This document shows positions 1 through 64,000 of a stretch of DNA of 64,000 nucleotides, one piece after another (positions within the stretch are counted from its first letter, which is position 1; every line of letters starts with the position of its first letter). A program made the translations under genes and the position numbers. The stretch is from contig NIVC01000513.1 of assembly GCA_002269645.1 (NCBI GenBank), positions 494,416 to 558,415 of the forward strand, written 5' to 3'. Origin of the DNA: Macrostomum lignano (Eukaryota). The notes under the pieces were generated by a model. The model was not told where the DNA came from. It saw nothing but the letters and a program-made list of their open reading frames with translations, and ran no database searches.

Positions 1-932
1 GTTTTTCAATTAAAAGTCTCACCTAGACTTCATTTATATGGAGGCTCTTTGAGCTTCTGTAGTTCCCGCGGTTTTAGAAGATGATGAGCATATCTAGCCA
101 TGACGTAGATGAAGCCTACTGGGTGTCCACTTGGGTCCAGTTGCAGATTGCCTTAATTAATTTGGCCACTGCCCGATAATAGAGGATGATGGTGTGCTCC
201 TAATTCCCGAGCACTGCAGGTGTGGCAGTTACTTTGGCTATTTTGTGCATTGGCGCTCGCAAACTCACCTTGGCGATTCCTCACACGCCCTTCATGAGCT
301 CACGCGTATCCACACACGCATGCACCCACCCACCCAGATCTCTGAGGAGTTCCGCTGATATAAGTAAAGAATTTTAATTAAAAAAGTGAAGATAATTACT
401 AATTGTCTCGCGAACTGAAGTGCTTATATATTGTTGGCAGATTAAGCCTGAAAACACGAAAACGCCCCAAATAGTCGCAAGTGTACGTTTTGTCTTGACC
501 AGCGATTTTAACAAACTGCCCGTAGAATTTAAATAGCAATAAAATAGAAAAAATAGCAATGTCGTTAAAAGAATATTTTCAGAAAAAGTTGGTCTTCAAT
601 AAAGTTTAACAGAAACGAATAGAAAAATACAAGGATTCTCCCGAGTGAACCACTGGTTAACCAAATCATTCCACTGATACTTATACAGAGATAGGAGGCT
701 TCTATTTTCAGCAAAAAATGTTATTGCTTTTGATTTTTTAGTTATATTGATATTCATTAAGCTTCTCGTAAAGAAAATTAGGATTCTAATGTTAATTTTA
801 TATTCTACGTACTTGATCTTATACGTACTGTGCCTAAAAATCATTTACGACAAAAAATGGTAAAACTTGACTCGCTGCTTTTACGAACCGGTGTTATTAT
901 TACGTTACAAATTTTCTTACACAATCATTAGG

Positions 933-1254
933 CTAATAATAATAATATCAGTAATAATAATTATTTTCACCTGCCCTAAGCGCCAGATGTGCAACCGACA
1001 GCTCAGCCGCAGCTATTGCGCGGCGCATCTGAAGGCTGCGTACGGCTGTTCAGTCCATGGACTGGGGGGGGGGTCGCCACACACCCTCAATTACCCCAGC
1101 TAATGCTGGCACCCATTTTACAGCTGGGTGAACTGGAGCAATGCAGAGTTGAGTGTCTTGCTCAAGGACACAAATTGTTCCAGTGAGATAGGGAATCGAA
1201 CCCCCGACCTTTCAGTCGCGATTCTGACGCTCTCACCACTAAGCTACAGCCCCC
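933..1254 (-). mobile_element. Full-length tRNA-derived SINE with a CORE/Meta-type central domain and an (ATT)n tail
   Basis: On the minus strand: head GGGGCTGTAGCTTAGTGG (Pol III A-box), GGTTCGATTCCC (B-box), central GTGTCCTTGAGCAAGACACTCAAC...CACCCAGCTGTAAAATGGG, and 3' tail TTATTATTA repeats. Confidence 0.85.
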
Positions 1255-1255
1255 A

Positions 1256-1546
1256 GGTTACAGACATGACATCTTGTAACCTGTTAGACATGATATTCTG
1301 TAACCTGTTAGACATGAAATTCTGTAACCTGTTAGACATGACATTCTGTAACCGGTTAGACATGACATTCTGTAACCTGTTAGACATGATATTCTGTAAC
1401 CTGTTAAACATGACATTCTGTAACCTGTTAGACATGACATTCTGTAACCTGTTAGACATGACATTCTGTAACCTGTTAGACATGAAATTCTGTAACCTGT
1501 TAGACATGACATTCTGTAACCTGTTAGACATGACATTCTGTAACCA
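1256..1546. repeat. 24-bp minisatellite (aacctgttagacatgacattctgt), about 12 copies
   Basis: Direct inspection; explains the CNLLDMTF / MSNRLQNV shadow ORFs. Confidence 0.97.
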
Positions 1547-1911
1547 AGAAACGTATAGTTTCCGTTCTTCTACTTAAGTCGTCCTTCATTACAGCATGCA
1601 GCGATGCACAATCACAGCGGAGATACATTCATGAGCGCCAAAGTGAGGGAGTGTGTGTGTCAGGTTGGTACGGGCAAATTTCACTGCAAAATGCACTGGC
1701 GAGATGGCAGGACATTTTCAATGTGTTTTTTTAGCAAGAAAATTGGGCTGTAAATTTCCTCCCATCTCGCCAGCAAACTTTGCAGCTGATTCACGGGTGC
1801 TGTTGAGTTGTCCACATAGTCTCGTACTAGCTAGCTGGTAACAACTGCATGCAATAGAAAACCGGAGTGTCTGCTCTCATCTCTGAGCCCCATCCACCAT
1901 GAACTCAAATC

Positions 1912-2178
1912 TCAAGGCTCAAGTTCGTAGGCAAGATTCGAGGAACCATTGACTCCGATGGTGTTGCTGTGGTAGCTGTCGCCGCCTCGCCCGTTGCCAT
2001 GGTATTCGGCCGAGTTCGAATTCAAATTATTCTCTGGCGACTTCCGCTTCCGGCAGAGGCTTAGCGGAAATGTGTCCCTAGGGCCCAGGGTGAACCAGTG
2101 GCGCAGGGTGTAGCGAGTCACCAGGCCCTGGGCTACCAGTTCGTGATCCCTGATGGGAGTTATGGCCTTGGCGAGGCT
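1912..2178 (-). CDS. SLC6 exon 11 (C-terminus)
   Basis: cacttgcag|SLAKAITPIRDHELVAQGLVTRYTLRHWFTL... ending at TGA 1914-1912; resembles the DAT/NET C-terminal LAY.I.PE.D..LV..G.VRQF.L.HW motif. Confidence 0.85.
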   Translation of the reverse strand, partial: SLAKAITPIRDHELVAQGLVTRYTLRHWFTLGPRDTFPLSLCRKRKSPENNLNSNSAEYHGNGRGGDSYHSNTIGVNGSSNLAYELEP

Positions 2179-2220
2179 CTGCAAGTGAATGAAGAGATGC
2201 ATGCAAGAGGTGAGAGTTGA

Positions 2221-2797
2221 TTCTGTTACCTGTTAGACATGAAATTCTGTAACCTTTTAGACATGAAATTCTGTAACCTGTTAGACATGAAATTCTGTAA
2301 CCTTTTAGACATGAAATTCTGTAACCTGTTAGACATGAAATTCTGTAACCTTTTAGACATGAAATTCTGTAACCTGTTAGAAATGAAATTCTGTAACCTG
2401 TTAGACATGAAATTCTGTAATCTGTTAGACATGAAATTCTGTAACCTGTTAGACATGACATCTTGTAACTTGTTAGACATGAAATTCTGTAACCTGTTAG
2501 ACATGACATTTTGTAACCGGTTAGACATGAAATTCTGTAATCTGTTAGACATGAAATTCTGTAACCTGTTAGACATGACATCTTGTAACCTGTTAGACAC
2601 GACATCTTGTAACCTGTTAGACATCTTGTAACCTGTTAGACTTCTTGTTACCTGTTAGACATGTCATCTTGTAACCTGTTAGACACGACATCTTGTAGCC
2701 TGTTAGACATGAAATCTTGTAGCTTGTTAGACACGACATCCTGTAGCTTGTTAGACACGACATCTTGTAGCCTGTTAGACATCTTGTAACCTGTCTA
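2221..2797. repeat. Same 24-bp minisatellite family, about 24 copies, in SLC6 intron 10
   Basis: aacctgttagacatgaaattctgt units, degenerating toward 2797. Confidence 0.97.
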
Positions 2798-2828
2798 AGG
2801 ACAGTCCGAATGTGAAACGCGCACTCAC

Positions 2829-3050
2829 CCGATAGTAGATGATCACAATGATTGCCACCAGGGGAATCAGAGCAATCTGGGAGAAGCACATGACCCAGCC
2901 GATTACTTTGCCGCTGATAGGGTACTGGTATACATAACTAGCATCCGCTGTGCGGTTCGGGAACAGTTCAGGGTGGTACTCGGTGTACTGGTAGGAGTAC
3001 AGGAAACTGCTGGGATCGGCCAGGGAGATGCAGTTGAACACGATTATCAC
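2829..3050 (-). CDS. SLC6 exon 10 (TM11-TM12)
   Basis: ctccag|VIIVFNC...YQYPISGKVIGWVMCFSQIALIPLVAIIVIIYYR|gtgagt; 222 nt. Confidence 0.85.
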
Positions 3051-3108
3051 CTGGAGTGGGTTGAGGCAATCAATTTATTATTTTTTAGTTGTACTCAAAA
3101 CTCAAATA

Positions 3109-5440
<2,332 letters not shown>

Positions 5441-5469
5441 CGGCACAGAAGCTGCTGTCCCGCACTCAC

Positions 5470-5570
5470 CAGGATGAAAACGGGAGCGATGTATTTCCAG
5501 CACAATCGCCAATAGATTCCGGGCGCGAACCCCAGGTTGGTTTTGACGTCCTGGCAGAACTGATCCAGGC
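5470..5570 (-). CDS. SLC6 exon 9 (IL5, TM11)
   Basis: gaag|GC LDQFCQDVKTNLGFAPGIYWRLCWKYIAPVFIL|gtgagt; 101 nt. Confidence 0.9.
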
Positions 5571-5658
5571 CTTCATTGAAATTTTTTCACAGAATAATCA
5601 AAGCTCAAGACAATAACAAGGTAGTGAATGCACATTAAAACATTAAAAAAAATCTGAC

Positions 5659-5758
5659 CATAAATCCAGGACACAACAAAGGCTTGCGTGAAAGCCACGA
5701 AAATGATGGACAGACCGGCTGAGAAATTATTGAACAGATTCCACAGGTACATGCCGCC
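5659..5758 (-). CDS. SLC6 exon 8 (TM10), not in the ORF track
   Basis: tttacag|GGMYLWNLFNNFSAGLSIIFVAFTQAFVVSWIY-G|gtcaga; 100 nt. Confidence 0.9.
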
Positions 5759-6246
5759 CTGTAAAGGGTTGGCAGCGGTGGGTTCTGAGCAACCGGTAAA
5801 TATGACCTAATCTAAATGATGCGCATAATCTACATGTAGACTGTGACCTAAATCTATATACTATTCACGACCTCAACTATCTACTTGCTATCTGGGGGAT
5901 GCTTGCTGTCTTGGGGATGTTTTCTATTTAGGGGGAATGCCTATTATCTTTCTGAAAGCTTTATTTTGTTGTCTTTCTGTTAATTATAGAAAAAAAGAAA
6001 TTCATAGCAAACATCTTTGTCCGTGACAATTTTACTTGATTAAGGTGATTTATAAAACTGAAGAAGGAATTGGTTCTTAAGAAAATGTGCTCTTTTAATT
6101 GTTCTCCATGAATATTTTTTGCTCCTTGCTTATTGCGCGCCCCGAAGGGGGGTACTAGATTGCTAGTCTATATACTATTTATGACCTAAACTATGACCCC
6201 ATCTAGACCTGTCAAAACGCAGGTCAAAGACGCATCTGAAACTCAC

Positions 6247-6387
6247 CGGAGTGCACAGCAGGATGGACACCAGAAAAGCGGCGTACACCACAACAGCTGA
6301 GAAAGCCTGACGGAAGAATCGATATTTCCCCAGACGTTTTTCGAGATAGTCGCCGAATCCCGTGAGCACGCTCTCTATGCCGCCCAT
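6247..6387 (-). CDS. SLC6 exon 7 (TM8-TM9)
   Basis: ttccag|MGGIESVLTGFGDYL...SILLCTP|gtgagt; 141 nt. Confidence 0.92.
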
Positions 6388-6466
6388 CTGGAAATAGTTT
6401 TAGCAGCAATCTCTTGTGTCAGTTTATTGTCAATGCCACTGAGACTTCAGCATCCGTCAGACTCAC

Positions 6467-6579
6467 AGCGCTGTCCAGCCCGAGGGTGATCAGCAGGCCG
6501 AAGAACAGGATGGACCACAGAGGCGCCATTGGCAGGGTGCCGATGGCCACTGGGTACACTTGGAATACCAGCCCGGGGC
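6467..6579 (-). CDS. SLC6 exon 6 (EL4, TM8)
   Basis: ctgcag|[39 protein letters not shown]|gtgagt; 113 nt. Confidence 0.93.
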
Positions 6580-6634
6580 CTGCAGGAGTGTTTGAGTGTG
6601 AATTGGTCTTTGAATTCGAAATTCAATAAAAATA

Positions 6635-6764
6635 TTAGTTAGTTAGATAATTGTTATTAGTCAGTTATTTCGTTAGCTAGCTTGCTAGAAATTTTGTTAG
6701 TTAGTTAGTTAGATATTTAGTCAGTTAGTTAGTTAGTTACTTAGTTAGTTAGTTAGTTAGATAT

Positions 6765-6805
<41 letters not shown>

Positions 6806-6853
6806 CAGTTAGTTAGTTAGTTAGTTAGTTAGTCAGTTAGTTAGTCAGTTAGC

Positions 6854-6925
<72 letters not shown>

Positions 6926-6930
6926 CAGTC

Positions 6931-6977
<47 letters not shown>

Positions 6978-6990
6978 CAGTTAGTTAGTC

Positions 6991-7061
<71 letters not shown>

Positions 7062-7064
7062 CAG
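6635..7064. repeat. (TTAG)n microsatellite in SLC6 intron 5
   Basis: About 430 bp of ttag with tcag variants. Confidence 0.98.
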
Positions 7065-7086
7065 AAACGGAGCAGTAATTTCGCAC

Positions 7087-7315
7087 CCTCAGTGGTGACC
7101 TCCTCAATGGGCTTGCCAGTCACCTCGGCCATGTAGCCCAGGTAGCTGAACACCACGAACCCGGCCAGGAAGCTGGCGGACACGTTGGCCGCGGTCGCGA
7201 TCAGGCTGTCCCGGTAGCAGTTGCTGGTCTTGCTGCTGTAGCTTGCCAGAGCCAGGTGGACACCGAAGCCGGCGCCGGTTGAGTAGAACACCTGAATGGC
7301 GGCCTCGATCCACGG
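7087..7315 (-). CDS. SLC6 exon 5 (TM6, TM7)
   Basis: cacag|PWIEAAIQVFYSTGAGFG...NCYRDS...SFLAGFVVFSYLGYMA...TEG|gtgcga; 229 nt. Confidence 0.93.
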
Positions 7316-7395
7316 CTGTGTGGAGAGTAAATCATCAATTGAAAGCTGAATTTGGAACCATTTTTCATTGCCACATCGGGTGAAAATATTTTTAC

Positions 7396-7530
7396 CTCGA
7401 TTGAATTCAGTTTAGAAACGTCTGGCAGGATAAAGTACGTGATGCCCTTTGTGGCGCCCGGCAGTCTGGCTCCGTTGCCAACCAGAATGAGCATCAGGAT
7501 GTACGGCAGAGTGGCAGTGATGTAAACAAC
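7396..7530 (-). CDS. SLC6 exon 4 (TM5)
   Basis: ccaag|VVYITATLPYILMLILVGNGARLPGATKGITYFILPDVSKLNSIE|gtaaaa; 135 nt. Confidence 0.92.
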
Positions 7531-7554
7531 CTTGGAAATATATGTAGAGATGGC

Positions 7555-7727
<173 letters not shown>

Positions 7728-7735
7728 AGACATAC

Positions 7736-7873
7736 CTTTCCAGAGGTCTTCACCCGCGCCACAGCGAGAAGTACAGGCAGGTGAAGACCACAAAGCAGCA
7801 GATGACGAGCCCCAGCTTCGGGCTGCCCAGTCTGTCGATGCCGCTGCTCTGGTGGAGGCCGAGAACTCCCCGT
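7736..7873 (-). CDS. SLC6 exon 3 (TM4), contains a -1 frameshift at 7753-7755
   Basis: ctgcag|A CGG GGA GTT ... TGG CGC GGG TGA; adding one G restores LWRGVKTSGK|gtatgt. The exon is 138 nt but the flanking phases require 139. Confidence 0.9.
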
Positions 7874-7955
7874 CTGCAGTTCGAGTGCAAAGCAGCAGGG
7901 GATGCGGCTTCAATAAATCAAAGGAGAAACAGAAAAAAGATGGCATTTGTCTCAC

Positions 7956-8322
7956 TCAAAGAACTCCTCGGAGGCCAGCACGGCATTGGCGCTGAGGTTC
8001 TGAGCAGACAGGTTCCTGTACTGCTCAACGGTGACGCACCACCTGGTGTTGAAGTGGTTGTCACACTTCATCCAGGGCAGGGCGTCAGTTGGCGACAGCG
8101 AGTTGAACAGGTACAGAAAGCACCAGCCTATGATGACGTTATAGTAGAATGCAACCAGGTAGCTCATGAGATTCTGGGCCAGGCCCAGACCCCTGGCGAT
8201 GGGGCAGATGTCCCACACTGCGATGGGGCCTCTCTGGTTCATCTGGCCAAGCAGCAGCTCCATGTAGAGCAGGGGCACCGCTTGGAAGAAATTCATCAGC
8301 AGGTAGGGGATGAGGAAGGCGC
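7956..8322 (-). CDS. SLC6 exon 2 (TM2, TM3, EL2)
   Basis: ttccag|GC GCC TTC ... GAG TTC TTT GA|gtgaga; AFLIPY..MELLLGQ..FYYNVIIGW..LPWMKCDNHFNTRWC; 367 nt. Confidence 0.95.
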
Positions 8323-8378
8323 CTGGAATTTGTTGTCATGCATCGCACACTGTTGGAGTCTGTGAGTCTGGCGTTCTT

Positions 8379-8470
8379 TGTCTGCTTGCCTGTCTGCCTG
8401 TCTGTGTGTGTGTCTGCCTGTCTGTGTGTGTGTCTGTCTGTCTGTCTGTGTGTCTGTCTGTCTGTCTTAG

Positions 8471-8515
<45 letters not shown>

Positions 8516-8532
8516 CTCCGTCTGTCTGTCTG
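8379..8532. repeat. (TGTC)n microsatellite in SLC6 intron 1
   Basis: Direct inspection. Confidence 0.96.
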
Positions 8533-8701
8533 CTTGTACATGTAATTTTGTATATAATGACAGTCCGTCTGTCTGGCTGTAACGATAGACTGTCTCTTAC
8601 TCTAGCTGTAATTTCCGCCTACCAGTCTTTAATGTGTGCCCAACAGTCTGTAAATGACAGTCTGTCCAAACGGGCATGCATGGCACCACCAAGTCGCTCA
8701 C

Positions 8702-8927
8702 CGCCGCCATACTTGTAGCACAGGTATGGGAACCGCCACACGTTGGACAGGTCCACAGCAAATCCCACAACAGACAGCAAGAAGTCGACCCTGGATCCCC
8801 AGCTCTCGCGCTCCCTCTGCTGCTGTCCGCCGCCGCTCCCATCCGCCCCAATTTGGGAGCCGGCCGCGCTCTGGCCGAGATCCACCACCTCGATGTCCTC
8901 CGTCTTGACCTCACCTCTGACGTTCAT
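8702..8927 (-). CDS. SLC6 exon 1 (N-terminus, TM1)
   Basis: ATG at 8927; MNVRGE...[21 protein letters not shown]; donor G|gtgagc; 226 nt, ends in phase 1. Confidence 0.9.
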
Positions 8928-9385
8928 TGTAAAACAATTAATAGAAATTAAAATATTAATACTCCTAGAAACTCAATAAAAAGTTTTCACTCTCTAAGTG
9001 CATGACAGGTTTTATATAGTCGTAAAGCATTGGCTTGTGCGTAGTGAGAACTGCTTTATTGCTCAAATGGGGCTCTCAAGCTAGCCAATGGCCGTTTAGT
9101 AATGTTGTTATCCGCTGTACTTATTTGCGCAGAACTTATTATACATGTAGGCTGCATTCCTGCAAGCGCTCAACTCAAATTAAATGGCTATTTAATACCA
9201 TCATTATAGGCTCGCCAGTTTCAGGTGCGGCCACTTTATTGCATGCACTGTTAGGTATGCCGAGAGTTTTAGCTAACGGTATTTAGATCGTCGCTTGATG
9301 GGTCTTCTATATAGCTTAGCTTGCAATAGTTCGTCAGTGGCTGCGTTTTTAAAGTATGTAGGACACCTGATGGTTAGGGGAACGT

Positions 9386-10178
9386 AGCCCAGCAACTGAG
9401 GATCTGGCTTAGGAGGCTGGCCCAGCAACTGAGGATCTGGCTTAGGAGGCTGGCCCAGCAACTGAGGATCTGGCTTAGGAGGCTGGCCTAGCAACTGAGG
9501 ATCTGGGAGGCTGGCCCAGCAACTGGGGATCTGGCTTAGGAGGCTGGCCTAGCAACTGAGGATCTGGGAGGCTGGCCCAGCAACTGAGGATCTGGGAGGC
9601 AGGCCCAGCAAATGAGGATCTGGGAGGCTGGTGGCCCAGCAACTGAGGATCTGGGAGGCTGGTGGCCCAGCAACTGACGATCTGGGAGGCTGGCCCAGCA
9701 ACTGACGATCTGGGAGGCTGGCCCAGCAACTGACGATCTGGGAGGCTGGTGGCCCAGCAACTGACGATCTGGGAGGCTGGCCCAGCAACTGAGGATCTGG
9801 GAGGCTGGTGGCCCAGCGACTGAGGATCTGGGAGGCTGGTGGCCCAGCAACTGAGGATCTGGGAGGCTGGTGGCCCAGCAACTGAGGATCTGGGAGGCTG
9901 GTGGCCCAGCAACTGAGGATCTGGGAGGCTGGTGGCCCAGCAACTGACGATCTGGGAGGCTGGTGGCCCAGCAACTGAGGATCTGGGAGGCTGGCCCAGC
10001 AACTGAGGATCTGGGAGGCTGGTGGCCCAGCAACTGGGGATCTGGGAGGTTGGCCCAGCAACTGACGATCTGGGAGGCTGTCCCAGCAACTGACTGTTGC
10101 ATCATCAATCGCTACGGATCTGGCTGTCCCAGCAACTGAGGATCTGGGAGGACCCAGCAACTGGGAATCTGGGAAGCT
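9386..10178. repeat. 28/31-bp VNTR array 1 (ggcccagcaactgaggatctgggaggct[ggt]) upstream of the SLC6 ATG
   Basis: Direct inspection; source of the SSVAGPPASQILSCW shadow ORFs. Confidence 0.97.
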
Positions 10179-10745
10179 AACGGTGGCACAACCTGTAGGT
10201 GCGGATGACAGGTTTTAAGCCCAAGTTTTACTTTATCAGTCATAAAACTTCGTCGCACGGTTATTTAGATTTGCATTGTAAAACGCAATGAAAGTATCTA
10301 AAAAAGTTAATTACCAGCAAAGGCAATATAATGCGTTTAATTTTCACTTTATTCTGGTGTCTGAAAGTCTCTGCTTAAATTTAATTAACTCGTATATGAA
10401 ATGAAATAAAATAAAAGCCTATTTCGCTGGAACGGACAAGCAAAAGTCAAATATTCGGCTCCACTATGCTGCCCAGAACCTGAAGAAATGACGGTCTGCG
10501 TGTTTGTACAGAGCTCTGATTACACATTACCAAACATTTCAGCATGCAGGCATGTGGCGACCTGGACCGCAAATGGCAGACAGGAGTGCCAAAACGAACG
10601 CTCACTAGTACGAGTCCGAGGTGTAAAGGGTTGGCAAGGCTTCAAATTACTTCGTACCAGCGTACTATAATAACTCCAGGTCTTAAATAGCTTGTAGTAC
10701 GATTAGCACAGTAAGCAGGAACTTCTACAACTGCAGGTCGGCGGT

Positions 10746-12107
10746 GTCCCAGCAACTGGGGATTTGGGAGGCTGGTAGCCAAGCAACTGAGGATCTGGGA
10801 GGCTGGTGGCCCAGCAACTGAGGATCTGGGAGGCTGGCCCAGCAACTGAGGATCTGGGAGGCTGGCCCAGCAACTGAGGATCTGGGAGGCTGGCCCAGCA
10901 ACTGAGGATCTGGGAGGCTGGCCCAGCAACTGAAGATCTAGCTTAGGAGGCTGGCCCAGCAACTGAGGATCTGGCTTAGGAGGCTGGCTTAGCAACTGAG
11001 GATCTGGGAGGCTGGTGGCCCAGCAACTGAGGATCTGGGAGGCTGGCCCAGCAACTGAGGATCTGGGAGGCTGGCCAGCAACTGACGATCTGGGAGGCTG
11101 GTGGCCCAGCAACTGAGAATCTGGGAGGCTGGCCCAGCAACTGACGATCTGGGAGGCTGGCCCAGCAACTGACGATCTGGGAGGCTGGTGGCCCAGCAAC
11201 TGAGGATCTGGGAGGCTGGTGGCCCAGCAACTGAGAATCTGGGAGGCTAGCCCAGCAACTGAGGATCTGAGAGGCTGGCCTAGCAACTGAGGATCTGGGA
11301 GGCTGGCCCAGCAACTGAGGATCTGGGAGGCTGGTGGCCCAGCAACTGAGAATCTGGGAGGCTGGCCCAGCAACTGACGATCTGGGAGGCTGGCCCAGCA
11401 ACTGACGATCTGGGAGGCTGGTGGCCCAGCAACTGAGGATCTGGGAGGCTGGTGGCCCAGCAACTGAGAATCTGGGAGGCTAGCCCAGCAACTGAGGATC
11501 TGAGAGGCTGGCCTAGCAACTGAGGATCTGGGAGGCTGGCCCAGCAACTGAGGATCTGGGAGGCTGGTGGCCCAGCAACTGAGGATCTGGGAGGCTGGCC
11601 CAGCAACTGAGGATCTGGGAGGCTGGTGGCCCAGCAACTGGGGATCTGAGGCTGGTAGCCCAGCAACTGAGGATCTGGGAGGCTGGTGGCCCAGCAACTG
11701 AGGATCTGGGAGGCTGGTGGCCCAGCAACTGGGGATCTAGGAGGCTGGTAGCCCAGCAACTGAGGATCTGGGAGGCTGGTGGCCCAGCAGCTGAGGATCT
11801 GAGAGGCTGGTGGCCCAGCAACTGAGGATCTGGGAGGCTGGTGGCCCAGCAGCTGAGGATCTGGGAGGCTGGTGGCCCAGCAACTGGGGATCTAGGAGGC
11901 TGGTAGCCCAGCAACTGAGGATATGGGAGGCTGGTGGCCCAGCAACTGAGGATCTGGGAAGCTGGTGGCCCAGCAACTGAGGATATGGGAGGCTGGCCCA
12001 GCAACTGACGATCTGGGAGGCTGGTGGCCCAGCAACTGAGGATCTGGGAGGCTAGCCCAGCAACTGAGGATATGGGAGGCTGGCCCAGCAACGGAGTATC
12101 TGGGAGG
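10746..12107. repeat. 28/31-bp VNTR array 2 (same family)
   Basis: Same unit, about 45 copies estimated from length. Confidence 0.97.
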
Positions 12108-12424
12108 AGCTTAATGGAAAACTCAATTTAAAGCCAAATTAACAATGTTAACAAAGGTGGAATGCTTAAACTTAATTGCCCAGCAGTGCAGGAAACACAG
12201 AGACTTCAAACGTTCAAGTTTCGCTTTAATTTATATTTGATAATACGAAACGCACAATCGGCAAGCCAGACAAACTCAAGCTTCAAAGTTAATGTCAATG
12301 AATTTCATTGAACAAAAAGCAATTCATAAAAATGCTCTCTTTGACACAGCTGACAAGTGAAGATGAAGAGTTCGTAGCGATTAAAAACCTCATCGTTAAG
12401 AAGAGTCTTGAGTATTCATCACTG

Positions 12425-12460
12425 TTAACGCTTTTTCTTTGATGATGCAGAAGCCGCGGT
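12425..12460 (-). CDS. SURF2: SURF2 exon 3 (TAASASSKKKR*)
   Basis: gtcttttcag acceptor, phase 0, TAA at 12427-12425. Confidence 0.7.
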   Translation of the reverse strand, partial: TAASASSKKKR

Positions 12461-12552
12461 CTGAAAAGACAGCCAGTTTACAAATACATTTTGGAATAAA
12501 ATAAAATTATTTCACTAACGCTCTACTGCCAGTAGCAAAATGAGAATCTCAC

Positions 12553-13209
12553 CGTCTGTTGAGTCGGTTTAGTAGGCTCGGCTTCTGCTTTTCGCTTTAA
12601 TTTCTTCTTTTTTGATGGAGGCGGTGAAGGTTGACGTTGCTGCAACTCTTCCAGCATCTCTTCGTCCGCTTGATCGCTGTCGTCATCTGGTTCATTTTCC
12701 TCAGCCTCTTCTTCATCAACGGAAGCTGATTCGGAATCGCCTTCTGAGTCTGAGTCTCGGACAGGCTTGACAGCTGGGCGCAGCTTCTCGCCCGGCCTCT
12801 TCAAGCCTTGAAGCGTCATTCTGGCGCTGTACTTTCTATACAGCGACGTGTTCGGCTCGAACGGCTGACCCGATGATCTGGCAGATTTATAAGCCAGCAG
12901 AGCGGCGAGGAACCGCCTGCCGCTCGTGTGCCTGGCCACATCCACCGGCGTGTCCGACACAAACCGGCAGGTCAGCTGGCAGAACAGCCGCTGTGAGGCC
13001 GCCGGGGCGTCGCCGTCATCACCAGCAGCCCCATTGGACCTGGACGGTTCAACCAGGCTGGCATCGATAAGGTAGCGGCGGAACTCCTGGGGCACGGAGC
13101 AGCTGGCGGTCCATCTGGACAGAGCTTTGTCGAACTTCTTACCGCCGGCATAGGCCAGTAGGGCATCGGATGAGCGCGGCAGCTCGTGGCCAGTCAGGGT
13201 GCAGTGGAT
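12553..13209 (-). CDS. SURF2: SURF2 exon 2
   Basis: actgccag|ATC CAC TGC ... CAG ACG|gtgaga; 657 nt open. Confidence 0.9.
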
Positions 13210-15591
13210 CTGGCAGTTTTAATTAAAGTTTTGTATAAACTTTTTTATGAGAAAGTTGTTGTAGTTGATCAATAGATAGATAGTATTATGCAAACAAAGA
13301 TTCAAGGATCAGAATCAAAACATGAATGCTAGTTAATCTAACTCACTATCATATTATTGCAAACATCTATGTTGCAGTCTTAGGCCTCACTCTAATGCTT
13401 GGAATCAGATAGGAAAAAATATTATGAACAACCCAAAATTCAACTTGCAAAATTATTTATATTGTAGTATAACAAAAATTAATACATCTAAATTTGCCAT
13501 CTAATAAAAACAACAGCTATGGCTGCAGGAAGATACAGAACCAATGGAATAGATGCAATAGAAATGGACAAATATATTGCCAGTTTCAAAGCTTTAGAGT
13601 CAGGGACTCAGCAATAGAGATTTTTAAGCCACATGCATATTGTGTAGTTGGAGTGATAGGGGCAAAGTTTAGATATATGCTTGTTAATGAGTAGCTATTG
13701 AATTAAATATCAATAAAAATTAAATAGGAAGTTATAGGAGATTAATTAACTACAAATATGGATACATTTTGATAATTAGGAAAGTTTTGATTACAATGGA
13801 AATTTAAACTGACTTTTGCATTGCATAATGTTGTTAATATGCAGATTAGCTTCTTTAATCTTTTTAAAAATGTTGCCCAGTTTAATAAATCTTTTTTATT
13901 TCATAATTGACTGAATGTTAGTATTTATAGATTAGCTAGGGCCTGTTATTAAAAAAAACTTGCTTATAGTAATTTTATGAAGTATGTCTCTTTAGCAGTG
14001 GGTCAATCAAAATTTAATATCAATGGGTTACAAAAATTATAAGCCTATCTATTTTAATTTTTCATGTTTTACCTTTTGATCTTAATGTTGTTTATTTAAC
14101 TTTGTCCAACTCTATATGGACCTAAAAATTATAGTATTCTAAAAGACCTGATCCCAATTCCAATTCCCAAATCCTGATCCCAGAACTAAGAAAAAATATT
14201 CTAAATCTAAATTTCCAATCCCATGCAATGATTTCAATCTAATCTAACTTTTAATAGGCCCATAAATAAAAATAAAATGAGATCATATATATTATAGCAA
14301 AATTAATATTTTAATTTAATTAGGTGCTATCTATGTACCATCTATGTGTATGAATACTAGCCAGGTGGTATGGAGTCTATCTATATAAGAATACTTGTAT
14401 AGGTGTCAGGCCTAGCTGCCTAGTGTGATAACCAACTATGATCTTTAGGCCTAAGACCTAATATTTAATGTTTTTGTCACGTTATTGGCGTAGAGGCTAT
14501 GACCCTTAGAAGGGCCGTTTTACGAGAGTTGTTGTAAGTTGTAGTCTCAAAATGAATCGAGTCAAGTCTTGAGAAGCGGATTGTGTAGCGGAGCACTTGG
14601 CGTACTAGGTAGGTAACTGCCATAGTTGTTTTATTGTTGAGATCAATATTCAAATTGGTTAATGTTAATACAGAACTTATTGCGCTTTTGGGACACTGGC
14701 GGCTGCAACAATGGGTTTGAATTGAAGGTGAATTAGAAATTGTAGTTGAGTGGTAGGCGAAGGCGAGTGATGCAAGGCGATGCAACGTGGTGAGTAACAG
14801 CGATGAGCACAGCAGTGGCAGATGCATAGTGGTGAGATTGGCATTAGCCGTGGCAGACAGTGGCAGGCAGTGTAAATAGGCTGGCCCAGACAGAGGAGCC
14901 GTGGCGAGAGATAAGGAGGCTCGAGACAGAAGGCAGGAGAAGGAAAACAAGAGCCGCGAAGTGAGGAGGCCCCCAGCCCGCCACCAGGCGGGGGTTAATA
15001 AAGAGCGCAAAAGGGGGTAGCATAAAACACGGAGAGTTTTCATTGGCTGGCGAGAGAACTTGAAATTATTGATCGTGCCAAAATTCACAGACGAGTGCAT
15101 GGCCTACCAAATACACAGTGAATTAGCAGTTGATACAGATTATTTGCACGCTACTATAAGTAAATGTTAAAATAAACTATTGGAGAAATTAAAATGAGAA
15201 ATTGCAAGGGAAACTATAGTCCAATGGCCCTTTTGCGAGACCATTTAAACTAGCAATGTCACAGTTTTCTTCAGATTTATAATGGGTCTAGTTCTAGCTG
15301 AATTGGCTGAAAGTTGGCCTTGGATTTTTTACATATCGAAATAAGTAGGTTTAATATATTTTGTAAGTTATATGGATCTGATTCTGGATGATATCATGCT
15401 TTCTTATTGAATTGACTAGGCCTAGGCCTAAACAAAAGCAAAATTAAGCCTAGTTGATATCTAAAAGACTATATTTAACAAATCAACCTTAGAAAATGAT
15501 AATGAGACGTATTGATATATTCTTGGCAATTTTCAGTTCTACCATTTGAAAAGATAATCTAACTTCAAAACAGAAAGAAGTGCAAACGTAC

Positions 15592-15654
15592 CCTATTATT
15601 CTTGAAAACAAAGTGCTTTCGCTTAGGCTTCTCGAGTAGTTTTATGATGTCCAT
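15592..15654 (-). CDS. SURF2: SURF2 exon 1 (predicted)
   Basis: ATG GAC ATC...AAT AGG|gtacgt; MDIIKLLEKPKRKHFVFKNNR; phase 0 matches exon 2 and the length fits the SURF2 N-terminus. Confidence 0.65.
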
Positions 15655-17990
15655 GATAACGCTAGATCTGATCAAATAAAAGTTAAATATCAATTTAGCT
15701 ACGGCTTAGTTTTTAATCGGAAATATTGACGTACCAAGACCAAAAGGTTTTAAATAGAAAAATAGTTCACCAGTGTCCATGAGATGAGATTAAATCACAC
15801 ATGATGCGATTTTAAAATAGATTACTTCTCCCTTTACTCTGTGTTATATCTTTTAGAATAAAAATATTTATGTACACTCTCGAACTTTTAATTTTTATAA
15901 TAAAAAGCATCGCTGGCAAACATTAATCGGGATGAAAGGTAGTTATTTTTGTTATTATGACTCAAGAGTCATCGCGTGTTTCAACTTTTTTGCTTTCTAG
16001 GACAAGCTCATGTATGTCGCATGTATGCAAGTCCATGTCACATGTATGCAAATTTTACTGTATGAGGACCACATCACAAATGTTAAACAGAACTTGATCA
16101 AGGGTAAGTAAGCTGCAGATTTATTTTTTAAAAGATGAGGAAGTCTACAATGGTAACTAAGTCGCATTGCTACATATGCTTTTAGTCAAGGACCGCAGTA
16201 GTAGCGAGTGGTCCTGCTTTTAGTCTGTATAAATATTTACACACAAAAGCAACAACGAAACATTTGATAAATATTTTATTGGATTTACTTATTACTGACA
16301 TTAATAAATCATTATTAATGATTTACTTATTACATTTAGATGAAAAAAAAAACAATTTTTAAAATTAATTTGAAAACGTTGGCATACAGTTGCATACAAT
16401 AACTGCTTTTACATGTTTTTCGTATGCAACATGAACATGCTAAAAGTGAATCTCATCAAAATTTTTGGCAATATATTTCCGCAGTTGTAACCATTTTTTT
16501 AAATATCGTAGGCCCAAAAGCATTCAGAGTTTAACTGCTTGCTCCATGGTCAAAAGCTAAAGTACGACGTAGATATGTATTAGCTAAGTGCAGAATTTTT
16601 CAAGAACAAGAGTAATATTGGCCGTTGGGAGAAGAGAAAGCTACATTTTATTAACATCTATCATCAAATTCACATTTAAAGTAAAATTTGCAGTAGGGAA
16701 TGCGCCAAATCTCAATTGTTAAAGTGAATTGCTCAATAATTCAGCTACTGTATTGTCAATTGATTTCACTTTAGCAACTGCTATAGCCCTCCGGGTAGCC
16801 GAAAAAGTAATTAATTCTTCTTCTTTTGAGCTAGCAGACGCCCAGGATATTGCTAGTAGAGTTTACAATATTTGAATGCTTGCTCAGCCTTCTTTATAGA
16901 CATAAAATATGGACGATTTTGTCCGTGACAGTCAATGCGAGCTGGTCGATTAAATCCACCAGGACCTCGATTGTAGCCGACAGTCAAAAAGGCTAATAGA
17001 TCCGTCTCTCTCTACCGAGGGCAGGGATCAGTGCTGCGATCCTGTCGGCGCAGGCTATGCGAGTGAAGTGAGGCGGGGGAATCAGCGGGGATTTCTGCTT
17101 CGCTTTGTTGTCCAAAGCTAGTCTGAATAATCTGCGTAGTGGGGAGGGGTGGCAGCTACAAAGTCCATTTTTATGGCGTATTCAGCCCCCCGACAGGGAC
17201 GGAATCGCATTGGGGAGGGGTTGGAAGCCAGTCCGCGGTATTATTTAGCTTGCACCTCCCTGCTCAACTCTCGACTCCCGTACACTCGTCGTTACTATGT
17301 CTGCTTGTACTCTGAATTCCCACCAGGGAGAGGGAGAGAGAGAACTGGCCTAGGAGGGCTTCTATTGTTGCATATAAAAGTTGGCCCCCAAAGCTGTTCG
17401 CTCCCAAAGCTCTACTCATGCAGAGCTACAGCTAATTGCCTTTAGCTTTCTGAGAACTACTATAAATATATTTTTACAGTAGGCATTAACTAGTCTTTCT
17501 TAAATCCCCGATCTTCCACTTAAACTTGTTTACAAGACCGTTATTGTTGGGTGAGAATTTTTGTTTTCATTATCAAAACTTGTCAGAGCAAAGTTGTCGA
17601 TTTTATATCGGAACACGCGCACGAGAATTACTCATTTACATTTTCTACACTCGGTGCAGATCTTAAGATCTTAAACCCTGCCCTCTCCCTTAACTAAACA
17701 GAGAGCATTGACCACTCAATCTGTTGCGGAAACTCACACCTCTATTAGCCAGTAATAAGGCACAGAGAGAGCTGGTTGTTTAGTTTGACCGGAACTAAGT
17801 CATTGAGAGTCTTATAAGATACTGATCTGAGGCAGTCCGAGAGACGCGGACTACAGGCGTTGGTCAACCAGCTCTGAGAGTTTCCAATCTAATTAGCATA
17901 ATTAGCAGGGTTTTGATCTCTCAGCCAACCCTCTGACTTCTGGCAACCTCTGAATTGGAGCAGTGAACGGTGAGAAAAGCGGAGACCCAC

Positions 17991-18102
17991 ATGGACTCGC
18001 ACCTCTACGGGCGGGTGGCGCATCCGGACCTCGCTCAGACCTATCTACCAGTCAGCATCCTGCAGCTGGATGAAGCTGACCGAGCAGTTCTCAGAGTGGC
18101 CG
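17991..18102 (+). CDS. Spectraplakin first coding exon (ends ..LDEADRAVLRVA-D)
   Basis: In-frame TGA upstream at 17964, ATG at 17991, donor G|gtgagt in phase 1; matches the plakin D.A.RAVLRIAD junction motif. Confidence 0.85.
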
Positions 18103-19432
18103 GTGAGTTTCATTGATTTTTTGCTATTCTCTTTTGGCAGTTTCGATCCAAGGACCACCAATGGTAGCGCTTCAAACAATTAAACAAACTCTAAGACCCC
18201 GATTTTGAGCGATGAACTCGACAAATGGATCAAATATTAAACAACTCATTGATCATCTGTAGTTCGTATAATTCCACAGATAAACTATCAGGAAATTTTT
18301 CAGAAATGTTTTTAGTGCCTTCTATCTTACAATTTTGTGCTAAATTTGTCCTTAAAAATGTAGTCCTTGGTTCGATCGCCTTCACGCGAAATTAATGGTT
18401 TAATGCTGTCCAAATTGCATGGAAAATAATACGTTTTGCAATGCACCCGAAAGTCTTCCCTGTAGTTGCCCCAGGGGGTTTTCGAAGATACAATTGGCAT
18501 GCAAAACCTGTGCAGTGTGCAGCTTCATCTGTCCACAATTTTTAGCAGGCAATGCTGAGCATAGTGGCACTGCTCTCTGCAAAAGCCAGAGGGTTGTTTA
18601 ACAATGGAGTCTCAATGCCAGTGTCTGTGAGGGTTTCTGATGCGGCAAATTTAGGTGTACATTTGCAGTTTAATGACACACAACGTAACAGTCTGGAAAT
18701 TTGAATCCTGTAAAACAAAAATAAGAGAGAAAATGTTGAAGTATCGTCGGCATGCTCAAAGCTGCTCAGATAAAACTTACAAAATATTATAACAAAGTTT
18801 ATGATAGCGAAAAAATCCACTATTAGCTAATGCCAAAAGCAGCAATAGCCGTGTGAGCTCATGTGTTGCTAAAAATAGCAAGAAGCGCCCAACTACAATT
18901 CTCTTGCCTGCTTTTGGAAAGCAGAATTGTGAGAGCTCAAACCTCCCCCGGCCCTCCCCGGCATGGGCGATTTCCCTTGGTCTCGACCTCTCTCCCCCAG
19001 AGTGCGCATGATTCATGCTGAGGTGAGCTGACTCAGTATCTCGGGACTGTACATTTTTAACATTTTCTGCTCTGCTTTTTGGCGATGCAGTGAGTACAGT
19101 GGGACGGCACGAGCATTAGAGTAAATTTTAATTAGTTTTTTTGGTCTGCGTCTTAATAACCCGGCCTTGCGATTAATGTCGCAAATTTATGCTTGGAACA
19201 CATTGGCTTTTTTGGAGCAGGTTTGCGCGTTTTGATTGGGTCAATTAAAAACCATGCAAGAGGGAAACACTGCCTCGGAATTCTTAATCGTTAGTAAATT
19301 TCGCAGTTCATTTTATCGCCCACCAGTTTAAACAAAATATTGTTGAAGACTAAATACATTTTCTATAAACTCGCTCTGAAATTTAGAAAACATATATTTT
19401 GTTATTACCAAACTTTCTTTTAGTACCTTCGG

Positions 19433-20177
19433 CCGCATCTAGTCACTTCAGGTCCTTCAGTACCGCATCTTAGTCACTTCAGGTCCTTCAGTATCGCATC
19501 TTTGTCGCTTCAGGTCCTTCAGTACAGCATCTTAGTCACTTCAGGTCCTTCAGTACCGCATCTTAGTCCCTTCAGGTCCTTCAGTACCGCATCTTAGTCA
19601 TTTCAGGTCCTTCCGTACCGCATCTTAGTCACTTCAGGTCCTTCAGTACCGCATCTTTATCGCTTCAGGTCCTTCAGTACCGCATCTTAGTCACTTCAGG
19701 TCCTTCCGTACCGCATCTTAGTCACTTCAGGTCCTTCAGTACCGCATCTTTATCGCTTCAGGTCCTTCAGTACCGCATCTTTGTTACTTCAGGTCCTTCA
19801 GTACCGCATCTTTATCGCTTCAGGTCCTTCAGTACCGCATCTTAGTCACTTCAGTTCCTTCAGTACCGCATCTTAGTCACTTCAGGTCCTTCAGTACAGC
19901 ATCTTAGTCACTTCAGGTCCTTCAGTACCGCATCTTAGTCACTTCAGGTCCTTCAGTACCGCATCTTTATCGCTTCAGGTCCTTCAGTACCGCATCTTTA
20001 TCGCTTCAGGTTCTTCAGTACCGCATCTTTATCGCTTCAGGTTCTTCAGTACCGCATCTTTATCGCTTCAGGTTCTTCAGTACCGCATCTTTGTCACTTC
20101 AGGTCCTTCATTACCGCATCTTGGTCACTTCAGATCCTTCAGTACCACATCTTAGTCGCTTCAGGTCCTTCAGTACC
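19433..20177. repeat. 31-bp minisatellite (cagtaccgcatcttagtcacttcaggtcctt), about 24 copies
   Basis: Direct inspection; spectraplakin intron 1. Confidence 0.97.
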
Positions 20178-20817
20178 CAAAAAACCTAGAAGCTCTACTA
20201 AAATTTTTGATAAATTGATCGAATATATTCAACAACTCATAGTTCATCTGTATGAAATCACAAAAGTACAAACAGTACCTAGCATTTATAGAATAGCCGC
20301 TCATATTGATTTATGTTAAGTACTGCACCTGAAGTTTCTTCTATTTTCTCCACAGCTCCTACCTGACTTCCTTACCCTTCCCACCGGCCTAATTCTCTCT
20401 CGCCTCGTCTCCAGACTGAGCGAGATTGCATCGATTTTTAGTCTCCACAGTGCACCTGCAAAGGTGTACACATTCTGTTTTCCATGCAGTCTGCTGCTGC
20501 CCCAGAGGTAGAGGAGAGCGTTGGGGAAGAAGGCAAAAAACACGGAGAGAAAAGTTGAGAGGTGGGACTGGAGAATGAAAATGTACAGCCAGTCTCTCAT
20601 TCTCGCCCTAATCTTGAGTCCATGGTTTTCCATTAGCGCTTTGGGCAGCTGGCATGTTATAACTATGGGAGCATGAGCTTATCTTCATAAGGGGGTTTTT
20701 AAACTCATTTCACTAATTTGACAAAACAACTTAGGAAATTAATTTTACCTTTACAGTCAGAAATATGCTCTAACGTACGAAGTTCTGCAATGCAGTGATG
20801 CTAGTTTGCTTGTTTGC

Positions 20818-21458
20818 CAGGGTAGTTTTTACCTGTTAGACAGGGTAGTTTTCATCTGTTAGACAGGGTAGTTTTCACCTGTTAGACAGGGTAGTTTTCA
20901 CCTGTTAGACAGAGTATTTTTCACCTGTTAGACAGGGTAGTTTTCACCTGTTAGACAGGGTAGTTTTCACCTGTTAGACAGGGTAGTTTTCACCTGTTAG
21001 ACAGGGTAGTTTTCACCTGTTAGACAGAGTAGTTTTCACCTGTTAGACAGGGTAGTTTTCACCTGTTAGACAGGGTAGTTTTCACCTGTTAGACAGGGTA
21101 GTTTTCACCTGTTAGACAGAGTAGTTTTCACCTGTTAGACAGGGTAGTTTTCACCTGTTAGACAGGGTAGTTTTCACCTGTTAGACAGGGTAGTTTTCCC
21201 CTGTTAGACAGGGTAGTTTTCACCTGTTAGACAGGGTAGTTTTCACCTGTTAGACAGGGTAGTTTTCACCTGTTAGACAGGGTAGTTTTCACCTGTTAGA
21301 CAGGGTAGTTTTCACCTGTTAGACAGGGTAGTTTTCACCTGTTAGACAGGGTAGTTTTCACCTGTTAGACAGGGTAGTTTTCACCTGTTAGACAGGGTAG
21401 TTTTCACCTGTTAGACAGGGTAGTTTTCACCTGTTAGACAGGGTAGTTTTCACCTGTT
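20818..21458. repeat. 23-bp minisatellite (ttttcacctgttagacagggtag), about 28 copies
   Basis: Direct inspection; near-perfect copies. Confidence 0.98.
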
Positions 21459-21815
21459 TGATTGGTGAAATTGTGACCATCGCTTGAGAGGCGGCCGCAA
21501 TCTGGCTTCACAATGTCTAACAAATAATAATTATGCGCATTTAGAAACGGAAGAGCATGTTGGAAAGACTTCCTTCGGTCCCCGTTTTAACAACGAACTA
21601 TTCAACTCGATAAACATAGACTCTGTGGTGATTGGTTCTTAATAAAACTTCCTCTACTTTTTGACAAGAGGCAAACCCTGCAATGTCACGGTGTGGTTCA
21701 TAAAGATTAGTTTGCACAATTGTTAAGACCATTCGCACCAGGTCAATCTATTCTATCATCAGCCATTCGCAATGGATATTCTTGGATTTGTTACTAACAT
21801 TATTTTACCATTCAG

Positions 21816-21877
21816 ATGTCCGAGACGGCACACAGAAGAAGACATTTACTAAATGGGTCAACAATCAGCTTATTAAG
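21816..21877 (+). CDS. Spectraplakin CH1 exon a (DVRDGTQKKTFTKWVNNQLIK)
   Basis: ttcag| ... AAG|gtgcgt; 62 nt. Confidence 0.95.
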
Positions 21878-21959
21878 GTGCGTCAGTTGAAACATTGTGA
21901 TTGCCTTTGTGAAATTTTAACAAAACAGTTTTGCTAATAAATTTCAACAATTATTGCAG

Positions 21960-22049
21960 AAAGCCTGCAAAATCCGCGACCTGTTCAACGACCTGCGTAG
22001 CGGCACAGCGCTCATAACTTTGCTAGAGATTTTGTCGAAACAGTCACTG
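21960..22049 (+). CDS. Spectraplakin CH1 exon b (KACKIRDLFNDLRSGTALITLLEILSKQSL)
   Basis: ttgcag| ... CTG|gtaaga; 90 nt. Confidence 0.95.
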
Positions 22050-22137
22050 GTAAGAATTTGCAACTTTTGCGATTCTAGTTAAAGTGCAGCTTGTACTTCA
22101 TAAACAAATAATGGCCGATCATTGTCTACGCCCGCAG

Positions 22138-22218
22138 CCGCGCGAACGAGGCTGCATGCGATTTCATTATTTGCAAAATGTGGAAACTGCATTGAATTTT
22201 CTCACCTCACGCCGTGGT
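22138..22218 (+). CDS. Spectraplakin CH1 exon c (PRERGCMRFHYLQNVETALNFLTSRRG)
   Basis: cgcag| ... GGT|gtaagt; 81 nt. Confidence 0.95.
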
Positions 22219-22339
22219 GTAAGTGACTACCGCGACCGAGTTTTTATAAATAGTCTATACTTGCTACTTAGTTCCCAATTAAAAGTAGTATAAGCAAGCG
22301 TATAAAACTTCTAGACTAAATTATTCAAAACAATTCCAG

Positions 22340-22432
22340 ATTCGCTTAGTAAACATTCGCCCAGAAGATATAGTGGACGGAAATCCTAAACTGACGCTGG
22401 GTCTGCTCTGGGTTATTATTCTGCACTATCAG
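22340..22432 (+). CDS. Spectraplakin CH1 exon d ([31 protein letters not shown])
   Basis: ttccag| ... CAG|gtgaga; 93 nt. Confidence 0.96.
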
Positions 22433-22584
22433 GTGAGAGAAGTGTGTTTTGTGAAATGCATGCGCCACGTTAATTCATCGGCCGGTTGGTGATGGGATGA
22501 CACAGTGGCGTAGCTAGGGGGTCAAGGACTGCTGCGGTGTTGCCCTTTAATCAGCTGGTATAGTAATAGCCTTCCAGTTAGTAG

Positions 22585-23196
22585 CTGGTGCTGGCGCCCC
22601 TGGTGCTGGCGCCCCTGGTGCTGGCGCCCCTGGTGCTAGCGCCCCTGGTGCTGGCGCCCCTGGTGCTGGCGCCCCTGGTGCTGGCGCCCCTGGTGCTGGC
22701 GCCCCTGGTGCTGGCGCCCCTGGTGCTAGCGCCCCTGGTGCTGGCGCCCTGGTGCTGGCGCCCCTGGTGCTGGCGCCCCTGGTGCTGGCGCCCCTGGTGC
22801 TGGCGCCCCTGGTGCTGGCGCCCCTGGTGCTGGCGCCCCTGGTGCTGGCGCCCCTGGTGCTGGCGCCCCTGGTGCTGGCGCCCCTGGTGCTGGCGCCCCT
22901 GGTGCTGGCGCCCCTGGTGCTGGCGCCCCTGGTGCTGGCGCCCCTGGTGCTGGCGCCCCTGGTGCTGGCGCCCCTGGTGCTGGCGCCCCTGGTGCTGGCG
23001 CCCCTGGTGCTGGCGCCCCTGGTGCTGGCGCCCCTGGTGCTGGCGCCCCTGGTGCTGGCGCCCCTGGTGCTGGCGCCCCTGGTGCTGGCGCCCCTGGTGC
23101 TGGCGCCCCTGGTGCTGGCGCCCCTGGTGCTGGCGCCCCTGGTGCTGGCGCCCCTGGTGCTGGCGCCCCTGGTGCTGGCGCCCCTGGTGCTGGCGC
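22585..23196. repeat. 15-bp GC-rich minisatellite (ctggtgctggcgccc), about 41 copies
   Basis: Direct inspection; source of the LAPLV / WCWRP / GAPAP shadow ORFs. Confidence 0.98.
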
Positions 23197-23982
23197 TCCG
23201 CAGGGTGAATGATTGATCAAATCACTTTGCAGTTTGACAAACGAATTTAAAAAATGAGCCATTGTAGTCTGGAATTCAAAATTTAGAGGGGTTTAAATTA
23301 AAGGTATAAAAGTACTTTTTTAATTGCAGACAAGTATTTTATTGCTCACGCCCTGATAAGCCAGGCGCCTAAAATTAAACTTTAAATAATTTATGATCGC
23401 GGCATGCGATAGAGGGACATGTACATTCATTATTAAACTTCAGACTGACCACAATAAATAGATAACACTCTGTACTTGATGCAACTAATAAAAATAAAAA
23501 TAGAAGGAATATTGAAAGCCAGTCCGCTTAAAATCAGTAACCATTGTCCAACCCTTGTAATGTACATTACTGCGGTACATCAGTCTGTCTGTATTTGATC
23601 TGCGCATGATCTGCACACGCTATTCTTAGATAGGGCCGCTAATTGGGCCTGTTTGTGGTGGGTGGCGTCAACAAGTCAGTTCGCCTAAATGAGTCAATTT
23701 GACTTTTTTGGTGGTCAGTGCGGTGGGTGGAAATGCAGTTATTATCAATCTCTCACTTATCTTAGCTCAGCTGTATCTTCTCTATTCAATATTTTTGCCC
23801 GCATCGAGCAGAGGACACGGCAAGGCCTTGCGCAGTTCAGGACCCCCCTTAAGCCACTAAGAATCCAACTGCTCTATCTCTGTTTCTCTTTAGTCCGAGA
23901 TAGCTGCAGTGCAACGAGTCAGAAAGCAAAAAACACATTCTGACGCCCAGTTTAAGCAACTTTTTTCACTCGTTGAATTTAA

Positions 23983-24222
23983 ATGCGAAAGAGCAGCCTG
24001 TGGCTTGGCAGCACAGGCGATTTAGTATGGGCGCTAACGGCTGCAGGGCTTGCTGTAGCTTTTTTCACCTTCGCCATGAAGCGCTTTGAGAAATTGTTTT
24101 CTAGCAATAAGAAGCAGAAACAGCAGAAAACTCAAAAGCAGAAAAAGGATAACGGAGAGGCAAAGCCTCATCACCAGCATCACGGCTGGCGGCCGTTTAA
24201 TTGTTTCTCGCATAACCGACCT
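23983..24222 (+). CDS. Candidate alternative first exon encoding an N-terminal signal-anchor (80 aa)
   Basis: ATG at 23983, hydrophobic LVWALTAAGLAVAFFTFAM followed by KRFEK..KKQKQQKTQKQKK, and a consensus CCT|gtaagt donor in phase 0 matching the CH2 exon at 28326. Confidence 0.6.
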
Positions 24223-24347
24223 GTAAGTGCTTGCTCGTTTCATTCACCCAATACGTAAGACTTTACCCGAATTTTCGTTCAATTTGATAGACTAAGTTTT
24301 ACAGTCACCTAGAAAAAATGCTTTTTTTGAGCTAAATTGTGCTTGGT

Positions 24348-25186
24348 CTTGTCTATGATCAATCTAGATTCTTGTCTATGACCAATTTAGATTCTTGTCT
24401 ATGACCAATATCGATTCTTGCCTATGACCAATCTAGATTCTTGTCTATGACCAATCTCGATTCTCGTCTATGACTAATCTCAATTCTTGACTGTGACCAA
24501 TCTCGATTCTTGTCTATGACCTATCTCAATTCTTGTTTATGACTGATCTCGATTCTTGGTTTTGTGACCATTTTATATTCTTGCCTATGACCAATCTAGA
24601 TTCTTGTCTATGACCAATCTAGATTATTGTATATTACAAATCTCGATTCTTGTCCATGACCAATCTAGATTCTTCCTTATGACCTATCTAGATTTTTTTC
24701 CATGACCAATCTAGATTCTTCCTTATGACCAATCTTGATTCTTGTCTATGACCAATCTAAATTCTTGTCTATGACCAATTTAGATTCTTGTCTATGACCA
24801 ATTTAGCTCCTTGTCTATGACCAATTTCGATTCTTGTCTATGACCAATCTAGATTCTTGTCTATGACTAATCTCGATTCTTATCTGTGACTAATATCGAT
24901 TCTTGCATATGACCAATCTAGATTCTTGTCTATGACCAATCTAGATTCTTGTCTATGAACAATCTAGATTCTTGTCTATGACCAATCTCGATTCTTATCT
25001 GTGACTAATATCGATTTTTGCCTATGACCAATCTAGATTCTTGTCTATGACCAATCTAGATTCTTGTATATTACAAATCTCGATTCTTGTCCATGACCAA
25101 TCTAGATTCTTCCTTATGACCTATCTAGATTCTTGTCTATGACCTATCTAGATTCTTGTCTATGACCAACCTAGATTCTTGTCTAT
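24348..25186. repeat. 23-bp minisatellite (atgaccaatctagattcttgtct), about 36 copies
   Basis: Direct inspection; core palindrome aatctagatt. Confidence 0.96.
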
Positions 25187-25476
25187 ATCCACGTTGATTT
25201 TAGTATATGACCATAATGATGGTCAGTGTGATAGTTCTCATGCAAGAAAGTATTTTAAGGTACACTCCATCATTTTAGCGCAAATTTATTAACTCCGTTA
25301 CTCGACCAAATAAATTGTGCATACAGCTTCTTAATTAATACAAATAGAAGAGCCTTTTAAAATATTAGGGTTTGTGTCCCTTTGTTTGGCAGAGAGCTGG
25401 ATTATATTTAAAAAAACAAAAAATATGCTTTGGTCTCCAGTCTGTGGACGCTTTTCTGTCTTTCCGCTTGCCTTAG

Positions 25477-25566
25477 TGCTGTTTTACACAAGACAATGCT
25501 TTACTAAGGTGCACCTGCTTCCCACTCAGGCTGAAAATGCCTCTGGGCCTTTCTCAGCTTTGCCAG
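25477..25566 (+). CDS. Candidate 90-nt in-frame cassette exon (CCFTQDNALLRCTCFPLRLKMPLGLSQLCQ)
   Basis: cttttctgtctttccgcttgccttag acceptor, CAG|gtatga donor, phase 0-0, no stop. Confidence 0.35.
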
Positions 25567-26027
25567 GTATGAGAAACGCTTTTCTTCAAAGTCACGCTCA
25601 AATGGTCCATGCGAACTCCAACTAGCCGTATTATTTGTCTATGCAGTGCCCGAGCACTTCTACAGCCTGCTCATTTTTCAAACCCTCCGTCTACCCTCTC
25701 TGACAGTGCGACGACTAAGTTAAAACGCTTTTCTTCCTTTACTCAGACAGTGAAATATGGAAACTGCTTTATTAGATCGGGTTGAAGAGAATTGGCTTTT
25801 CCCCCAGGGCAAATTACAGTGTTGGTTGGCTCTGTATCACCCAGTTCTAACATTCTCTGGATTGTCTCCATATGCTTTTATTAGTCGCCGAGTAGAACAG
25901 TTTTAGGAAGAGAAAATATTTTATCGATTTTCCCCCTGTGCGCTTCGACATTGAAGCTGTCAATAAGAATTAGAAATGTAATTTCCTCTGCAATGCAAAG
26001 CTTTCCCCGCACAGCGGAGAAATCCAG

Positions 26028-27569
<1,542 letters not shown>

Positions 27570-28325
27570 ATGTGCGCAATTTGCTTGCATGCAGTGTCAA
27601 TTAGAACTGATTCGGCCAGATTACACACTCAACTGTGCCCTCACAAGCAAAATCGCAAAGTTAAGCTAATAGAGTAAGCCGGGTCAAGAGGGCTATGTGA
27701 GAAATTTAGAGAAAGCCGACTCAAAACTATGAGAAGATTGTTGTGCACACCGAGTTTGGCTGAGTTGGTAAAAAGGAATTTTTCGCTCTTCCAATGGTTA
27801 GAAATGAAATTAGCTGGATGGCCATGTTTGCCAAGGCAGGGCTTGGGGCCTCCTGCGTACAGCCGTCTCTCTACTAGACGCATGGTAGGGCCAGAGAGAG
27901 CTCTGCCAGTCTCGAACAATGGATGGAGGCCTGGTGAGAGATGAATTGTGTTTGAGAACATTGTGAAGAGACTGGCTAGGAAAGACGGTCGTTGAGTAGT
28001 GCCCCCTGGCTAGCTCTGAAGGGGCGATGAGGCGGTTGTCGCAGCTGTTCTCAGGTACAAATGGTTTTGCAGAATTCGCCGCGAGCCAAAAATCTTTCTC
28101 AAGAGAGGCCAGTAGCCCTTATTTTCTTGAAATAAAGGCGTTTTATTATTAGCATGAAGTCGAGAGGAAGCTGAGCGGCCCATAGACACTTTCCCAGCGC
28201 TTTAGATTTGTAAGATTTTTACAAATGCTGCTTATATTTTTATTAATAACTTGATGATGTAGTTGAAGAGTAAGTTACTGAGTTATCCATAATTATCATT
28301 ATTTCTTCCATCGAATTTCGCGCAG

Positions 28326-28513
28326 CTATCCGAGGTCCTTCCTGACCAAGCAGCCGCCGGTGCAGCGACCGTCACAAGCGACGTCGCAGTTCGAGACTAC
28401 CTGCTCGACTGGTGCAGCAAGTCTCTGAGCGACTACCCCGACCTGCGGCTGGACAATTTCTCAGCCTGCTGGTCGGACGGGAGAGCGTTTCTCTACTTAA
28501 TTCATCGGTTCAG
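28326..28513 (+). CDS. Spectraplakin CH2 exon a
   Basis: cgcag|LSEVLP...YLLDWC...DNFSACWSDGRAFLYLIHRF-R|gtgagt; 188 nt. Confidence 0.94.
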
Positions 28514-29022
28514 GTGAGTCGTGAATAGGTTTACACGACCAGGTGAGCTTTACGTACAGCTCTATTATCGATAACGCTTGAGTGCAGGTTGGGTGTGTGC
28601 TAATTCTAGTGCCTGTAAAATAATTACAATTAGTTTTCATTTGGCGCAATATTATTTTTACAATAATATCTTTTTATTTCCATCTGTAGAATTGTAGAAT
28701 ATAATATCCTGGAAAAAGTCAATTTTAGAGGACATCCAATGTCAGTAATTAAGCACACCGATACGTAAGCGGGCACACGCTCCTACAGGGTGTACAGCGG
28801 GTCTTGACTTTCTCAGATTGTCAGGGCATGTACGCACTCACCGCCTTATTAGGGAAGGCCCTAGGAAGGCTAATTTTCGCGCGCTCGAACCCCAAACTGG
28901 TGTGACCCAGATAATCAGGTTCATTAGCGCGAAAGTCGGACGAGTTACAGCTGAGCTACTTAGGCTCCCCATCAGCATCCGCTTACCATCGAATCAACCA
29001 CAGTTGCACTTCTCACTCCCAG

Positions 29023-30514
29023 GCCGAACCTGGTGGATCCCAGCCGCATCCCAGCCATGTCAGCTGAGGAGCGGCTCAGGCTCGCATTCGCGCTCAACGA
29101 GCGGCACCTGGGCGTGAGCAGCCTGCTCGACCCGGAGGATGTCAACATGCCAGAGCCGGACGAGCGCAGCCTCATCACCTATGTGTCCTCCATTTACGAC
29201 GTAGTGGCGGAGCACAGGACGCCTCAGCAGCGGCAGCGACAGCCGCTCGGCGCTGCGAGCGGCGCATCGATAGGCGACAGCAGCTGGGAGGAGTACCGGC
29301 GCAGCGCGCTGGAGCTGCTTACCTGGCTGCGCCAGTCAACCTCGTCTGCCGATTTAGTCGGCCGCGACCTGACCAGCGGCTTGTCGCAGATGCGAGCCAT
29401 CGCCGAACGCTTTGAGGCGCAGCACAGAGCCGACGCCGAGCAGCGGATGGCTCAGAAGTCTGCTCTGGTTCGTCGCTACGACGAGCTTCTATCAGGCGTC
29501 GGCAATGTCGGCAGCGTCCGCATCGAGCCGGAGCTTCGCCCGGACCAGCTGGAGCGCGCCTGGGAGCGCTACAACCTGGCGGTGAACGAACGCGAGCGAG
29601 CGCTGCAGCAGCGAATCGCCAAACTCGAGCGGCTCTACAAGCTCGGCGACAGCGTCCGCAACGAGGCCTCAGAAGCGGAAGCTCAGGTCCGGGCGATCGC
29701 GTCGGAGCTGCAAAGCCTGTCGCCAGACGCACATCCGATGGACGCCGAGAGGGCTCTCCGCGGCTTGACTTCCGGCCTGTCCGAGGTCGGTCAGCGCGTT
29801 GACAAACTGTTCAACCAGGTGCAGGAGCTGCGCGAAGAGCAGTACAGCCAGGCTGAGCACCTGTACCACCGCCTGTGCAGCCTGCACCTGTCTTACTTGG
29901 ACCTGAACCGCCAGGTGGACTCGGCATCCGCGAAGCGGGCCAGCCGGGCCGGGTCCAGCACCAGCCAGCAGTTCCGCCGGCACGCTGAGCAGCTGCTGCA
30001 GCAGGGCTCGACCTCAGCCGGAGGAGTCGGCAGCGGATTCTACGACGAGGTGGCGAGCGTCAGCCAGGCGTTCTCCTCGTCGCCGGCCTACGCGGACCTC
30101 CGCCGCTGCATGGCGTGGATTCGTCAGCGGGAGGAGCAGCTGCGCAGATCGCAGCAGCCGCCAGCTGGCGCGGACGTTGCCGCGGTGCACGACATCGCCG
30201 AGCTGCTTCGTCGACTAAGCGCTTCGGTTATTCAGCAGCGCGCGCAAATTGACGCCTGCGAAAGCGCTCGGGCCGGCCTGTCGGCTGGCGAGGAGCGCGA
30301 GACCTTTGACCGACTGCTGGGCGAGCTGGACGCGGCCTACAGGGCGCTGTTGCAGGCGGCCAACCGGAGGCTGGCCGAGACCGAAGAGCTGCTGGCCTTC
30401 ATGGAGAGCGCCGAGGCCGAAGTGGCCTGGCTGGCCGAAAAGGAGTCCGAAGTCCTTGGACACGATTGGGGCTCGTCTGGATTGGACACCGACGATGTGG
30501 AGATCTACTTTAAG
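29023..30514 (+). CDS. Spectraplakin CH2 end and plakin-domain spectrin repeats
   Basis: cccag|G CCG AAC; LLDPEDVNMPEPDERSLITYVSSIYD; ..WLAEKESEVLGHDW..; AAG|gtagga. Confidence 0.95.
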
Positions 30515-31074
30515 GTAGGAAATTGGAAAAATTTTAGCATTAAAATGGTTTTTATCGATGAGCATTTTAACTCCGATTGCTATGAAGTACATGGCCTCGC
30601 TTTGCATGCGGAAACTCTATTATAACAAAATATCTGGAATTAAGAACTCGGAAACCCTTCAAAAGATAGTTCAATTGTTTTTTAAATGGTTTTATCTTTC
30701 ATTCTAGAGCTGCTACAATCGATTACAGGTATATTATATTATATAAAACATCCGGTTTGTTTATGTTTAAAAATGTGCTTTTCGAATACAGTGTCGTGTT
30801 GTAGAGCAGTATTTCCACACTGTATATCCAGCTGTGTTAGACTCTTGATTTTTTCACTTACAATCACTTTAAATTTTGTCTCGTGTGCACTTTATCACTG
30901 TTTCACAGGCTTTTGGTGTTAGACTCAAAGTTAGATTCCATATATTACCACAGGAATTTTGTGTTGTACTCTTATTGTACTGCTCACTCACACGTGTCCC
31001 TCTCTGGTAGTCGGTGCACTTTGATGTGAATAAAGTTATTGAGACGATGGTAGTTTTGCCTTTCTGTCACCTTT

Positions 31075-31975
31075 ACAGACAAGGTTTTCGATCTGTTTTC
31101 ACCTGTTCAAGACAGGGTTGATCACCTGTTAAAAACAAGACTGATTCCTTGTTAAATACAGGGTTTATCCTATTAAAGACAGGGTTGTCACCTTTTGTAA
31201 ACAAGACTGATTCCTTGTTAAATACAGGGTTTATCCTATTAAAGACAGGGTTGTCACCTTTTGTAAACAAGACTGATTCCTTGTTAAATACAGGGTTTAT
31301 CCTATTAAAGACAGGGTTGTCACCTTTTGTAAACAAGACTGATTCCTTGTTAAATACAGGGTTTATCCTATTAAAGACAGGGTTGTCACCTTTTGAAGAC
31401 AAGGTTGATCGTTTAATAAAGACAGTGTTAATACTATTAAAGACGGGGTGATCACCTGCTTAATATGGGGTTGATCACCTGTTCAGGACACGGTTGATCA
31501 CCTGTTCAAGATAGAGTTGATCACCTGTTCAAGATAGAGTTGATCACCTGTTCAAGATAGAGTTGATCACCTGTTCAAGATAGAGTTGATCACCTGTTCA
31601 AGATAGAGTTGATCACCTGTTCAAGATAGAGTTGATCACCTGTTCAAGATAGAGTTGATCACCTGTTCAAGATAGTTGATCACCTGTTCAAGATAGAGTT
31701 GATCACCTGTTCAAGATAGAGTTGATCACCTGTTCAAGATAGAGCTGATCACCTGTTCAGGATAGGGTTGGTCACCTGTTCAAGATAGAGTTGATCACCT
31801 GTTCAAGATAGGGTTGATCACCTGTTCAAGATAGGGTTGATCACCTGTTCAAGATGGGTTTGATCATCTGTTTAATACAGGGTTGATCATCTGTTTAATA
31901 TGGGGTTGATCACCTGCTTAATATGGGGTTGATCACCTGCTTAATATGGGGTTGATCACCTGTTGTCAAAACTTG
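31075..31975. repeat. Composite minisatellite: 66-bp higher-order unit (about 4 copies), then a 23-bp unit (gatcacctgttcaagatagagtt)
   Basis: ctgattcc recurs at 31141 and 31207 (66 bp); the 23-bp period runs from about 31480. Confidence 0.95.
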
Positions 31976-32062
31976 CAACTCGATAGGCTGAGTTTCCTAC
32001 CTGTTACGATTCAACCATTATCACTAATAACACCCGACTTCAATGATCGATTTCCCTTGCAG

Positions 32063-32718
32063 AAGCTGATGGAGAGCCTGGAGAGCCGGGAGGATCGCTT
32101 CAATGCCGTCATCAACCAGGGCGCCGAAATGCGCAGGCGCGGTCACCCGGCTGAGGCCACGGTTCACGAGACCGCGGCCAGGATGGAGCAGCAGTGGACT
32201 TGGTTTTTAAGCCTTACCAATTGTTTAGAGCATCACCTGGAGATGGCGGTCCGCTCAGGCCAGTTCTTCGCCATCGCCCAAGAGCTCAACGATTGGACAG
32301 AGCAGGCGCAGCGGCAGCTCAGCTCCGAGTTTCTGCTGTACGAGGAGCAGGGCAGCGAAGAGGGCCAGGCGCTGCTCAGGTCGCTGCGGTCCACCCGCGA
32401 CCAGTTGTTGCAGAAGTCGGCGGAACTCGAACACTTGAACGGCGAGGCGGCACACCTGGCCCCGGTGCCGATCAAACGAAATCAGCGCTATTTATCGATG
32501 ACAGGCTTGGACGGAGCTCGGACTCTGTGCAGCTACCAGCACCTGGCCCAGGGCGAGCCGCTGGTGCTGCTGGACTCCAGCGGACCGAAGTGTCTGGCCA
32601 GGCCGCGCGAGGGTCCGCCAGTCTGGCTGCCGGCGCTGTGTGTTCGGCTGTCCGGCCCGTGCCCCGAGGCCTGCGACGCTGCCAAAAAGTTGAGCCTCAA
32701 GTTTCAGCATCTGGAAAA
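32063..32718 (+). CDS. Plakin domain exon including the SH3 insertion
   Basis: KLMESLESRE...G..M...GHPA...W.WFL.L..CLE.HL; SH3-like RTLCSY...VWLPALCVRLSGPCPEA; AA|gtgagc. Confidence 0.93.
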
Positions 32719-32928
32719 GTGAGCTTCCTTTTCATCGTACTGTTTATTTGCATGGTTGAGTGTAGTTAACTGGTACTAGAATGAAATAGAGACTTTATTA
32801 CGGTAAAGTATGGCGTTGGAACCGCAGAGGGTCGAGCTTGGATCCACATGGTGTTGGGACACAGCGAATTTTCTAGGAAGCAACCTACTGAATCATACCA
32901 TGTATAAAACCAATGAAAAAAACCACAG

Positions 32929-33217
32929 ACTACTGCAACACCGCGAGCTCCGCCTCCGAGAGCAGCTGGTCCGATCGAGCATGACCACCCTGCTCCAGCA
33001 GTCCCAGGAAGAGCTCGCCTCGCTATCGCTGGAGCACCGGCGGGCAGTTCTGGACTCGCTGAACCAAGACGCGGGCAAACTACTGCTCGACATGAAGGTT
33101 GCCGGCATCGCTCCGCTTGATAGTCAAACTTTCCACGCCGACCTCGACGCCTGCAACGACGCGTTCTTCCGGTTGGCTCGCGGCGCCGGAAGATTCGCCG
33201 ACTCGGGACGATTGCAG
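32929..33217 (+). CDS. Plakin domain exon
   Basis: ccacag|A CTA CTG ... CAG|gtgagc; 289 nt, phase 2 to 0. Confidence 0.85.
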
Positions 33218-33477
33218 GTGAGCGACTATTGCACTCTGTCCGATTTAAATAACGTTCTATATCTCCGTAAGATATTCTTACACCCTTAGTGACAGGTGTC
33301 AAGTGATTGTGTTACATGTAGACCACTAACTGGTTACTGATTTGGATAAATACAATATTTTTATGAATTTGAGAGACTGACTGACTGGGTGATACACGTA
33401 GTTACTCACAAGAACTTTTAAAATACTTAGCCCAAGCTCTAAATAGAGTATCTATATGCCTACGTACACACTCGCAG

Positions 33478-33888
33478 GAGGAGCTAGAACTTTTGGACTC
33501 TAAATTGGCCAATTTTGAGACACGGATGCTCGCTCTGACTTCTGCTGGCGGTCCGAACGATCTCGCTTCGCTAGAGGCGGCCGTGACTGAGCAGGACTCG
33601 CTGGAGTCCAAGCTGAGTGGCCTGGAATGGGAGATGAACTACCTGAGACAGAGGCTGCAACAGGAGCTCGGTGTTGTCCCGGACTCCTTTCAGCTGCTCG
33701 AGAGACGGCGAGGCAGTGTGTGGGATGTCGCCCAGGAGCAAGTCAGACGTCTCCAGGCGGCTAGGGACTTTTTCGCTCAGCTGGAGAGCGTCGCCTCGAG
33801 CCTGACTCGGGTGGAGGAGCTGCTGGCTGAGAGTCGAGTCTTTCCAGTTCGAGAGTCCGAACTGCAGAGGCACCTGGCGAGTCTGAAG
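33478..33888 (+). CDS. Plakin/spectrin-repeat exon
   Basis: tcgcag|EELELLDSKL ... LK|gtaagt; 411 nt. Confidence 0.87.
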
Positions 33889-34026
33889 GTAAGTAGTGCT
33901 GCTTCTGGCGTATGGACGGTTAGCTTTGTTGGAGTCTTTCTCTTCTATCTGTCTATCCATATTTCTATAATTCTACACTATTAATTCTAGACTATAATTC
34001 GTCTCCTTCTTTCCTCATAACCGTAG

Positions 34027-37000
34027 AACGTTCAGCAGCTTCTAGAATCGGCCAAGTCGGATCTGGAGCAAGCCGAGGCCGCTGCTCAGCTGAGCAAGCT
34101 GACCCGACCCGCCGCAGAGAGATGGCGCCGACTCAGCGACGTTGCGGAGCAGCGGCTCGCCCTGCTGGACCATTGCGCCGGCCAGTTCGACGCCTACATG
34201 CGCCTGGCGAAGCAGTTCTCCGTGTGGCTGGCCGGCTGTCACCGCCGCTTGCAGTCAGCGCCGTCCGCGGACGCCAACGCGATCGTGGAAGTCGGCAGAT
34301 CGGCCGAGCAGGCGGGCGCGGATCTTGCCGGACTCAACGCGACTGGCACAGAGTTGATCGAAGTGGCTCGAACCTACGACTTTGCTGGCAGAGGCGGCAG
34401 CGGCAGCTCCGGCAGCGAAGGTGGCGCCGAGCAGCTCCAGGAGGAGCTTGCTAGACTCAACGGAGATTTTCAAAAGCTGGTCGCTTTGCTTGAGCACCGG
34501 CAGCAGGTATTGCAAGCGTCCAAGCATGAGAGCTTAAGCCTAGCTAACGCCAGTTTAAACAACAGCAACGTCGGCAGTAGCGGTGGAAGCGAAAGCGACT
34601 ACCAGCAGTTGCTGCCTAAGCGTGCAATTCTAACTAACACTCCTAGTCCAGTGCTTGATGTGCCTAACCATTTTGCTGTTGCTTCTCCAATCAGACATAA
34701 TCGCGACGGCTGGTCCGTTGCTGATTTCACTGCAGCTGATGAGGCAGTTCAGGAGGCCGGCACTAGCGTTCTAGTCAGCAGTGAGAGAGCGCTTCCGCTA
34801 ACCCAGTTGCGCAGCCCAGTGCAGCTCACGGCGAGTACGACTGTTTCTCCGGTTTCTATGGCGACTGTACAGGCAGCCCCGGCCCTGGTCTCGCGCAGAT
34901 CCGGCCCAATCGATCGGAGCAACTTGGCTGGCGGGGAAGATCCGATTAAGCTCCCCCGGTCAGAGGAGCAGCACTCACTCGCGGAGTGGGGGCTGGGCGG
35001 CGCAGGGACAGCAACTGTCCCTATAAGCCAAGGTAGCAAATCGATTGCCAGGCCAGGGGAACTTTCGCGGCAGCCGAGAGAGACCAGCCCGCAACAGGGA
35101 CAATCCCAAGCTGCAGCAATGGCGGCTGCACTTGCAGAGCAGCAGCAGCAGCAATCACAGCACAGAAAACGTCGACTCACCAATGAAGACAAAGACGAAA
35201 GCGAAGAGACACTGCGAAAGCAGACACAGAAAGAGCAGCAGCAGAAACAAGGGCAGCAAATGAAAGCTTTGCGCATCGACACATCTCCTGAAGCTACTTC
35301 AATTTCGGCTGCTGCTTCAAGACCGGCTGCAACTGCGCCAACGCTGAACGAACTGCTTACTCGAGGCCTCGTCGACGAGACCTCTGGACTGCTGGTGCTC
35401 CCGCTTCCCGGTGCGCCATTCACAATTGCTGAGGCGCTGAACCGGGGTCTCATTGACGCCCAGTTGTCGACCATAGTCGACCCCGACACTGGCGCTCAGG
35501 TGCCACTGAACCGAGCTATTGCCACCGGTCTGCTGAATCCCGAATCCGGCAGCGTGAGGTGTCGCAGCAGCGGACAAAATTTAACCTTTGCCGACGCTGT
35601 TTTAGAGGGCCTGCTGCCTGAGGAAACCCCGATGGCTGCCGACCACATGACATTTGAAGAGGCGCTCAGTCGAGGATTCGTCGATTACAAGCGCAACGCT
35701 GTGGAACTGCCCGGACGTCCGTCGGTGCCGATTGATCGAGCGATTGCGTCTGGGTGGCTGGATCCGCCTCAGTCGGTGACGAGCGTGCGCAGCAAGGAGC
35801 GACGTACGCCGACATCGCTAACTGGTGGTAGCGCGCGGTCAGCGACGGGTTCCAAGCATAACGCAGACACCGCCAGCGAGGGCAGCGAATTGACAGACGT
35901 TACACAGCTGCCCGTAACTGCTCAGGCCTCAGGAGGACCGTTTCTCGACTCGCCGGCGGCTTCGTCATCGGCGGTAACGTCTGCGGCCGGATCAGAGCTT
36001 TCGGTGCTTGCCAGCACTTTGCTTGCTAGGCGTACAGCCGCGCCAGCTGCCTCTGCAGCACCCGAAACAGATCCAATCTATTCGAATCTCTCTGGCTCAA
36101 AGACTCAGTCTAGTCAGCCGCAGGTGCAGAAACAGCAACAGAAACAACAACAGACAGATAAGCCGTCCAGTTCGAGCAGAACAAACGGAGCCAAGAACAA
36201 AGAAGGAGACGATGGCCGGCCGTCAGGTCGTCAGCTAAGCGATATCAGCAGCGTCAGCGGCGCCGGTGGCGCACTGGAGAGAAACTGCGTGCTGGACATG
36301 CTCTGCCTGAAGCACGGCAACACAAAAATGCAAGGACGCGTGACCAACCAGATGCTGGTTAGCGGAGAAGTGGATCTCGAATCCGGGACTCTGAAAGACC
36401 CGGAAAGCCTGCAGCGCATCACTATTGTCGAGGCTATTAGAAAGAGAAGCGCCTACGCCACTGTCGTGACTGTCGGTCGCGGAAAAATGTACGTGGAACA
36501 GTACGACAGTAGGCACCACATGCACGAGATTCAGGGTGTGTACGACTCGTACAACAAGACCCGAGTGTCCGTATTTGAAGCACTGGAGCGCGGTCTGATT
36601 GATCCGGTGCGAGCGACTTACTTGGATACGAAAACTGGCGATGTGTCCATTCTGACGGATGCCATGCGCGAGGGCCAGGTGCAGACAATACCACTGTCTC
36701 GAGCTCCTAGCAGCCTGACGCACCCGTTCGACAACTACCACGCCAGAACTGTGGAGGAAGAACTGACGCTTGAGGCGCCTCGCAAGCTGCCGAAGGATGT
36801 TCGCGATTCCGTCAGAGAACCTTTGCATCAGGCGGCGCGTTCGTTGCCAAAGCAGCAGGAGCAGCTTACGGCAGAGCTTCTAGGAGCCGATAGAGCGGCC
36901 GTGCCCGCACTGGACCATCCCGGCGGCGTGCTGGCGGACGCGTCGAGTCAACCGCAACGATTTCGCTTGCGTTCGGGCTACGAGCTGACAGCCACCGGCC

Positions 37001-37119
37001 AGGTCAAGGATCCGAGCGGCGCTCTCATCTCGTTGGAGACCGCCGAGAAGATGGGCATCCTGACTGTGGCCGACGCGGCAGCCGCTGCCACTTTAGCTGG
37101 CGGCGATCCGATGTCGCAG
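34027..37119 (+). CDS. Exon with spectrin-like helices, low-complexity linkers and plectin-repeat clusters (1031 codons)
   Basis: ccgtag|NVQQLL ... PMSQ|gtatgg; motifs such as FTIAEALNRGLID..STIVDPDTG..VPL..AI..GLLNPESG and RVSVFEALERGLID. Confidence 0.9.
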
Positions 37120-37685
37120 GTATGGCGCGCAGTCTCGGCTGGTTGCAGCCTGGTTCTCTGGTTGCAGCCGTTTCTGTGGCCGGAGACGGGCTGACCATTG
37201 AATTAGGACTATTTTCCTGAGATCAGAAGCTTTTCGTTTGCTTTTCATAATCTGAGTGTGTTTGTCTAACTGTAGCATTTGCCGCTAATGTACAGAATAC
37301 TGCCAGTAGTTAAAAGCATAACATCCTTCGTAGCCACTATAAATGCAATAAGGTTCACTCTAGGAAACTTTCGGTTAGTTAATTTACCTTAGTGTCAGGT
37401 ATTACACTCTTATAAGTCATTGGCGAGAAGTTTCAACAATCAGCAGTTCAGCAGAGTCAGAGTAAGTTGTCGCAAAAGCTCAGGTTTTGGCAACTGTTTT
37501 CTTTCGTCGCATATTCAGTAGTCTTCTTATTGGGATATTGGCTTTACTCGTGGTCGCTGGTTCATATTTACACTTTGTAAAGTTTTACGCATGTCCGGTG
37601 TTTCCTGGGCTTTTTTCATCCGCTGCCAATACCCTGTTTAGTGTTCATATCTCCTCACTTCTCTCTTCGCACCCAACGGTTTCAG

Positions 37686-40076
37686 GCTTCGAACCCGGCT
37701 GCTTCCTCGCAGCAGTCATCCTCCTCGCAGACTTTCGGTGATGGTTTTCCTCAGCCCGATTCTGTCCCCCCTGCCCGCCCCGAGCAGCTCTGTCATATGC
37801 CTGCTTCTTTGCCTGAGGCGATTCAACCAGGAGATACCGATGATGAGCTGCTGCAGCGTCAGGCGCAGCAGGCGCAACAAGATCAGCCGATCAGCTCAGT
37901 ACGGATGGCCCGAGCAGGCGCCGACGCCTTCATGCAGCCAACCGGATCGGCGCCGCAGAACAAGTTTGGCGACAGGCGACTGGGAAACCGGTACGAACAG
38001 CAGGGCGAGGATGTGCCAATGGACGAGGAAGAGCAAATCAACGCTTTGCATGCGCTGGCCGACGAATTGGCAATGAGCAGCAGCCAGGAGGATGTTAGCC
38101 GACCGGCAAATCATCAAAATGATTTCTCGCATCCTGCCAATTCTAGTCACCTTGGCGATCCTGATAAACAAGAGAACTTTGCTAGCCAAGTTCATCGGAC
38201 TCGTGCTGGAGATTTGGTTTATCAAGTGGATCCTTCTCAATCAGGAATGTCTACTCAGCAAGTGGATCCTGCTCAATCAGGAATGTCTACTCAGCAAGTT
38301 GATCCTTCTCAACCAGGAATGTCTACTCAGCAAGTGGATCCTGCTCAATCAGGAATGTCTACTCAGCAAGTGGATCCTTCTCAACCAGGAATGTCTACTC
38401 AGCAAGTGGATCCTTCTCAATCAGGAATGTCTACTCAGCAAGTTGATCCTGCTCAATCAGGAATGTCTACTCAGCAAGTTGATCCTGCTCAACCAGGAAT
38501 GTCTACTCAGCAAGTGGATCCTTCTCAATCAGGAATGTCTACTCAGCAAGTGGATCCTTCTCAATCAGGAATGTCTACTCAGCAAGTGGATCCTGCTCAA
38601 CCAGGAATGTCTACTCAGCAAGTTGATCCTTCTCGATCAGCAGTGCCTACTCAGCAAGTGGATCCTGCTCAACCAGGAATGTCTACTCAGCAAGTTGATC
38701 CTTCTCAACCAGGAATGTCTACTCAGCAAGTGGATCCTGCTCAATCAGGAATGTCTACTCAGCAAGTGGATCCTGCTCAATCAGGAATGTCTACTCAGCA
38801 AGTTGATCCTGCTCAACCAGGAATGTCTACTCAGCAAGTGGATCCTTCTCAATCAGGAATGTCTACTCAGCAAGTTGATCCTGCTCAACCAGGAATGTCT
38901 ACTCAGCAAGTTGATCCTGCTCAATCAGGAATGTCTACTCAGCAAGTGGATCCTTCTCAATCAGGAATGTCTACTCAGCAAGTTGATCCTGCTCAACCAG
39001 GAATGTCTACTCAGCAAGTGGATCCTTCTCAATCAGGAATGTCTACTCAGCAAGTGGATCCTGCTCAACCAGGAATGTCTACTCAGCAAGTTGATCCTTC
39101 TCAACCAGGAATGTCTACTCAGCAAGTGGATCCTGCTCAATCAGGAATGTCTACTCAGCAAGTTGATCCTGCTCAACCAGGAATGTCTACTCAGCAAGTG
39201 GATCCTGCTCAACCAGGAATGTCTACTCAGCAAGTTGATCCTGCTCAACCAGGAATGTCTACTCAGCAAGTTGATCCTTCTCGATCAGCAGTGCCTACTC
39301 AGCAAATGGACCCTACACAGACCGGAGACTTTAATCGCCAAACTTATCCAAGTAGCTCCGGTGACAATGAAAAGGAGGCCGATTTCCACCACGGATACGA
39401 CACCAGCCTGCCCAACCAAGCGGCCGGTCGCCTGCAACCCCAGTGGTCGTCTTCAAAGCGCCCAACGGCGCTGCAACTGGCCATGGAAGGCGCCTACAAT
39501 CCAGAGCTGCTCTGCTGCTACCGGCCAGACACCCTGGAACCCGTCAGCTTGGCTCGAGCGATACGTGAGGATTTTCTCAGCCATCAAGGCACGAAATTGG
39601 CGATAAAGAGCGAAGGCGAACAGGCTCCTACCGAAATTAGTCTGGAACAGGCATTCGAGCTGGGAATTCTTAACCGCAATGAACTCGACGAAGACCGTTT
39701 GACCGAGTGTCTCGCCAACGGTACTCTCCGAGTCCTCAGTGCACCCTATGCCGGCTGCCTCTACTTGCGCCGGCTGGTCCAAGACAACTGGGACCCCGAG
39801 AGACTGCAGTTCAGCGATGGAGACGGTCGAAACGCGACATTTCCTCAAACTGTGGAGTCAGCTATTTTGCACCCGGATCTAGTGCTGGTGCGGGACCTCA
39901 GCGCTGGCGAGTCCGTGTCGCTGGCAACGGCGCTGAATCGCGAACTGGTGAACCCGGTGACTGGAGCGGTGCTCGACACCAACACAGGCTGCTCAGCACC
40001 GCTTGAAGAGGCCGCTAGGATCCGCATCATCTCGGCACCGCACGAGCGGCAGCTGGCGAGATCTATCGACAATCAG
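37686..40076 (+). CDS. Phase-0 exon (797 codons) with 30 copies of a 12-aa repeat plus plectin repeats
   Basis: gtttcag|ASNP ... DNQ|gtaggg; ISLEQAFELGIL, VSLATALNRELVNPVTGAVLDTNTG. Confidence 0.85.
38223..39302 (+). repeat. Coding 36-bp tandem repeat QVDP(S/A)Q(S/P)GMSTQ, 30 copies
   Basis: caagtggatcctgctcaatcaggaatgtctactcag; 1080 bp with no indels. Confidence 0.97.
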
Positions 40077-40786
40077 GTAGGGTGTTGAGTGAATACTGCT
40101 AATTGTTACCATTCACAACAGCGAGAAACCGTTTGAACATAAATCAAATTTTCTATCAAACATCATTTGAATCATTTTAGGGCTACTATTACTACGTAGG
40201 TGTCAGGTTCTTTCCCTTTTTGTCATGTGATTGCTACCAGTACTGAGCATGCTATTTATAAACTGCTCAATTACGTCGTAACTCCACGATCGATTGGAGA
40301 ATTATTTATCTCTTTAGATAATTTCGGCTCATCCACAAATGATTAATTTATACGAAAAAATATAGCCAATATTTGCACCATTCTCTTTAACTTCAAAGTC
40401 AAAATGTATGTTAAATTGCAAAATAATAACTAAATAAAGCACGAATATGTATTTAGCAAGTTCTCACAAAATAGCTCGTAGGAGATGCTTTTGTTATCTA
40501 ATGCATTGCGAATTTATCAGAATGCACCATGACAATGACAAAAGACAAAACAAAACTGTTAAAAGTTACAAGCAGTTCTACAGATACGTAGTTAGAAGCT
40601 TGCATCATATTGGAGTGAACCCTAGCAATAGCCGAGTAAGTAGCAAAATTCAATTTAAAAAGTGTCTCGATCATATCTTAGGAGCTATGTGAGAAAGTAG
40701 AGCTAGGTTGCACACATTTCAAGACTTTTCGGCCATTTCAAGCCAATATTGCCTCAATGATCCATTAAATTGACGAACGAACCCAG

Positions 40787-43700
40787 GTTCCCGATAACAG
40801 CGTCAGCAGCCGCAGCAGCGGCGGCGGTGGCGGCGGCGGCGGCGGCTTTGACTTGAAAGCGCAGCCGTCGCTGCCAACACAGACGGGCCTGTTTCAGACT
40901 GACCCCGTTAAGCCAGACCCGTCCGCTGGGCCCCAGGGCACCCCCAGTGGCCTTCCCAACTGCCTGACTGCCCGCCTGGGCCAGGACGGCGGGGTGACCA
41001 TGTTTAACTTTAGCCGTCGCCCGGAGCCCCTCGGAGGCTCCGACCCGCTGTTGGTTGGCTCAGGGACCTACCGAGCCGGCCTGGGCCCCGACTTTCAGCC
41101 CGTTCTGCTCTTTTTCGACACAGTCAGCGGCGAGCCGCTTTGCTTTGGCGACTGTCTGCAGAGAGGCATCTTTCACCTGGTCGAGTCCACTGTTGTCGAA
41201 GAATCGGGTCGTTCGACTCCACTTGAGACCGCTCTCCGCGAAAAACTCGTCCACTTGCACAACGGGGACTTGCTTAGCGAGGGTCATCAGCATCGGGTGG
41301 CCAGCTTGGAATTTTCCAGCGCTCTCCGATCTGGTCGACTAGTATTGCGGCTGGCTTTGGGTGTGGATTTCGTTACAGTCTTGGACGGTCTGGTAACTCA
41401 GCAAGTTGCTGACTCGCTGGCCGAGGTGATTAAGCTCGAGACGGGGCCGCTCGGTCTGTGGCATTGCTACGCTGGAATTGAAGACTCTGCGTCTGGAGCT
41501 CGACTGTCTCTAAGTCAAGCTGTTCGTCGGGGCCTCATTAGCCAGGAGGAGGCCGAGGCTCTGCTGAAACGTCTGCTACCCAGCTTTCGCGAGCTGGCAG
41601 CGTCCTACGACCCTCGAAGGCGTTGTCTGGTGAACCCGGCAAACGGACGGCCAATCAGTTTGGCAGAGGCGGTTCAACTGGGCTTGATCACCATGGACCA
41701 GCTGCACGAACTGCAACGGTGCAGGTGCACCGAGTCGCAATTCGATTGCGAAGATAATATCGACGAGGAAACCAACTGGCAGGAGACCGCCGATCAATTG
41801 AACGGATTAGCGGACACGCGTAATCCAGCGATTGTTAGCCAAGCAAAGAAACGTGCTCAAACCCCCAGCAGTGAAAGCGGGGAAAATCGGCTTGCAAATC
41901 AACTTCCAAGGTTGCCGGGAAGCAGCGGCGCAACGGCAGCTGCTTCTGAGTTGAGTCAACCTGAGCAAACTATTCCGACGCCTCCCCAGGCCAAGGTAGC
42001 AAAAGTTTCGGCTCCAGAAATTGACAGCGCGCAAGAGATTAAGGGTGCCAAAAGAGACGTGAGTCAGCCAGGCGTCGCGGAGAAGCCTCCACTACAGCAG
42101 CCAGGGCGGGAACTTTTGCACCCAGGCAGTGACTACAGCGGAGACACATTAAGCCAAGCTCAAGTGGACCCGAAGCACAGGCAGAATGAACCTACTCAAT
42201 TGAAACTCGCGCCAGTCAGTCGGACGCCCACTATTGCAAGAGAAGCGGATTACTCATTCGAAGAGAAGCCTACAGGTCAAGGATTGACAGAGCAGCTCTC
42301 AGGAGATTTCCACTACCAGATCCCAAAAGTCCAAACAGAGAAAGAGTCTATCTCTAAAACCCTTGCTGGCAATGAAGTTAATTCCGATACTAATTCCCGT
42401 GAAAGACCTGCTAGTCAACAGTCGAATGATAGGCAACTCACCGCAGTTGATCAGGTACCTGCCTCATTTAGTCCAAAAGAAAAAGTTGAGCAGTTAGTAG
42501 AACCAGCTGCTTTAAGAACGGATAAGCAACCGAAAGCAGATGCTGCCCTCAACGCAACTGCTAAATGTCAGCTGCCTGCATCAGACAGCACTTCTATAGA
42601 TCAACTTTCAGCATCAGAATCTGCATCACCAAAAGGTCAGACGGGTCTTGCTGGCCTGCCAACTACAGACTTCAATGGTACAGAACGGCACCAGCAACCT
42701 TTGACAGGCCTCAGTGAATCAGAAAAATTATCGACTACAGGCCACGCTGGATCAGAACGACAGCCTTTAACAGGCCTCACTGGATATGAGCAACAGCCAA
42801 CTACTGGCCTCGCTGGATCAGTTCAGCAGCAGCAATCTTCGAAAAGCCCCAGTGAATCCGAACAGCTACCGACTACAGGCCTTGCTGGATCAGAGCAACA
42901 GCCAACTACAGGTCTCGCTGAATCAGAACAGCAGCCAACTACAGGCCTTGCTAGAACAAAGCAACAGCCAACTACAGGTCTCGCTGGATCAGAACAGCAG
43001 CCAACTACAGGCCTCGCTGGATTAGAAAAACAACCAACTACAGGCCACGCTGGATCAGAGAAGCAGCCAACTACAGGCCTTACTGAATCTGAGCAACAGC
43101 CAACTACAGGCCTTGCTGGATCAGAACAGCAGCCAACTACAGGCCTCGTTGGATCAGAACAACAGCCGACTAGAAGTCTCACTGGATCTGAGCAACAGCC
43201 ATCTACAGGCCTCGCTCGATCAGAACAGCAGCTAACTACAGGCCTCGCTGGATTAAAACAACAGCAAACTACAGGCCACGCTGGATCAGAAAAACAGCAG
43301 CAGCCAACTACAGGCCACGCTGGAACAGAACAGCAGCAGCAAACTACAGGCCTTGCTGGATCAGAACAACAGCAGCAGCCAACTACAGGCCTTGCTGGAT
43401 CAGAACAACAGCCAACTACAGGCCTCGCTGGATTAGAAAAACAACCAACTACAGGCCACGCTGGATCAGAGAAGCAGCCAACTACAGGCCTTACTGAATC
43501 TGAGCAACAGCCAACTACAGGCCTTGCTGGATCAGAACAGCAGCCAACTACAAGCCTCGTTGGATCAGAACAACAGCCGACTAGAAGTCTCACTGGATCT
43601 GAGCAACAGCCATCTACAGGCCTCGCTGGATCAGAACAGCAGCTAACTACAGGCCTCGCTGGATTAAAACAACAGCAAACTACAGACCTTGCTGGATCAG

Positions 43701-46700
43701 AACAACAGCCAACTACAGGTCTCGCTGGATCAGAACAGCAGCCAACTACAGGCCTCGCTGGATCAGAGCAGCAGCCAACTACAGGCCTTGCTGGATCAGA
43801 ACAACAGCCAACTACAGGCCTTACTGAATCTGAGCAACAGCCAACTACAGACCTTGCTGGATCAGAACAACAGCCAACTACAGGTCTCGCTGGATCAAAA
43901 CAGCAGCCAACTACAGGCCTCGCTGGATCGGAGCAGCAGCCAATTACAGGTCTTGCTGGATCAGAACAGCAGCAGCAGCCAACTACAGGCCTTGCTGGAT
44001 CAGAACAGCAGCCAACTACAGGCCTTACTGAATCTGAGCAACAGCCAACTACAGGCCTTGCTGGATCAGAACAGCAGCCAACTACAGGCCTCGCTGGATT
44101 AAAACAACAGCCAACTACAGACCTTGCTGGATCAGAACAGCAGCCAACTACAGGTCTCGCTGGATCAGAACAGCAGCCAACTACAGGCCTCGCTGGATCA
44201 GAGCAGCAGCCAATTACAGGTCTTGCTGAATCAGAACAGCAGCAGCAGCCAACTACAGGCCTTGCTGGATCAGAACAGCAGCCAACTACAGGCCTTGCTG
44301 GATCAGAACAGCAGCCAACTACAGGCCTTGCTGGATCAGAGCAAAAGCCAACTACAGACCTCGCTGAATTAGAAAAACAGCAGCAGCCAACTGCAGGCCT
44401 CGCTGGATCAGAGCAACAGCCAACTACAGGCCACGCTGGATCAGAAAAACAGCAGCAGCCAACTACAGGCCACGCTGGAACAGAACAGCAGCCAATTACA
44501 GGTCTTACTGGATCAGAACAGCAGCCAACTACAGGCCTTGCTGGATCAGAACAACAGCCATCTACAGGCCTTGCTAGATCAGAACAGCAGCCAACTACAG
44601 GCCTCGCTGGATCAGAACGACAGCCTTCAACAGGCCTTGCTGGATCGGAGCAACGGCAGCAGCCAACTACAGGCCTTGCTGGATCAGAACAACAGCCAAC
44701 TACAGGCTTTTCTGGATCAGAACAGCAGCCAATTACAGGTCTTGCTGGATCAGAACGACAGCCTTCAAAAGGCTTCACTGGATCAGAACAGCAGCCAAGT
44801 ACAGGCCTTGCTGGATCAGAAAAGCAGCCAACTACAGGCCTTGCTGGATCAGAGCAGCAGCCAACTACAAAGCTCGCTGGATCAGAGCAACAGCAACAGC
44901 CAACTACAGGCGTCCCTGGATCGGAACAACAGCCAACTACAGGCCTTGCTGGATCAGAACAGCAGCCAATTACAGGTCTTGCTGGATCAGAACAGCAGCA
45001 GCAGCCAACTACAGGCCTTGCTGGATCGAAACAGCAGCCAACTACAGGCCTTGCTGGATCAGAACAACAGCCAACTACAGGCCTCGCTGGATCAGAACAA
45101 CAGCAGCAGCCAACTACAGGCCTTGCTGGATCAGAACAACAGCCATCTACAGGCCTTGCTAGATCAGAACAGCAGCCAACTACAGGCCTCGCTGGATCAG
45201 AACGACAGCCTTCAACAGGCCTTGCTGGATCGGAGCAACGGCAGCAGCCAACTACAGACCTTGCTGGATCAGAACAACAGCCAACTACAGGCTTTTCTGG
45301 ATCAGAACAGCAGCCAATTACAGGTCTTGCTAAATCAGAACGACAGCCTTCAAAAGGCCTCGCTGGATCAGAGCAACAGCCAACTACAGGCCACGCTGGA
45401 TCAGAAAAACAGCAGCAGCCAACTACAGGCCTTGCTGGCTCAGAACAACAGCCATCCACAGGCTTAGCTGGATCCGAGGAGCAGCCAGCTACAGGCGTCG
45501 CTGGATCAGATCAGCAGCTAACTACAGACCTTGCTGGATCAGAACAGCAGCCAACTACAGGCTTCGCTGGATCAGAACAGCAGCCAACTACAGGCCTTGC
45601 TGGATCAGAACAACAGCCAACTACAGGCCTTGCTGAATCAGAACAACAGCCAACTACAGGTCTTGCTGGATCAGAACAGCAGCAGCAGCAAACTACAGGC
45701 CTTGCTGGATCAGAACAGCAGCCAACTACAGGCCTCGCTGAATCAGAGGAACAGCCATCTACAGGCCTCGCAGGATCAGAGGAACAGCCAGCTACAGGCG
45801 TCGCTGGATCAGAACAGCAGCCAACTACAGGCCTCGCTGGATCAGAACAACAGAAGCAGTCAACTACAGGCCTCGCTGGATCAGAACGACAGCCTTCAAC
45901 AGGCCTCGCTGGATCTGAGCAACGGCAGCAGCCAACTACAGGCCTTGCTGGATCAGAACAGCAGCCAATTACAGGTCTTGCTGGATCAGAACAGCAGCAG
46001 CAGCCAACTACAGGCCTTGCTGGATCAGAACAGCAGCCAACTATAGGCGTCGCTGGATCAGAGGAACAGCAAACTACAGGCGTCGCTGGATCAGATCAGC
46101 AGCCAACTACAGGCCTCGCTGGATCAGAGGAACAGCAAACTACAGGCGTCGCTGGATCAGATCAGCAGCTAACTACAGACCTTGCTGGATCAGAACAACA
46201 GCCAACTACAGGCTTTTCTGGATTAGAACAGCAGCCAACTACAGGCGTCGCTGAATCAAAACAACAGCCAACTACAAGTCTTGCTGGATCAGAACAGCAG
46301 CAGCAGCAAACTACAAGCCTTGCTGGATCAGAGGAACAGCCAGCTACAGGCCTCGCAGGATCAGAGGAACAGCCAGCTACAGGCGTCGCTGGATCAGAAC
46401 AGCAGCCAACTACAGGCCTTGCTAGATCAGAACAGCAGCCAACTTCAGGCCTTGCTGGATCAGAAAAGCAGCCAACTACAGGCCTTGCTGGATCAGAACA
46501 GCAGCAGCAGCCAACTACAGGCCTTGCTGGATCAGAACAGCAGCAGCAGCCAACTACAGACCTTGCTGGATCAGAACAACAGCCAACTACAGGCTTTTCT
46601 GGATCAGAACAGCAGCCAATTACAGGTCTTGCTGGATCAGAACGACAGCCTTCAAAAGGCTTCACTGGATCAGAACAGCAGCCAAGTACAGGCCTTGCTG

Positions 46701-49700
46701 GATCAGAAAAGCAGCCAACTACAGGCCTTGCTGGATCAGAGCAGCAGCCAACTACAAAGCTCGCTGGATCAGAGCAACAGCAACAGCCAACTACAGGCGT
46801 CCCTGGATCGGAACAACAGCCAACTACAGGCCTTGCTGGATCAGAACAGCAGCCAATTACAGGTCTTGCTGGATCAGAACAGCAGCAGCAGCCAACTACA
46901 GGCCTTGCTGGATCGAAACAGCAGCCAACTACAGGGCTTGCTGGATCAGAACAACAGCCAACTACAGGCCTCGCTGGATCAGAACAACAGCAGCAGCCAA
47001 CTACAGGTCTCGCTGGATCAGAACGACAGCCTTCAACAGGCCTGGCTGGATCGGAGCAACGGCAGCAGCCAACTACAGACCTTGCTGGATCAGAACAACA
47101 GCCAACTACAGGCTTTTCTGGATCAGAACAGCAGCCAATTACAGGTCTTGCTAAATCAGAACGACAGCCTTCAAAAGGCTTCACTGGATCTGAGCAACAG
47201 CCAACTACAGGCCTCGCTGGATCAGAGGAACAGCAAAATACTGGCCTCGCTGGATCAGAGCAACAGCCAACTACAGGCCACGCTGGATCACAGCAACAGC
47301 CAACTACAGGCCTCGTTGGATCAGAACAACGGCCAACTAGAAGTCTCACTGGATCTGAGCAACAGCCAACTACCGGCGTCGCTGGATCAGAGCATAAGCC
47401 AACTACAGGTCTTGCTGGATCAGAAAAGCAGCCAACTACAGGCATTGCTGGATCAGAACAGCAGCCAAGTACAGGCCTTGCTGGATCAGAAAAGCAGCCA
47501 ACTACAGGCCTTGCTGGATCAGAACAGCAGCCAACTACAAAGCTCGCTGGATCAGAGCAACAGCAACAGCCAACTACAGGCGTCCCTGGATCGGAACAAC
47601 AGCCAACTACAGGCCTTGCTGGATCAGAACAGCAGCCAATTACAGGTCTTGCTGGATCAGAACAGCAGCAGCAGCAAACTACAGGCCTTGCTGGATCAGA
47701 ACAGCAGCCAATTCCAGGTCTTACTGGATCAGAACAGCAGCAGCAGCCAACTACAGGCCTTGCTGGATCAGAACAACAGCAGCAGCCAACTACAGGCCTC
47801 GCTGGATCAGAGCAACAGCAACAGCCAACTACAGGCGTCCCTGGATCGGAACAACAGCCAACTACAGGCCTTGCTGGATCAGAACAACAGCCAACTACAG
47901 GCCTCGCTGGATCAGAACAACAGCAGCAGCCAACTACAGGTCTCGCTGGATCAGAACGACAGCCTTCAACAGGCCTGGCTGGATCGGAGCAACGGCAGCA
48001 GCCAACTACAGACCTTGCTGGATCAGAACAACAGCCAACTACAGGCTTTTCTGGATCAGAACAGCAGCCAACTACAGGTCTCGCTGGATCAGAACGACAG
48101 CCTTCAACTGGCCTCGCTGGATCTAAGCAACGGCAGCAGCCAACTACAGGCCTTGCTGGATCAGAACAACAGTCAACTACAGGCTTTTCTGGATTAGAAC
48201 AGCAGCCAACTACAGGCGTCGCTGGATCAGAACAGCAGCCAACTACAGGCCTTGCTGGATCAGAACAGCAGCCAACTACAGGCCTTGCTGGATCAGAGCA
48301 AAAGCCAACTACAGACCTCGCTGAATTAGAAAAACAGCAGCAGCCAACTGCAGGACTCGCTGGATCAGAGCAACAGCCAACTACAGGCCACGCTGGATCA
48401 GAAAAACAGCAGCAGCCAACTACAGGCCTTGCTGGCTCAGAACAACAGCCATCCACAGGCTTAGCTGGATCCGAGGAGCAGCCAGCTACAGGCGTCGCTG
48501 GATCAGATCAGCAGCTAACTACAGACCTTGCTGGATCAGAACAGCAGCCAACTACAGGCTTCGCTGGATCAGAACAGCAGCCAACTACAGGCCTTGCTGG
48601 ATCAGAACAACAGCCAACTACAGGCCTTGCTGAATCAGAACAACAGCCAACTACAGGTCTTGCTGGATCAGAACAGCAGCAGCAGCAAACTACAGGCCTT
48701 GCTGGATCAGAACAGCAGCCAACTACAGGCCTCGCTGAATCAGAGGAACAGCCATCTACAGGCCTCGCAGGATCAGAGGAACAGCCAGCTACAGGCGTCG
48801 CTGGATCAGAACAGCAGCCAACTACAGGCCTCGCTGGATCAGAACAACAGAAGCAGTCAACTACAGGCCTCGCTGGATCAGAACGACAGCCTTCAACAGG
48901 CCTCGCTGGATCTGAGCAACGGCAGCAGCCAACTACAGGCCTTGCTGGATCAGAACAGCAGCCAATTACAGGTCTTGCTGGATCAGAACAGCAGCAACAG
49001 CCAACTACAGGCCTCGTTGGATCAGAACAACGGCCAACTAGAAGTCTCACTGGATCTGAGCAACAGCCAACTACCGGCGTCGCTGGATCAGAGCATAAGC
49101 CAACTACAGGTCTTGCTGGATCAGAAAAGCAGCCAACTACAGGCATTGCTGGATCAGAACAGCAGCTAACTACAGACCTTGCTGGATCAGAACAGCAGCC
49201 AACTACAGGCTTCGCTGGATCAGAACAGCAGCCAACTACAGGCCTTGCTGGATCAGAACAACAGCCAACTACAGGCCTTGCTGAATCAGAACAACAGCCA
49301 ACTACAGGTCTTGCTGGATCAGAACAGCAGCAGCAGCAAACTACAGGCCTTGCTGGATCAGAACAGCAGCCAACTACAGGCCTCGCTGAATCAGAGGAAC
49401 AGCCATCTACAGGCCTCGCAGGATCAGAGGAACAGCCAGCTACAGGCGTCGCTGGATCAGAACAGCAGCCAACTACAGGCCTCGCTGGATCAGAACAACA
49501 GAAGCAGTCAACTACAGGCCTCGCTGGATCAGAACGACAGCCTTCAACAGGCCTCGCTGGATCTGAGCAACGGCAGCAGCCAACTACAGGCCTTGCTGGA
49601 TCAGAACAGCAGCCAATTACAGGTCTTGCTGGATCAGAACAGCAGCAACAGCCAACTACAGGCCTCGTTGGATCAGAACAACGGCCAACTAGAAGTCTCA

Positions 49701-52700
49701 CTGGATCTGAGCAACAGCCAACTACCGGCGTCGCTGGATTAGAGCATAAGCCAACTACAGGTCTTGCTGGATCAGAAAAGCAGCCAACTACAGGCATTGC
49801 TGGATCAGAACAGCAGCCAAGTACAGGCCTTGCTGGATCAGAAAAGCAGCCAACTACAGGCCTTGCTGGATCAGAACAGCAGCCAACTACAAAGCTCGCT
49901 GGATCAGAGCAACAGCAACAGCCAACTACAGGCGTCCCTGGATCGGAACAACAGCCAACTACAGGCCTTGCTGGATCAGAACAGCAGCCAACTACAGGCC
50001 TTGCTGGATCAGAACAACAGCAGCAGCCAACTACAGGCCTTGCTGGATCAGAACAACAGCCATCTACAGGCCTTGCTAGATCAGAACAGCAGCCAACTAC
50101 AGGCCTCGCTGGATCAGAACGACAGCCTTCAACAGGCCTTGCTGGATCGGAGCAACGGCAGCAGCCAACTACAGACCTTGCTGGATCAGAACAACAGCCA
50201 ACTACAGGCTTTTCTGGATCAGAACAGCAGCCAATTACAGGTCTTGCTGGATCAGAACGACAGCCTTCAAAAGGCTTCACTGGATCAGAACAGCAGCCAA
50301 GTACAGGCCTTGCTGGATCAGAAAAGCAGCCAACTACAGGCCTTGCTGGATCAGAGCAGCAGCCAACTACAAAGCTCGCTGGATCAGAGCAACAGCAACA
50401 GCCAACTACAGGCGTCCCTGGATCGGAACAACAGCCAACTACAGGCCTTGCTGGATCAGAACAGCAGCCAATTACAGGTCTTGCTGGATCAGAACAGCAG
50501 CAGCAGCCAACTACAGGCCTTGCTGGATCGAAACAGCAGCCAACTACAGGGCTTGCTGGATCAGAACAACAGCCAACTACAGGCCTCGCTGGATCAGAAC
50601 AACAGCAGCAGCCAACTACAGGTCTCGCTGGATCAGAACGACAGCCTTCAACAGGCCTGGCTGGATCGGAGCAACGGCAGCAGCCAACTACAGACCTTGC
50701 TGGATCAGAACAACAGCCAACTACAGGCTTTTCTGGATCAGAACAGCAGCCAATTACAGGTCTTGCTAAATCAGAACGACAGCCTTCAAAAGGCTTCACT
50801 GGATCTGAGCAACAGCCAACTACAGGCCTCGCTGGATCAGAGGAACAGCAAAATACTGGCCTCGCTGGATCAGAGCAACAGCCAACTACAGGCCACGCTG
50901 GATCACAGCAACAGCCAACTACAGGCCTCGTTGGATCAGAACAACGGCCAACTAGAAGTCTCACTGGATCTGAGCAACAGCCAACTACCGGCGTCGCTGG
51001 ATCAGAGCATAAGCCAACTACAGGTCTTGCTGGATCAGAAAAGCAGCCAACTACAGGCATTGCTGGATCAGAACAGCAGCCAAGTACAGGCCTTGCTGGA
51101 TCAGAAAAGCAGCCAACTACAGGCCTTGCTGGATCAGAACAGCAGCCAACTACAAAGCTCGCTGGATCAGAGCAACAGCAACAGCCAACTACAGGCGTCC
51201 CTGGATCGGAACAACAGCCAACTACAGGCCTTGCTGGATCAGAACAGCAGCCAATTACAGGTCTTGCTGGATCAGAACAGCAGCAGCAGCAAACTACAGG
51301 CCTTGCTGGATCAGAACAGCAGCCAATTCCAGGTCTTACTGGATCAGAACAGCAGCAGCAGCCAACTACAGGCCTTGCTGGATCAGAACAACAGCAGCAG
51401 CCAACTACAGGCCTCGCTGGATCAGAACAACAGCAGCAGCCAACTACAGGCCTTGCTGGATCGAAACAGCAGCCAACTACAGGCCTTGCTGGATCAGAAC
51501 AACAGCCAACTACAGGCCTCGCTGGATCAGAACAACAGCAGCAGCCAACTACAGGTCTCGCTGGATCAGAACGACAGCCTTCAACAGGCCTGGCTGGATC
51601 GGAGCAACGGCAGCAGCCAACTACAGACCTTGCTGGATCAGAACAACAGCCAACTACAGGCTTTTCTGGATCAGAACAGCAGCCAACTACAGGTCTCGCT
51701 GGATCAGAACGACAGCCTTCAACTGGCCTCGCTGGATCTGAGCAACGGCAGCAGCCAACTACAGGCCTTGCTGGATCAGAACAACAGTCAACTACAGGCT
51801 TTTCTGGATTAGAACAGCAGCCAACTACAGGCGTCGCTGGATCAGAACAGCAGCCAACTACAGGCCTTGCTGGATCAGAACAGCAGCCAACTACAGGCCT
51901 TGCTGGATCAGAGCAAAAGCCAACTACAGACCTCGCTGAATTAGAAAAACAGCAGCAGCCAACTGCAGGACTCGCTGGATCAGAGCAACAGCCAACTACA
52001 GGCCACGCTGGATCAGAAAAACAGCAGCAGCCAACTACAGGCCTTGCTGGCTCAGAACAACAGCCATCCACAGGCTTAGCTGGATCCGAGGAGCAGCCAG
52101 CTACAGGCGTCGCTGGATCAGATCAGCAGCTAACTACAGACCTTGCTGGATCAGAACAGCAGCCAACTACAGGCTTCGCTGGATCAGAACAGCAGCCAAC
52201 TACAGGCCTTGCTGGATCAGAACAACAGCCAACTACAGGCCTTGCTGAATCAGAACAACAGCCAACTACAGGTCTTGCTGGATCAGAACAGCAGCAGCAG
52301 CAAACTACAGGCCTTGCTGGATCAGAACAGCAGCCAACTACAGGCCTCGCTGAATCAGAGGAACAGCCATCTACAGGCCTCGCAGGATCAGAGGAACAGC
52401 CAGCTACAGGCGTCGCTGGATCAGAACAGCAGCCAACTACAGGCCTCGCTGGATCAGAACAACAGAAGCAGTCAACTACAGGCCTCGCTGGATCAGAACG
52501 ACAGCCTTCAACAGGCCTCGCTGGATCTGAGCAACGGCAGCAGCCAACTACAGGCCTTGCTGGATCAGAACAGCAGCCAATTACAGGTCTTGCTGGATCA
52601 GAACAGCAGCAGCAGCCAACTACAGGCCTTGCTGGATCAGAACAGCAGCCAACTATAGGCGTCGCTGGATCAGAGGAACAGCAAACTACAGGCGTCGCTG

Positions 52701-54157
52701 GATCAGATCAGCAGCCAACTACAGGCCTCGCTGGATCAGAGGAACAGCAAACTACAGGCGTCGCTGGATCAGATCAGCAGCTAACTACAGACCTTGCTGG
52801 ATCAGAACAACAGCCAACTACAGGCTTTTCTGGATTAGAACAGCAGCCAACTACAGGCGTCGCTGAATCAAAACAACAGCCAACTACAAGTCTTGCTGGA
52901 TCAGAACAGCAGCAGCAGCAAACTACAAGCCTTGCTGGATCAGAGGAACAGCCAGCTACAGGCCTCGCAGGATCAGAGGAACAGCCAGCTACAGGCGTCG
53001 CTGGATCAGAACAGCAGCCAACTACAGGCCTTGCTAGATCAGAACAGCAGCCAACTTCAGGCCTTGCTGGATCAGAAAAGCAGCCAACTACAGGCCTTGC
53101 TGGATCAGAACAGCAGCAGCAGCCAACTACAGGCCTTGCTGGATCAGAACAGCAGCAGCAGCCAACTACAGGCCTTGCTGGATCAGAACAACAGCAGCAG
53201 CCAACTACAGGCCTTGCTGGATCAGAACAGCAGCCAATTACAGGTCTTGCTGGATCAGAACAGCAGCAGCAGCCAACTACAGGCCTTGCTGGATCAGAAC
53301 AGCAGCCAACTAAAGGCGTCGCTGGATCAGAGGAACAGCAAGCAACAGGCGTCGCTGGATCAGATCAGCAGCTAACTATAGACCTTGCTGGATCAGAACA
53401 GCAGCTAACTACAGGCGTCGCAGGATCAGAACAGCAGCCAACTGCAGGCCTTGCTGGATCAGAAAAACAGCAGCAGCCAACTACAGGCCTCGCTGGATCA
53501 GAACAGCAGCACCAACCTTTAATAGGCCTACCTGGATCAGCATCGATGTCAACTATAGATCCTTCTGGATCAGTGAAGCAGCCAAGTCTTTCTAAATCAA
53601 AGCATGAAGAACCAACCGTCATCTCAGTTTCTGATCATCTCCTACAAACTGGTTCTGGCCAATTGGAATTGCAGCCGTCTGATTTGGAGCTGCAGCCATC
53701 AGTGCATTCAGTTGGAGCTGAGCCAGCAATATTGAGCGGTGATTCGGATGTTCAACAGAGAAACGATCAAAGCGTCGCGGATCCAAAGCTTTCATCGACA
53801 GCCGTACACGATCCGGTGGAACAACCTGCCTTCCCTACGCGATCTGTGGAATCTCATCAGCTGGTCGAGGAACAAGCAATCCCATGCTTTAGCGGTATCG
53901 ATAAAGAGAAACCTGCAGATAGTGCTGGTGAGCCTTTCTTAAAGCATGCCAACGATTTTTCATCGGACAAGGACACATCGGGTCAAGCAGCAGATTCAAC
54001 AGAACAGACTGTTGCAGAACTGAATGGCCCGGACTTGGCTGAGGGGGTATCCAGTGGTAAACCAGCGGCGGGAAGCATCCCAGAGCTGTCTCTGGGTGCC
54101 GCGGGTCAGTCTGAACTCGCCGTCAAAGACGCGCTGCAAGTGAGCAGTCCAAATCAG
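40787..54157 (+). CDS. Giant phase-0 exon (13,371 nt, 4457 codons): plectin repeats, then a giant low-complexity repeat
   Basis: cccag|GTT CCC (purine-rich acceptor, weaker) ... AAT CAG|gttggt; uninterrupted ORF; plectin-like SGARLSLSQAVRRGLI and LVNPANGRPISLAEAVQLGLI. Confidence 0.85.
42731..53515 (+). repeat. Coding 33/39-bp tandem repeat PTTGLAGSEQQ(QQ), roughly 300-320 units, with higher-order duplications
   Basis: Unit ccaactacaggccttgctggatcagaacagcag; copy number is estimated from length, not counted. Confidence 0.97.
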
Positions 54158-54668
54158 GTTGGTAAAATAGTCTTTTTTGAAAAAAAAGTTGCGCAAGAGT
54201 GTCGCTGATTTTCGCTTGGCTTACGTAGTGGACATAACTTAGGAAACAAAATTGGACCTAATATTTGAAATTTAACAGCCACTTGATTGATTAAAGTTTT
54301 TGATTGCGATTTTTACTATAAATCAGCTACCAGATCTCGTGATCACCTCAGTCACACATCCGATTATCGAGTGGACCGCACGGAGTGTGAATAATAACGA
54401 AGCTTTGATCGCTGTAGCTAAAGAACGCTTGGCCAGCAAATTATTTTTGTCATTTTTTTTCTAAAACCAATGCGCGAACATACGCTAAATTTCTGGCCAT
54501 AGCGAAAATACGTCTTAGGGATTGCATTGCAGCTGCTGATCAGTATTTTCTAATGCTTCTTTTACAGTTTTACCTTGCAATATTACTTGCGCAACTATTT
54601 TTGTTTTGTTGCTTTCTCAAACATAACAAATCTAACACTTTTCCTTTTTTGTTCGGCCACCCATGCAG

Positions 54669-57600
54669 ACCTCGAGCTTCCAAACCCCTAACCAAAGCTC
54701 TAACCAACATGCTCAGCCCCAGAATGCTGGTAGTCATTTAGTCTCTGGCTTGCAGACTAAGCCTAACTCGCTCGGTCAGTCGGCTTCTCCATCAGGCCTG
54801 TCGAGCGCGGACGTGGATTTTGAGAAGCAGCAAGGCTTAGAAGAAGCTGTGGATAAGGCTTTTGATGCCATTCAGTCAGGTCGTGAACGCGTCTCTATCG
54901 AGCGCAGTCTGCCCAAGAAACATGACGACGACCCAGATTTCAATTCTCAGCAGTCCGAAGCTGATGACCACGAAATCGTGGACATCTCAGTAAGTTCAGA
55001 CGCTTCGAGCGTCTGCTTTGAGGACGTCATTCACGGTCAGCAGATTGAGCTAGACGTTTCCATGCTGGTAGAGTTAGAAGATGAAGTGGTTGAGGCTTGC
55101 ACCTCTGGTGCGTCGTATGCTGAGCCAGTGCAGGCGAACAGACACGTGGTTCAGGAGGTGCCAGTGCAGCTGGCAGCGGCTGTCAGCTATCCTGTGCTGT
55201 CTAAAGCAAAGATTTCAGACCATGTTGTTCTTGAGGGCGCTGGTGTGACTAATGCCGAGCTTGGAGACAGATCAAGCCGTCCGGAGTCAGCAGACATCGA
55301 TAGCTCGAAATTTATTCTGAACTCAAAAACTGCTGAACATGAAGTGTCGCCATCTACGACTACGATAAAAGAGCAGCCTTGCGATACAAGCGACTCGCTG
55401 GATCAACTAACGGATCAAGAAATGGGCAGCATTCTGCCTGGAGAGTCTCTGTTCCTTCCCTCCGAAGCTGTCAGCTCACTGCCGGTTGGTAAACGCAAGC
55501 TGCCTGACAGTCTGGAGTTCGAGCCTGATAAAGGCGTTAGCGACACGGAGTATCGTTTGAAACGACCTTTTTCCGAAACAGAGATGTTAGCCAACACGGA
55601 GAGGCGCGAATCTGTTCTTAAACAAGAGCAGCAAACTCGAAAGTCGATTCCAGCTGCTGAGAGTTTGAGTGAAAATAAAGACTCAATTAAGCTTGTGAGC
55701 GCATTGAAAGATGAGAACGAGAGCACCACGGAAACACAGCCAAGCAGAATAACCAAATCCCAAAGCTCGAATGACACTGAGAAACCTACCATAAAAGCTG
55801 TTAAAGGTGTCGAGAAAATTGTACACTCCGAGTTTCAAGTTCTCGCTGTGCAGCTTCGTACGGAGTCTGCAAGCCTGAAAGATCAGCCTTATGAATCTGA
55901 TGACAACTTGGTGCCCACCACCAGGACCGGCAAGCTAGAGCGCTATGAAGACCAATCGGTCAGTTCCAACGCTTCGGAAGAAATCCTTCATAACCAAGCT
56001 GAACCCGCCGAGAAGTATCTCGATGTCGAGCCTTCTCTACACCCGGACTCCACAAAGCCTCACGAATCCGCAGACAGAGATGATTTGATGAAGAATAAGC
56101 CTGACAGGCCGAATTTTGCGGCCAATGATGGCGAGAATGCCCAAACAGCCGACTCAGAAAATTTATTAGATAATGCGCCCCGCCCATCAGCCAGCGAAGA
56201 AGAGCTGGTATCTTTTCTCGAAGAAATCCAGCAAAAAGTCAGAATGGACAACAAGAAAGAGATTAGAGAGGTGAGCGAAACTCCAATCGCTGATGATGAT
56301 GAATCTGCATCCGAATCGTCAATTGGTGCCAAATCTGAGAGAGACGCATTTGAACAGCGCAAGGACAAATTGGACGATGAGCTAAAATCAGGTGACGGTG
56401 GAAAGACCCTCGACTTTTGGGGTGACGAGGGCAAGGCCGAGAGGGTGAACGTTCAGGCATCATCACCGGCTGGATTGCAGGAGTTTCCTTCAAAGCTTAA
56501 TTCTCAGGACACAGATGAAAGTAACCAATTTGGCAAGGATTCAAAGGAATACCGCACACCTTCAGATGCTGCAGAAACTGATCGAGGCGCGAAATCATTT
56601 AGGAATGATCTGCCTGAAAATTTTCAGACTGTTGTTGATACGGAGACGGCCGTTCTTGCAGTACAGCTGCAGGCTGGTGAACCAATGCGCGAATATGACG
56701 ACGAGCAAATGTCAGTTTCTGATTCTGAAGAAGTCGAAGAGTTCATTTCAGTGGTAATTAAAAATCCAGCCGAACACTTCAAGCGCATGGCTTGGGAGGC
56801 ACAGACCACAGCCGATGACGTTCTTTGTTCAGGGGCAGAGCAATCTTCTCACTCTGATTGTATTCGCCAGCTCAGTGAGCAGGAAGACTCTGAACCAATT
56901 AGAAACCGGAATGAGGATGTCGATAAGCGCAAAGAAACTACAGAGAATGCCTTGGAGAGTGACATCAATGAGCCGACTGGTTTTGCTGCAGATTCTGGTG
57001 TCACTCAGTCAGCCGACGTCAAAGATGTTGAGCCGGACTCACAAAAGTTCAGTGGAAAGACTGACCAAATTTTACAGTCTAATCGACACCAGGATGAAGA
57101 GTCGGAAATCGCAGACGCTGCAGAGAAGCTGGGCGGTGACGCTGAACAGGAAGAGGAACTTGATCAAAACCGTCAACCATTCCAGGAATCTGGAAAAGTA
57201 CAGGAAAGTGAGCGAGCTGCTGAGAGTGCGATGGACGACGGCTCATCTATTCACAGTTCATCTAAAGATTCATCACTAATTGGCCCGCCTCATATCACCA
57301 GTGTTTCAGACACCCAGCAAGACGTGCATAAATCAACGCTAGATAATCACGAGCATCAGCCAATCGAAATGCGAACAACGGCCTCACAGTTTTATGCTAC
57401 TTTCCCGGATGATAAGGAAATTAGAAGCAAAGCAGAAGACAGAGCGCCTCTTCAGCGTGTTGCGGAGACGGAAACCTATGTCCTAGCTGTGCGACTGTGC
57501 AGGAATGATGAAAATCTTCTGTCTGGCTTTCCTGACCAGGCTTCTACCGAGCCAAATGAAACTGTGCCAGTTCCAGAGTCCCTTCGGCGCAATGATCTTT

Positions 57601-60600
57601 CGTCAAATCATTTTGAGCCGATTCCAAAGCAGAGCGGTGCAAATGAAGGAGAATCAGCTGGCAACAGTACCGAGGATTCCAAGAGAGGCGACTCTCCATC
57701 TGGTTTTCCAACCATCGGGATTGCGAAAAGTTTCGAAAGTACTACAGAAGCGGAAAGACCGTCTTCAAAACATCTTTCGAAATCATGTGAGCCGACTGAT
57801 CTGCTTAGCGAAGAATGTCTCAAGAAACACAGTCCCTCACGTCAGCAGATGCCAGGCTCCAAACACTTCCCGGAAACTGCTGTGGAGAAAATGAGCAAGC
57901 ATTCTGACGTCACAGCAGGACTAAAAGACGTAAATACTGTTTCTCAAACAACAGAGGAAAGTCAGTTTGACACTGAAGATATAGAAGCAAATGAGCCTGA
58001 GTGTGAGCCACTTGTACAAAGCAGTTTTGACTCGAGTCACGTGCTTGCAGCTCAGCTACGTCAGGAAGCTGACGATGATGACTACGACTCAGACTCCGGG
58101 TCAAGTCCTAGCGATGCTACAGTCATTCTCAAATCAAGCCAACAGGCACCTGACAAGGTGTATAAACTGACCGATTCAAAAGACAACAGCTTTGGGTCTG
58201 AACCAAGCCAGGAAGAGTTTAACTGTTCAAAACCGGACCATAGTGAGTCTGCTGGTGACCATAAGCTTGATTCCAACAGCGAATCTCTCAGCAAAAAATC
58301 AAGGCTAGAAAATCAACAGTTGACAGCTCGAGCTGACCTTGACCAACCTGCGTGTCGAGGTTTCAGTCCTGCGGATTCCGAGTTCTACCCAGACCTCCGG
58401 CCTAATGAAGTTGTGTCTAATGGAAAAGACATTCACTCGAATGACATGGCAGTCGTGCAACAAGAAGATTCTGAGGTCCCTATTTTAGGCACAAGTAACG
58501 AGAATTTACGACAAGTTGATTCGTTGAAGAATCTGCATCCCTCATCAAGCCGCAGCGAGCAGCCAGAAAGCGGAGTCAAGCTTGCAAGCAGAGAGGAACC
58601 GACAGCTGATAATCAGGAGTTCCCTGCAGTGGAAAAAGAATTTGAAACGATTTCGATTTCGCTCGAGCTCGATGAGCCCCAGAATGACAACCAACGATTA
58701 CGTCACGAAAGTTCGCTGAGTAATGCTGGAGGTGCTGAGGTTGAGTCTAAGGTGACAGAGAGCGAAATTATATCAATCTCGATGGAGCTGGATGAACCTG
58801 AAGAATTCCAAGACTACAGAATCGGTAGATCGTTGACATCCGATAGTCTGCAGAAAAGAAAACGACTTAACTCGTTTGGGACACTGGAAGAGACAAGGGA
58901 AATTTCCGAGGAAAGTCCCGATGTCCAGCGAGTCCATATGAAAATGGACATCGAACATCATGGGCTGGCTGTCACGCTTCGCGATGATAAGACAGACGAT
59001 GAGGAAAACGCGTTTGCAAAATGCCCCGAAAGCTCCAGCAAAGTAGTCGAAGGTCAGTCTGACGAATTAAGCTCTTGTGAAATCGCTGCTGACGATCTGA
59101 CAAGTGTTAAGCCCGAAGCTGAAGTGCATTTAGGTGAATTTGAAAAAGAAATAGATTTCGATTCGAATGAACAGCGGGAAGATTCACAATCTCTCGACAC
59201 TGCAACTGTGCCATCTGATGAAGATTTTGAGTCCTTGAAAAAGCCCGATAGCAGGTACAGTGACATCGAATCCCTCAGCATTTCCTTAGAGCCACCATTT
59301 GAAGAGGAAGAAACCGGCGAAGCAGGCTTGATTGAGGAGTTCCGAAGACCAGTTCTTGAAACTTCTGGGCTTGCAAATCGTACTTTTACGCTGGATACTG
59401 AGACAGTGGTGCTTGCTGTGTCGCTGCAAATACCTGATCAGTCAGCTGATGCCGAAAACGTTAGACAGCGTAGTGACAACCTACCGACACCAGAAGGCCT
59501 CGGCGAAGAAGCAACGGAAAAGACAACCAGTCTGGAGATTTCAATGCACCTTGATGATGACACAAACCCAGATGCAGATAGTTCAGCTAGTGATAAAGAC
59601 TTGATGTCGGTAGATCCAACAGCAGGCGATGCGTCCGTCACGTCAGTTACGCAGCCTATCAATATTAAGCATGAAAGTTTTGATGATTCAGGAAAAAGTA
59701 CGGATTCGCAAAATCAACTGCAGCCTCATCAGAACAGTCGCGAGCCTTCATTCAACCAGTCGGAAAGTGACTTCGAAGTACTTTTCGAGGAAGATAATGA
59801 GTCCATTGGTCGCAGAGGATCTAACCTTTCCCATCGAGATGCCACTTCCGGGTATAGGCATGACGTCGTAACGCCTCATGTGGTTGAACGAGAGACAGCT
59901 GTGTTGGAAGTTAAACTGAGAAGTTCTGGAAAGGACTCCCGAGATTCAGTTTGCTCGGTTCCAGACTCCAAGGGCACAGGTTTGAATGAGAACCCCTCTG
60001 AATCCGGACTTGAATCCGCAATCGAGCTGGAGAGAAGCTTTGAATCGCCAGTGGAAACTGAACTTGATGGTGCAAGTGTTGAGTTTGAGCAGTCTCTGCA
60101 CATCGATAGCCAAGCTGAGGCTTCAACTGAAAACGATGCAAATCAACCGATTTCATCCGATTTTCATTCAAAAGATAAATTAGGGAGCGATGAAAAAACA
60201 GTGGACGAACGCGATTTAAATTTAAAGAGGACTGATTTCGTGTGCGAAGTTAGGCGTGCAGCAAAGGATGCTATCAGGGTGATAAACTCAGAAACACTGG
60301 TGCTCGCAGTTCACCTCAGATGCGAGAGTGACATAAAGACAGCTGGATTTGCACCTAAACCGGAAGTTGCTGAACTAAACGAAGAACAAGTAGAACAGAT
60401 GGAGTTTGCAACAACAAAACAGTCTATGCCAACTCAGCATCCCATGGCTGTGACAGAAATCGAAATCAAGGCGGCCGAGCCGATGCGAATAACGCCTGAA
60501 CAGGAGTTCCATACCACTGGCCAACCAGAATCAGCGTTGCAATCTCCTCAGCATGGATATGCTTGTTCAACCGGACGAAAATACGAAGCTTCTGTCGACA

Positions 60601-61538
60601 ATATTAACATTCCAAGCGACAGTGAAACCATCGAAATGGTCGAAGAGGAGACAGAAGACGACTCTATTGGCAATTTCACGCCGCGCAGCGAAGATCTATC
60701 GATGTCGTTTCCACTGCCGAAGAAGTCTGCGAATCTGCCTCAGCAAAGACGATCGAACGCTGAGCAAGCTGAAGCGTCTCCAACGCTCGACGACACTTCG
60801 CTGATGTCTCTAGGATCAATGTCCATGGACATAGTGTACACATCGGATTATCCAGAGCCAGCGCTTGAGTCCCGAACATGCAAGTCACCGTTGCTAGATG
60901 ATCGAATCTCCTACGACGACAGCAGCCTTGCCAGTCCGTGCCGTGAAGACACGCATGTTGTTGTGGGCGGCAAGCCGCTGACATTCAAGGAAGCAATCGA
61001 GACGGGAGCTATTGATCCAAATGGTGTGACTCTGTCGCTGGAGTCGCCAATAGGCCGGCGAATTACACTTCAAGAAGCTATTGACGATCAGCTAGTGGAT
61101 CCAAACACTGGAGTGCTCCACGTACCACACGGGCCCGCCTATCCGCTCTCCATGGCCGCGCAGCTCGGCTTTCTTCACGGCATCGATCCTGCCTATCTGA
61201 TCGGCACACGAGGCTCGCTAGACAAAAACGACAGCAAAGAGCAGCAACCGGCGCTACCGTTGGATGAACCTTCGTCAGCCAGAACTTCAGTCGCCGTTGA
61301 TGAACCTCTCAGCATTGATGTCGAATGCTCAAATCAGTGCATGGGCGCCGATTCGCTTATGCCGAGCTTGACCGAGCGAGTTAGCAGCAGAGACCCTCCC
61401 CAAATCCCGCCCAGTCCCTCGATCCCCGATGACGGCGGCGACCGCAACCCGCCGCCGCCCGCTGTTGCCAGCAGCGAAGGCTGCGGCTTTGTTCACAGCG
61501 ACAACGACGCAAGAGACTTGGAGTCAGAAGACGCAGTG
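54669..61538 (+). CDS. Phase-0 exon (2290 codons): acidic Ser/Glu/Asp-rich region with dispersed motifs and a terminal plectin-repeat cluster
   Basis: catgcag|ACC TCG ... GCA GTG|gtatgc; PLTFKEAIETGAID..RRITLQEAIDDQLVDPNTG. Confidence 0.85.
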
Positions 61539-62502
61539 GTATGCATTTGTAGTCGGAGAAGAGTGATTGCTGTTGTGTACTCGTAGCTTTGTGCCGCTCT
61601 CTTGCTTGAGAAAAATCATTTATCCGATTCGCTTTGATTGTTGTCTGATGCCTCTCTAGAGTTTCAACGTTCCGTTTTTAGCCGCATTCTTGCATAGTGC
61701 TCTGCGCAAATTTCTCTACTTTCAATTTTGCTTTTTAATCGGTTACGGTTTCCTTTGATTAGGTGATTTAAGGAGCAGCAAAACTGCTTCTTGCTATTTT
61801 GAAGTTGCCACACCTGAGCTATAGAGCCCAGAGATGCCCTTAGGGTAGATCAGGATCTTAAAATGATTTTATGAAGGGACATAGATTTGGCAGTATGTCT
61901 TTCATTAGATGAAGAAATATAAAAATGCTTTATTGATTTTATTCCCGTAGTTTCAATTAAAATGATGCAGTAAAAAGTGTCAAATTTCTCTCTGCTTTCT
62001 CGCCATAGTCGGTGATCATCTGGCGCGTGGATCATTTGAACGAAGTACGTGATTTGAAAAGTTCTAAAATCCTGTTTGGTGAATGGTCTGAAAGAAATGC
62101 TTGATGAATTCGATTAATGATTTAGGACTGGTTGAGGTGTTCCTTGCTAATTTATGTGTGGTGCCTGTTCGAGACGCGACCGAATCAAACTGGAAAGTCG
62201 AACTGCTACGACGGGATATTTCGACGCGCGAAAATTAATTGATATCTGTAATTCTATTGGTATTGGTATTTTGCTTCCGACGACTCGATTTTATTTTGGC
62301 CATGCAAATTTCTACGCTTCTCTCGTTTTTGCCTATTAATTCCTTACTATTTGCTTCTTAGCTTTAGACCTTGGAATTTTTGCTGTTTAAACGTTCCTAT
62401 CAGTTCAAACCCTTCGCTGATCGGTGTTGGCTGAAGTTTTCTCCCCACAGGGGGCGACTGGCACCTCACTGACCGATCGCTCCGCTCATCTTCAATCCTT
62501 AG

Positions 62503-62649
62503 ATTGACGCCAAGAAGATGGCCGAAGATCTGCTGAAAGATCTCGAAAAGGAGCTTCATTCGTTGGATGGAATCGAGGACTGGCTGCTGGCCCAGGGCCC
62601 GGCTAATCTGGACGAGCAGAACGACACGAAGCTGCTCGAAGGGCATCAG
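62503..62649 (+). CDS. Spectrin-repeat exon (IDAKKMAEDLL...LEGHQ)
   Basis: caatccttag| ... CAG|gtatat; 147 nt; contains IEDWL. Confidence 0.85.
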
Positions 62650-62735
62650 GTATATTAGTTTGATTTTTAAGTTTTTCTTGAAACTGTCCTCCTAACAATG
62701 GTCTGACCAGTCTTCTCAATTCGTCCAAATTTCAG

Positions 62736-62981
62736 GATATCAACAACGAGCTGCTGGCACGGCAGTCGCCGCTGCTCACTCTGTACTACCAGACGGAGAA
62801 CCTAGTGCAGAAATGTCCAGACAGTCTCGCGTCCGAGCAGAAGGAAACGCTTTCAACAAAGACGGCGGCCTCGCGCAGCAAACTTGAACAGTTGAGACGC
62901 GAAGCGGACGCGCGCATCCGACAGCTGACGTCGGTGCAAGATGCGCTCGAGCACTTCAATGATCGATTGCAAACTGCGCAG
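62736..62981 (+). CDS. Spectrin-repeat exon (DINNELLARQ...LQTAQ)
   Basis: tttcag| ... CAG|gtcagc; 246 nt. Confidence 0.88.
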
Positions 62982-63071
62982 GTCAGCGGCCTTAACAATA
63001 AATACGTCAATACGTCAGTATTTAAAAAAATATTACACAACTAATATCAACTTTGCTTTCGTTTCTTACAG

Positions 63072-64000
63072 ACTTGGCAAGATCGCATTGACAGGCGCTT
63101 GTCGGAAATTGAAAGCGCGTCTCAGTCATCAGAACAGGCGGCAACAGTCGCAGCTGCACTGACTGACCCAGCCGAACTGCAGAGTTTAATAAACGAGCTG
63201 AGGGCCTTCGAAGGCGAGCTGAGCGCCCACCAAGGCGACCTGAAGGCGCTCTCGTCCGCTGGCCACAAGCTCATACACTGCCTGCGCGCCACCGACCAGA
63301 CACAGGAGGCGTTCGCTTCTGCACGGCATCGCGAATTCACGGGCGCCTCCGGTTCCTGTGAGACCGACATTCGAAAGGCTGCCGGTGCGGCTTCCGATCG
63401 TCAGGAGTCGCTGGCTGTCCGCTGCCGCGACCTGATGCAGCGGCTCAACGCAGCGGCCAATCAGAGACGCGAGTTTCGCTGAACTGTTGCGCCAAACCGA
63501 TTCGCAGTTGTGCGCGACTGAATCGCAGCTGGCGAAGCTCGAGGGACAGCAACCGACAAGCGACATTCAGCTCAACGCGTTAGCTGACAAGGCCCAGGGC
63601 CTCAGTGCAGATCTGTTCTCACTCGATGGAAGCATCGAAAAATTGCGAGCCGCTTCCGCGGCACTCGCAGCATCAGCTCTTGAGAATGCCGCGTCACCGG
63701 AGGCTAAGACTGAGCAGCAGCGGCAGGCCGAAGCGGCTGCCGCTCGTCATGAGGAACTGAAAAGCCGCTGCGCAGATCTTAGTGGCCGACTGCAGCAGCA
63801 GGCCTGGCAGCTGGAAGCCTTCTGGACACTCTAAATGGTTTAAGACAGTGGCTAGACGGTACCAATAGGAAACTTTTGGCCATGCGGTCTGTTAGCCTGC
63901 GCCCAGAGCTACTTGAGGAGCAGAGCCGTCAGATTAAGGTGCTTGAACGCTGACCTGCAGTGCCGGCGTACTTCGCTCGAGCAAGCCAGCGAGAGCCTTG
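63072..64000 (+). CDS. Spectrin-repeat exon running off the window, with 2-3 single-base frameshifts
   Basis: cttacag|TWQDRIDRRLSEIE...; helical spectrin-like sequence continues in shifted frames (LRQWLDGTNRKL). Confidence 0.78.

What the first reader, a model, noticed from the sequence alone, without database searches (positions are those of the whole stretch)
23983..24222. Hidden alternative first exon: membrane signal-anchor fused to a CH1-less spectraplakin
Inside the 5.9-kb intron between CH1 and CH2 lies an ATG-initiated 80-codon ORF ending at a consensus CCT|gtaagt donor in the phase of the CH2 exon. It encodes a 19-aa moderately hydrophobic helix (L14-M32) followed at once by a Lys-rich stretch, the pattern of N-terminal signal-anchors such as Tom20/Tom70 and plectin 1b. 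Known TM-anchored plakin isoforms (plectin 1b, dystonin-a2) keep both CH domains. A TM plus CH2-only form would be an organelle tether largely uncoupled from actin, which to my knowledge is not a described combination.
Basis: partly seen in the sequence, partly recalled or inferred. Interest (0 to 1): 0.8.

Follow-up and report, generated by a model that had tools for sequence, protein, structure and literature searches.

The report
Predicted membrane-anchor first exon, flatworm spectraplakin
Inside the big intron of a flatworm (Macrostomum lignano) cytoskeletal-linker gene lies a start-codon exon that would fit in frame onto the second actin-binding half-domain and add a membrane-spanning helix; it looks more exon-like than chance, but no transcript or related sequence could be found to show it is used.

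Summary
The window is the Macrostomum lignano spectraplakin locus. The CH1-CH2 intron (22433-28325) holds an ATG-initiated 80-codon frame (23983-24222). An in-frame TAA precedes the ATG. The frame ends at CCT|GTAAGT in phase 0 and joins the CH2 exon (28326) in frame. Residues 14-32 pass transmembrane thresholds and are followed by a Lys-rich flank.

It is the only ATG frame of at least 40 codons in the intron ending in phase at a GTRAG donor (null P about 0.1-3%). It has a 247-nt ATG-free leader and sits in a GC island that stops at the donor. Its in-frame codon score matches the true CH1 exons.

About 30 codons are T-poor low complexity, so they are stop-free by composition. The peptide has no homologue anywhere. 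The only M. lignano models are split at this intron. No transcript or congener DNA was reachable.

CH2-only isoforms from an internal start are a conserved spectraplakin feature (Shot C-type, DST/MACF1 type 3). Dystonin-a3/b3 already pairs a putative myristoyl anchor with a single CH domain, so the novelty claim is overstated.

Verdict: a plausible (about 0.5) new variant of a known kind. A chance ORF is the main rival.

The parts
23983..24222 (+). Candidate alternative first coding exon: ATG + 80 codons (MRKSSLWLGSTGDLVWALTAAGLAVAFFTFAMKRFEKLFSSNKKQKQQKTQKQKKDNGEAKPHHQHHGWRPFNCFSHNRP), ends in phase 0
   Evidence: Only in-phase ATG frame of >=40 codons at a GTRAG donor in the intron. Codon log-odds +0.11/+0.12 in frame against -0.37/-0.30 out of frame.
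24223..24228 (+). Donor splice site GTAAGT; fits the M. lignano donor motif GT[G/A]AG
   Evidence: Motif from PMC8629364. One of two GTAAGT in the intron.
24022..24078 (+). Codons 14-32, predicted transmembrane / signal-anchor helix LVWALTAAGLAVAFFTFAM
   Evidence: KD19 = 2.01, Hessa sum -0.59. AlphaFold2 single-sequence helix 11-48; pLDDT 77-86 over residues 11-40, falling to about 50 beyond.
24079..24147 (+). Codons 33-55, Lys/Gln-rich basic flank (KRFEKLFSSNKKQKQQKTQKQKK). Its 3' part (from 24103) lies in T-poor low-complexity DNA.
   Evidence: T content 3-13% in 24103-24192
23736..23982 (+). 247-nt ATG-free stretch directly upstream of the start codon (putative 5' UTR / core promoter), closed by an in-frame TAA at 23980-82
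   Evidence: P about 0.016. The canonical first exon shows the same property by my reading of the sequence.
23600..24222 (+). GC island (0.45-0.49) in an AT-rich intron (0.29-0.38) that ends at the donor
22433..28325 (+). CH1-CH2 intron, 5,893 nt. Contains a 15-bp array (22585-23196), a 23-bp array (24347-25186) and (CT)n (26028-27569).
22340..22432 (+). Last CH1 exon ([31 protein letters not shown]), ends in phase 0
28326..28513 (+). First CH2 exon (LSEVLPDQ...LIHRF), starts in phase 0 and contains no in-frame ATG. This is the acceptor the candidate exon would use.
   Evidence: Pfam CH domain E = 9.8e-20.
29023..30514 (+). Exon with the rest of CH2 and the start of the plakin domain
17991..18102 (+). 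Annotated canonical first coding exon (MDSHLYGRV...LRVA) of the CH1+CH2 isoform, used as a positive control
   Evidence: Codon score +0.54.
21816..22218 (+). First three CH1 exons (21816-21877, 21960-22049, 22138-22218)

Best explanation
The segment 23983-24222 is the coding part of an alternative first exon of the Macrostomum lignano spectraplakin gene. It would be driven by an internal promoter in the CH1-CH2 intron, the position where fly Shot C-type and vertebrate DST/MACF1 type-3 isoforms start. Its GTAAGT donor would splice to the CH2 exon at 28326, giving a CH1-less isoform with this order of parts: a 13-residue N-terminal tail, a 19-residue hydrophobic helix, a polybasic Lys/Gln stalk, a His-rich linker, then CH2, the plakin domain and the rest. 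By the positive-inside rule the helix would insert with the short N-terminus outside and the large C-terminal body in the cytosol. That would tether a weakly actin-binding spectraplakin to an organelle membrane (ER/nuclear envelope or mitochondrial outer membrane; undecidable in silico).

Shown: ORF, stop-bounded ATG, donor, phase, hydrophobicity, exon-like composition.

Inferred: transcription, splicing, translation, insertion, topology and function.
For: - Frame, donor and phase were verified.
- It is the unique candidate in the intron and is unlikely under null models: 0.1-0.8% for >=80 codons, 2-3% for >=60 codons.
- A 247-nt ATG-free leader precedes it (P about 0.016). The annotated first exon appears to share this by my reading of the sequence.
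- The GC island ends exactly at the donor.
- The in-frame codon score is +0.11/+0.12 against -0.3/-0.4 out of frame. That equals or exceeds the true CH1 exons (0.02-0.10). It is well above the neighbouring 84-codon ORF in the same island (-0.27) and the 25477 pseudo-cassette (-0.31).
- The CH2 exon has no in-frame ATG, so an intact CH2-only protein needs a leader ATG.
- Literature: every studied spectraplakin has CH2-only isoforms from alternative start sites (bioRxiv 10.1101/122010; PMC3352950).
- TM competence: KD 2.01, Hessa sum -0.59, C-flank net positive. Helix 11-48 is the most confident part of an AlphaFold2 single-sequence model.
- No AATAAA/ATTAAA for about 1 kb downstream, which argues against a stand-alone gene.
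Against: - No transcript, junction read, CAGE or orthologue evidence could be obtained.
- The peptide has no relative in 5.8 billion clusters, in 1.84 billion representatives by full phmmer, in Pfam, or in JGI metagenomes.
- The three UniRef M. lignano models (A0A1I8GIW8, A0A1I8GI37, A0A1I8F5V4) do not contain it.
- About 30 of the 80 codons are T-poor low complexity that cannot hold stops.
- The first 34 codons score no better in frame 0 than in frame 2.
- The codon score is far below the GC-rich large exons (mean 0.48) and the canonical leader (0.54).
- Only 20 non-coding control windows were available, and one of them scored higher.
- 14% of real non-coding ATG-ORFs of the window also carry a KD>=1.6 segment in their first 40 residues.
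- -3 is T, but the canonical ATG has C at -3, so the start context is uninformative.
Confidence: 0.5

Rival explanations
1. Chance open frame (pseudo-exon). The ORF is produced by a GC-richer unique island plus a T-poor A/G-rich low-complexity stretch that happens to abut one of the intron's two GTAAGT hexamers. It is never spliced or translated.
For: - Orphan peptide; absent from existing gene models.
- 30 codons are stop-free by composition, and frame 1 is also open over 24086-24222.
- Real non-coding DNA here has 5 ATG-ORFs of >=80 codons in 13.4 kb, about 2.5 times the Markov expectation. One is an 84-codon ORF immediately upstream in the same island.
- Hydrophobic segments are common in non-coding ORFs.
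- The codon score is only marginally positive.
Against: The features coincide: a stop-bounded ATG, an in-phase perfect donor, a uATG-free leader, a GC drop at the donor, and frame-specific codon bias. Together they give a nominal P of about 1-5% or less. It also sits exactly where spectraplakins are known to keep an internal first exon.
Confidence: 0.3
2. CH2-only isoforms are made another way, by spliced-leader trans-splicing onto the CH2 acceptor at 28326. The 35-nt M. lignano SL ends in ATG. That ATG would be in frame (ATG|CTA TCC = M-L-S-E-V), so no leader exon is needed and the ORF is a bystander.
For: - SL sequence CGGTCTCTTACTGCGAAGACTCAATTTATTGCATG; about 30% of M. lignano genes are trans-spliced (PMC8629364).
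- The acceptor is in phase 0.
- Two UniRef models begin exactly at LSEV with no Met.
Against: - The acceptor (GCGCAG) does not fit the enriched trans-acceptor motif [T/C]TNCAG.
- The models beginning at LSEV are mirrored by a CH1 model ending at LHYQ+V. This looks like a gene model split at a repeat-filled intron rather than SL evidence.
- This route does not exclude the candidate exon.
Confidence: 0.1
3. An internal poison or cassette exon. Acceptor-like sites upstream (for example tctctgtttctctttag|TCC at 23894) could pair with the 24222 donor, so that inclusion after CH1 introduces a premature stop (regulated unproductive splicing or a truncated CH1-only product).
For: Pyrimidine-rich AG sites at 23766, 23894 and 23900. 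By my own reading of the sequence, every frame entering from CH1 (phase 0) meets a stop before 24222.
Against: Nothing positive supports it. It does not explain the stop-bounded ATG ORF, the uATG-free leader or the frame-specific codon bias.
Confidence: 0.05
4. An independent nested orphan gene encoding a 91-residue single-pass membrane protein (ORF 23983-24258, read through the donor to TAA).
For: The ORF continues 11 codons past the donor to a stop. It has a TM-like helix.
Against: No AATAAA/ATTAAA between 24223 and 25308. No homologue. The exact product is not on record in any assembly. A perfect in-phase donor would be an unexplained coincidence.
Confidence: 0.05

Closest known systems
Spectraplakin CH2-only N-terminal isoforms (Drosophila Shot C-type; vertebrate DST/BPAG1 and MACF1 type 3)
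   Same: An alternative start between the CH1 and CH2 coding exons, with a private leader sequence joined to CH2 and weakened actin binding. Here the candidate sits in the CH1-CH2 intron and joins the first CH2 exon in phase.
   Different: The leader has no sequence similarity to any known leader. Its use is unproven in this species.
Dystonin-a3/b3 (BPAG1a3)
   Same: [quoted passage not shown]
   Different: Dystonin-a3/b3 uses a lipid anchor (Met-Gly motif), not a hydrophobic helix. The candidate begins Met-Arg, so it cannot be N-myristoylated.
Dystonin-a2 (BPAG1a2) N-terminal transmembrane isoform
   Same: A spectraplakin with an N-terminal TM domain that targets perinuclear/ER membranes.
   Different: It keeps CH1+CH2. 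The TM claim has itself been disputed. No sequence similarity was detected.
Plectin 1b; Tom20/Tom70-type mitochondrial outer-membrane signal anchors
   Same: An N-terminal, moderately hydrophobic helix with basic residues just C-terminal. Plectin 1b is inserted into the outer membrane by its exon-1b sequence (PMC7017221). The candidate's KD of 2.01 is above Tom20 (1.83) and Tom70 (1.07); those reference sequences were recalled from memory.
   Different: No homology: no Pfam MAS20/Tom hit. By my own knowledge, plectin 1b keeps both CH domains. The higher hydrophobicity would equally suit ER insertion.

Membership tests
Spectraplakin (Shot/MACF1/dystonin) gene | CH1+CH2 actin-binding domain, spectrin-repeat plakin domain and plectin repeats in one locus | tested here: met
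   tblastn to a plectin ABD recalled from memory. Pfam CH. Spectrin and Plectin repeats in downstream exons. UniRef M. lignano CH-domain proteins at 99-100% identity.
CH2-only (C-type / type 3) spectraplakin isoform | Alternative first exon located between the CH1 and CH2 coding exons | tested here: met
   The candidate lies at 23983-24222 inside intron 22433-28325.
CH2-only (C-type / type 3) spectraplakin isoform | Leader exon joins the first CH2 exon in frame | tested here: met
   Phase 0 donor and phase 0 acceptor; the junction reads SHNRP|LSEVLPDQ. This shows compatibility only.
CH2-only (C-type / type 3) spectraplakin isoform | Transcripts that actually start there and use the junction | not testable with these tools
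   No M. lignano transcriptome is in the searchable collections. Even the constitutive exons retrieve only UniRef models, and the exact look-ups were empty.
N-terminal signal-anchor membrane proteins (Tom20/Tom70/plectin-1b-like) | N-terminal hydrophobic segment of about 17-22 residues, long and hydrophobic enough to span a bilayer | tested here: met
   KD19 = 2.01, Hessa sum -0.59. Predicted helix 11-48.
N-terminal signal-anchor membrane proteins (Tom20/Tom70/plectin-1b-like) | Net positive charge in the C-terminal flank (cytosolic side) | tested here: met
   KRFEK is net +2 in 5 residues. Seven K/R against one E in the 15 following residues, compared with net +1 in the N-terminal tail.
N-terminal signal-anchor membrane proteins (Tom20/Tom70/plectin-1b-like) | Sequence homology to a known anchor family | tested here: not met
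   No Pfam family above cut-off. Zero phmmer hits in 1.84 billion representatives.
N-terminal signal-anchor membrane proteins (Tom20/Tom70/plectin-1b-like) | Membrane integration and organelle localisation | not testable with these tools
   Needs an expression and fractionation experiment.
Dystonin-a3-type myristoylated leader | N-terminal Met-Gly myristoylation motif | tested here: not met
   The peptide starts MRKSS.

The most novel reading that the evidence does not exclude
M. lignano makes a spectraplakin isoform whose N-terminus is a true transmembrane signal-anchor joined directly to CH2, with CH1 absent. This would be an integral-membrane, largely actin-uncoupled tether between an organelle and microtubules. 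It would be a lineage-specific reinvention, with a helix, of what dystonin-a3 does with a lipid.
Probability: 0.45. Interest if true: 0.5.

Novelty: new variant of a known kind. Interest (0 to 1): 0.35.

Why it matters
Spectraplakins gain their many cellular roles largely through alternative N-termini. What the CH2-only (type 3 / C-type) forms do is poorly understood. A flatworm version whose leader is a real membrane helix would show that membrane tethering of the CH1-less form has arisen more than once. M. lignano is transgenesis-competent (from my own knowledge), so organelle-cytoskeleton coupling without strong actin binding could be tested there. If the exon is not used, the case is a caution instead: stop-free low-complexity DNA next to a consensus donor can mimic a leader exon.

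Tried and rejected
- Homology of the 80-residue peptide. Word-indexed search of 5.8 billion clusters at E<=10: nothing. Full phmmer against 1.84 billion representatives: 0 hits. Pfam: only the CH domain of the fused construct, with DUF3899 below cut-off. Back-translated scan of JGI metagenome contigs: 600 pattern matches, none confirmed.
- Exact-product look-ups to obtain a second genomic copy or a transcript contig. P0001, P0002 and the 91-residue read-through ORF are not on record. The clusters hold only the UniRef entries.
- The absence of the peptide from the protein collections cannot be read as 'not expressed'. The collections contain no M. lignano transcript-derived proteins even for the constitutive CH1 and CH2 exons.
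- Repeat or transposon origin. The 23300-24330 region is unique within the window, and no paralogous leader was found by tblastn.
- Non-coding RNA. No Rfam match with E<=1 in 17000-29500. No SL-RNA gene copy in the window.
A 30-codon open AG...GT segment exists, but its codon score is -0.31, so there is no support.
- Shared promoter k-mers between the canonical and candidate leaders: one 9-mer only, uninformative.
- Start-codon context: uninformative, because the annotated start also lacks a -3 purine.
- The AlphaFold2 model without an alignment is poor overall (pLDDT 46.8). It was used only for the helix call and was not sent to fold search.

Full report
**What the window is**

A tblastn with a plectin actin-binding domain (sequence recalled from memory) places four CH1 exons and two exons carrying CH2 plus the start of the plakin domain:
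- CH1 exons: 21816-21877, 21960-22049, 22138-22218 and 22340-22432.
- CH2a: 28326-28513.
- Rest of CH2 and start of the plakin domain: 29023-30514.

Downstream ORFs carry spectrin and plectin repeats. The CH2/plakin segment is 99% identical to a UniRef protein of the flatworm Macrostomum lignano, and the CH1 segment is 100% identical to another. The accessions are A0A1I8GI37, A0A1I8F5V4 and A0A1I8GIW8. The locus is therefore the M. lignano spectraplakin (Shot/MACF1/dystonin-type) gene. Its annotated first coding exon lies at 17991-18102.

**Checking the observation**

- The ATG is at 23983, directly preceded by an in-frame TAA (23980-82). The frame cannot be extended upstream or entered from an upstream coding exon.
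- Eighty codons follow, to 24222, and then CCT|GTAAGT.
- The exon ends in phase 0, as does the last CH1 exon (…LHYQ|gtgaga).
- The CH2 exon starts in phase 0 (gcgcag|CTA TCC), so the join reads …SHNRP|LSEVLPDQ….
- The intron is 22433-28325. About half of it is three tandem arrays: 15-bp x 41, 23-bp x 36, and 1.5 kb of (CT)n. The candidate sits in a 1.15-kb unique segment between the first two arrays.
- Residues 14-32 (LVWALTAAGLAVAFFTFAM) have a Kyte-Doolittle mean of 2.01 and a summed Hessa value of -0.59. They are followed by KRFEKLFSSNKKQKQQKTQKQKK.
- An AlphaFold2 single-sequence run calls residues 11-48 one helix. It is the most confident part of an otherwise poor model.

**Is it more than chance?**

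Support for a real exon:
- It is the only ATG frame of at least 40 codons in the intron that ends in phase 0 at GT[AG]AG. GTAAGT occurs only twice in the intron.
- In Markov-chain surrogates of the non-microsatellite intron, at least one such frame of >=80 codons appears in 0.7-0.8% of trials (GTRAG) or about 0.1% (GTAAGT). For >=60 codons the figure is 2.3-2.7%.
- A 247-nt stretch before the ATG contains no ATG (P about 0.016). By my reading of the sequence, the annotated first exon has the same property.
- GC is 0.45-0.49 from about 23600 to the donor and 0.29-0.38 on both sides, falling right after the donor.
- A codon log-odds score trained on the large exons of this gene against its non-coding DNA gives +0.11/+0.12 in frame and -0.37/-0.30 in the other frames. 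The genuine CH1 exons score 0.02-0.10. The 84-codon ORF just upstream in the same island scores -0.27.

Caveats:
- Real non-coding DNA of the window holds about 2.5 times more long ORFs than the Markov null.
- Nt 24103-24192 are only 3-13% T, so they cannot contain stops, and a second frame is open there too.
- The first 34 codons are not better in frame 0 than in frame 2.
- Only 20 non-coding control windows were available, and one scored higher.
- 14% of real non-coding ATG-ORFs carry a KD>=1.6 segment near their start.

My estimate is a nominal P of about 1-5% for the configuration. That is significant but not overwhelming.

**External evidence**

None could be obtained.
- The peptide has no relative in any collection.
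- This absence says little about expression. The collections hold no M. lignano transcript-derived proteins even for the constitutive exons.
- The three UniRef models are split exactly at this intron. One ends …LHYQ+V and two begin at LSEV without a Met. They neither bridge the intron nor test the exon. A split at a repeat-filled intron is the simplest reading.
- Exact-product look-ups returned nothing.
- The region is unique in the window, has no Rfam match and carries no SL-RNA gene.

**How it most likely works**

The CH2 exon has no in-frame ATG. An intact CH2-only protein therefore needs a start codon from upstream.

Reviews state that all spectraplakins have CH2-only isoforms generated from alternative start sites: Shot C-type and DST/MACF1 type 3. 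This gives a substantial prior that this intron holds such a first exon, and the candidate is the only strong one in it.

I therefore favour (confidence about 0.5) an internal-promoter first exon spliced to 28326. The flank after the helix is far more basic than the N-terminal tail (seven K/R against one E in 15 residues, compared with net +1). By the positive-inside rule (established knowledge), the helix would insert with the N-terminus outside and the C-terminus in the cytosol. That places CH2, the plakin domain and the microtubule-binding end in the cytosol.

The hydrophobicity exceeds that of the Tom20/Tom70 anchors (sequences from memory). ER or nuclear-envelope targeting is thus at least as likely as mitochondrial targeting, and sequence alone cannot decide this.

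**Rivals**

- Chance pseudo-exon (0.3), for the reasons listed under the caveats.
- SL trans-splicing (0.1). The M. lignano spliced leader ends in ATG and about 30% of genes are trans-spliced (PMC8629364). SL addition at 28326 would be in frame (M-LSEV…) and could supply a CH2-only isoform without any leader exon. However, the acceptor does not fit the enriched trans-acceptor motif, and this route does not exclude the exon.
- Poison or cassette exon (0.05). Upstream acceptor-like sites at 23766, 23894 and 23900 could be used, and frames entering from CH1 hit stops. Nothing positive supports it.
- Nested orphan gene of 91 residues (0.05). No poly(A) signal lies within 1 kb, there is no homologue, and the in-phase donor would be a coincidence.

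**Comparison with what is known, and novelty**

In architecture this is a type-3 / C-type spectraplakin isoform, which is a known kind.

Dystonin-a3/b3 is described as a putative myristoylation motif preceding a single CH domain (PMC6975176; PMC3352950). What is not described is a transmembrane-helix leader on a CH1-less form:
- Dystonin-a2 has a TM region before a full actin-binding domain.
- Plectin 1b is inserted into the mitochondrial outer membrane by its exon-1b sequence (PMC7017221). By my own knowledge it keeps both CH domains.

The candidate is not homologous to any of these leaders and starts Met-Arg, so it cannot be myristoylated. If real, it is a new variant of a known kind and appears to be lineage-specific.

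**Verdict**

- Observation: confirmed.
- Interpretation: partly supported.
- Existence as a used exon: plausible but unproven.
- Novelty: modest.
- Interest: 0.35.

Noticed in passing
window 28326 (acceptor) with the M. lignano spliced leader: The 35-nt M. lignano SL ends in ATG. Trans-splicing onto the phase-0 CH2 acceptor would put that ATG in frame (M-LSEV...). Two UniRef models start exactly at LSEV without a Met.
   Followed up: partly
window 22433-28325: The existing M. lignano gene models are split at this intron. A0A1I8GIW8 ends at LHYQ plus one intron-encoded Val, and A0A1I8GI37 / A0A1I8F5V4 begin at the CH2 exon. A0A1I8F5V4 looks like a frameshift-ridden second copy (78% identity, in blocks).
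   Followed up: partly
window 22585-23196, 24347-25186, 26028-27569: Three large tandem arrays fill half of the CH1-CH2 intron: a 15-bp unit x 41 (98% match), a 23-bp unit x 36, and (CT)n of 1.5 kb. They create long spurious ORFs on both strands. The 23-bp array starts 125 nt after the candidate donor.
   Followed up: partly
window 40853-54208: A single 4,451-codon open frame begins with plectin-repeat sequence. It is then filled by hundreds of roughly 11-residue units (TGLAGSEQQPT) arranged in higher-order repeats of about 2-3 kb. This is an unusually large internally repetitive exon for a spectraplakin.
   Followed up: no
window 38200-39500: A 12-residue repeat (MSTQQVDP[AS]Q[SP]G) reiterated about 35 times inside the 815-codon ORF 37641-40088.
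   Followed up: no
window 54663-61586: A 2,307-codon ORF, acidic and Ser-rich. No Pfam domain was found in the part tested (60003-61583). It ends with plakin-repeat-like GLxDPxTG motifs.
   Followed up: partly
window 7952-8927 (- strand) and 12523-13092 (- strand): Upstream neighbours on the opposite strand: exons of an SNF/SLC6 sodium:neurotransmitter symporter (Pfam E = 3e-29 and 6e-17) and a SURF2-like ORF (E = 7e-13).
   Followed up: partly
window 3085-5512 and 9475-12091: Kilobase-scale low-complexity and tandem repeat blocks with strong GC skew give 800-codon ORFs in several frames on the minus strand (PPSPP / LLLPHP type, and a repeat of roughly 17-18 residues of SQILSCWATSLPDPQLLG type). 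They are probably satellites rather than genes.
   Followed up: no
window 23297-23493: A cluster of six AATAAA/ATTAAA hexamers in 200 nt of very AT-rich intron, just upstream of the GC island. This could be an intronic polyadenylation region for a CH1-only transcript, or simply AT-rich sequence.
   Followed up: no
window 14477-15100 (- strand): A 207-codon ATG ORF with no Pfam match in the region upstream of the spectraplakin first exon. It was counted as non-coding in my controls but might be a gene.
   Followed up: partly

What the first reader, a model, noticed from the sequence alone, without database searches (positions are those of the whole stretch)
37686..61538. Three consecutive giant phase-0 exons allow modular length tuning of up to 7,544 aa
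Exons of 797, 4457 and 2290 codons all begin and end in phase 0, so any subset can be skipped in frame (8 combinations). Each brings its own type of disordered sequence plus plectin repeats. Failure to splice gives nearby stops (40088, 54208, 61586), which could yield plectin/VAB-10A-like isoforms without the spectrin rod. This resembles titin PEVK splicing transplanted into a cytolinker.
Basis: partly seen in the sequence, partly recalled or inferred. Interest (0 to 1): 0.75.

Follow-up and report, generated by a model that had tools for sequence, protein, structure and literature searches.

The report
Flatworm spectraplakin plakin-repeat exons, one unannotated
The three giant exons are the middle "plakin-repeat" part of the Macrostomum lignano spectraplakin (Shot/MACF1-type cytoskeletal linker) gene; the only deposited gene model, built from RNA-seq, includes two of them and skips the 13.4-kb third in frame, which matches the known optional plakin-repeat exon of other spectraplakins rather than a new splicing principle.

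Summary
Windows 37686-40076, 40787-54157 and 54669-61538 are open for 797, 4457 and 2290 codons. All have AG|...|GT borders and all are in phase 0.

The window matches the Macrostomum lignano Mlig_3_7 assembly. GenBank model PAA81789.1, which derives from an RNA-seq-based annotation, maps to it at 100% identity. That model uses junctions 37119>37686, 40076>54669 and 61538>62503. Exons 1 and 3 are therefore in the deposited model with the predicted borders, and exon 2 is skipped in frame.

Exon 2 occurs in no protein of a 5.8-billion-cluster database. It still looks like coding sequence:
- It gives a Pfam Plectin hit.
- Its GC content is exon-like between AT-rich introns.
- Its 313-unit array has no stop codon.
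- A ~98%-identical duplicate contig keeps the same splice sites and an open frame with only 3015 codons.

Phase 0 is not special here: 12 of the 15 introns in the model are phase 0. A fourth large symmetric plakin-repeat exon (34027-37119) lies just upstream. Stops soon after the donors, and poly(A)-like hexamers in the introns, occur at chance level.

Optional internal plakin-repeat exons are already known in Shot, MACF1 and dystonin. I found no evidence for eight isoforms, for titin-like tuning, or for VAB-10A-like truncated isoforms. This is a new member of a known kind, of modest interest.

The parts
34027..37119 (+). Exon 0: a fourth large phase-0/phase-0 exon (1031 codons), just upstream of the finding. 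It carries the end of the plakin domain, disordered stretches and the best plakin repeats in the window.
   Evidence: Part of PAA81789.1. Pfam Plectin E=1.7e-18 with 3 stretches.
37686..40076 (+). Exon 1 (797 codons), present in the deposited gene model.
   Evidence: Open, with AG|..|GT borders. 100% match to PAA81789.1 residues 2190-2986. The junction with exon 0 also appears in UniProt A0A1I8J3L5 and A0A1I8FYC2.
38223..39314 (+). In-frame minisatellite inside exon 1: 30 copies of 36 nt (peptide QVDPAQSGMSTQ).
   Evidence: Tandem Repeats Finder; translation.
39327..40076 (+). Degenerate plakin-repeat block at the C-terminal end of exon 1.
   Evidence: Pfam Plectin at 12.9 bits, below the cut-off. 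An HMM built from the window's own repeats gives 12.0 bits, above all 200 shuffles. Many BLASTP alignments to plakin-repeat protein P0006, E from 8e-7 to 2e-4.
40077..40786 (+). Intron between exon 1 and exon 2 (GC 0.345).
   Evidence: Composition. The acceptor at 40787 has a weak pyrimidine tract, 0.45.
40787..54157 (+). Exon 2 (4457 codons): unannotated, skipped in the deposited model, a probable cassette exon.
   Evidence: Open with AG|..|GT borders in phase 0. Absent from PAA81789.1 and from every protein in the database. GC 0.50-0.56, against 0.35-0.37 in the flanking introns. The duplicate contig L001 keeps the same sites with 3015 open codons.
41009..41704 (+). Plakin-repeat block near the N-terminus of exon 2 (aa ~75-306).
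   Evidence: Pfam Plectin E=3.4e-10 with 2 stretches. BLASTP to P0006.
42734..53510 (+). In-frame minisatellite inside exon 2: 313 units (242 of 11 aa, 68 of 13 aa; consensus GLAGSEQQPTT), with 99.5%-identical multi-kb internal duplications.
54158..54668 (+). Intron between exon 2 and exon 3 (GC 0.37). The exon 2 donor is CAG|gttggt, the only donor in the gene with T at position +3.
54669..61538 (+). Exon 3 (2290 codons), present in the deposited gene model. About 2080 aa are acidic and disordered, with 8 copies of a 15-aa hydrophobic motif. A plakin-repeat block and a Pro-rich tail follow.
   Evidence: 100% match to PAA81789.1. All 5 indels relative to the duplicate copy are multiples of 3, unlike most of those in the introns. 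Motif count.
60948..61166 (+). Plakin repeats at the C-terminal end of exon 3 (aa ~2094-2166).
   Evidence: This is the only part of the last 1200 aa of exon 3 with relatives outside M. lignano. The best is E=1.3e-16, and the four best hits, which I scanned, carry Pfam Plectin at up to 479 bits.
61539..62502 (+). Intron between exon 3 and exon 4.
62503..62649 (+). Exon 4 (49 codons, phase 0/0), leading into the spectrin-repeat-like exons downstream (weak, sub-threshold Spectrin match at 63072-63479).

Best explanation
The region is the internal plakin-repeat region of the Macrostomum lignano spectraplakin gene, the counterpart of Drosophila shot, C. elegans vab-10 and vertebrate MACF1/dystonin. 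It lies between the plakin domain and the spectrin rod.

Shown: the region is encoded by four consecutive large exons whose lengths are multiples of three (1031, 797, 4457 and 2290 codons). Each exon carries a short block of degenerate plakin repeats. The rest of each exon is long, lineage-specific, low-complexity sequence. In exons 1 and 2 this sequence is an in-frame minisatellite.

Shown: the deposited gene model, from an RNA-seq-based annotation, contains exons 0, 1 and 3 and skips exon 2 in frame.

Inferred: exon 2 is a real but optional cassette exon with weak splice sites. It would be included only in a minority of transcripts or in particular cells, and it would add about 4,457 residues. 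Of these, about 3,600 are a Q/G/T/S/E-rich flexible spacer.

Inferred: the plakin-repeat blocks are the working modules, for docking to intermediate filaments or junctions as in other plakins. The repeat arrays mainly set the distance between them. Their length is set by minisatellite expansion and contraction as much as by splicing: the two genomic copies differ by 1,442 codons.
For: Gene identity:
- CH domain (E=3.4e-19), Plectin repeats and weak spectrin-repeat matches occur in the expected order.
- The window equals PAA81789.1 at 100% identity.

Junctions: 37119>37686, 40076>54669 and 61538>62503 are read directly from that model. The annotation was built from RNA-seq with StringTie, TACO and a de novo transcriptome.

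Exon 2 looks coding:
- 13,371 nt are open in one frame only.
- Pfam Plectin E=3.4e-10.
- GC steps from 0.345 to 0.555 at 40787 and from 0.50 to 0.37 at 54157.
- The same AG and GT sites, with an open frame of 3015 codons, are kept in the duplicate contig NIVC01000071.1.

Weak exon 2 splice sites fit a cassette exon: acceptor pyrimidine fraction 0.45, and a donor gttggt with T at +3.

Absence from GenBank is weak evidence against exon 2.

Precedent: an optional 10,497-nt plakin-repeat exon in shot, and internal plakin-repeat regions spliced into all spectraplakins.
Against: No transcript, EST or protein record contains any part of exon 2.

The duplicate copies are only about 2% diverged. dN/dS is about 0.5 and the introns are equally conserved, so conservation between them proves little.

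The test for missing stop variants inside the array is weak (Fisher P=0.04, and the repeat units are not independent). A young array whose unit has no stop in that frame would stay open for a while without selection.

The length of the array, and its 99.5%-identical internal duplications, could be partly assembly artefacts of a PacBio/Canu assembly.

I could not inspect reads, so the 40076>54669 junction rests on the deposited model.
Confidence: 0.6

Rival explanations
1. Exon 2 is not expressed. It would be a former plakin-repeat exon, or an intronic minisatellite grown on one, that now lies inside a 14.6-kb intron between exons 1 and 3. The exon 1 to exon 3 splice would then be constitutive and there would be no length tuning.
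For: Exon 2 is absent from the RNA-seq-based model and from every protein in the database. Both its splice sites are the weakest or near-weakest in the gene. The genome is full of non-coding minisatellites, at least 12 in this window, so a large array needs no function. Comparison with the duplicate copy cannot demonstrate constraint.
Against: All 4457 codons are open, including about 650 + 215 non-repetitive codons. A second copy with a different repeat number (3015 codons) is also open. The other frames carry 30-311 stops, apart from one minus-strand frame with only 9. GC content is exon-like, with sharp steps exactly at the proposed splice sites. There is a Pfam-significant plakin-repeat block. 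The GenBank filters would have removed a repeat-rich minor isoform.
Confidence: 0.25
2. Exon 2 is constitutively included in the main transcript, and the exon-2-less model is a minor or reconstruction-biased product. Short reads cannot be assembled through a 10.8-kb array, so the assembler kept only the path that avoids it.
For: The array consists of near-identical units with multi-kb internal duplications at 99.5% identity, which short-read assemblers cannot traverse. The older ML2-based models break inside the much smaller exon 1 array.
Against: A 40076>54669 junction with canonical sites in perfect frame has to come from spliced reads or a de novo contig (method). The weak exon 2 splice sites argue against efficient constitutive use.
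Confidence: 0.1
3. All three exons would be independently skippable, giving eight isoforms, as a titin-PEVK-like length regulator. Intron retention after each exon would add VAB-10A/plectin-like isoforms that end in plakin repeats and lack the spectrin rod.
For: All four junctions are phase 0. One skip, of exon 2, is on record. Stops follow each donor within 4-17 codons. AATAAA or ATTAAA hexamers exist in each intron.
Against: Phase 0 is the gene-wide norm, 12 of 15 introns. Exons 1 and 3 have strong acceptors, 0.73 pyrimidine, and are both in the only model. Stops and hexamers are at chance frequency (about 4.7 hexamers expected, 4 seen, my estimate). The composition is not PEVK-like. There is no record of any transcript ending in these introns.
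Confidence: 0.05

Closest known systems
Drosophila Short stop (shot) plakin-repeat exon, Shot-PH isoforms (Roper & Brown 2003, PMC2173965)
   Same: Both are giant exons between the plakin domain and the spectrin rod of a spectraplakin. The shot exon is 10,497 nt, that is 3 x 3499 codons, so its length is a multiple of three. It is included or skipped by alternative splicing. Its plakin repeats are separated by gaps rather than packed into 4.5-repeat domains.
   Different: Shot has one giant exon with 33 to about 40 repeats. Here the region is split into four exons. Each holds only a 200-250 aa block of repeats, and more than 7,000 codons are lineage-specific low-complexity or tandem-repeat sequence. 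Inclusion of the largest exon is unproven here.
Vertebrate MACF1b and dystonin isoforms with an internal plakin-repeat region
   Same: An internal plakin-repeat region is spliced in between the plakin domain and the spectrin rod. The 2017 review states that all spectraplakins have such isoforms.
   Different: The vertebrate regions hold about 20 (MACF1) or 9-11 (dystonin) well-formed repeats organised in plakin-repeat domains. They have no kilobase-scale in-frame minisatellites.
C. elegans VAB-10A
   Same: It has a plakin-repeat exon in the single spectraplakin locus of an invertebrate that possesses cytoplasmic intermediate filaments.
   Different: In the worm the exon supplies an alternative C-terminus. 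Here the deposited transcript splices onward from exon 3 into exon 4 and the spectrin-repeat-like exons, and nothing indicates termination in the introns.
Titin PEVK region differential splicing
   Same: Both involve symmetric exons that encode disordered sequence, so skipping changes protein length without breaking the frame.
   Different: By established knowledge, PEVK consists of roughly a hundred small exons of about 28 residues rich in P, E, V and K, with tissue-specific skipping that sets the spring length. Here there are three or four giant exons with Q/G/T/S/E-rich or acidic Ser-rich composition, a single documented skip, and no evidence of elasticity.
Unidentified eukaryote contig ERZ25084518 ctg217050 (locus L002)
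   Same: It has two consecutive giant plakin-repeat open frames (at least 2977 and 2243 codons) separated by a plausible phase-0 GT..AG intron of about 660 nt. This is the same 'string of giant symmetric plakin-repeat exons' layout.
   Different: Its repeats are dense: 28 motif matches per frame and Pfam Plectin at 459 bits. It has no long minisatellite spacers. The organism and its transcripts are unknown.

Membership tests
Spectraplakin (Shot / VAB-10 / MACF1 / dystonin) | N-terminal actin-binding domain of two calponin-homology (CH) domains | tested here: met
   Pfam CH E=3.4e-19 on P0003 (CH2). The CH1 exon fragment 22340-22432 gives E=2.4e-5 (24.9 bits, just under the 26-bit cut-off). Both lie in PAA81789.1 exons at 21816-28513.
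Spectraplakin (Shot / VAB-10 / MACF1 / dystonin) | Plakin domain (spectrin-like repeats) following the CH domains | tested here: inconclusive
   Spectrin 28.2 bits (cut-off 29.9), Spectrin_4 19.1 bits and Spectrin_SYNE1 25 bits are all just below the curated cut-offs. Position and length fit.
Spectraplakin (Shot / VAB-10 / MACF1 / dystonin) | Plakin (plectin) repeats | tested here: met
   Pfam PF00681: exon 0 E=1.7e-18, exon 2 E=3.4e-10. Exon 3 C-terminus matches plakin-repeat proteins at E=1.3e-16. Exon 1 matches by pairwise alignment only.
Spectraplakin (Shot / VAB-10 / MACF1 / dystonin) | Long spectrin-repeat rod followed by EF-hands and a GAS2 (microtubule-binding) domain | not testable with these tools
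   The window ends at 64000, just inside the rod. There is only a weak Spectrin hit (24.2 bits) at 63072-63479. The C-terminal domains lie outside the window.
Optional internal plakin-repeat region (Shot-PH / MACF1b type) | Plakin-repeat exon(s) placed between the plakin domain and the spectrin rod, with length a multiple of three | tested here: met
   Exons at 34027-37119, 37686-40076, 40787-54157 and 54669-61538 are all phase 0/0. They lie between the plakin-domain exons and exon 62503-62649.
Optional internal plakin-repeat region (Shot-PH / MACF1b type) | Transcripts both with and without the exon(s) | tested here: inconclusive
   A model without exon 2 is deposited. No record with exon 2 exists, and none lacks exons 0, 1 or 3. 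I had no read-level data.
Titin-PEVK-like spring with graded exon skipping | Many small symmetric exons of a P/E/V/K-rich ~28-residue motif | tested here: not met
   There are three or four exons of 797-4457 codons. The exon 2 repeats have 8% P and 3.2% K+R, and are dominated by Q, G, T and S.
Titin-PEVK-like spring with graded exon skipping | Tissue-dependent graded inclusion that sets protein length | not testable with these tools
   I had no tissue-resolved or read-level expression data.
VAB-10A / BPAG1e-type isoform ending in plakin repeats | Alternative 3' end (stop plus polyadenylation) directly after a plakin-repeat exon | tested here: inconclusive
   Stops lie 4, 17 and 16 codons past the donors. 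One AATAAA and three ATTAAA hexamers occur in 2,185 nt of intron, about the chance number. I had no 3'-end data.

The most novel reading that the evidence does not exclude
Exon 2 is expressed in some cell type, for example epidermal or adhesive-organ anchor cells rich in intermediate filaments. That would give a spectraplakin with an 8,575-residue plakin-repeat region and, by extrapolation, a total of more than 13,000 residues. This would be larger than the 8,846-residue Shot isoforms. Its 3,600-residue spacer would be an in-frame minisatellite whose copy number differs by 1,442 codons between the duplicated gene copies. Linker length would then be set by repeat expansion in the genome, on top of one on/off splicing choice.
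Probability: 0.3. Interest if true: 0.45.

Novelty: new member of a known kind. Interest (0 to 1): 0.3.

Why it matters
For spectraplakin biology, this adds a flatworm example of the conserved optional internal plakin-repeat region. Flatworms, unlike flies, have cytoplasmic intermediate filaments. It also shows that the region can be split into a string of symmetric giant exons and filled with lineage-specific spacers.

For the Macrostomum lignano resource, three corrections follow:
- A 13.4-kb exon is probably missing from the annotation.
- The 'hypothetical protein' PAA81789.1 is a spectraplakin.
- The model ends early at an apparent frameshift in the assembly.

The finding does not open a new principle of splicing or of length control.

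Tried and rejected
1. Looking for exon 2 in proteins. A word-indexed search with its 649 non-repeat N-terminal residues returned nothing at E<=1e-5. This leaves expression undecided, because GenBank submission removed repeat-overlapping transcripts.

2. Using the duplicate contig L001 to show purifying selection. The copies are about 98% identical, dN/dS is about 0.5 in exon 2 and exon 3, and the introns are 98-99% identical. That is too little divergence. Only the exon 3 indel pattern helped: 5 of 5 are multiples of 3, against lengths 1,1,1 and 1,1,5,6 in the introns. My exon 2 segments ended in the array border, so the 75-76-nt 'indels' there are cutting artefacts.

3. Testing for missing stop-creating variants among the 33-nt units. 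One of 6 possible stop variants occurs (never as an actual stop), against 57 of 93 non-stop variants. Fisher P=0.04, and the units are not independent, so this is weak.

4. Pfam on the whole exons missed the repeats of exons 1 and 3. They needed sub-segments, an HMM built from the window's own repeats, an exhaustive HMMER search and pairwise alignment.

5. The literature holds nothing for Mlig013505 or for a Macrostomum spectraplakin.

6. An Rfam scan of the window found nothing.

7. I rejected the idea that phase-0 symmetry marks a special modular design, and the idea that the nearby stops or poly(A)-like hexamers mean anything.
Full report
**What is in the sequence**

| Exon | Window coordinates | Codons |
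|---|---|---|
| 1 | 37686-40076 | 797 |
| 2 | 40787-54157 | 4457 |
| 3 | 54669-61538 | 2290 |

Each is preceded by AG and followed by GT. None contains a stop. The read-through stops end at 40088, 54208 and 61586 as stated.

**Source of the window**

A search with exon 3 found a single cluster, from Macrostomum lignano. One member of that cluster is GenBank PAA81789.1 (locus tag BOX15_Mlig013505g1, 'hypothetical protein', 5543 aa). It maps to the window at 100% identity. The window therefore matches the Mlig_3_7 assembly of this free-living flatworm.

**What the gene is**

The order of domains is that of a spectraplakin (Shot, VAB-10, MACF1, dystonin):
- Calponin-homology exons lie at about 21.8-28.5 kb (Pfam CH E=3.4e-19).
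- Spectrin-like plakin-domain exons follow at 29-34 kb. Their Pfam scores fall just under the curated cut-offs.
- Plectin repeats come next. A weak, sub-threshold Spectrin match follows from 63.1 kb.
- The EF-hand and GAS2 end lies outside the window.

**Exon map and phases**

I threaded PAA81789.1 onto the window and obtained every junction:

... 33478-33888 | 34027-37119 | 37686-40076 | 54669-61538 | 62503-62649 | 62736-62981 | 63072-63479

Three points follow.
- Exon 1 is joined directly to exon 3 (ARSIDNQ|TSSFQTP). Exon 2 is therefore skipped, in frame.
- 12 of the 15 introns are phase 0. An additional large symmetric exon (34027-37119, 1031 codons) with the best plakin repeats lies just upstream. 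Phase-0 symmetry is thus the norm in this gene and not a mark of the three exons. Four such introns in a row has a probability of about 0.4.

**How much weight the model carries**

The Mlig_3_7 annotation is not ab initio. It was built from STAR-mapped RNA-seq with StringTie, merged with a de novo transcriptome by TACO, and given coding regions by TransDecoder (PMC5730564). A 14.6-kb canonical in-frame junction therefore reflects spliced reads or a cDNA contig.

The absence of exon 2 from it is weak evidence. TACO was run with isoform-frac 0.75. For the GenBank submission, 'transcripts overlapping repeat annotations' were removed. Older UniProt models from the ML2 assembly confirm only the exon 0 to exon 1 junction, and they break inside the exon 1 array.

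**Is exon 2 a real exon?**

Against:
- No protein among 5.8 billion clusters contains its 649 non-repeat N-terminal residues.
- Its acceptor has a poor pyrimidine tract (0.45, against 0.50 or more for 14 of the 15 used acceptors).
- Its donor, CAG|gttggt, is the only one in the gene with T at +3.

For:
- All 13,371 nt are open in one frame. The array part has 30 and 59 stops in the other + frames and 9-311 on the minus strand.
- Residues about 75-306 are plakin repeats (Pfam E=3.4e-10; alignment to a plakin-repeat protein).
- GC content is 0.50-0.56 inside the exon, against 0.345 and 0.37 in the flanking introns. The steps fall exactly at 40787 and 54157.
- The duplicated copy of the locus, contig NIVC01000071.1 (locus L001), keeps identical acceptor and donor sequences. 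Its exon is open for 3015 codons, again a multiple of three, although its array is 4.3 kb shorter.

The two copies are only about 2% apart. dN/dS is about 0.5 throughout and the introns are just as similar, so this comparison cannot prove constraint. In exon 3, all five indels between the copies are multiples of three, while most of those in the introns are not.

On balance I read exon 2 as a genuine, weakly spliced cassette exon (0.6). The main rival is an unexpressed relic (0.25).

**What the exons encode**

| Exon | Low-complexity part | Plakin-repeat block |
|---|---|---|
| 1 | 30 copies of QVDPAQSGMSTQ (38223-39314) | About 200 aa at the C-terminus; under the Pfam cut-off, but aligns repeatedly to a plakin-repeat protein |
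| 2 | 313 units of GLAGSEQQPTT-type (242 of 11 aa, 68 of 13 aa; 42734-53510) | N-terminal block |
| 3 | About 2080 aa, acidic and Ser-rich (21% D+E) | C-terminal block plus Pro-rich tail |

The exon 2 array contains internal duplications at 99.5% identity: 46535-49030 equals 50150-52645, and 45353-46586 equals 51965-53198.

In an exhaustive HMMER search of 1.8 billion representative proteins, only residues about 2094-2166 of exon 3 have relatives outside M. lignano. The four best of those hits, the ones I scanned, are Plectin-repeat proteins. That search used only the last 1200 aa of exon 3. For the whole exon, the word-indexed search found only the M. lignano cluster.

The repeats are few and degenerate.

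**The rest of the interpretation**

- Truncated isoforms: stops 4-17 codons past a donor are what any intron gives. The four AATAAA/ATTAAA hexamers in 2,185 nt of AT-rich intron match my chance estimate of about 4.7. Nothing points to VAB-10A-like truncated isoforms. The deposited transcript runs on from exon 3 into exon 4 and the spectrin-repeat-like exons.
- Titin PEVK: the analogy fails on composition and on architecture.
- Eight isoforms: of the eight combinations, only one (exons 1 and 3 without exon 2) is on record.

**Comparison with what is known**

- Drosophila shot has a 10,497-nt (3 x 3499) plakin-repeat exon between the plakin domain and the rod. It is included by alternative splicing and gives isoforms of up to 8,846 residues (PMC2173965).
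- A metagenomic contig of an unidentified eukaryote shows two consecutive giant plakin-repeat frames joined by a plausible phase-0 intron.

The principle is therefore known. Three things are particular to this locus:
- The region is split into four exons.
- More than 7,000 codons are lineage-specific spacer, much of it in-frame minisatellite, in a genome whose introns are also full of minisatellites.
- The largest exon is unannotated and differs by 1,442 codons between the duplicated copies.

**Caveats**

- I could not see reads.
- Array lengths come from a Canu/PacBio assembly polished with Pilon and may be inexact.
- The same assembly has two compensating frame breaks just downstream, near 63474 and 63817. 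These cut the GenBank model short.

**Verdict**

This is a new member of a known kind, of modest interest (0.3).

Noticed in passing
window 63474 and 63817: There are two compensating one-base frame breaks in a spectrin-repeat exon. The reading frame of 63072-63479 shifts at GAGTTTCGCTGAACTG (NQRREF|AELLRQ) and shifts back at TTCTGGACACT (EAFW|DTLNGL). The first break ends GenBank model PAA81789.1 at 5543 aa. They are probably residual indel errors of the PacBio assembly, but real mutations in one of the duplicated copies are not excluded.
   Followed up: partly
window 55815-60344 (exon 3, aa 383-1892): Eight copies of a 15-aa motif, h-x-h-[DE]-[ST]-E-T-x-V-L-A-V-x-L-[RQ], are spaced 133-307 aa apart in otherwise acidic disordered sequence. 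Eight are seen against 0.06 expected in shuffles, and all are kept in the duplicate copy. A second short motif (ISISLELDEP-like) occurs 3 times. The function is unknown. They may be remnants of an old tandem duplication or a recurring binding site.
   Followed up: partly
window 46535-49030 = 50150-52645; 45353-46586 = 51965-53198: There are multi-kb duplications at 99.5% identity inside the exon 2 array. All offsets are multiples of 3. They reflect either very recent expansion or over-expansion by the assembler. The duplicate contig's array is 4.3 kb shorter.
   Followed up: partly
window 34959-35321 (inside exon 0): UniProt model A0A1I8FYC2 removes a GT..AG-bounded, in-frame 363-nt piece of exon 0. 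GenBank PAA81789.1 and A0A1I8J3L5 keep it. It is either a predicted or a real intra-exonic intron in a disordered stretch.
   Followed up: partly
window 1262-1545, 2220-2782, 3168-5440, 6635-7061, 9387-10093, 10743-12107, 19433-20177, 20811-21458, 22585-23196, 24347-25186, 26028-27569, 31102-31964: Non-coding minisatellites and microsatellites fill the upstream region and the introns of the gene. They include an 18-nt unit in 130 copies and a (CT) run of about 775 copies. The coding arrays of exons 1 and 2 look like the same mutational habit tolerated within a reading frame.
   Followed up: no
L002 399-16702 (ENA ERZ25084518 ctg217050): An unidentified eukaryote in a metagenome assembly has two consecutive giant open frames densely packed with plakin repeats (at least 2977 and 2243 codons). 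A plausible phase-0 intron (9312-9973) separates them. The 'string of giant symmetric plakin-repeat exons' layout is therefore not unique to Macrostomum.
   Followed up: partly
L001 (NIVC01000071.1, 1-18218 reversed): This is a second copy of the locus, about 98% identical, truncated by the contig end. Its GenBank model PAA91820.1 is 'partial' and starts inside exon 3. It is consistent with the duplicated blocks at 95% identity or more that were reported for the DV1 line.
   Followed up: partly

What the first reader, a model, noticed from the sequence alone, without database searches (positions are those of the whole stretch)
42731..53515. About 3,600-residue PTTGLAGSEQQ polymer inside a spectraplakin: candidate elastomeric spring or spacer
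About 10.8 kb of 33/39-bp units stay open in one frame only. The shifted plus frame and the antisense frame are broken by stops, and every length change is a multiple of 3 (mostly CAG gain or loss). The frame is continuous with upstream plectin repeats and a downstream donor. The sequence is Thr/Gly/Ser/Gln/Pro-rich, lacks aromatics, and has about one Glu per unit, so it should be a highly extended acidic disordered chain. I know of no spectraplakin with such an insert. It could act as a titin-PEVK-like entropic spring, or as a phospho/O-GlcNAc-tunable spacer, in a highly deformable animal.
Basis: partly seen in the sequence, partly recalled or inferred. Interest (0 to 1): 0.85.

Follow-up and report, generated by a model that had tools for sequence, protein, structure and literature searches.

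The report
Giant disordered repeat in flatworm cytolinker
A 10.8-kb run of about 314 copies of an 11- or 13-residue unit (PTTGLAGSEQQ) is kept open for translation inside a giant exon of the Macrostomum lignano spectraplakin gene, most likely as a floppy unstructured spacer; it is an unusual lineage-specific insert whose expression and mechanical role remain untested.

Summary
A 33/39-bp tandem array (42731-53515, about 314 units) has no stop in one frame. The other frames carry 9 to 311 stops. The array lies in a 4,451-codon exon (40787-54139) with canonical phase-0 splice sites, together with Pfam plectin repeats.

The gene is the Macrostomum lignano spectraplakin (MACF1/dystonin/Shot type). 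The exon is one of four giant in-frame cassette-type exons, 8,569 codons in all, that form the internal plakin-repeat region.

Selection signals indicate translation:
- Stop-creating variants are missing only in the sense frame.
- Variation by codon position follows 3>1>2.
- pN/pS is about 0.5.
- One peptide is encoded by nine synonymous DNA versions.

The peptide has no Pfam family or true homologue. AlphaFold2 gives pLDDT about 34.

I read it as a lineage-specific coding minisatellite that encodes a polar, weakly acidic, disordered spacer or tether. The contour length is about 1.3 µm and the relaxed coil about 35-45 nm.

- Charge density is low, and the composition is not PEVK-like.
- 47% of the array is a ≥99.7% identical internal duplicate, so its length is either very young or inflated by assembly.
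- Transcription could not be tested.
- The rod exon downstream carries two unexplained 1-nt frame switches.

The parts
28326..30514 (+). Exons for the calponin-homology 2 domain (28326-28514, and 29021 onward) and the start of the plakin domain. They identify the gene and the organism.
   Evidence: 100% tblastn match of the first 63 residues of P0001 at 28326-28514. P0001 (Macrostomum lignano CH-domain protein) is identical except for a frameshifted patch. Best PDB match is MACF1 CH2 plus plakin domain, E 1.6e-19. Pfam Spectrin.
31922..33981 (+). Further plakin-domain exons with spectrin-like repeats. Exon limits were not refined.
   Evidence: Pfam Spectrin E 8.4e-8 in 31922-32719; open stretches listed.
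34027..37119 (+). Giant exon A of the plakin-repeat region: 1,031 codons, phase 0-0, plectin repeats separated by low-complexity stretches.
   Evidence: Pfam Plectin E 9.3e-17 and 5.4e-14. AG acceptor, GTATGG donor, no stop.
37686..40076 (+). Giant exon B: 797 codons, phase 0-0. It holds a second coding tandem array at 38223-39314 (36 bp x 30, QVDPAQSGMSTQ) and plakin-like repeats at its end.
   Evidence: TRF; translation; splice sites; weak Plectin hit.
40077..40786 (+). Intron (710 nt, AT-rich) between exons B and C, GT...AG, phase 0.
   Evidence: Read directly from the sequence; junction gives ...SIDNQ|VPDNS... in frame.
40787..54139 (+). Giant exon C: 13,353 nt, 4,451 codons, no stop, phase 0-0. 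An alternative in-phase donor lies at 54157|GTTGGT.
41093..41737 (+). Plakin (plectin) repeat modules in the unique N-terminal part of exon C, in the same reading frame as the array.
   Evidence: Pfam Plectin E 1.4e-9 at residues 233-264 of 40769-42730. Matches of 39-47% identity (85-88 aligned residues) to the M. lignano paralogue fragment P0022.
42731..53515 (+). The array: about 314 units of 33 or 39 bp encoding (P)TTGLAGSEQQ(QQ)P, 3,595 codons. Both edges are degenerate and the interior is built from multi-kb near-identical blocks.
46543..48996 (+). Largest internal duplicate: 2,454 nt, 99.67% identical to 50158-52611. Also 45359-46559 = 51971-53171 at 100%.
   Evidence: Ungapped self-comparison.
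53516..54139 (+). Unique C-terminal part of exon C: Ser/Pro/Glu-rich, no domain found.
   Evidence: Translation; no Pfam family; no homologue.
54140..54668 (+). Intron between exons C and D: GTGAGC...polypyrimidine tract...CAG, phase 0.
54669..61538 (+). Giant exon D: 2,290 codons, phase 0-0. Acidic and Ser-rich, with eight copies of an 'ETxVLAVxLR' motif and plakin-like repeats near the end.
   Evidence: no Pfam family.
62506..64000 (+). Downstream exons (62506-62649, 62736 to about 62990, about 63060 onward) with weak spectrin-repeat similarity, presumably the start of the rod. The last one changes frame twice.
   Evidence: Pfam Spectrin 24.2 and 22.7 bits, below the 29.9 cut-off. No PDB match. 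Frames and sequence.

Best explanation
The array is a lineage-specific coding minisatellite. It arose from a local seed and expanded by slippage or unequal crossing-over inside one of four giant, in-frame (phase 0-0) exons. Those exons make up the internal plakin-repeat region of the Macrostomum lignano spectraplakin.

It is translated, at least in isoforms that include this exon. The product is a roughly 3,600-residue polar, weakly acidic, Pro/Gly-punctuated chain with no stable fold. It lies between small islands of plakin repeats.

It most likely acts through length and flexibility rather than through a specific sequence. It would be a long compliant spacer or tether, about 35-45 nm as a relaxed coil and up to about 1.3 µm when pulled out. 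It would add reach and slack between the actin-binding N-terminal end with its plakin-repeat sites and the rest of the molecule.

Shown here: the array, its reading frame, the exon structure, the selection against stops and against amino-acid change, the lack of predicted structure, and the recent internal duplications.

Inferred only: inclusion in mRNA, the spacer or tether role, and any load bearing.
For: Frame and gene structure:
- 0 stops in 3,595 sense codons, against 30, 59, 311, 9 and 302 in the other frames.
- Of the single-base variant types that would create a stop, 20 of 21 possible ones are present in the five other frames. Only 1 of 6 is present in the sense frame, and there a second change in the same codon rescues it (Fisher p = 4e-4).
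- All units are 33 or 39 nt, so no frame-breaking indel occurs in 10.8 kb.
- The array shares an exon and frame with Pfam plectin repeats.
- Exons A-D all have AG/GT sites in phase 0 and join in frame.

Constraint on the peptide:
- Non-consensus bases by codon position are 214/133/415.
- pN/pS among units is 0.45-0.52 in the sense frame, against 0.83-1.35 in the shifted + frames.
- The commonest peptide, TTGLAGSEQQP, is encoded by 9 DNA versions that differ only synonymously.

Disorder:
- Mean hydropathy is 0.386, below the Uversky boundary of 0.438.
- AlphaFold2 mean pLDDT is 35.5 for a single sequence and 34.1 with an 11-row alignment, with no secondary structure.
- Mixed 11- and 13-residue units argue against a regular fold.

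Mode of origin:
- The array edges are degenerate.
- There is a 4-unit higher order and multi-kb blocks at 99.7-100% identity.
- The same gene has a second coding array and about ten intronic minisatellites.
- 15% of this genome is simple or tandem repeat (PMC5730564).

Context in the family: all spectraplakins splice in an internal plakin-repeat region of poorly known function, encoded in Shot by one exon of about 3,000 residues (bioRxiv 10.1101/122010).
Against: - There is no transcript or peptide evidence. Public M. lignano proteins do not contain this exon. This is explicable, because the deposited annotation dropped transcripts that overlap repeat annotations.
- All four giant exons are symmetric, so the exon could be skipped in most or all isoforms.
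- pN/pS near 0.5, with copies that are not independent, is also what a tolerated disordered passenger would show.
- Half of the array is near-identical duplication, so its length has had little time to be tested by selection, or it is partly an assembly product.
- The rod exon downstream shows two 1-nt frame switches in this sequence. If they are real, this gene copy may be damaged.
- Low charge (FCR 0.13) and 19% Gln could favour a compact or sticky chain rather than an open coil.
Confidence: 0.6

Rival explanations
1. Tolerated passenger. The array is translated but has no function of its own. It is a by-product of the very high minisatellite activity of this genome that landed in a disordered linker. 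Selection only keeps it open, soluble and non-toxic so that the downstream part of the protein is made.
For: The window holds about ten intronic minisatellites and a second coding one. 15% of the genome is simple or tandem repeat. 47% of the array is a very recent duplicate. No homologue of the unit exists anywhere. The paralogue fragment P0022 has plakin modules and the VLAVQL motif but no such array. pN/pS of only about 0.5.
Against: The unit peptide is conserved through synonymous change, with 9 DNA versions of one peptide and a 3>1>2 codon-position pattern. That is more than 'no stops' requires. 3,600 extra residues per molecule is a large cost to carry for nothing. Near-identical repeats in ANC-1 proved functionally required (PMC8139857).
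Confidence: 0.25
2. Load-bearing entropic spring in the strict titin-PEVK sense. The chain lies in series between two anchored ends and sets the passive elasticity of epidermal or muscle-attachment cells in a body without skeleton or cuticle.
For: The chain is disordered and lies in series with cytoskeleton-binding modules. Contour length is about 1.3 µm against a coil of about 35-45 nm, which gives a very large working range. Pro and two Gly per unit disfavour stable structure.
Against: The composition is unlike PEVK: P+E+V+K is 20% and FCR 0.13, against the 'high charge density' of PEVK (PMC7691732 and PMC9100103 abstracts). Nothing shows that both ends are anchored under tension. No expression site is known. 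The length is evolutionarily unstable.
Confidence: 0.15
3. Not expressed as protein. Either the exon (or the array within it) is always removed from mRNA, or this gene copy is a decaying duplicate whose open frame is a relic.
For: There is no transcript evidence. Symmetric exons can be skipped without penalty. There are two frame switches in the rod exon. The sequenced DV1 line carries large duplicated chromosome segments.
Against: The lack of stop-creating variants is specific to the sense frame, and a coding-type substitution pattern accumulated while units diverged by 9-20%. 25.7 kb of exons A-D have no stop or frameshift.
Confidence: 0.08
4. The length is overstated by assembly. The array is real and coding, but roughly half as long. 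Near-identical blocks were laid down twice by the assembler. This rival is not exclusive of the others.
For: Blocks of 2,454, 1,201, 658, 641 and 602 nt recur at 99.7-100% identity, covering 5,071 of 10,785 nt. The genome is known to be hard to assemble because of repeats.
Against: The 2.45-kb copies differ at 8-9 positions (about 99.65% identical). Seven of these are clustered in one unit, as expected for true paralogous copies. The mosaic order of blocks looks like unequal exchange. ANC-1 shows that almost identical large coding repeats can be real.
Confidence: 0.2
5. Modification, cross-linking or condensate scaffold. The Ser/Thr- and Gln-rich units would serve as multivalent sites for phosphorylation or O-GlcNAc, as transglutaminase substrates (involucrin-like), or as a low-complexity domain that drives phase separation.
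For: 26% Ser+Thr and 19% Gln, with about 314 near-identical sites. By recall, plakins envoplakin and periplakin are cross-linked with the Gln-rich repeat protein involucrin; this was not tested here.
Against: No kinase, OGT or transglutaminase consensus was tested or is evident. Aromatic and Arg 'stickers' are nearly absent (F+Y+W 0.6%, R 1.4%). This is speculation.
Confidence: 0.07

Closest known systems
Internal plakin-repeat region (PRR) of spectraplakins: Drosophila Shot-PH, mammalian MACF1b, dystonin-b
   Same: It occupies the same place in the protein, after the CH and plakin domains and before the rod. It is encoded by giant exon(s), contains plectin repeats, is spliced in as an optional block, and its function is poorly understood.
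   Different: Shot has about 40 plectin repeats in about 3,000 residues and MACF1 has about 20. Here 8,569 codons hold only a few plectin-repeat islands detectable by Pfam. 42% of the region is one 11/13-residue polymer, and there is a second 12-residue array. No such polymer is reported in the spectraplakin papers consulted here (one review read; searches).
Titin PEVK segment (entropic spring)
   Same: It is a long, repeat-built, intrinsically disordered segment in series with folded modules of a giant cytoskeletal protein. Its length varies by adding or removing repeat units.
   Different: PEVK is defined by high Pro/Glu/Val/Lys content and high charge density, with 28-residue PPAK and poly-E motifs (PMC7691732, PMC9100103). 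This array has P+E+V+K of 20%, FCR 0.13 and 11/13-residue units, and sits in one exon rather than many small ones. It shows no homology.
Lineage-specific tandem repeats in giant nesprins: Drosophila Msp300-PE and C. elegans ANC-1
   Same: These are giant spectrin-superfamily linkers in which a large part of an isoform consists of taxon-restricted tandem repeats. Those of Msp300-PE are acidic, and those of ANC-1 are almost identical at the nucleotide level and functionally required.
   Different: Their units are 101-108 or 903 residues and are predicted to fold (helical). Here the unit is 11/13 residues, of low complexity, and without predicted structure.
Involucrin-type coding minisatellites (Gln/Glu-rich 10-residue repeats that expand within one exon). 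Cited from general knowledge, not checked here.
   Same: It is a short Gln/Glu-rich unit that expands by tandem duplication inside a single coding exon, with older degenerate and younger homogeneous zones. Involucrin is associated with plakin-family partners.
   Different: Involucrin is a small stand-alone envelope precursor that is cross-linked by transglutaminase. Here the array is embedded in a cytolinker and no cross-linking evidence exists.
Convergent 'QQPT...' 11-12-residue arrays in unrelated giant proteins (P0005, 6,957 aa, unnamed ENA record; fish P0007, P0016)
   Same: They have similar unit length and a QQPT(T/A) core, and P0005 has well over a hundred copies.
   Different: Other hits come from plants, insects and mammals. 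The similarity is compositional, not homology.

Membership tests
Spectraplakin (host gene) | N-terminal calponin-homology actin-binding domain | tested here: met
   The CH2 domain is present. The best PDB match is MACF1 (E 1.6e-19). The sequence is identical to M. lignano 'CH domain-containing protein' P0001. CH1 was not looked for.
Spectraplakin (host gene) | Plakin domain made of spectrin-like repeats after the CH domains | tested here: met
   Pfam Spectrin, Spectrin_3 and Spectrin_4 hits in 28964-30622 and 31922-32719. PDB matches to plectin and MACF1 plakin-domain fragments.
Spectraplakin (host gene) | Plakin (plectin) repeats | tested here: met
   PF00681 hits at E 9.3e-17, 5.4e-14 and 1.4e-9, all above the 20.5-bit cut-off, in exons A and C.
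Spectraplakin (host gene) | Long spectrin-repeat rod after the plakin repeats | tested here: inconclusive
   Exons from 62506 onward give Spectrin hits of 24.2 and 22.7 bits, below the 29.9 cut-off, and no PDB match. The sequence looks spectrin-like by eye but changes frame twice.
Spectraplakin (host gene) | C-terminal EF-hands and Gas2-related microtubule-binding domain | not testable with these tools
   This part lies beyond the end of the window. Without it, a plectin-like plakin cannot be formally excluded.
Internal plakin-repeat region (Shot-PH / MACF1b type) | Located between plakin domain and rod, and encoded by giant exon(s) | tested here: met
   Exons A-D (34027-61538) lie between the plakin-domain exons and the putative rod exons. 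Shot is compared.
Internal plakin-repeat region (Shot-PH / MACF1b type) | Made mostly of tandem 38-residue plectin repeats (about 20-40) | tested here: not met
   Pfam finds only a few plectin repeats. The array, exon D and most of exon B match no family.
Internal plakin-repeat region (Shot-PH / MACF1b type) | Included by alternative splicing | not testable with these tools
   No RNA data were available. All four exons are phase 0-0 and multiples of 3, which allows skipping without a frame change.
Titin PEVK-type entropic spring | Composition dominated by Pro, Glu, Val and Lys with high charge density | tested here: not met
   P 8.0%, E 9.3%, V 1.1%, K 1.8%, together 20%. FCR 0.13 and NCPR -0.07. 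The PEVK definition is taken from the PMC7691732 abstract.
Titin PEVK-type entropic spring | PPAK (28-residue) and poly-E motifs | tested here: not met
   Units are 11 or 13 residues, TTGLAGSEQQ(QQ)P. Motif definitions come from the PMC9100103 abstract.
Titin PEVK-type entropic spring | Intrinsic disorder | tested here: met
   AlphaFold2 pLDDT 35.5 and 34.1, with no confident structure. The chain falls below the Uversky boundary. These are predictions only.
Titin PEVK-type entropic spring | Bears load in series and shows worm-like-chain extensibility | not testable with these tools
   This needs localisation and single-molecule mechanics.
Mucin-type PTS domain | Pro/Thr/Ser-rich tandem repeats in a secreted or membrane protein | tested here: not met
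   P+T+S is 34%. However, the array is in frame inside a cytoplasmic cytolinker, between plectin repeats.
Non-coding (intronic) minisatellite | No preference for an open frame or for synonymous change | tested here: not met
   Stop avoidance is specific to the sense frame. The codon-position pattern is 3>1>2 and pN/pS is about 0.5.

The most novel reading that the evidence does not exclude
A spectraplakin has acquired a micrometre-scale (about 1.3 µm contour) entropic spring of its own kind, unrelated in sequence and composition to PEVK. The number of units changes quickly by unequal exchange. Cell or tissue compliance in a skeleton-less animal could then be tuned by minisatellite dynamics within a cytolinker gene.
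Probability: 0.15. Interest if true: 0.75.

Novelty: new variant of a known kind. Interest (0 to 1): 0.45.

Why it matters
The function of the internal plakin-repeat region of spectraplakins is poorly understood in any animal. Here the region has grown to about 8,600 codons, and 42% of it is one short-unit disordered polymer.

If the exon is expressed, it offers three things:
- A natural experiment on what this region tolerates or needs: length and flexibility rather than folded plakin repeats.
- An example of how a repeat-rich genome feeds new protein material into giant cytoskeletal genes.
- A candidate long-range elastic tether in an experimentally tractable flatworm, for which transgenesis is reported (PMC5730564).

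There is also a practical point. The deposited annotation removed transcripts overlapping repeats. Exons of this kind are therefore missing from public proteomes and from homology searches.

Tried and rejected
Searches that gave nothing or nothing useful:
- Protein searches with the N flank and with repeat plus C flank found nothing. The search with the whole array timed out.
- The exhaustive phmmer search gave 201 hits to the repeat part. They come from an annelid, fish, a cephalopod, a snail, insects, plants and a marsupial, and carry other short Q/P/T/S repeats. I rejected them as compositional matches.
- Only P0022, a M. lignano paralogue fragment, truly matches the plakin flank.
- The look-up of encoding contigs for P0001 and P0002 returned 'not on record', so no second genomic copy could be read.
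- Literature searches for Macrostomum or flatworms together with spectraplakin, plectin, MACF1 or dystonin found nothing relevant.
- A metagenome scan for the unit gave 0 hits.
- A PDB search of the putative rod gave 0 hits.
- Pfam on the array and on exon D gave no family.
- A megablast self-comparison returned only the self hit. I replaced it with my own ungapped scan.

Readings considered and rejected:
- Antisense coding. That frame has 9 stops, no flanking exons and the same wobble positions, which explains its equal pN/pS.
- A regular beta-solenoid, or an 11-mer amphipathic helix of the apolipoprotein or LEA type. Each unit has Pro and two Gly, 11- and 13-residue units are mixed, and pLDDT is 34.
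- A secreted mucin. The array is in frame within a cytolinker.
- A tiny intron at the rod frame switches. The open stretches overlap by only 45-50 nt.

Full report
**1. The observation**

Tandem Repeats Finder reports a single array at 42734-53510 with period 33, 313.9 copies and 79% matches. It also shows a 138-bp (four-unit) higher order. Aligning the array to its consensus ACTACAGGCCTTGCTGGATCAGAACAGCAGCCA gives 242 units of 33 nt and 68 of 39 nt. The only irregular units are at the degenerate 5' edge. The extra 6 nt is always two codons placed just before the final CAG-CAG-CCA (CAG-CAG, CAA-CAG, CAA-CGG, AAA-CAG and similar).

The sense frame has no stop in 3,595 codons. The other two + frames have 30 and 59 stops, and the antisense frames have 311, 9 and 302. 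The open stretch extends from 40769 to 54205, 4,479 codons.

The translation is (P)TTGLAGSEQQ(QQ)P with variants. Composition is Q 19%, G 16%, T 15%, S 10%, E 9%, P 8%, A 8%, L 7.5%, with 22 aromatic residues in all. All close copies of the unit in the window lie in this array, and none is expected by chance.

**2. Is it coding?**

Several independent signals say yes.

- *Stop-creating variants.* I listed every single-base change from the consensus that would create a stop. In the five non-sense frames, 20 of 21 possible types are actually present among the units. In the sense frame only 1 of 6 is present, and there a second change in the same codon removes the stop (Fisher p = 4e-4).
- *Codon position.* Non-consensus bases fall 214/133/415 on codon positions 1/2/3 over all units, and 80/52/156 over distinct units.
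- *pN/pS.* Pooled pN/pS among units is 0.45-0.52 in the sense frame. It is 0.83-1.35 in the shifted + frames and in one antisense frame, and 0.66-0.67 in another antisense frame. The remaining antisense frame, which shares the wobble position, gives the same ratio as the sense frame, as it must. That frame has 9 stops and no flanking exons.
- *Synonymous versions.* The commonest peptide, TTGLAGSEQQP (59 copies), is encoded by nine DNA versions that differ only synonymously.
- *Shared exon.* The array shares its frame and exon with a Pfam plectin repeat (E 1.4e-9).

The copies are not independent because of block duplication. The ratios are therefore descriptive, but the direction is consistent.

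**3. Gene and organism**

The exon at 28964-30622 best matches the MACF1 CH2 and plakin-domain structure (E 1.6e-19). It is identical, apart from a frameshifted patch in the public model, to a Macrostomum lignano 'CH domain-containing protein'. The preceding 63 residues of that protein match 28326-28514 at 100%. The window is therefore M. lignano, a free-living flatworm.

Pfam finds spectrin-type repeats in the plakin-domain exons and plectin repeats in 34027-37191 and 40769-42730.

Reading the splice sites directly gives four consecutive giant exons:

| Exon | Coordinates | Codons |
|---|---|---|
| A | 34027-37119 | 1,031 |
| B | 37686-40076 | 797 |
| C | 40787-54139 | 4,451 |
| D | 54669-61538 | 2,290 |

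Each has an AG acceptor and a GT donor. Each is a multiple of three, free of stops, and joined to its neighbours in phase 0. Together they hold 8,569 codons between the plakin domain and exons with weak spectrin-repeat similarity.

This is the position of the internal plakin-repeat region that all spectraplakins can splice in. In Drosophila Shot it is one exon of about 3,000 residues with about 40 plectin repeats (bioRxiv 10.1101/122010). The EF-hand and Gas2-related end that completes the definition of a spectraplakin lies outside the window.

**4. What is unusual**

In this gene the plakin-repeat region has only a few islands of recognisable plectin repeats. They are separated by very long low-complexity stretches. 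Two of these stretches are tandem arrays: the one under study, which makes up 42% of the region, and a 36-bp x 30 array encoding QVDPAQSGMSTQ in exon B. Exon D is acidic and Ser-rich and carries eight copies of a short 'ETxVLAVxLR' motif.

The array peptide matches no Pfam family. It has no hit in the 5.8-billion-protein search. The exhaustive search gave only compositional hits from unrelated organisms, including plants. The one true relative of the flank is P0022, a M. lignano paralogue fragment that matches the flank at 39-47% identity over 85-88 residues. It has plakin modules and the VLAVQL motif but no such array.

The absence of this exon from public proteomes is explained by the genome paper. 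Transcripts overlapping repeat annotations were removed before deposition, and 15% of the genome is simple or tandem repeat (PMC5730564).

**5. History of the array**

Both edges are degenerate. The interior is a mosaic of blocks that recur at 99.7-100% identity: 2,454 nt (46543-48996 = 50158-52611), 1,201 nt (45359-46559 = 51971-53171), then 658, 641, 602 nt and others. Together they cover 5,071 of 10,785 nt.

The two 2.45-kb copies differ at 8-9 positions (about 99.65% identical), seven of them within one unit. This is the signature of recent unequal exchange.

The same pattern makes the assembled length uncertain. It could not be checked here. C. elegans ANC-1, with six 903-residue repeats almost identical at the nucleotide level and functionally required, shows that such structure can be real (PMC8139857).

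**6. Physical nature**

- Mean hydropathy is 0.386, below the Uversky boundary of 0.438.
- The fraction of charged residues is 0.13 and net charge per residue is -0.07.
- AlphaFold2 gives mean pLDDT 35.5 for 330 residues alone and 34.1 with an alignment of eleven array segments. No confident secondary structure appears.
- Mixed 11- and 13-residue units, one Pro and two Gly per unit argue against a regular fold.
- Contour length is about 1.3 µm, and a random-coil end-to-end distance is about 35-45 nm. Using a worm-like chain with a persistence length near 0.5 nm, I infer that half extension would need roughly 10 pN.

The chain is weakly charged and polar. 'Highly extended acidic' overstates it, and 19% Gln could favour compaction.

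**7. Explanation and rivals**

I commit to a translated, lineage-specific coding minisatellite that provides a long disordered spacer or tether within the plakin-repeat region (confidence 0.6). The main rival is a tolerated passenger without a function of its own (0.25).

A strict PEVK-like load-bearing spring is possible but unsupported beyond polymer physics (0.15). The PEVK membership features of composition, charge density and motifs were tested and not met. Non-expression or a decaying gene copy is unlikely given the selection signals (0.08). Assembly inflation of the length is a separate, non-exclusive risk (0.2).

**8. A caveat outside the finding**

The rod-coding exon after about 63060 changes genomic frame twice within about 360 nt. 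The first switch is at a TTT near 63472 and the second at a CC near 63820. The open stretches overlap by only 45-50 nt, so no intron fits.

These are either two homopolymer-length assembly errors or real damage to this copy. In contrast, the 25.7 kb of exons A-D have none.

**9. Comparison, novelty and score**

The closest known things are the internal plakin-repeat regions of Shot, MACF1b and dystonin-b (same place and gene logic, different content). Next is titin PEVK (same physics at most). Then come the taxon-restricted tandem repeats of the giant nesprins Msp300-PE and ANC-1 (same evolutionary theme, folded units of 100 or 903 residues).

I found no report of a short-unit disordered polymer in a spectraplakin. 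I rate it a new variant of a known kind. Interest is moderate (0.45). It is a striking, well-supported coding feature in a tractable animal, but expression and function are untested, and its length is young or uncertain.

Noticed in passing
window 38223-39314 (+), in exon B (37686-40076): A second coding tandem array: 36 bp x 30 copies at 92% matches, encoding QVDPAQSGMSTQ. It is in frame with the exon. It is open in two + frames, with 13-58 stops in the other frames.
   Followed up: partly
window 54669-61538 (+), exon D: A 2,290-codon exon with no Pfam family. It is acidic (D+E 476 against K+R 216) and Ser-rich. Eight copies of a short conserved motif '(T/S)ETxVLAVxLR' are spaced about 130-310 residues apart, and plakin-like repeats lie near the end. 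The same motif (YSETLVLAVQLKP) occurs in the M. lignano paralogue fragment P0022. It may be a short linear binding motif.
   Followed up: partly
window about 63472 and about 63815-63832 (+): The spectrin-like reading of the rod exon switches genomic frame twice, +1 then -1, at short homopolymers (TTT and CC). This produces in-frame stops at 63478-80 and 63832-34. The cause is either assembly errors or a damaged gene copy.
   Followed up: partly
window 1262-27569 and 31102-31964 (introns and upstream): The non-coding sequence is unusually dense in minisatellites. Examples are 24-bp arrays at 1262-2782, an 18-bp GA-rich array at 3168-5440, 31/59-bp arrays at 9387-12107, 31-bp at 19433-20177, 23-bp at 20811-21458 and 24347-25186, 15-bp at 22585-23196, (CT)n of about 775 copies at 26028-27569, and 66- and 23-bp arrays at 31102-31964.
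   Followed up: no
P0001 and P0002 against window 28326-30514: The public M. lignano protein models for this gene are fragments that stop at an exon end. They contain frameshifted patches relative to the window. P0001 also differs by two substitutions, which suggests a second near-identical copy or allele.
   Followed up: partly
P0005 (6,957 aa, ENA, unnamed), residues about 3240-5130 and about 5200-5640: An unrelated giant protein. By eye it carries well over a hundred copies of a 12-residue 'QQPT(T/A)ADVM(S/P)GV' unit and a second array of roughly 20-residue units. Fish proteins P0007 and P0016 carry similar QQPT-core 11-12-mers. This looks like recurrent, convergent invention of this kind of repeat.
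   Followed up: partly
window 40818-40846 (+): A (GCG)n run encodes a poly-Gly tract (GGGGGGGGG) 11 codons after the start of exon C.
   Followed up: no

What the first reader, a model, noticed from the sequence alone, without database searches (positions are those of the whole stretch)
55815..60320. Novel dispersed motif (V/I)x(S/T)ETxVLAVxL repeated eight times in an acidic disordered exon
The copies are IVHSEFQVLAVQL (~55820), VVDTETAVLAVQL (~56635), VAETETYVLAVRL (~57460), SFDSSHVLAAQL (~58025), MDIEHHGLAVTL (~58945), TLDTETVVLAVSL (~59390), VVERETAVLEVKL (~59880) and VINSETLVLAVHL (~60280). Codons and spacers (about 130-310 aa) are diverged while the hydrophobic pattern is kept, which indicates protein-level selection rather than DNA slippage. 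It looks like a multivalent beta-strand docking motif; I cannot assign it to a known family.
Basis: seen in the sequence. Interest (0 to 1): 0.7.

Follow-up and report, generated by a model that had tools for sequence, protein, structure and literature searches.

The report
Repeated short motif in flatworm spectraplakin
A 17-residue hydrophobic motif recurs eight times in a long, acidic, unstructured exon of the giant cytoskeletal linker (spectraplakin) gene of the flatworm Macrostomum lignano. It is real, is kept at the protein level and matches nothing described, but its binding partner and function are unknown.

Summary
All eight copies are in one reading frame at the stated coordinates, and shuffling the exon never produced comparable counts (8 observed against 0.04 expected, 0 of 20,000 shuffles). 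Codons differ between copies and no DNA repeat covers them.

The exon (54669-61538, 2,290 aa) belongs to the Macrostomum lignano spectraplakin gene (PAA81789.1, annotated only as hypothetical). It lies between degenerate plakin repeats and the spectrin rod. It is acidic (about 22% D+E) and AlphaFold2 gives it low confidence and no secondary structure, which fits disorder.

The motif is longer than reported: Φ-x-x-Φ-Φ-[DEN]-[ST]-E-T-x-V-L-A-V-x-L-[RQ]. The copies are among the highest hydrophobic peaks of the exon. AlphaFold2 models the motif with neither helix nor hairpin.

An exhaustive profile search of 1.84 billion proteins, a PDB search and Pfam found no relative outside M. lignano. The LC8 motif is excluded because no copy has the anchor Gln. 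A plakin-repeat relic is not supported by three profile tests. The SUMO-interacting-motif core fits 6 of 8 copies, but that consensus is degenerate.

Best reading: a lineage-specific, multivalent linear docking or sticker motif in a disordered spacer, with the partner unknown. Conservation in other species could not be tested. Interest is moderate to low.

The parts
54669..61538 (+). Acidic, Ser-rich exon 'D' (2,290 aa) of the Macrostomum lignano spectraplakin gene. It carries all eight motif copies.
   Evidence: The acceptor is CAG|ACC at 54668/54669 and the donor is GTG|GTATGC at 61538/61539. The translation is found exactly in PAA81789.1 (P0006) at aa 2987-5276, joined upstream to ...ARSIDNQ and downstream to IDAKKMAEDLL.... 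AF2 gave pLDDT 35.7. dN/dS against the 97%-identical second copy L001 is 0.565 and indels are in frame.
55809..55859 (+). Motif copy 1: VEKIVHSEFQVLAVQLR
56622..56672 (+). Motif copy 2: FQTVVDTETAVLAVQLQ (closest to the consensus)
57450..57500 (+). Motif copy 3: LQRVAETETYVLAVRLC
58011..58061 (+). Motif copy 4 (degenerate): LVQSSFDSSHVLAAQLR. The second genomic copy reads SFDSESHVLAAQL.
58932..58982 (+). Motif copy 5 (degenerate): VHMKMDIEHHGLAVTLR
59379..59429 (+). Motif copy 6: RTFTLDTETVVLAVSLQ
59871..59921 (+). Motif copy 7: TPHVVERETAVLEVKLR
60270..60320 (+). Motif copy 8: AIRVINSETLVLAVHLR, preceded by the only helix AF2 predicted in the region
58647..58679 (+). Second, alternating amphipathic element, TISISLELDEP. 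It may be a diverged relative of the motif.
   Evidence: The pattern [IL][SE]IS[LM].[LP] occurs 4 times against 0.003 expected.
58767..58799 (+). Second element, copy 2: IISISMELDEP
59271..59303 (+). Second element, copy 3: SLSISLEPPFE
59526..59558 (+). Second element, copy 4: TSLEISMHLDD
60969..61208 (+). Three short plakin-type repeats at the C-terminal end of the same exon (ORF aa 2103-2182). They are context for the plakin-relic rival.
   Evidence: (an HMM built from the gene's own repeats, which include these three, scores 14-21 bits here and nothing at the motif sites)
54166..54668 (+). Intron between the giant tandem-repeat ORF (40853-54208) and exon D
   Evidence: GT...CAG boundaries in phase 0. 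The acceptor is confirmed by P0006, which joins exon B directly to exon D.

Best explanation
The eight copies are a lineage-specific short linear motif: Φ-x-x-Φ-Φ-[DEN]-[ST]-E-T-x-V-L-A-V-x-L-[RQ]. It sits at 133-307-aa intervals in a 2,290-aa polyanionic, intrinsically disordered exon of the Macrostomum lignano spectraplakin (the MACF1/dystonin/Shot type). That exon lies between the degenerate plakin-repeat region and the spectrin rod.

Shown:
- The motif is non-random.
- It is conserved at the amino-acid level but not the nucleotide level.
- The copies are among the main hydrophobic islands of an otherwise acidic, low-confidence (disordered) sequence.
- It has no detectable relative in the searched collections.

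Inferred:
- Each copy acts as a molecular recognition element that is extended when free and becomes ordered only on binding. It would insert the V-L-A-V-x-L segment into a hydrophobic groove, or add it as a strand to a folded partner domain. E(-4) and R/Q(+5) would set the register.
- Eight copies on one chain would make the giant isoform a multivalent scaffold for that still unknown partner. The acidic spacers would keep the hydrophobic sites soluble and exposed.
- Conservation is residue-specific (Leu never replaced at two positions, Val in 7 of 8 copies at two positions, Ala in 7 of 8 at one). This argues for stereospecific recognition rather than generic hydrophobicity.
For: - Copies verified in frame, with 0 of 20,000 shuffles reaching the observed counts.
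- Exactly 8 copies in the window and in the 5,543-aa protein.
- Codons differ and no DNA repeat joins the copies.
- Flanks of ±110 aa show no convincing similarity (mean z about 0.6; the best alignments are compositional).
- Column conservation runs from -11 to +5, with invariant L(0) and L(+4) and 7 of 8 for E(-4), V(-1), A(+1) and V(+2).
- Seven copies rank 1, 3, 4, 6, 16, 21 and 25 among the 7-residue hydropathy peaks of the ORF. Peak 12 lies just upstream of copy 7.
- AF2 on 821 aa gave pLDDT 35.7 and essentially no secondary structure.
- AF2 on the 38-mer, with the copies as its alignment, gave pLDDT 79-85 over the motif. DSSP assigned neither helix nor strand pairing, which means an extended, partnerless segment.
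- The exon is part of an annotated gene model with confirmed splice junctions. It stays open, with in-frame indels and dN/dS 0.565, in a second genomic copy.
- In that second copy the only changes inside the motifs are at variable or conservatively hydrophobic positions.
Against: - No partner is known and no binding test was possible.
- Cross-species conservation is untested. Only a 96%-identical M. lignano copy exists in the collections, and 3 changes in the motifs against about 5 expected is not significant.
- AF2 with a shallow alignment of paralogous copies is weak evidence for conformation.
- Four contiguous conserved residues (VLAV) do not show the simple alternation expected of a one-faced edge strand.
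- dN/dS of 0.565 shows that the exon as a whole is only weakly constrained.
Confidence: 0.45

Rival explanations
1. Self-association stickers. The copies bind each other, or the ISISLELD-type elements, within or between molecules. This would form reversible beta contacts that compact or cross-link the acidic spacer and open under load, as sacrificial bonds in a mechanical linker.
For: - The hexapeptide VLAVxL is strongly hydrophobic and beta-prone and is flanked by charged 'gatekeeper' residues.
- The same exon holds four alternating amphipathic elements, ISISLELD-like, that score next best against the motif profile.
- Mutual recognition would also explain why all copies keep the same residues.
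- The gene is a mechanical cytoskeletal linker.
Against: - AF2 predicted no pairing among the five motif copies and four ISIS elements present in the 821-aa segment. That prediction is of low reliability.
- The high net negative charge of the spacers opposes association.
- There is no experimental handle.
Confidence: 0.2
2. Relics of degenerate plakin (plectin) repeats. The motif would be what remains of the beta-hairpin ΦΦ-D-P-x-T-G-x-Φ-x-Φ of repeats that once filled this exon. In Drosophila Shot, plakin repeats are likewise dispersed with gaps in one giant exon.
For: - The gene's own hairpins QLVDPNTGVLHVPH (exon D aa 2141) and GLVDETSGLLVLPL (exon A aa 390) resemble VVDTETAVLAVQL in register. 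They rank about 23rd and 30th of 5,847 positions in a profile scan.
- The exon ends with three recognisable plakin-type repeats.
- Shot has 33 dispersed repeats with gaps in a 10.5-kb exon (PMC2173965).
- hhalign's single aligned column pairs the two Asp positions.
Against: - Pfam Plectin gives no hit anywhere in exon D at E<=0.1.
- An HMM built from 20 of the gene's own repeats finds nothing at any motif site, even at E<=10,000.
- hhalign of the motif profile against the repeat profile gives probability 0.2%.
- The A-Φ-x-x-G helix that precedes every true hairpin is absent upstream of the motifs.
- The resemblance was noticed before it was tested.
- The positions best conserved in the motif (E-T, VLAV, L) are not those conserved in plakin repeats.
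Confidence: 0.12
3. A cluster of SUMO-interacting motifs. The hhXh core (V-L-A/E-V), preceded by acidic and phosphorylatable residues, would bind the SUMO groove as an added beta-strand and give poly-SUMO avidity.
For: Six of 8 copies fit the hhXh/hXhh core, with D/E and S/T residues within 6 positions upstream. The consensus is as stated in PMC8616421.
Against: - The consensus is degenerate. The exon has 14 such cores in all against 18.3±4.5 in shuffles, so there is no enrichment.
- It does not explain the invariant L(+4), R/Q(+5), A(+1), E(-4) and T(-3).
- Copies 4 and 5 fail the core.
- There is no functional link between spectraplakin giant exons and SUMO that I know of (own knowledge).
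Confidence: 0.07
4. LC8 (DYNLL) binding sites, with T-E-T standing in for the TQT anchor, as in multivalent LC8 clients (ASCIZ, KANK1 linker).
For: - The architecture is that of a long disordered region with many short beta-forming motifs (PMC5963919 and PMC12803091, listed).
- Thr flanks a central residue in 5 of 8 copies.
Against: - Gln at position 0 is the one position without alternatives in 67 known motifs (PMC5746249).
- No copy has TQT or [TVI]Q[TV].
- The best-conserved part of the motif (VLAVxL) lies outside the 8-residue LC8 footprint.
- Spacings of 133-307 aa are far larger than in known multivalent clients (own knowledge).
Confidence: 0.02
5. Chance or a DNA-level artefact (slippage, minisatellite remnant, assembly duplication).
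For: The same gene contains very large DNA tandem arrays just upstream.
Against: - Shuffle tests.
- No DNA repeat at the motif sites.
- Different codons in each copy.
- All eight copies recur in an independent genomic copy from another contig.
Confidence: 0.01

Closest known systems
Multivalent LC8-binding disordered regions (ASCIZ, KANK1 L2 linker, Nup159)
   Same: A long intrinsically disordered chain carries many copies of a short motif that is extended or beta-forming and only orders on binding. Multivalency gives avidity and can stiffen the chain.
   Different: There is no Gln anchor in any of the 8 copies. The conserved core is a hydrophobic VLAVxL. Spacing is 133-307 aa rather than tens of residues. 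No LC8 link has been shown.
SUMO-interacting motif clusters (RNF4, PML/Daxx type)
   Same: An hhXh aliphatic core is preceded by acidic and Ser/Thr residues, and would bind as an added beta-strand. Six of 8 copies fit the loose consensus (PMC8616421).
   Different: Five further conserved positions are not part of any SIM definition. The exon is not enriched in SIM-like cores. The context is cytoskeletal.
Plakin (plectin) repeats, PF00681, dispersed in the giant exon of Drosophila Shot
   Same: The gene family and the position in the gene are the same, between the plakin domain and the spectrin rod. Repeats in Shot are dispersed with gaps (PMC2173965). The motif weakly resembles the ΦΦDPxTGxΦxΦ hairpin.
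   Different: Pfam, the own-repeat HMM and hhalign give no signal at the motif sites. The helical half of the repeat is missing. The spacers are acidic and disordered.
Stickers-and-spacers disordered regions of giant cytoskeletal proteins (e.g. titin PEVK/E-rich segment; own knowledge)
   Same: A giant mechanical linker contains a long charged disordered segment punctuated by short conserved elements.
   Different: There is no sequence relationship. The elements here are hydrophobic 17-mers rather than PPAK or poly-E modules.

Membership tests
Spectraplakin gene (context of the exon) | Calponin-homology actin-binding domain followed by plakin-domain spectrin-like repeats | tested here: met
   Pfam CH, Spectrin, Spectrin_3 and Spectrin_4 hits lie in ORFs 29033-30625 and 31946-32722, though several are below the curated cut-off. 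The full CH region is present in P0006.
Spectraplakin gene (context of the exon) | Plectin/plakin repeats between the plakin domain and the spectrin rod | tested here: met
   PF00681 scores E=6e-17 in ORF 34198-37194 and E=5.9e-10 in 40853-42400. Spectrin repeats lie downstream at 63099-63482 (E=1.8e-4, below cut-off).
Spectraplakin gene (context of the exon) | C-terminal EF-hand, GAR domain and SxIP microtubule-binding tail | not tested
   These lie outside the window. P0006 ends within the rod.
Plakin (plectin) repeat, PF00681 | Profile match to the roughly 38-aa hairpin plus two-helix unit at the motif sites | tested here: not met
   There is no Plectin hit in exon D at E<=0.1. The own-repeat HMM finds only aa 2103-2182. 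hhalign gives probability 0.2%.
LC8/DYNLL-binding motif | Gln at position 0 flanked by T/V/I(-1) and T/V(+1) (TQT anchor) | tested here: not met
   None of the 8 copies has TQT or [TVI]Q[TV]; Glu occupies that position in 7 of 8. The definition comes from PMC5746249.
SUMO-interacting motif | hhXh or hXhh aliphatic core flanked by acidic or phosphorylatable residues | tested here: inconclusive
   Six of 8 copies fit. Such cores are not enriched in the exon: 14 against 18.3±4.5. The consensus is degenerate (PMC8616421).
SUMO-interacting motif | Binding to the SUMO beta2/alpha1 groove | not testable with these tools
   No complex prediction or binding assay was available.
DNA tandem or dispersed repeat (slippage product) | Nucleotide-level similarity among copies | tested here: not met
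   The repeat finder and TRF find no family at the motif sites. Synonymous codons differ.
Short linear motif / MoRF in a disordered region (generic class) | A short conserved island in a region predicted to be disordered, with unconserved flanks | tested here: met
   AF2 gave pLDDT 35.7. Flanks are unrelated. The island is 17 columns long.
Short linear motif / MoRF in a disordered region (generic class) | Conservation across orthologues while the spacers diverge | not testable with these tools
   Only M. lignano sequences were retrieved. The 96%-identical copy is uninformative.
Other recalled SLiM classes (NES, LIR, clathrin box, dileucine, FFAT, B56 LxxIxE, PP1 RVxF, SxIP) | Regular expression of the class, written from memory | tested here: not met
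   Each pattern matches 0 or 1 of the 8 copies.

The most novel reading that the evidence does not exclude
The motif is a new, stereospecific, eight-fold docking site through which a flatworm-specific giant spectraplakin isoform recruits or polymerises a single partner along a disordered arm more than 2,000 aa long. Alternatively it zips onto itself as a load-sensitive set of sacrificial bonds. Either way it would be a previously undescribed interaction module invented inside the plakin-repeat exon of a spectraplakin.
Probability: 0.3. Interest if true: 0.55.

Novelty: new member of a known kind. Interest (0 to 1): 0.3.

Why it matters
Spectraplakins are conserved cytoskeletal integrators. What their giant plakin-repeat exons do outside vertebrates is poorly understood. 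If this motif is a true multivalent docking or self-association site, it shows how a lineage can turn that exon into a disordered scaffold with new binding specificity. It would also give a short, defined peptide handle for finding the partner in Macrostomum lignano, a flatworm in which RNAi and transgenesis work (own knowledge).

If the motif is not conserved in related species, it is one more lineage-specific oddity in a fast-evolving disordered region. Nothing here bears on a long-standing open question.

Tried and rejected
1. Homologue searches.
- The 1,600-aa motif region against 5.8 billion proteins returned only the 96%-identical M. lignano protein P0001.
- The plakin-repeat exon A returned only M. 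lignano proteins.
- A 401-aa query covering copies 6-8 returned nothing, not even P0001, so that negative says nothing.

2. Exhaustive profile search of 1.84 billion representatives with the eight-copy alignment. Besides P0001 there were two tandem-repeat proteins:
- P0002 lies in a phage-tail gene cluster of a bacterial contig.
- P0003 is a tandem-repeat protein of unknown source.
- Both reach significance only by summing six near-identical weak matches, so I rejected them as chance.

3. PDB profile search: 0 hits at E<=10.

4. Plakin-relic idea: hhalign and an own-repeat HMM were negative. Only a post-hoc rank test was suggestive.

5. Ancient long-repeat idea: Smith-Waterman comparison of ±110-aa flanks against shuffles gave mean z about 0.6. 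The best pair (z 4.7) is a compositional alignment.

6. Constraint test between the two genomic copies. There were 3 changes in 104 motif residues against 5 expected, exon dN/dS was 0.565, and introns are as diverged as the exon. The copies are too similar to be informative.

7. AF2 on 821 aa hoping to see strand pairing: none, and confidence was low.

8. Literature searches for Macrostomum with spectraplakin, for the locus tag, and for Macrostomum together with plakin-family names: nothing.

9. A panel of SLiM regexes written from memory: only the degenerate SIM core fits.

Full report
**What is in the window.** The window is eukaryotic. Its + strand from about 29 kb to the end carries a spectraplakin gene.

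In order, the gene shows:
- The end of a calponin-homology domain and plakin-domain spectrin-like repeats in ORFs 29033-30625 and 31946-32722. These are Pfam CH, Spectrin, Spectrin_3 and Spectrin_4 hits, several below the curated cut-off.
- Plectin repeats in 34198-37194 (PF00681, E=6e-17) and 40853-42400 (E=5.9e-10).
- Two large coding tandem arrays.
- The acidic ORF 54663-61586.
- Spectrin repeats from 63099.

The organism is Macrostomum lignano. The only database relatives are M. lignano proteins. The exon under study is contained residue for residue in PAA81789.1 / BOX15_Mlig013505g1 (P0006, 5,543 aa, 'hypothetical protein' or 'CH domain-containing protein') at aa 2987-5276.

That gene model fixes the exon borders:
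- The acceptor is CAG|ACC at 54669 (protein ...ARSIDNQ|TSSFQTPNQ...).
- The donor is GTG|GTATGC after 61538 (protein ...ESEDAV|IDAKKMAEDLL...).

A second genomic copy (L001, contig NIVC01000071.1) is 97.3% identical in DNA over 9.3 kb. It encodes P0001, which is 96% identical in protein.

**Checking the observation.** All eight peptides are present, in frame, at the coordinates given.
- In 20,000 residue shuffles of the ORF, the loose pattern [VGL]L[AE][AV].L occurred 0.043 times on average against 8 observed. The stricter patterns occurred essentially never, and no shuffle reached the observed counts.
- A profile built from the copies finds exactly eight sites in a six-frame translation of all 64 kb.
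- The regex finds exactly eight sites in the full-length protein, all in this exon.

The copies are not DNA repeats.
- Codons at the invariant residues differ from copy to copy. For example, the first invariant Leu is CTC, CTT, CTA, CTT, CTG, CTT, TTG and CTC.
- Neither repeat finder nor TRF reports a family that joins the sites.
- Flanking ±110 aa are not detectably related once the motif is masked. Mean z is about 0.6 and the best-scoring pairs are compositional alignments.

**Anatomy of the motif.** I aligned the copies on the first invariant Leu. The conserved block runs from -11 to +5:
- Φ at -11 (6 of 8 copies).
- Φ at -8 (5 of 8) and at -7 (7 of 8).
- D/E/N/H at -6.
- S/T at -5.
- E at -4 (7 of 8).
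- T at -3 (5 of 8).
- Variable at -2.
- V at -1 (7 of 8), L at 0 (8 of 8), A at +1 (7 of 8), V at +2 (7 of 8).
- Variable polar at +3.
- L at +4 (8 of 8).
- R/Q at +5 (7 of 8).

Copies 4 (VLAA) and 5 (GLAV) are the weakest. Start-to-start spacings are 271, 276, 187, 307, 149, 164 and 133 aa.

The exon is 13% Ser, 11.5% Glu and 9% Asp. Seven motif copies rank 1, 3, 4, 6, 16, 21 and 25 among its 7-residue hydropathy peaks. Peak 12 lies immediately upstream of copy 7.

The 20 residues upstream of the motif are somewhat enriched in Lys/Arg: 26 against 16.2±3.7, P about 0.009. This was a post-hoc test.

A second element of alternating hydrophobic and polar residues occurs four times in the C-terminal half of the exon: TISISLELDEP, IISISMELDEP, SLSISLEPP and SLEISMHLDD. 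The pattern is seen 4 times against 0.003 expected. Two of these are the best non-motif matches to the motif profile, so they may be diverged relatives.

**Structure.**
- AlphaFold2 on aa 1100-1920 (five motif copies) gave mean pLDDT 35.7. It predicted no secondary structure except one helix just upstream of copy 8. That fits disorder, with the caveat that the alignment had only two rows.
- I then used the eight copies, plus three variants from the second locus, as the alignment for a 38-mer. AF2 gave pLDDT 79-85 across the motif, but DSSP assigned neither helix nor strand pairing. The model is an extended segment without an intramolecular partner.
- On a helical wheel the hydrophobic residues would surround most of the helix, with a variable polar residue in their midst (my own reading).
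- Six of the eleven residues VVDTETAVLAV are beta-branched.

I therefore favour an extended, strand-like bound state. The evidence for this is weak.

**Is it something known?**
- Pfam finds nothing relevant in the exon.
- A profile search of all PDB sequences gives no hit at E<=10.
- An exhaustive HMMER search of 1.84 billion representative proteins finds only the M. lignano paralogue plus two tandem-repeat proteins. Those two reach significance by summing six near-identical weak matches. One lies in a bacterial phage-tail cluster. I treat both as chance.
- LC8 is excluded as a family assignment. In 67 known LC8 motifs, Gln at position 0 is the one position without alternatives (PMC5746249), and no copy has it.
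- The SUMO-interacting-motif consensus is hhXh or hXhh with an acidic flank (PMC8616421). It fits 6 of 8 copies. But the exon as a whole has no excess of such cores (14 against 18.3±4.5), and the consensus explains none of the other conserved positions.
- Eight further linear-motif classes, written from memory as regular expressions, match at most one copy each.

**The plakin-relic idea.** The exon sits where Drosophila Shot has its giant plakin-repeat exon, in which 33 repeats are dispersed with gaps (PMC2173965). It also ends with three short plakin-type repeats. I therefore asked whether the motif is the surviving hairpin of degenerate repeats.

Two of the gene's own hairpins, QLVDPNTGVLHVPH and GLVDETSGLLVLPL, do resemble VVDTETAVLAVQL in register. 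They rank about 23rd and 30th of 5,847 positions in a profile scan.

Three independent profile tests fail, however:
- Pfam Plectin.
- An HMM built from 20 of the gene's own repeats, which finds nothing at the motif sites even at E<=10,000.
- hhalign, at probability 0.2%.

The A-Φ-x-x-G helix that precedes every true hairpin is also missing. I keep this reading as a minor rival, about 0.12.

**Selection.** Between the two genomic copies the exon has dN/dS 0.565, in-frame indels only, and the same nucleotide divergence as the neighbouring introns. The 104 residues of the eight 13-mers carry 3 differences against about 5 expected. All three are at variable or conservatively hydrophobic positions. 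One of them (an inserted Glu in copy 4) brings that copy closer to the consensus. This agrees with constraint but is not significant. No orthologue from another species could be retrieved, so the decisive conservation test remains open.

**Most likely mechanism.**

Shown: an eight-fold, residue-specifically conserved, hydrophobic 17-mer embedded in a polyanionic sequence that is predicted to be disordered. The exon is part of an annotated gene model.

Inferred: each copy is a linear recognition element that orders on binding, most likely as an added strand or groove-bound extended peptide. The acidic spacers keep the sites soluble and exposed. The eight copies make the giant isoform a multivalent scaffold.

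Leu is never replaced at two positions, Val is kept in 7 of 8 copies at two positions, and Ala in 7 of 8 at one. This argues for a stereospecific partner surface. Mutual recognition between copies (the self-association sticker model) would give the same pattern and is the main rival.

I put about 0.45 on partner docking, 0.2 on self-association, 0.12 on plakin relic, 0.07 on SIM, and very little on LC8 or artefact.

**Verdict.** The finding is real and correctly described. The motif is new as a sequence, but in kind it is a repeated linear motif in a disordered region of a giant scaffold protein, so I rate it a new member of a known kind. It is confined to a fast-evolving exon of one flatworm lineage as far as the data go, and it has no partner or phenotype attached. 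Interest is therefore moderate to low (0.3). It would rise if the motif proves conserved across Macrostomum species or if a specific partner is found.

Noticed in passing
window 42734-53510 (within ORF 40853-54208): A 33-nt unit is repeated about 314 times, with a 138-nt higher-order period. It encodes about 3,500 aa of GLAGSEQQPTT-type repeats in an open 4,451-aa frame that begins with plakin repeats. The annotated protein P0006 skips this ORF and joins exon B directly to exon D. It is either an alternative giant exon or was missed by annotation.
   Followed up: partly
window 38223-39314 (ORF 37641-40088): A 36-nt tandem array of about 30 copies encodes QVDP(A/S)Q(S/P)GMSTQ inside spectraplakin exon B. 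It is included in the annotated protein P0006.
   Followed up: partly
window 58647-58679, 58767-58799, 59271-59303, 59526-59558: A second recurrent element, (I/L)S(I/L)S(L/M)ELDEP-like, forms a perfectly alternating amphipathic strand pattern. It occurs 4 times against 0.003 expected. It lies 36-116 aa upstream of motif copies 5-7 and scores next best against the main motif profile.
   Followed up: partly
window about 34800 (minus-strand ORF 34749-35489): The antisense frame of coding exon A reads ETGETVVLAVSC, which shares 8 residues with motif copy 6. It scores only 5 bits in the profile scan, lies opposite a coding exon, and is taken as coincidence.
   Followed up: partly
window 55749-55808 and the equivalent 20 aa upstream of each copy: Lys/Arg are enriched in the 20 residues upstream of the motif copies (26 against 16.2±3.7; post hoc), within an otherwise acidic exon. 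The sequence just downstream is acidic.
   Followed up: partly
window 7952-8296 (-) and 12523-13095 (-): Two unrelated neighbouring genes lie on the minus strand. One is an exon of a sodium:neurotransmitter symporter (PF00209, E=2e-29). The other is a SURF2-like ORF (PF05477, E=5.5e-13).
   Followed up: partly
window 1128-2631, 3085-5512, 9475-12091, 22588-23262, 25951-27669: Several large minisatellite or microsatellite blocks lie upstream of the gene. They give long spurious ORFs in several frames and strong GC skew. The last block is a GA/TC microsatellite of about 1.7 kb.
   Followed up: no
L002 3001-4545 (P0002): A 514-aa protein in a phage contractile-tail gene cluster of a bacterial contig carries six tandem copies of KVIESESLVLANQDLEEL in a Q/E-rich repeat. 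It superficially resembles the motif and is judged to be chance.
   Followed up: partly
tool behaviour: A 401-aa query from the exon failed to recover even the 96%-identical P0001 that the 1,600-aa query had found. Negatives from the word-indexed search are unreliable for short queries from this region.
   Followed up: no
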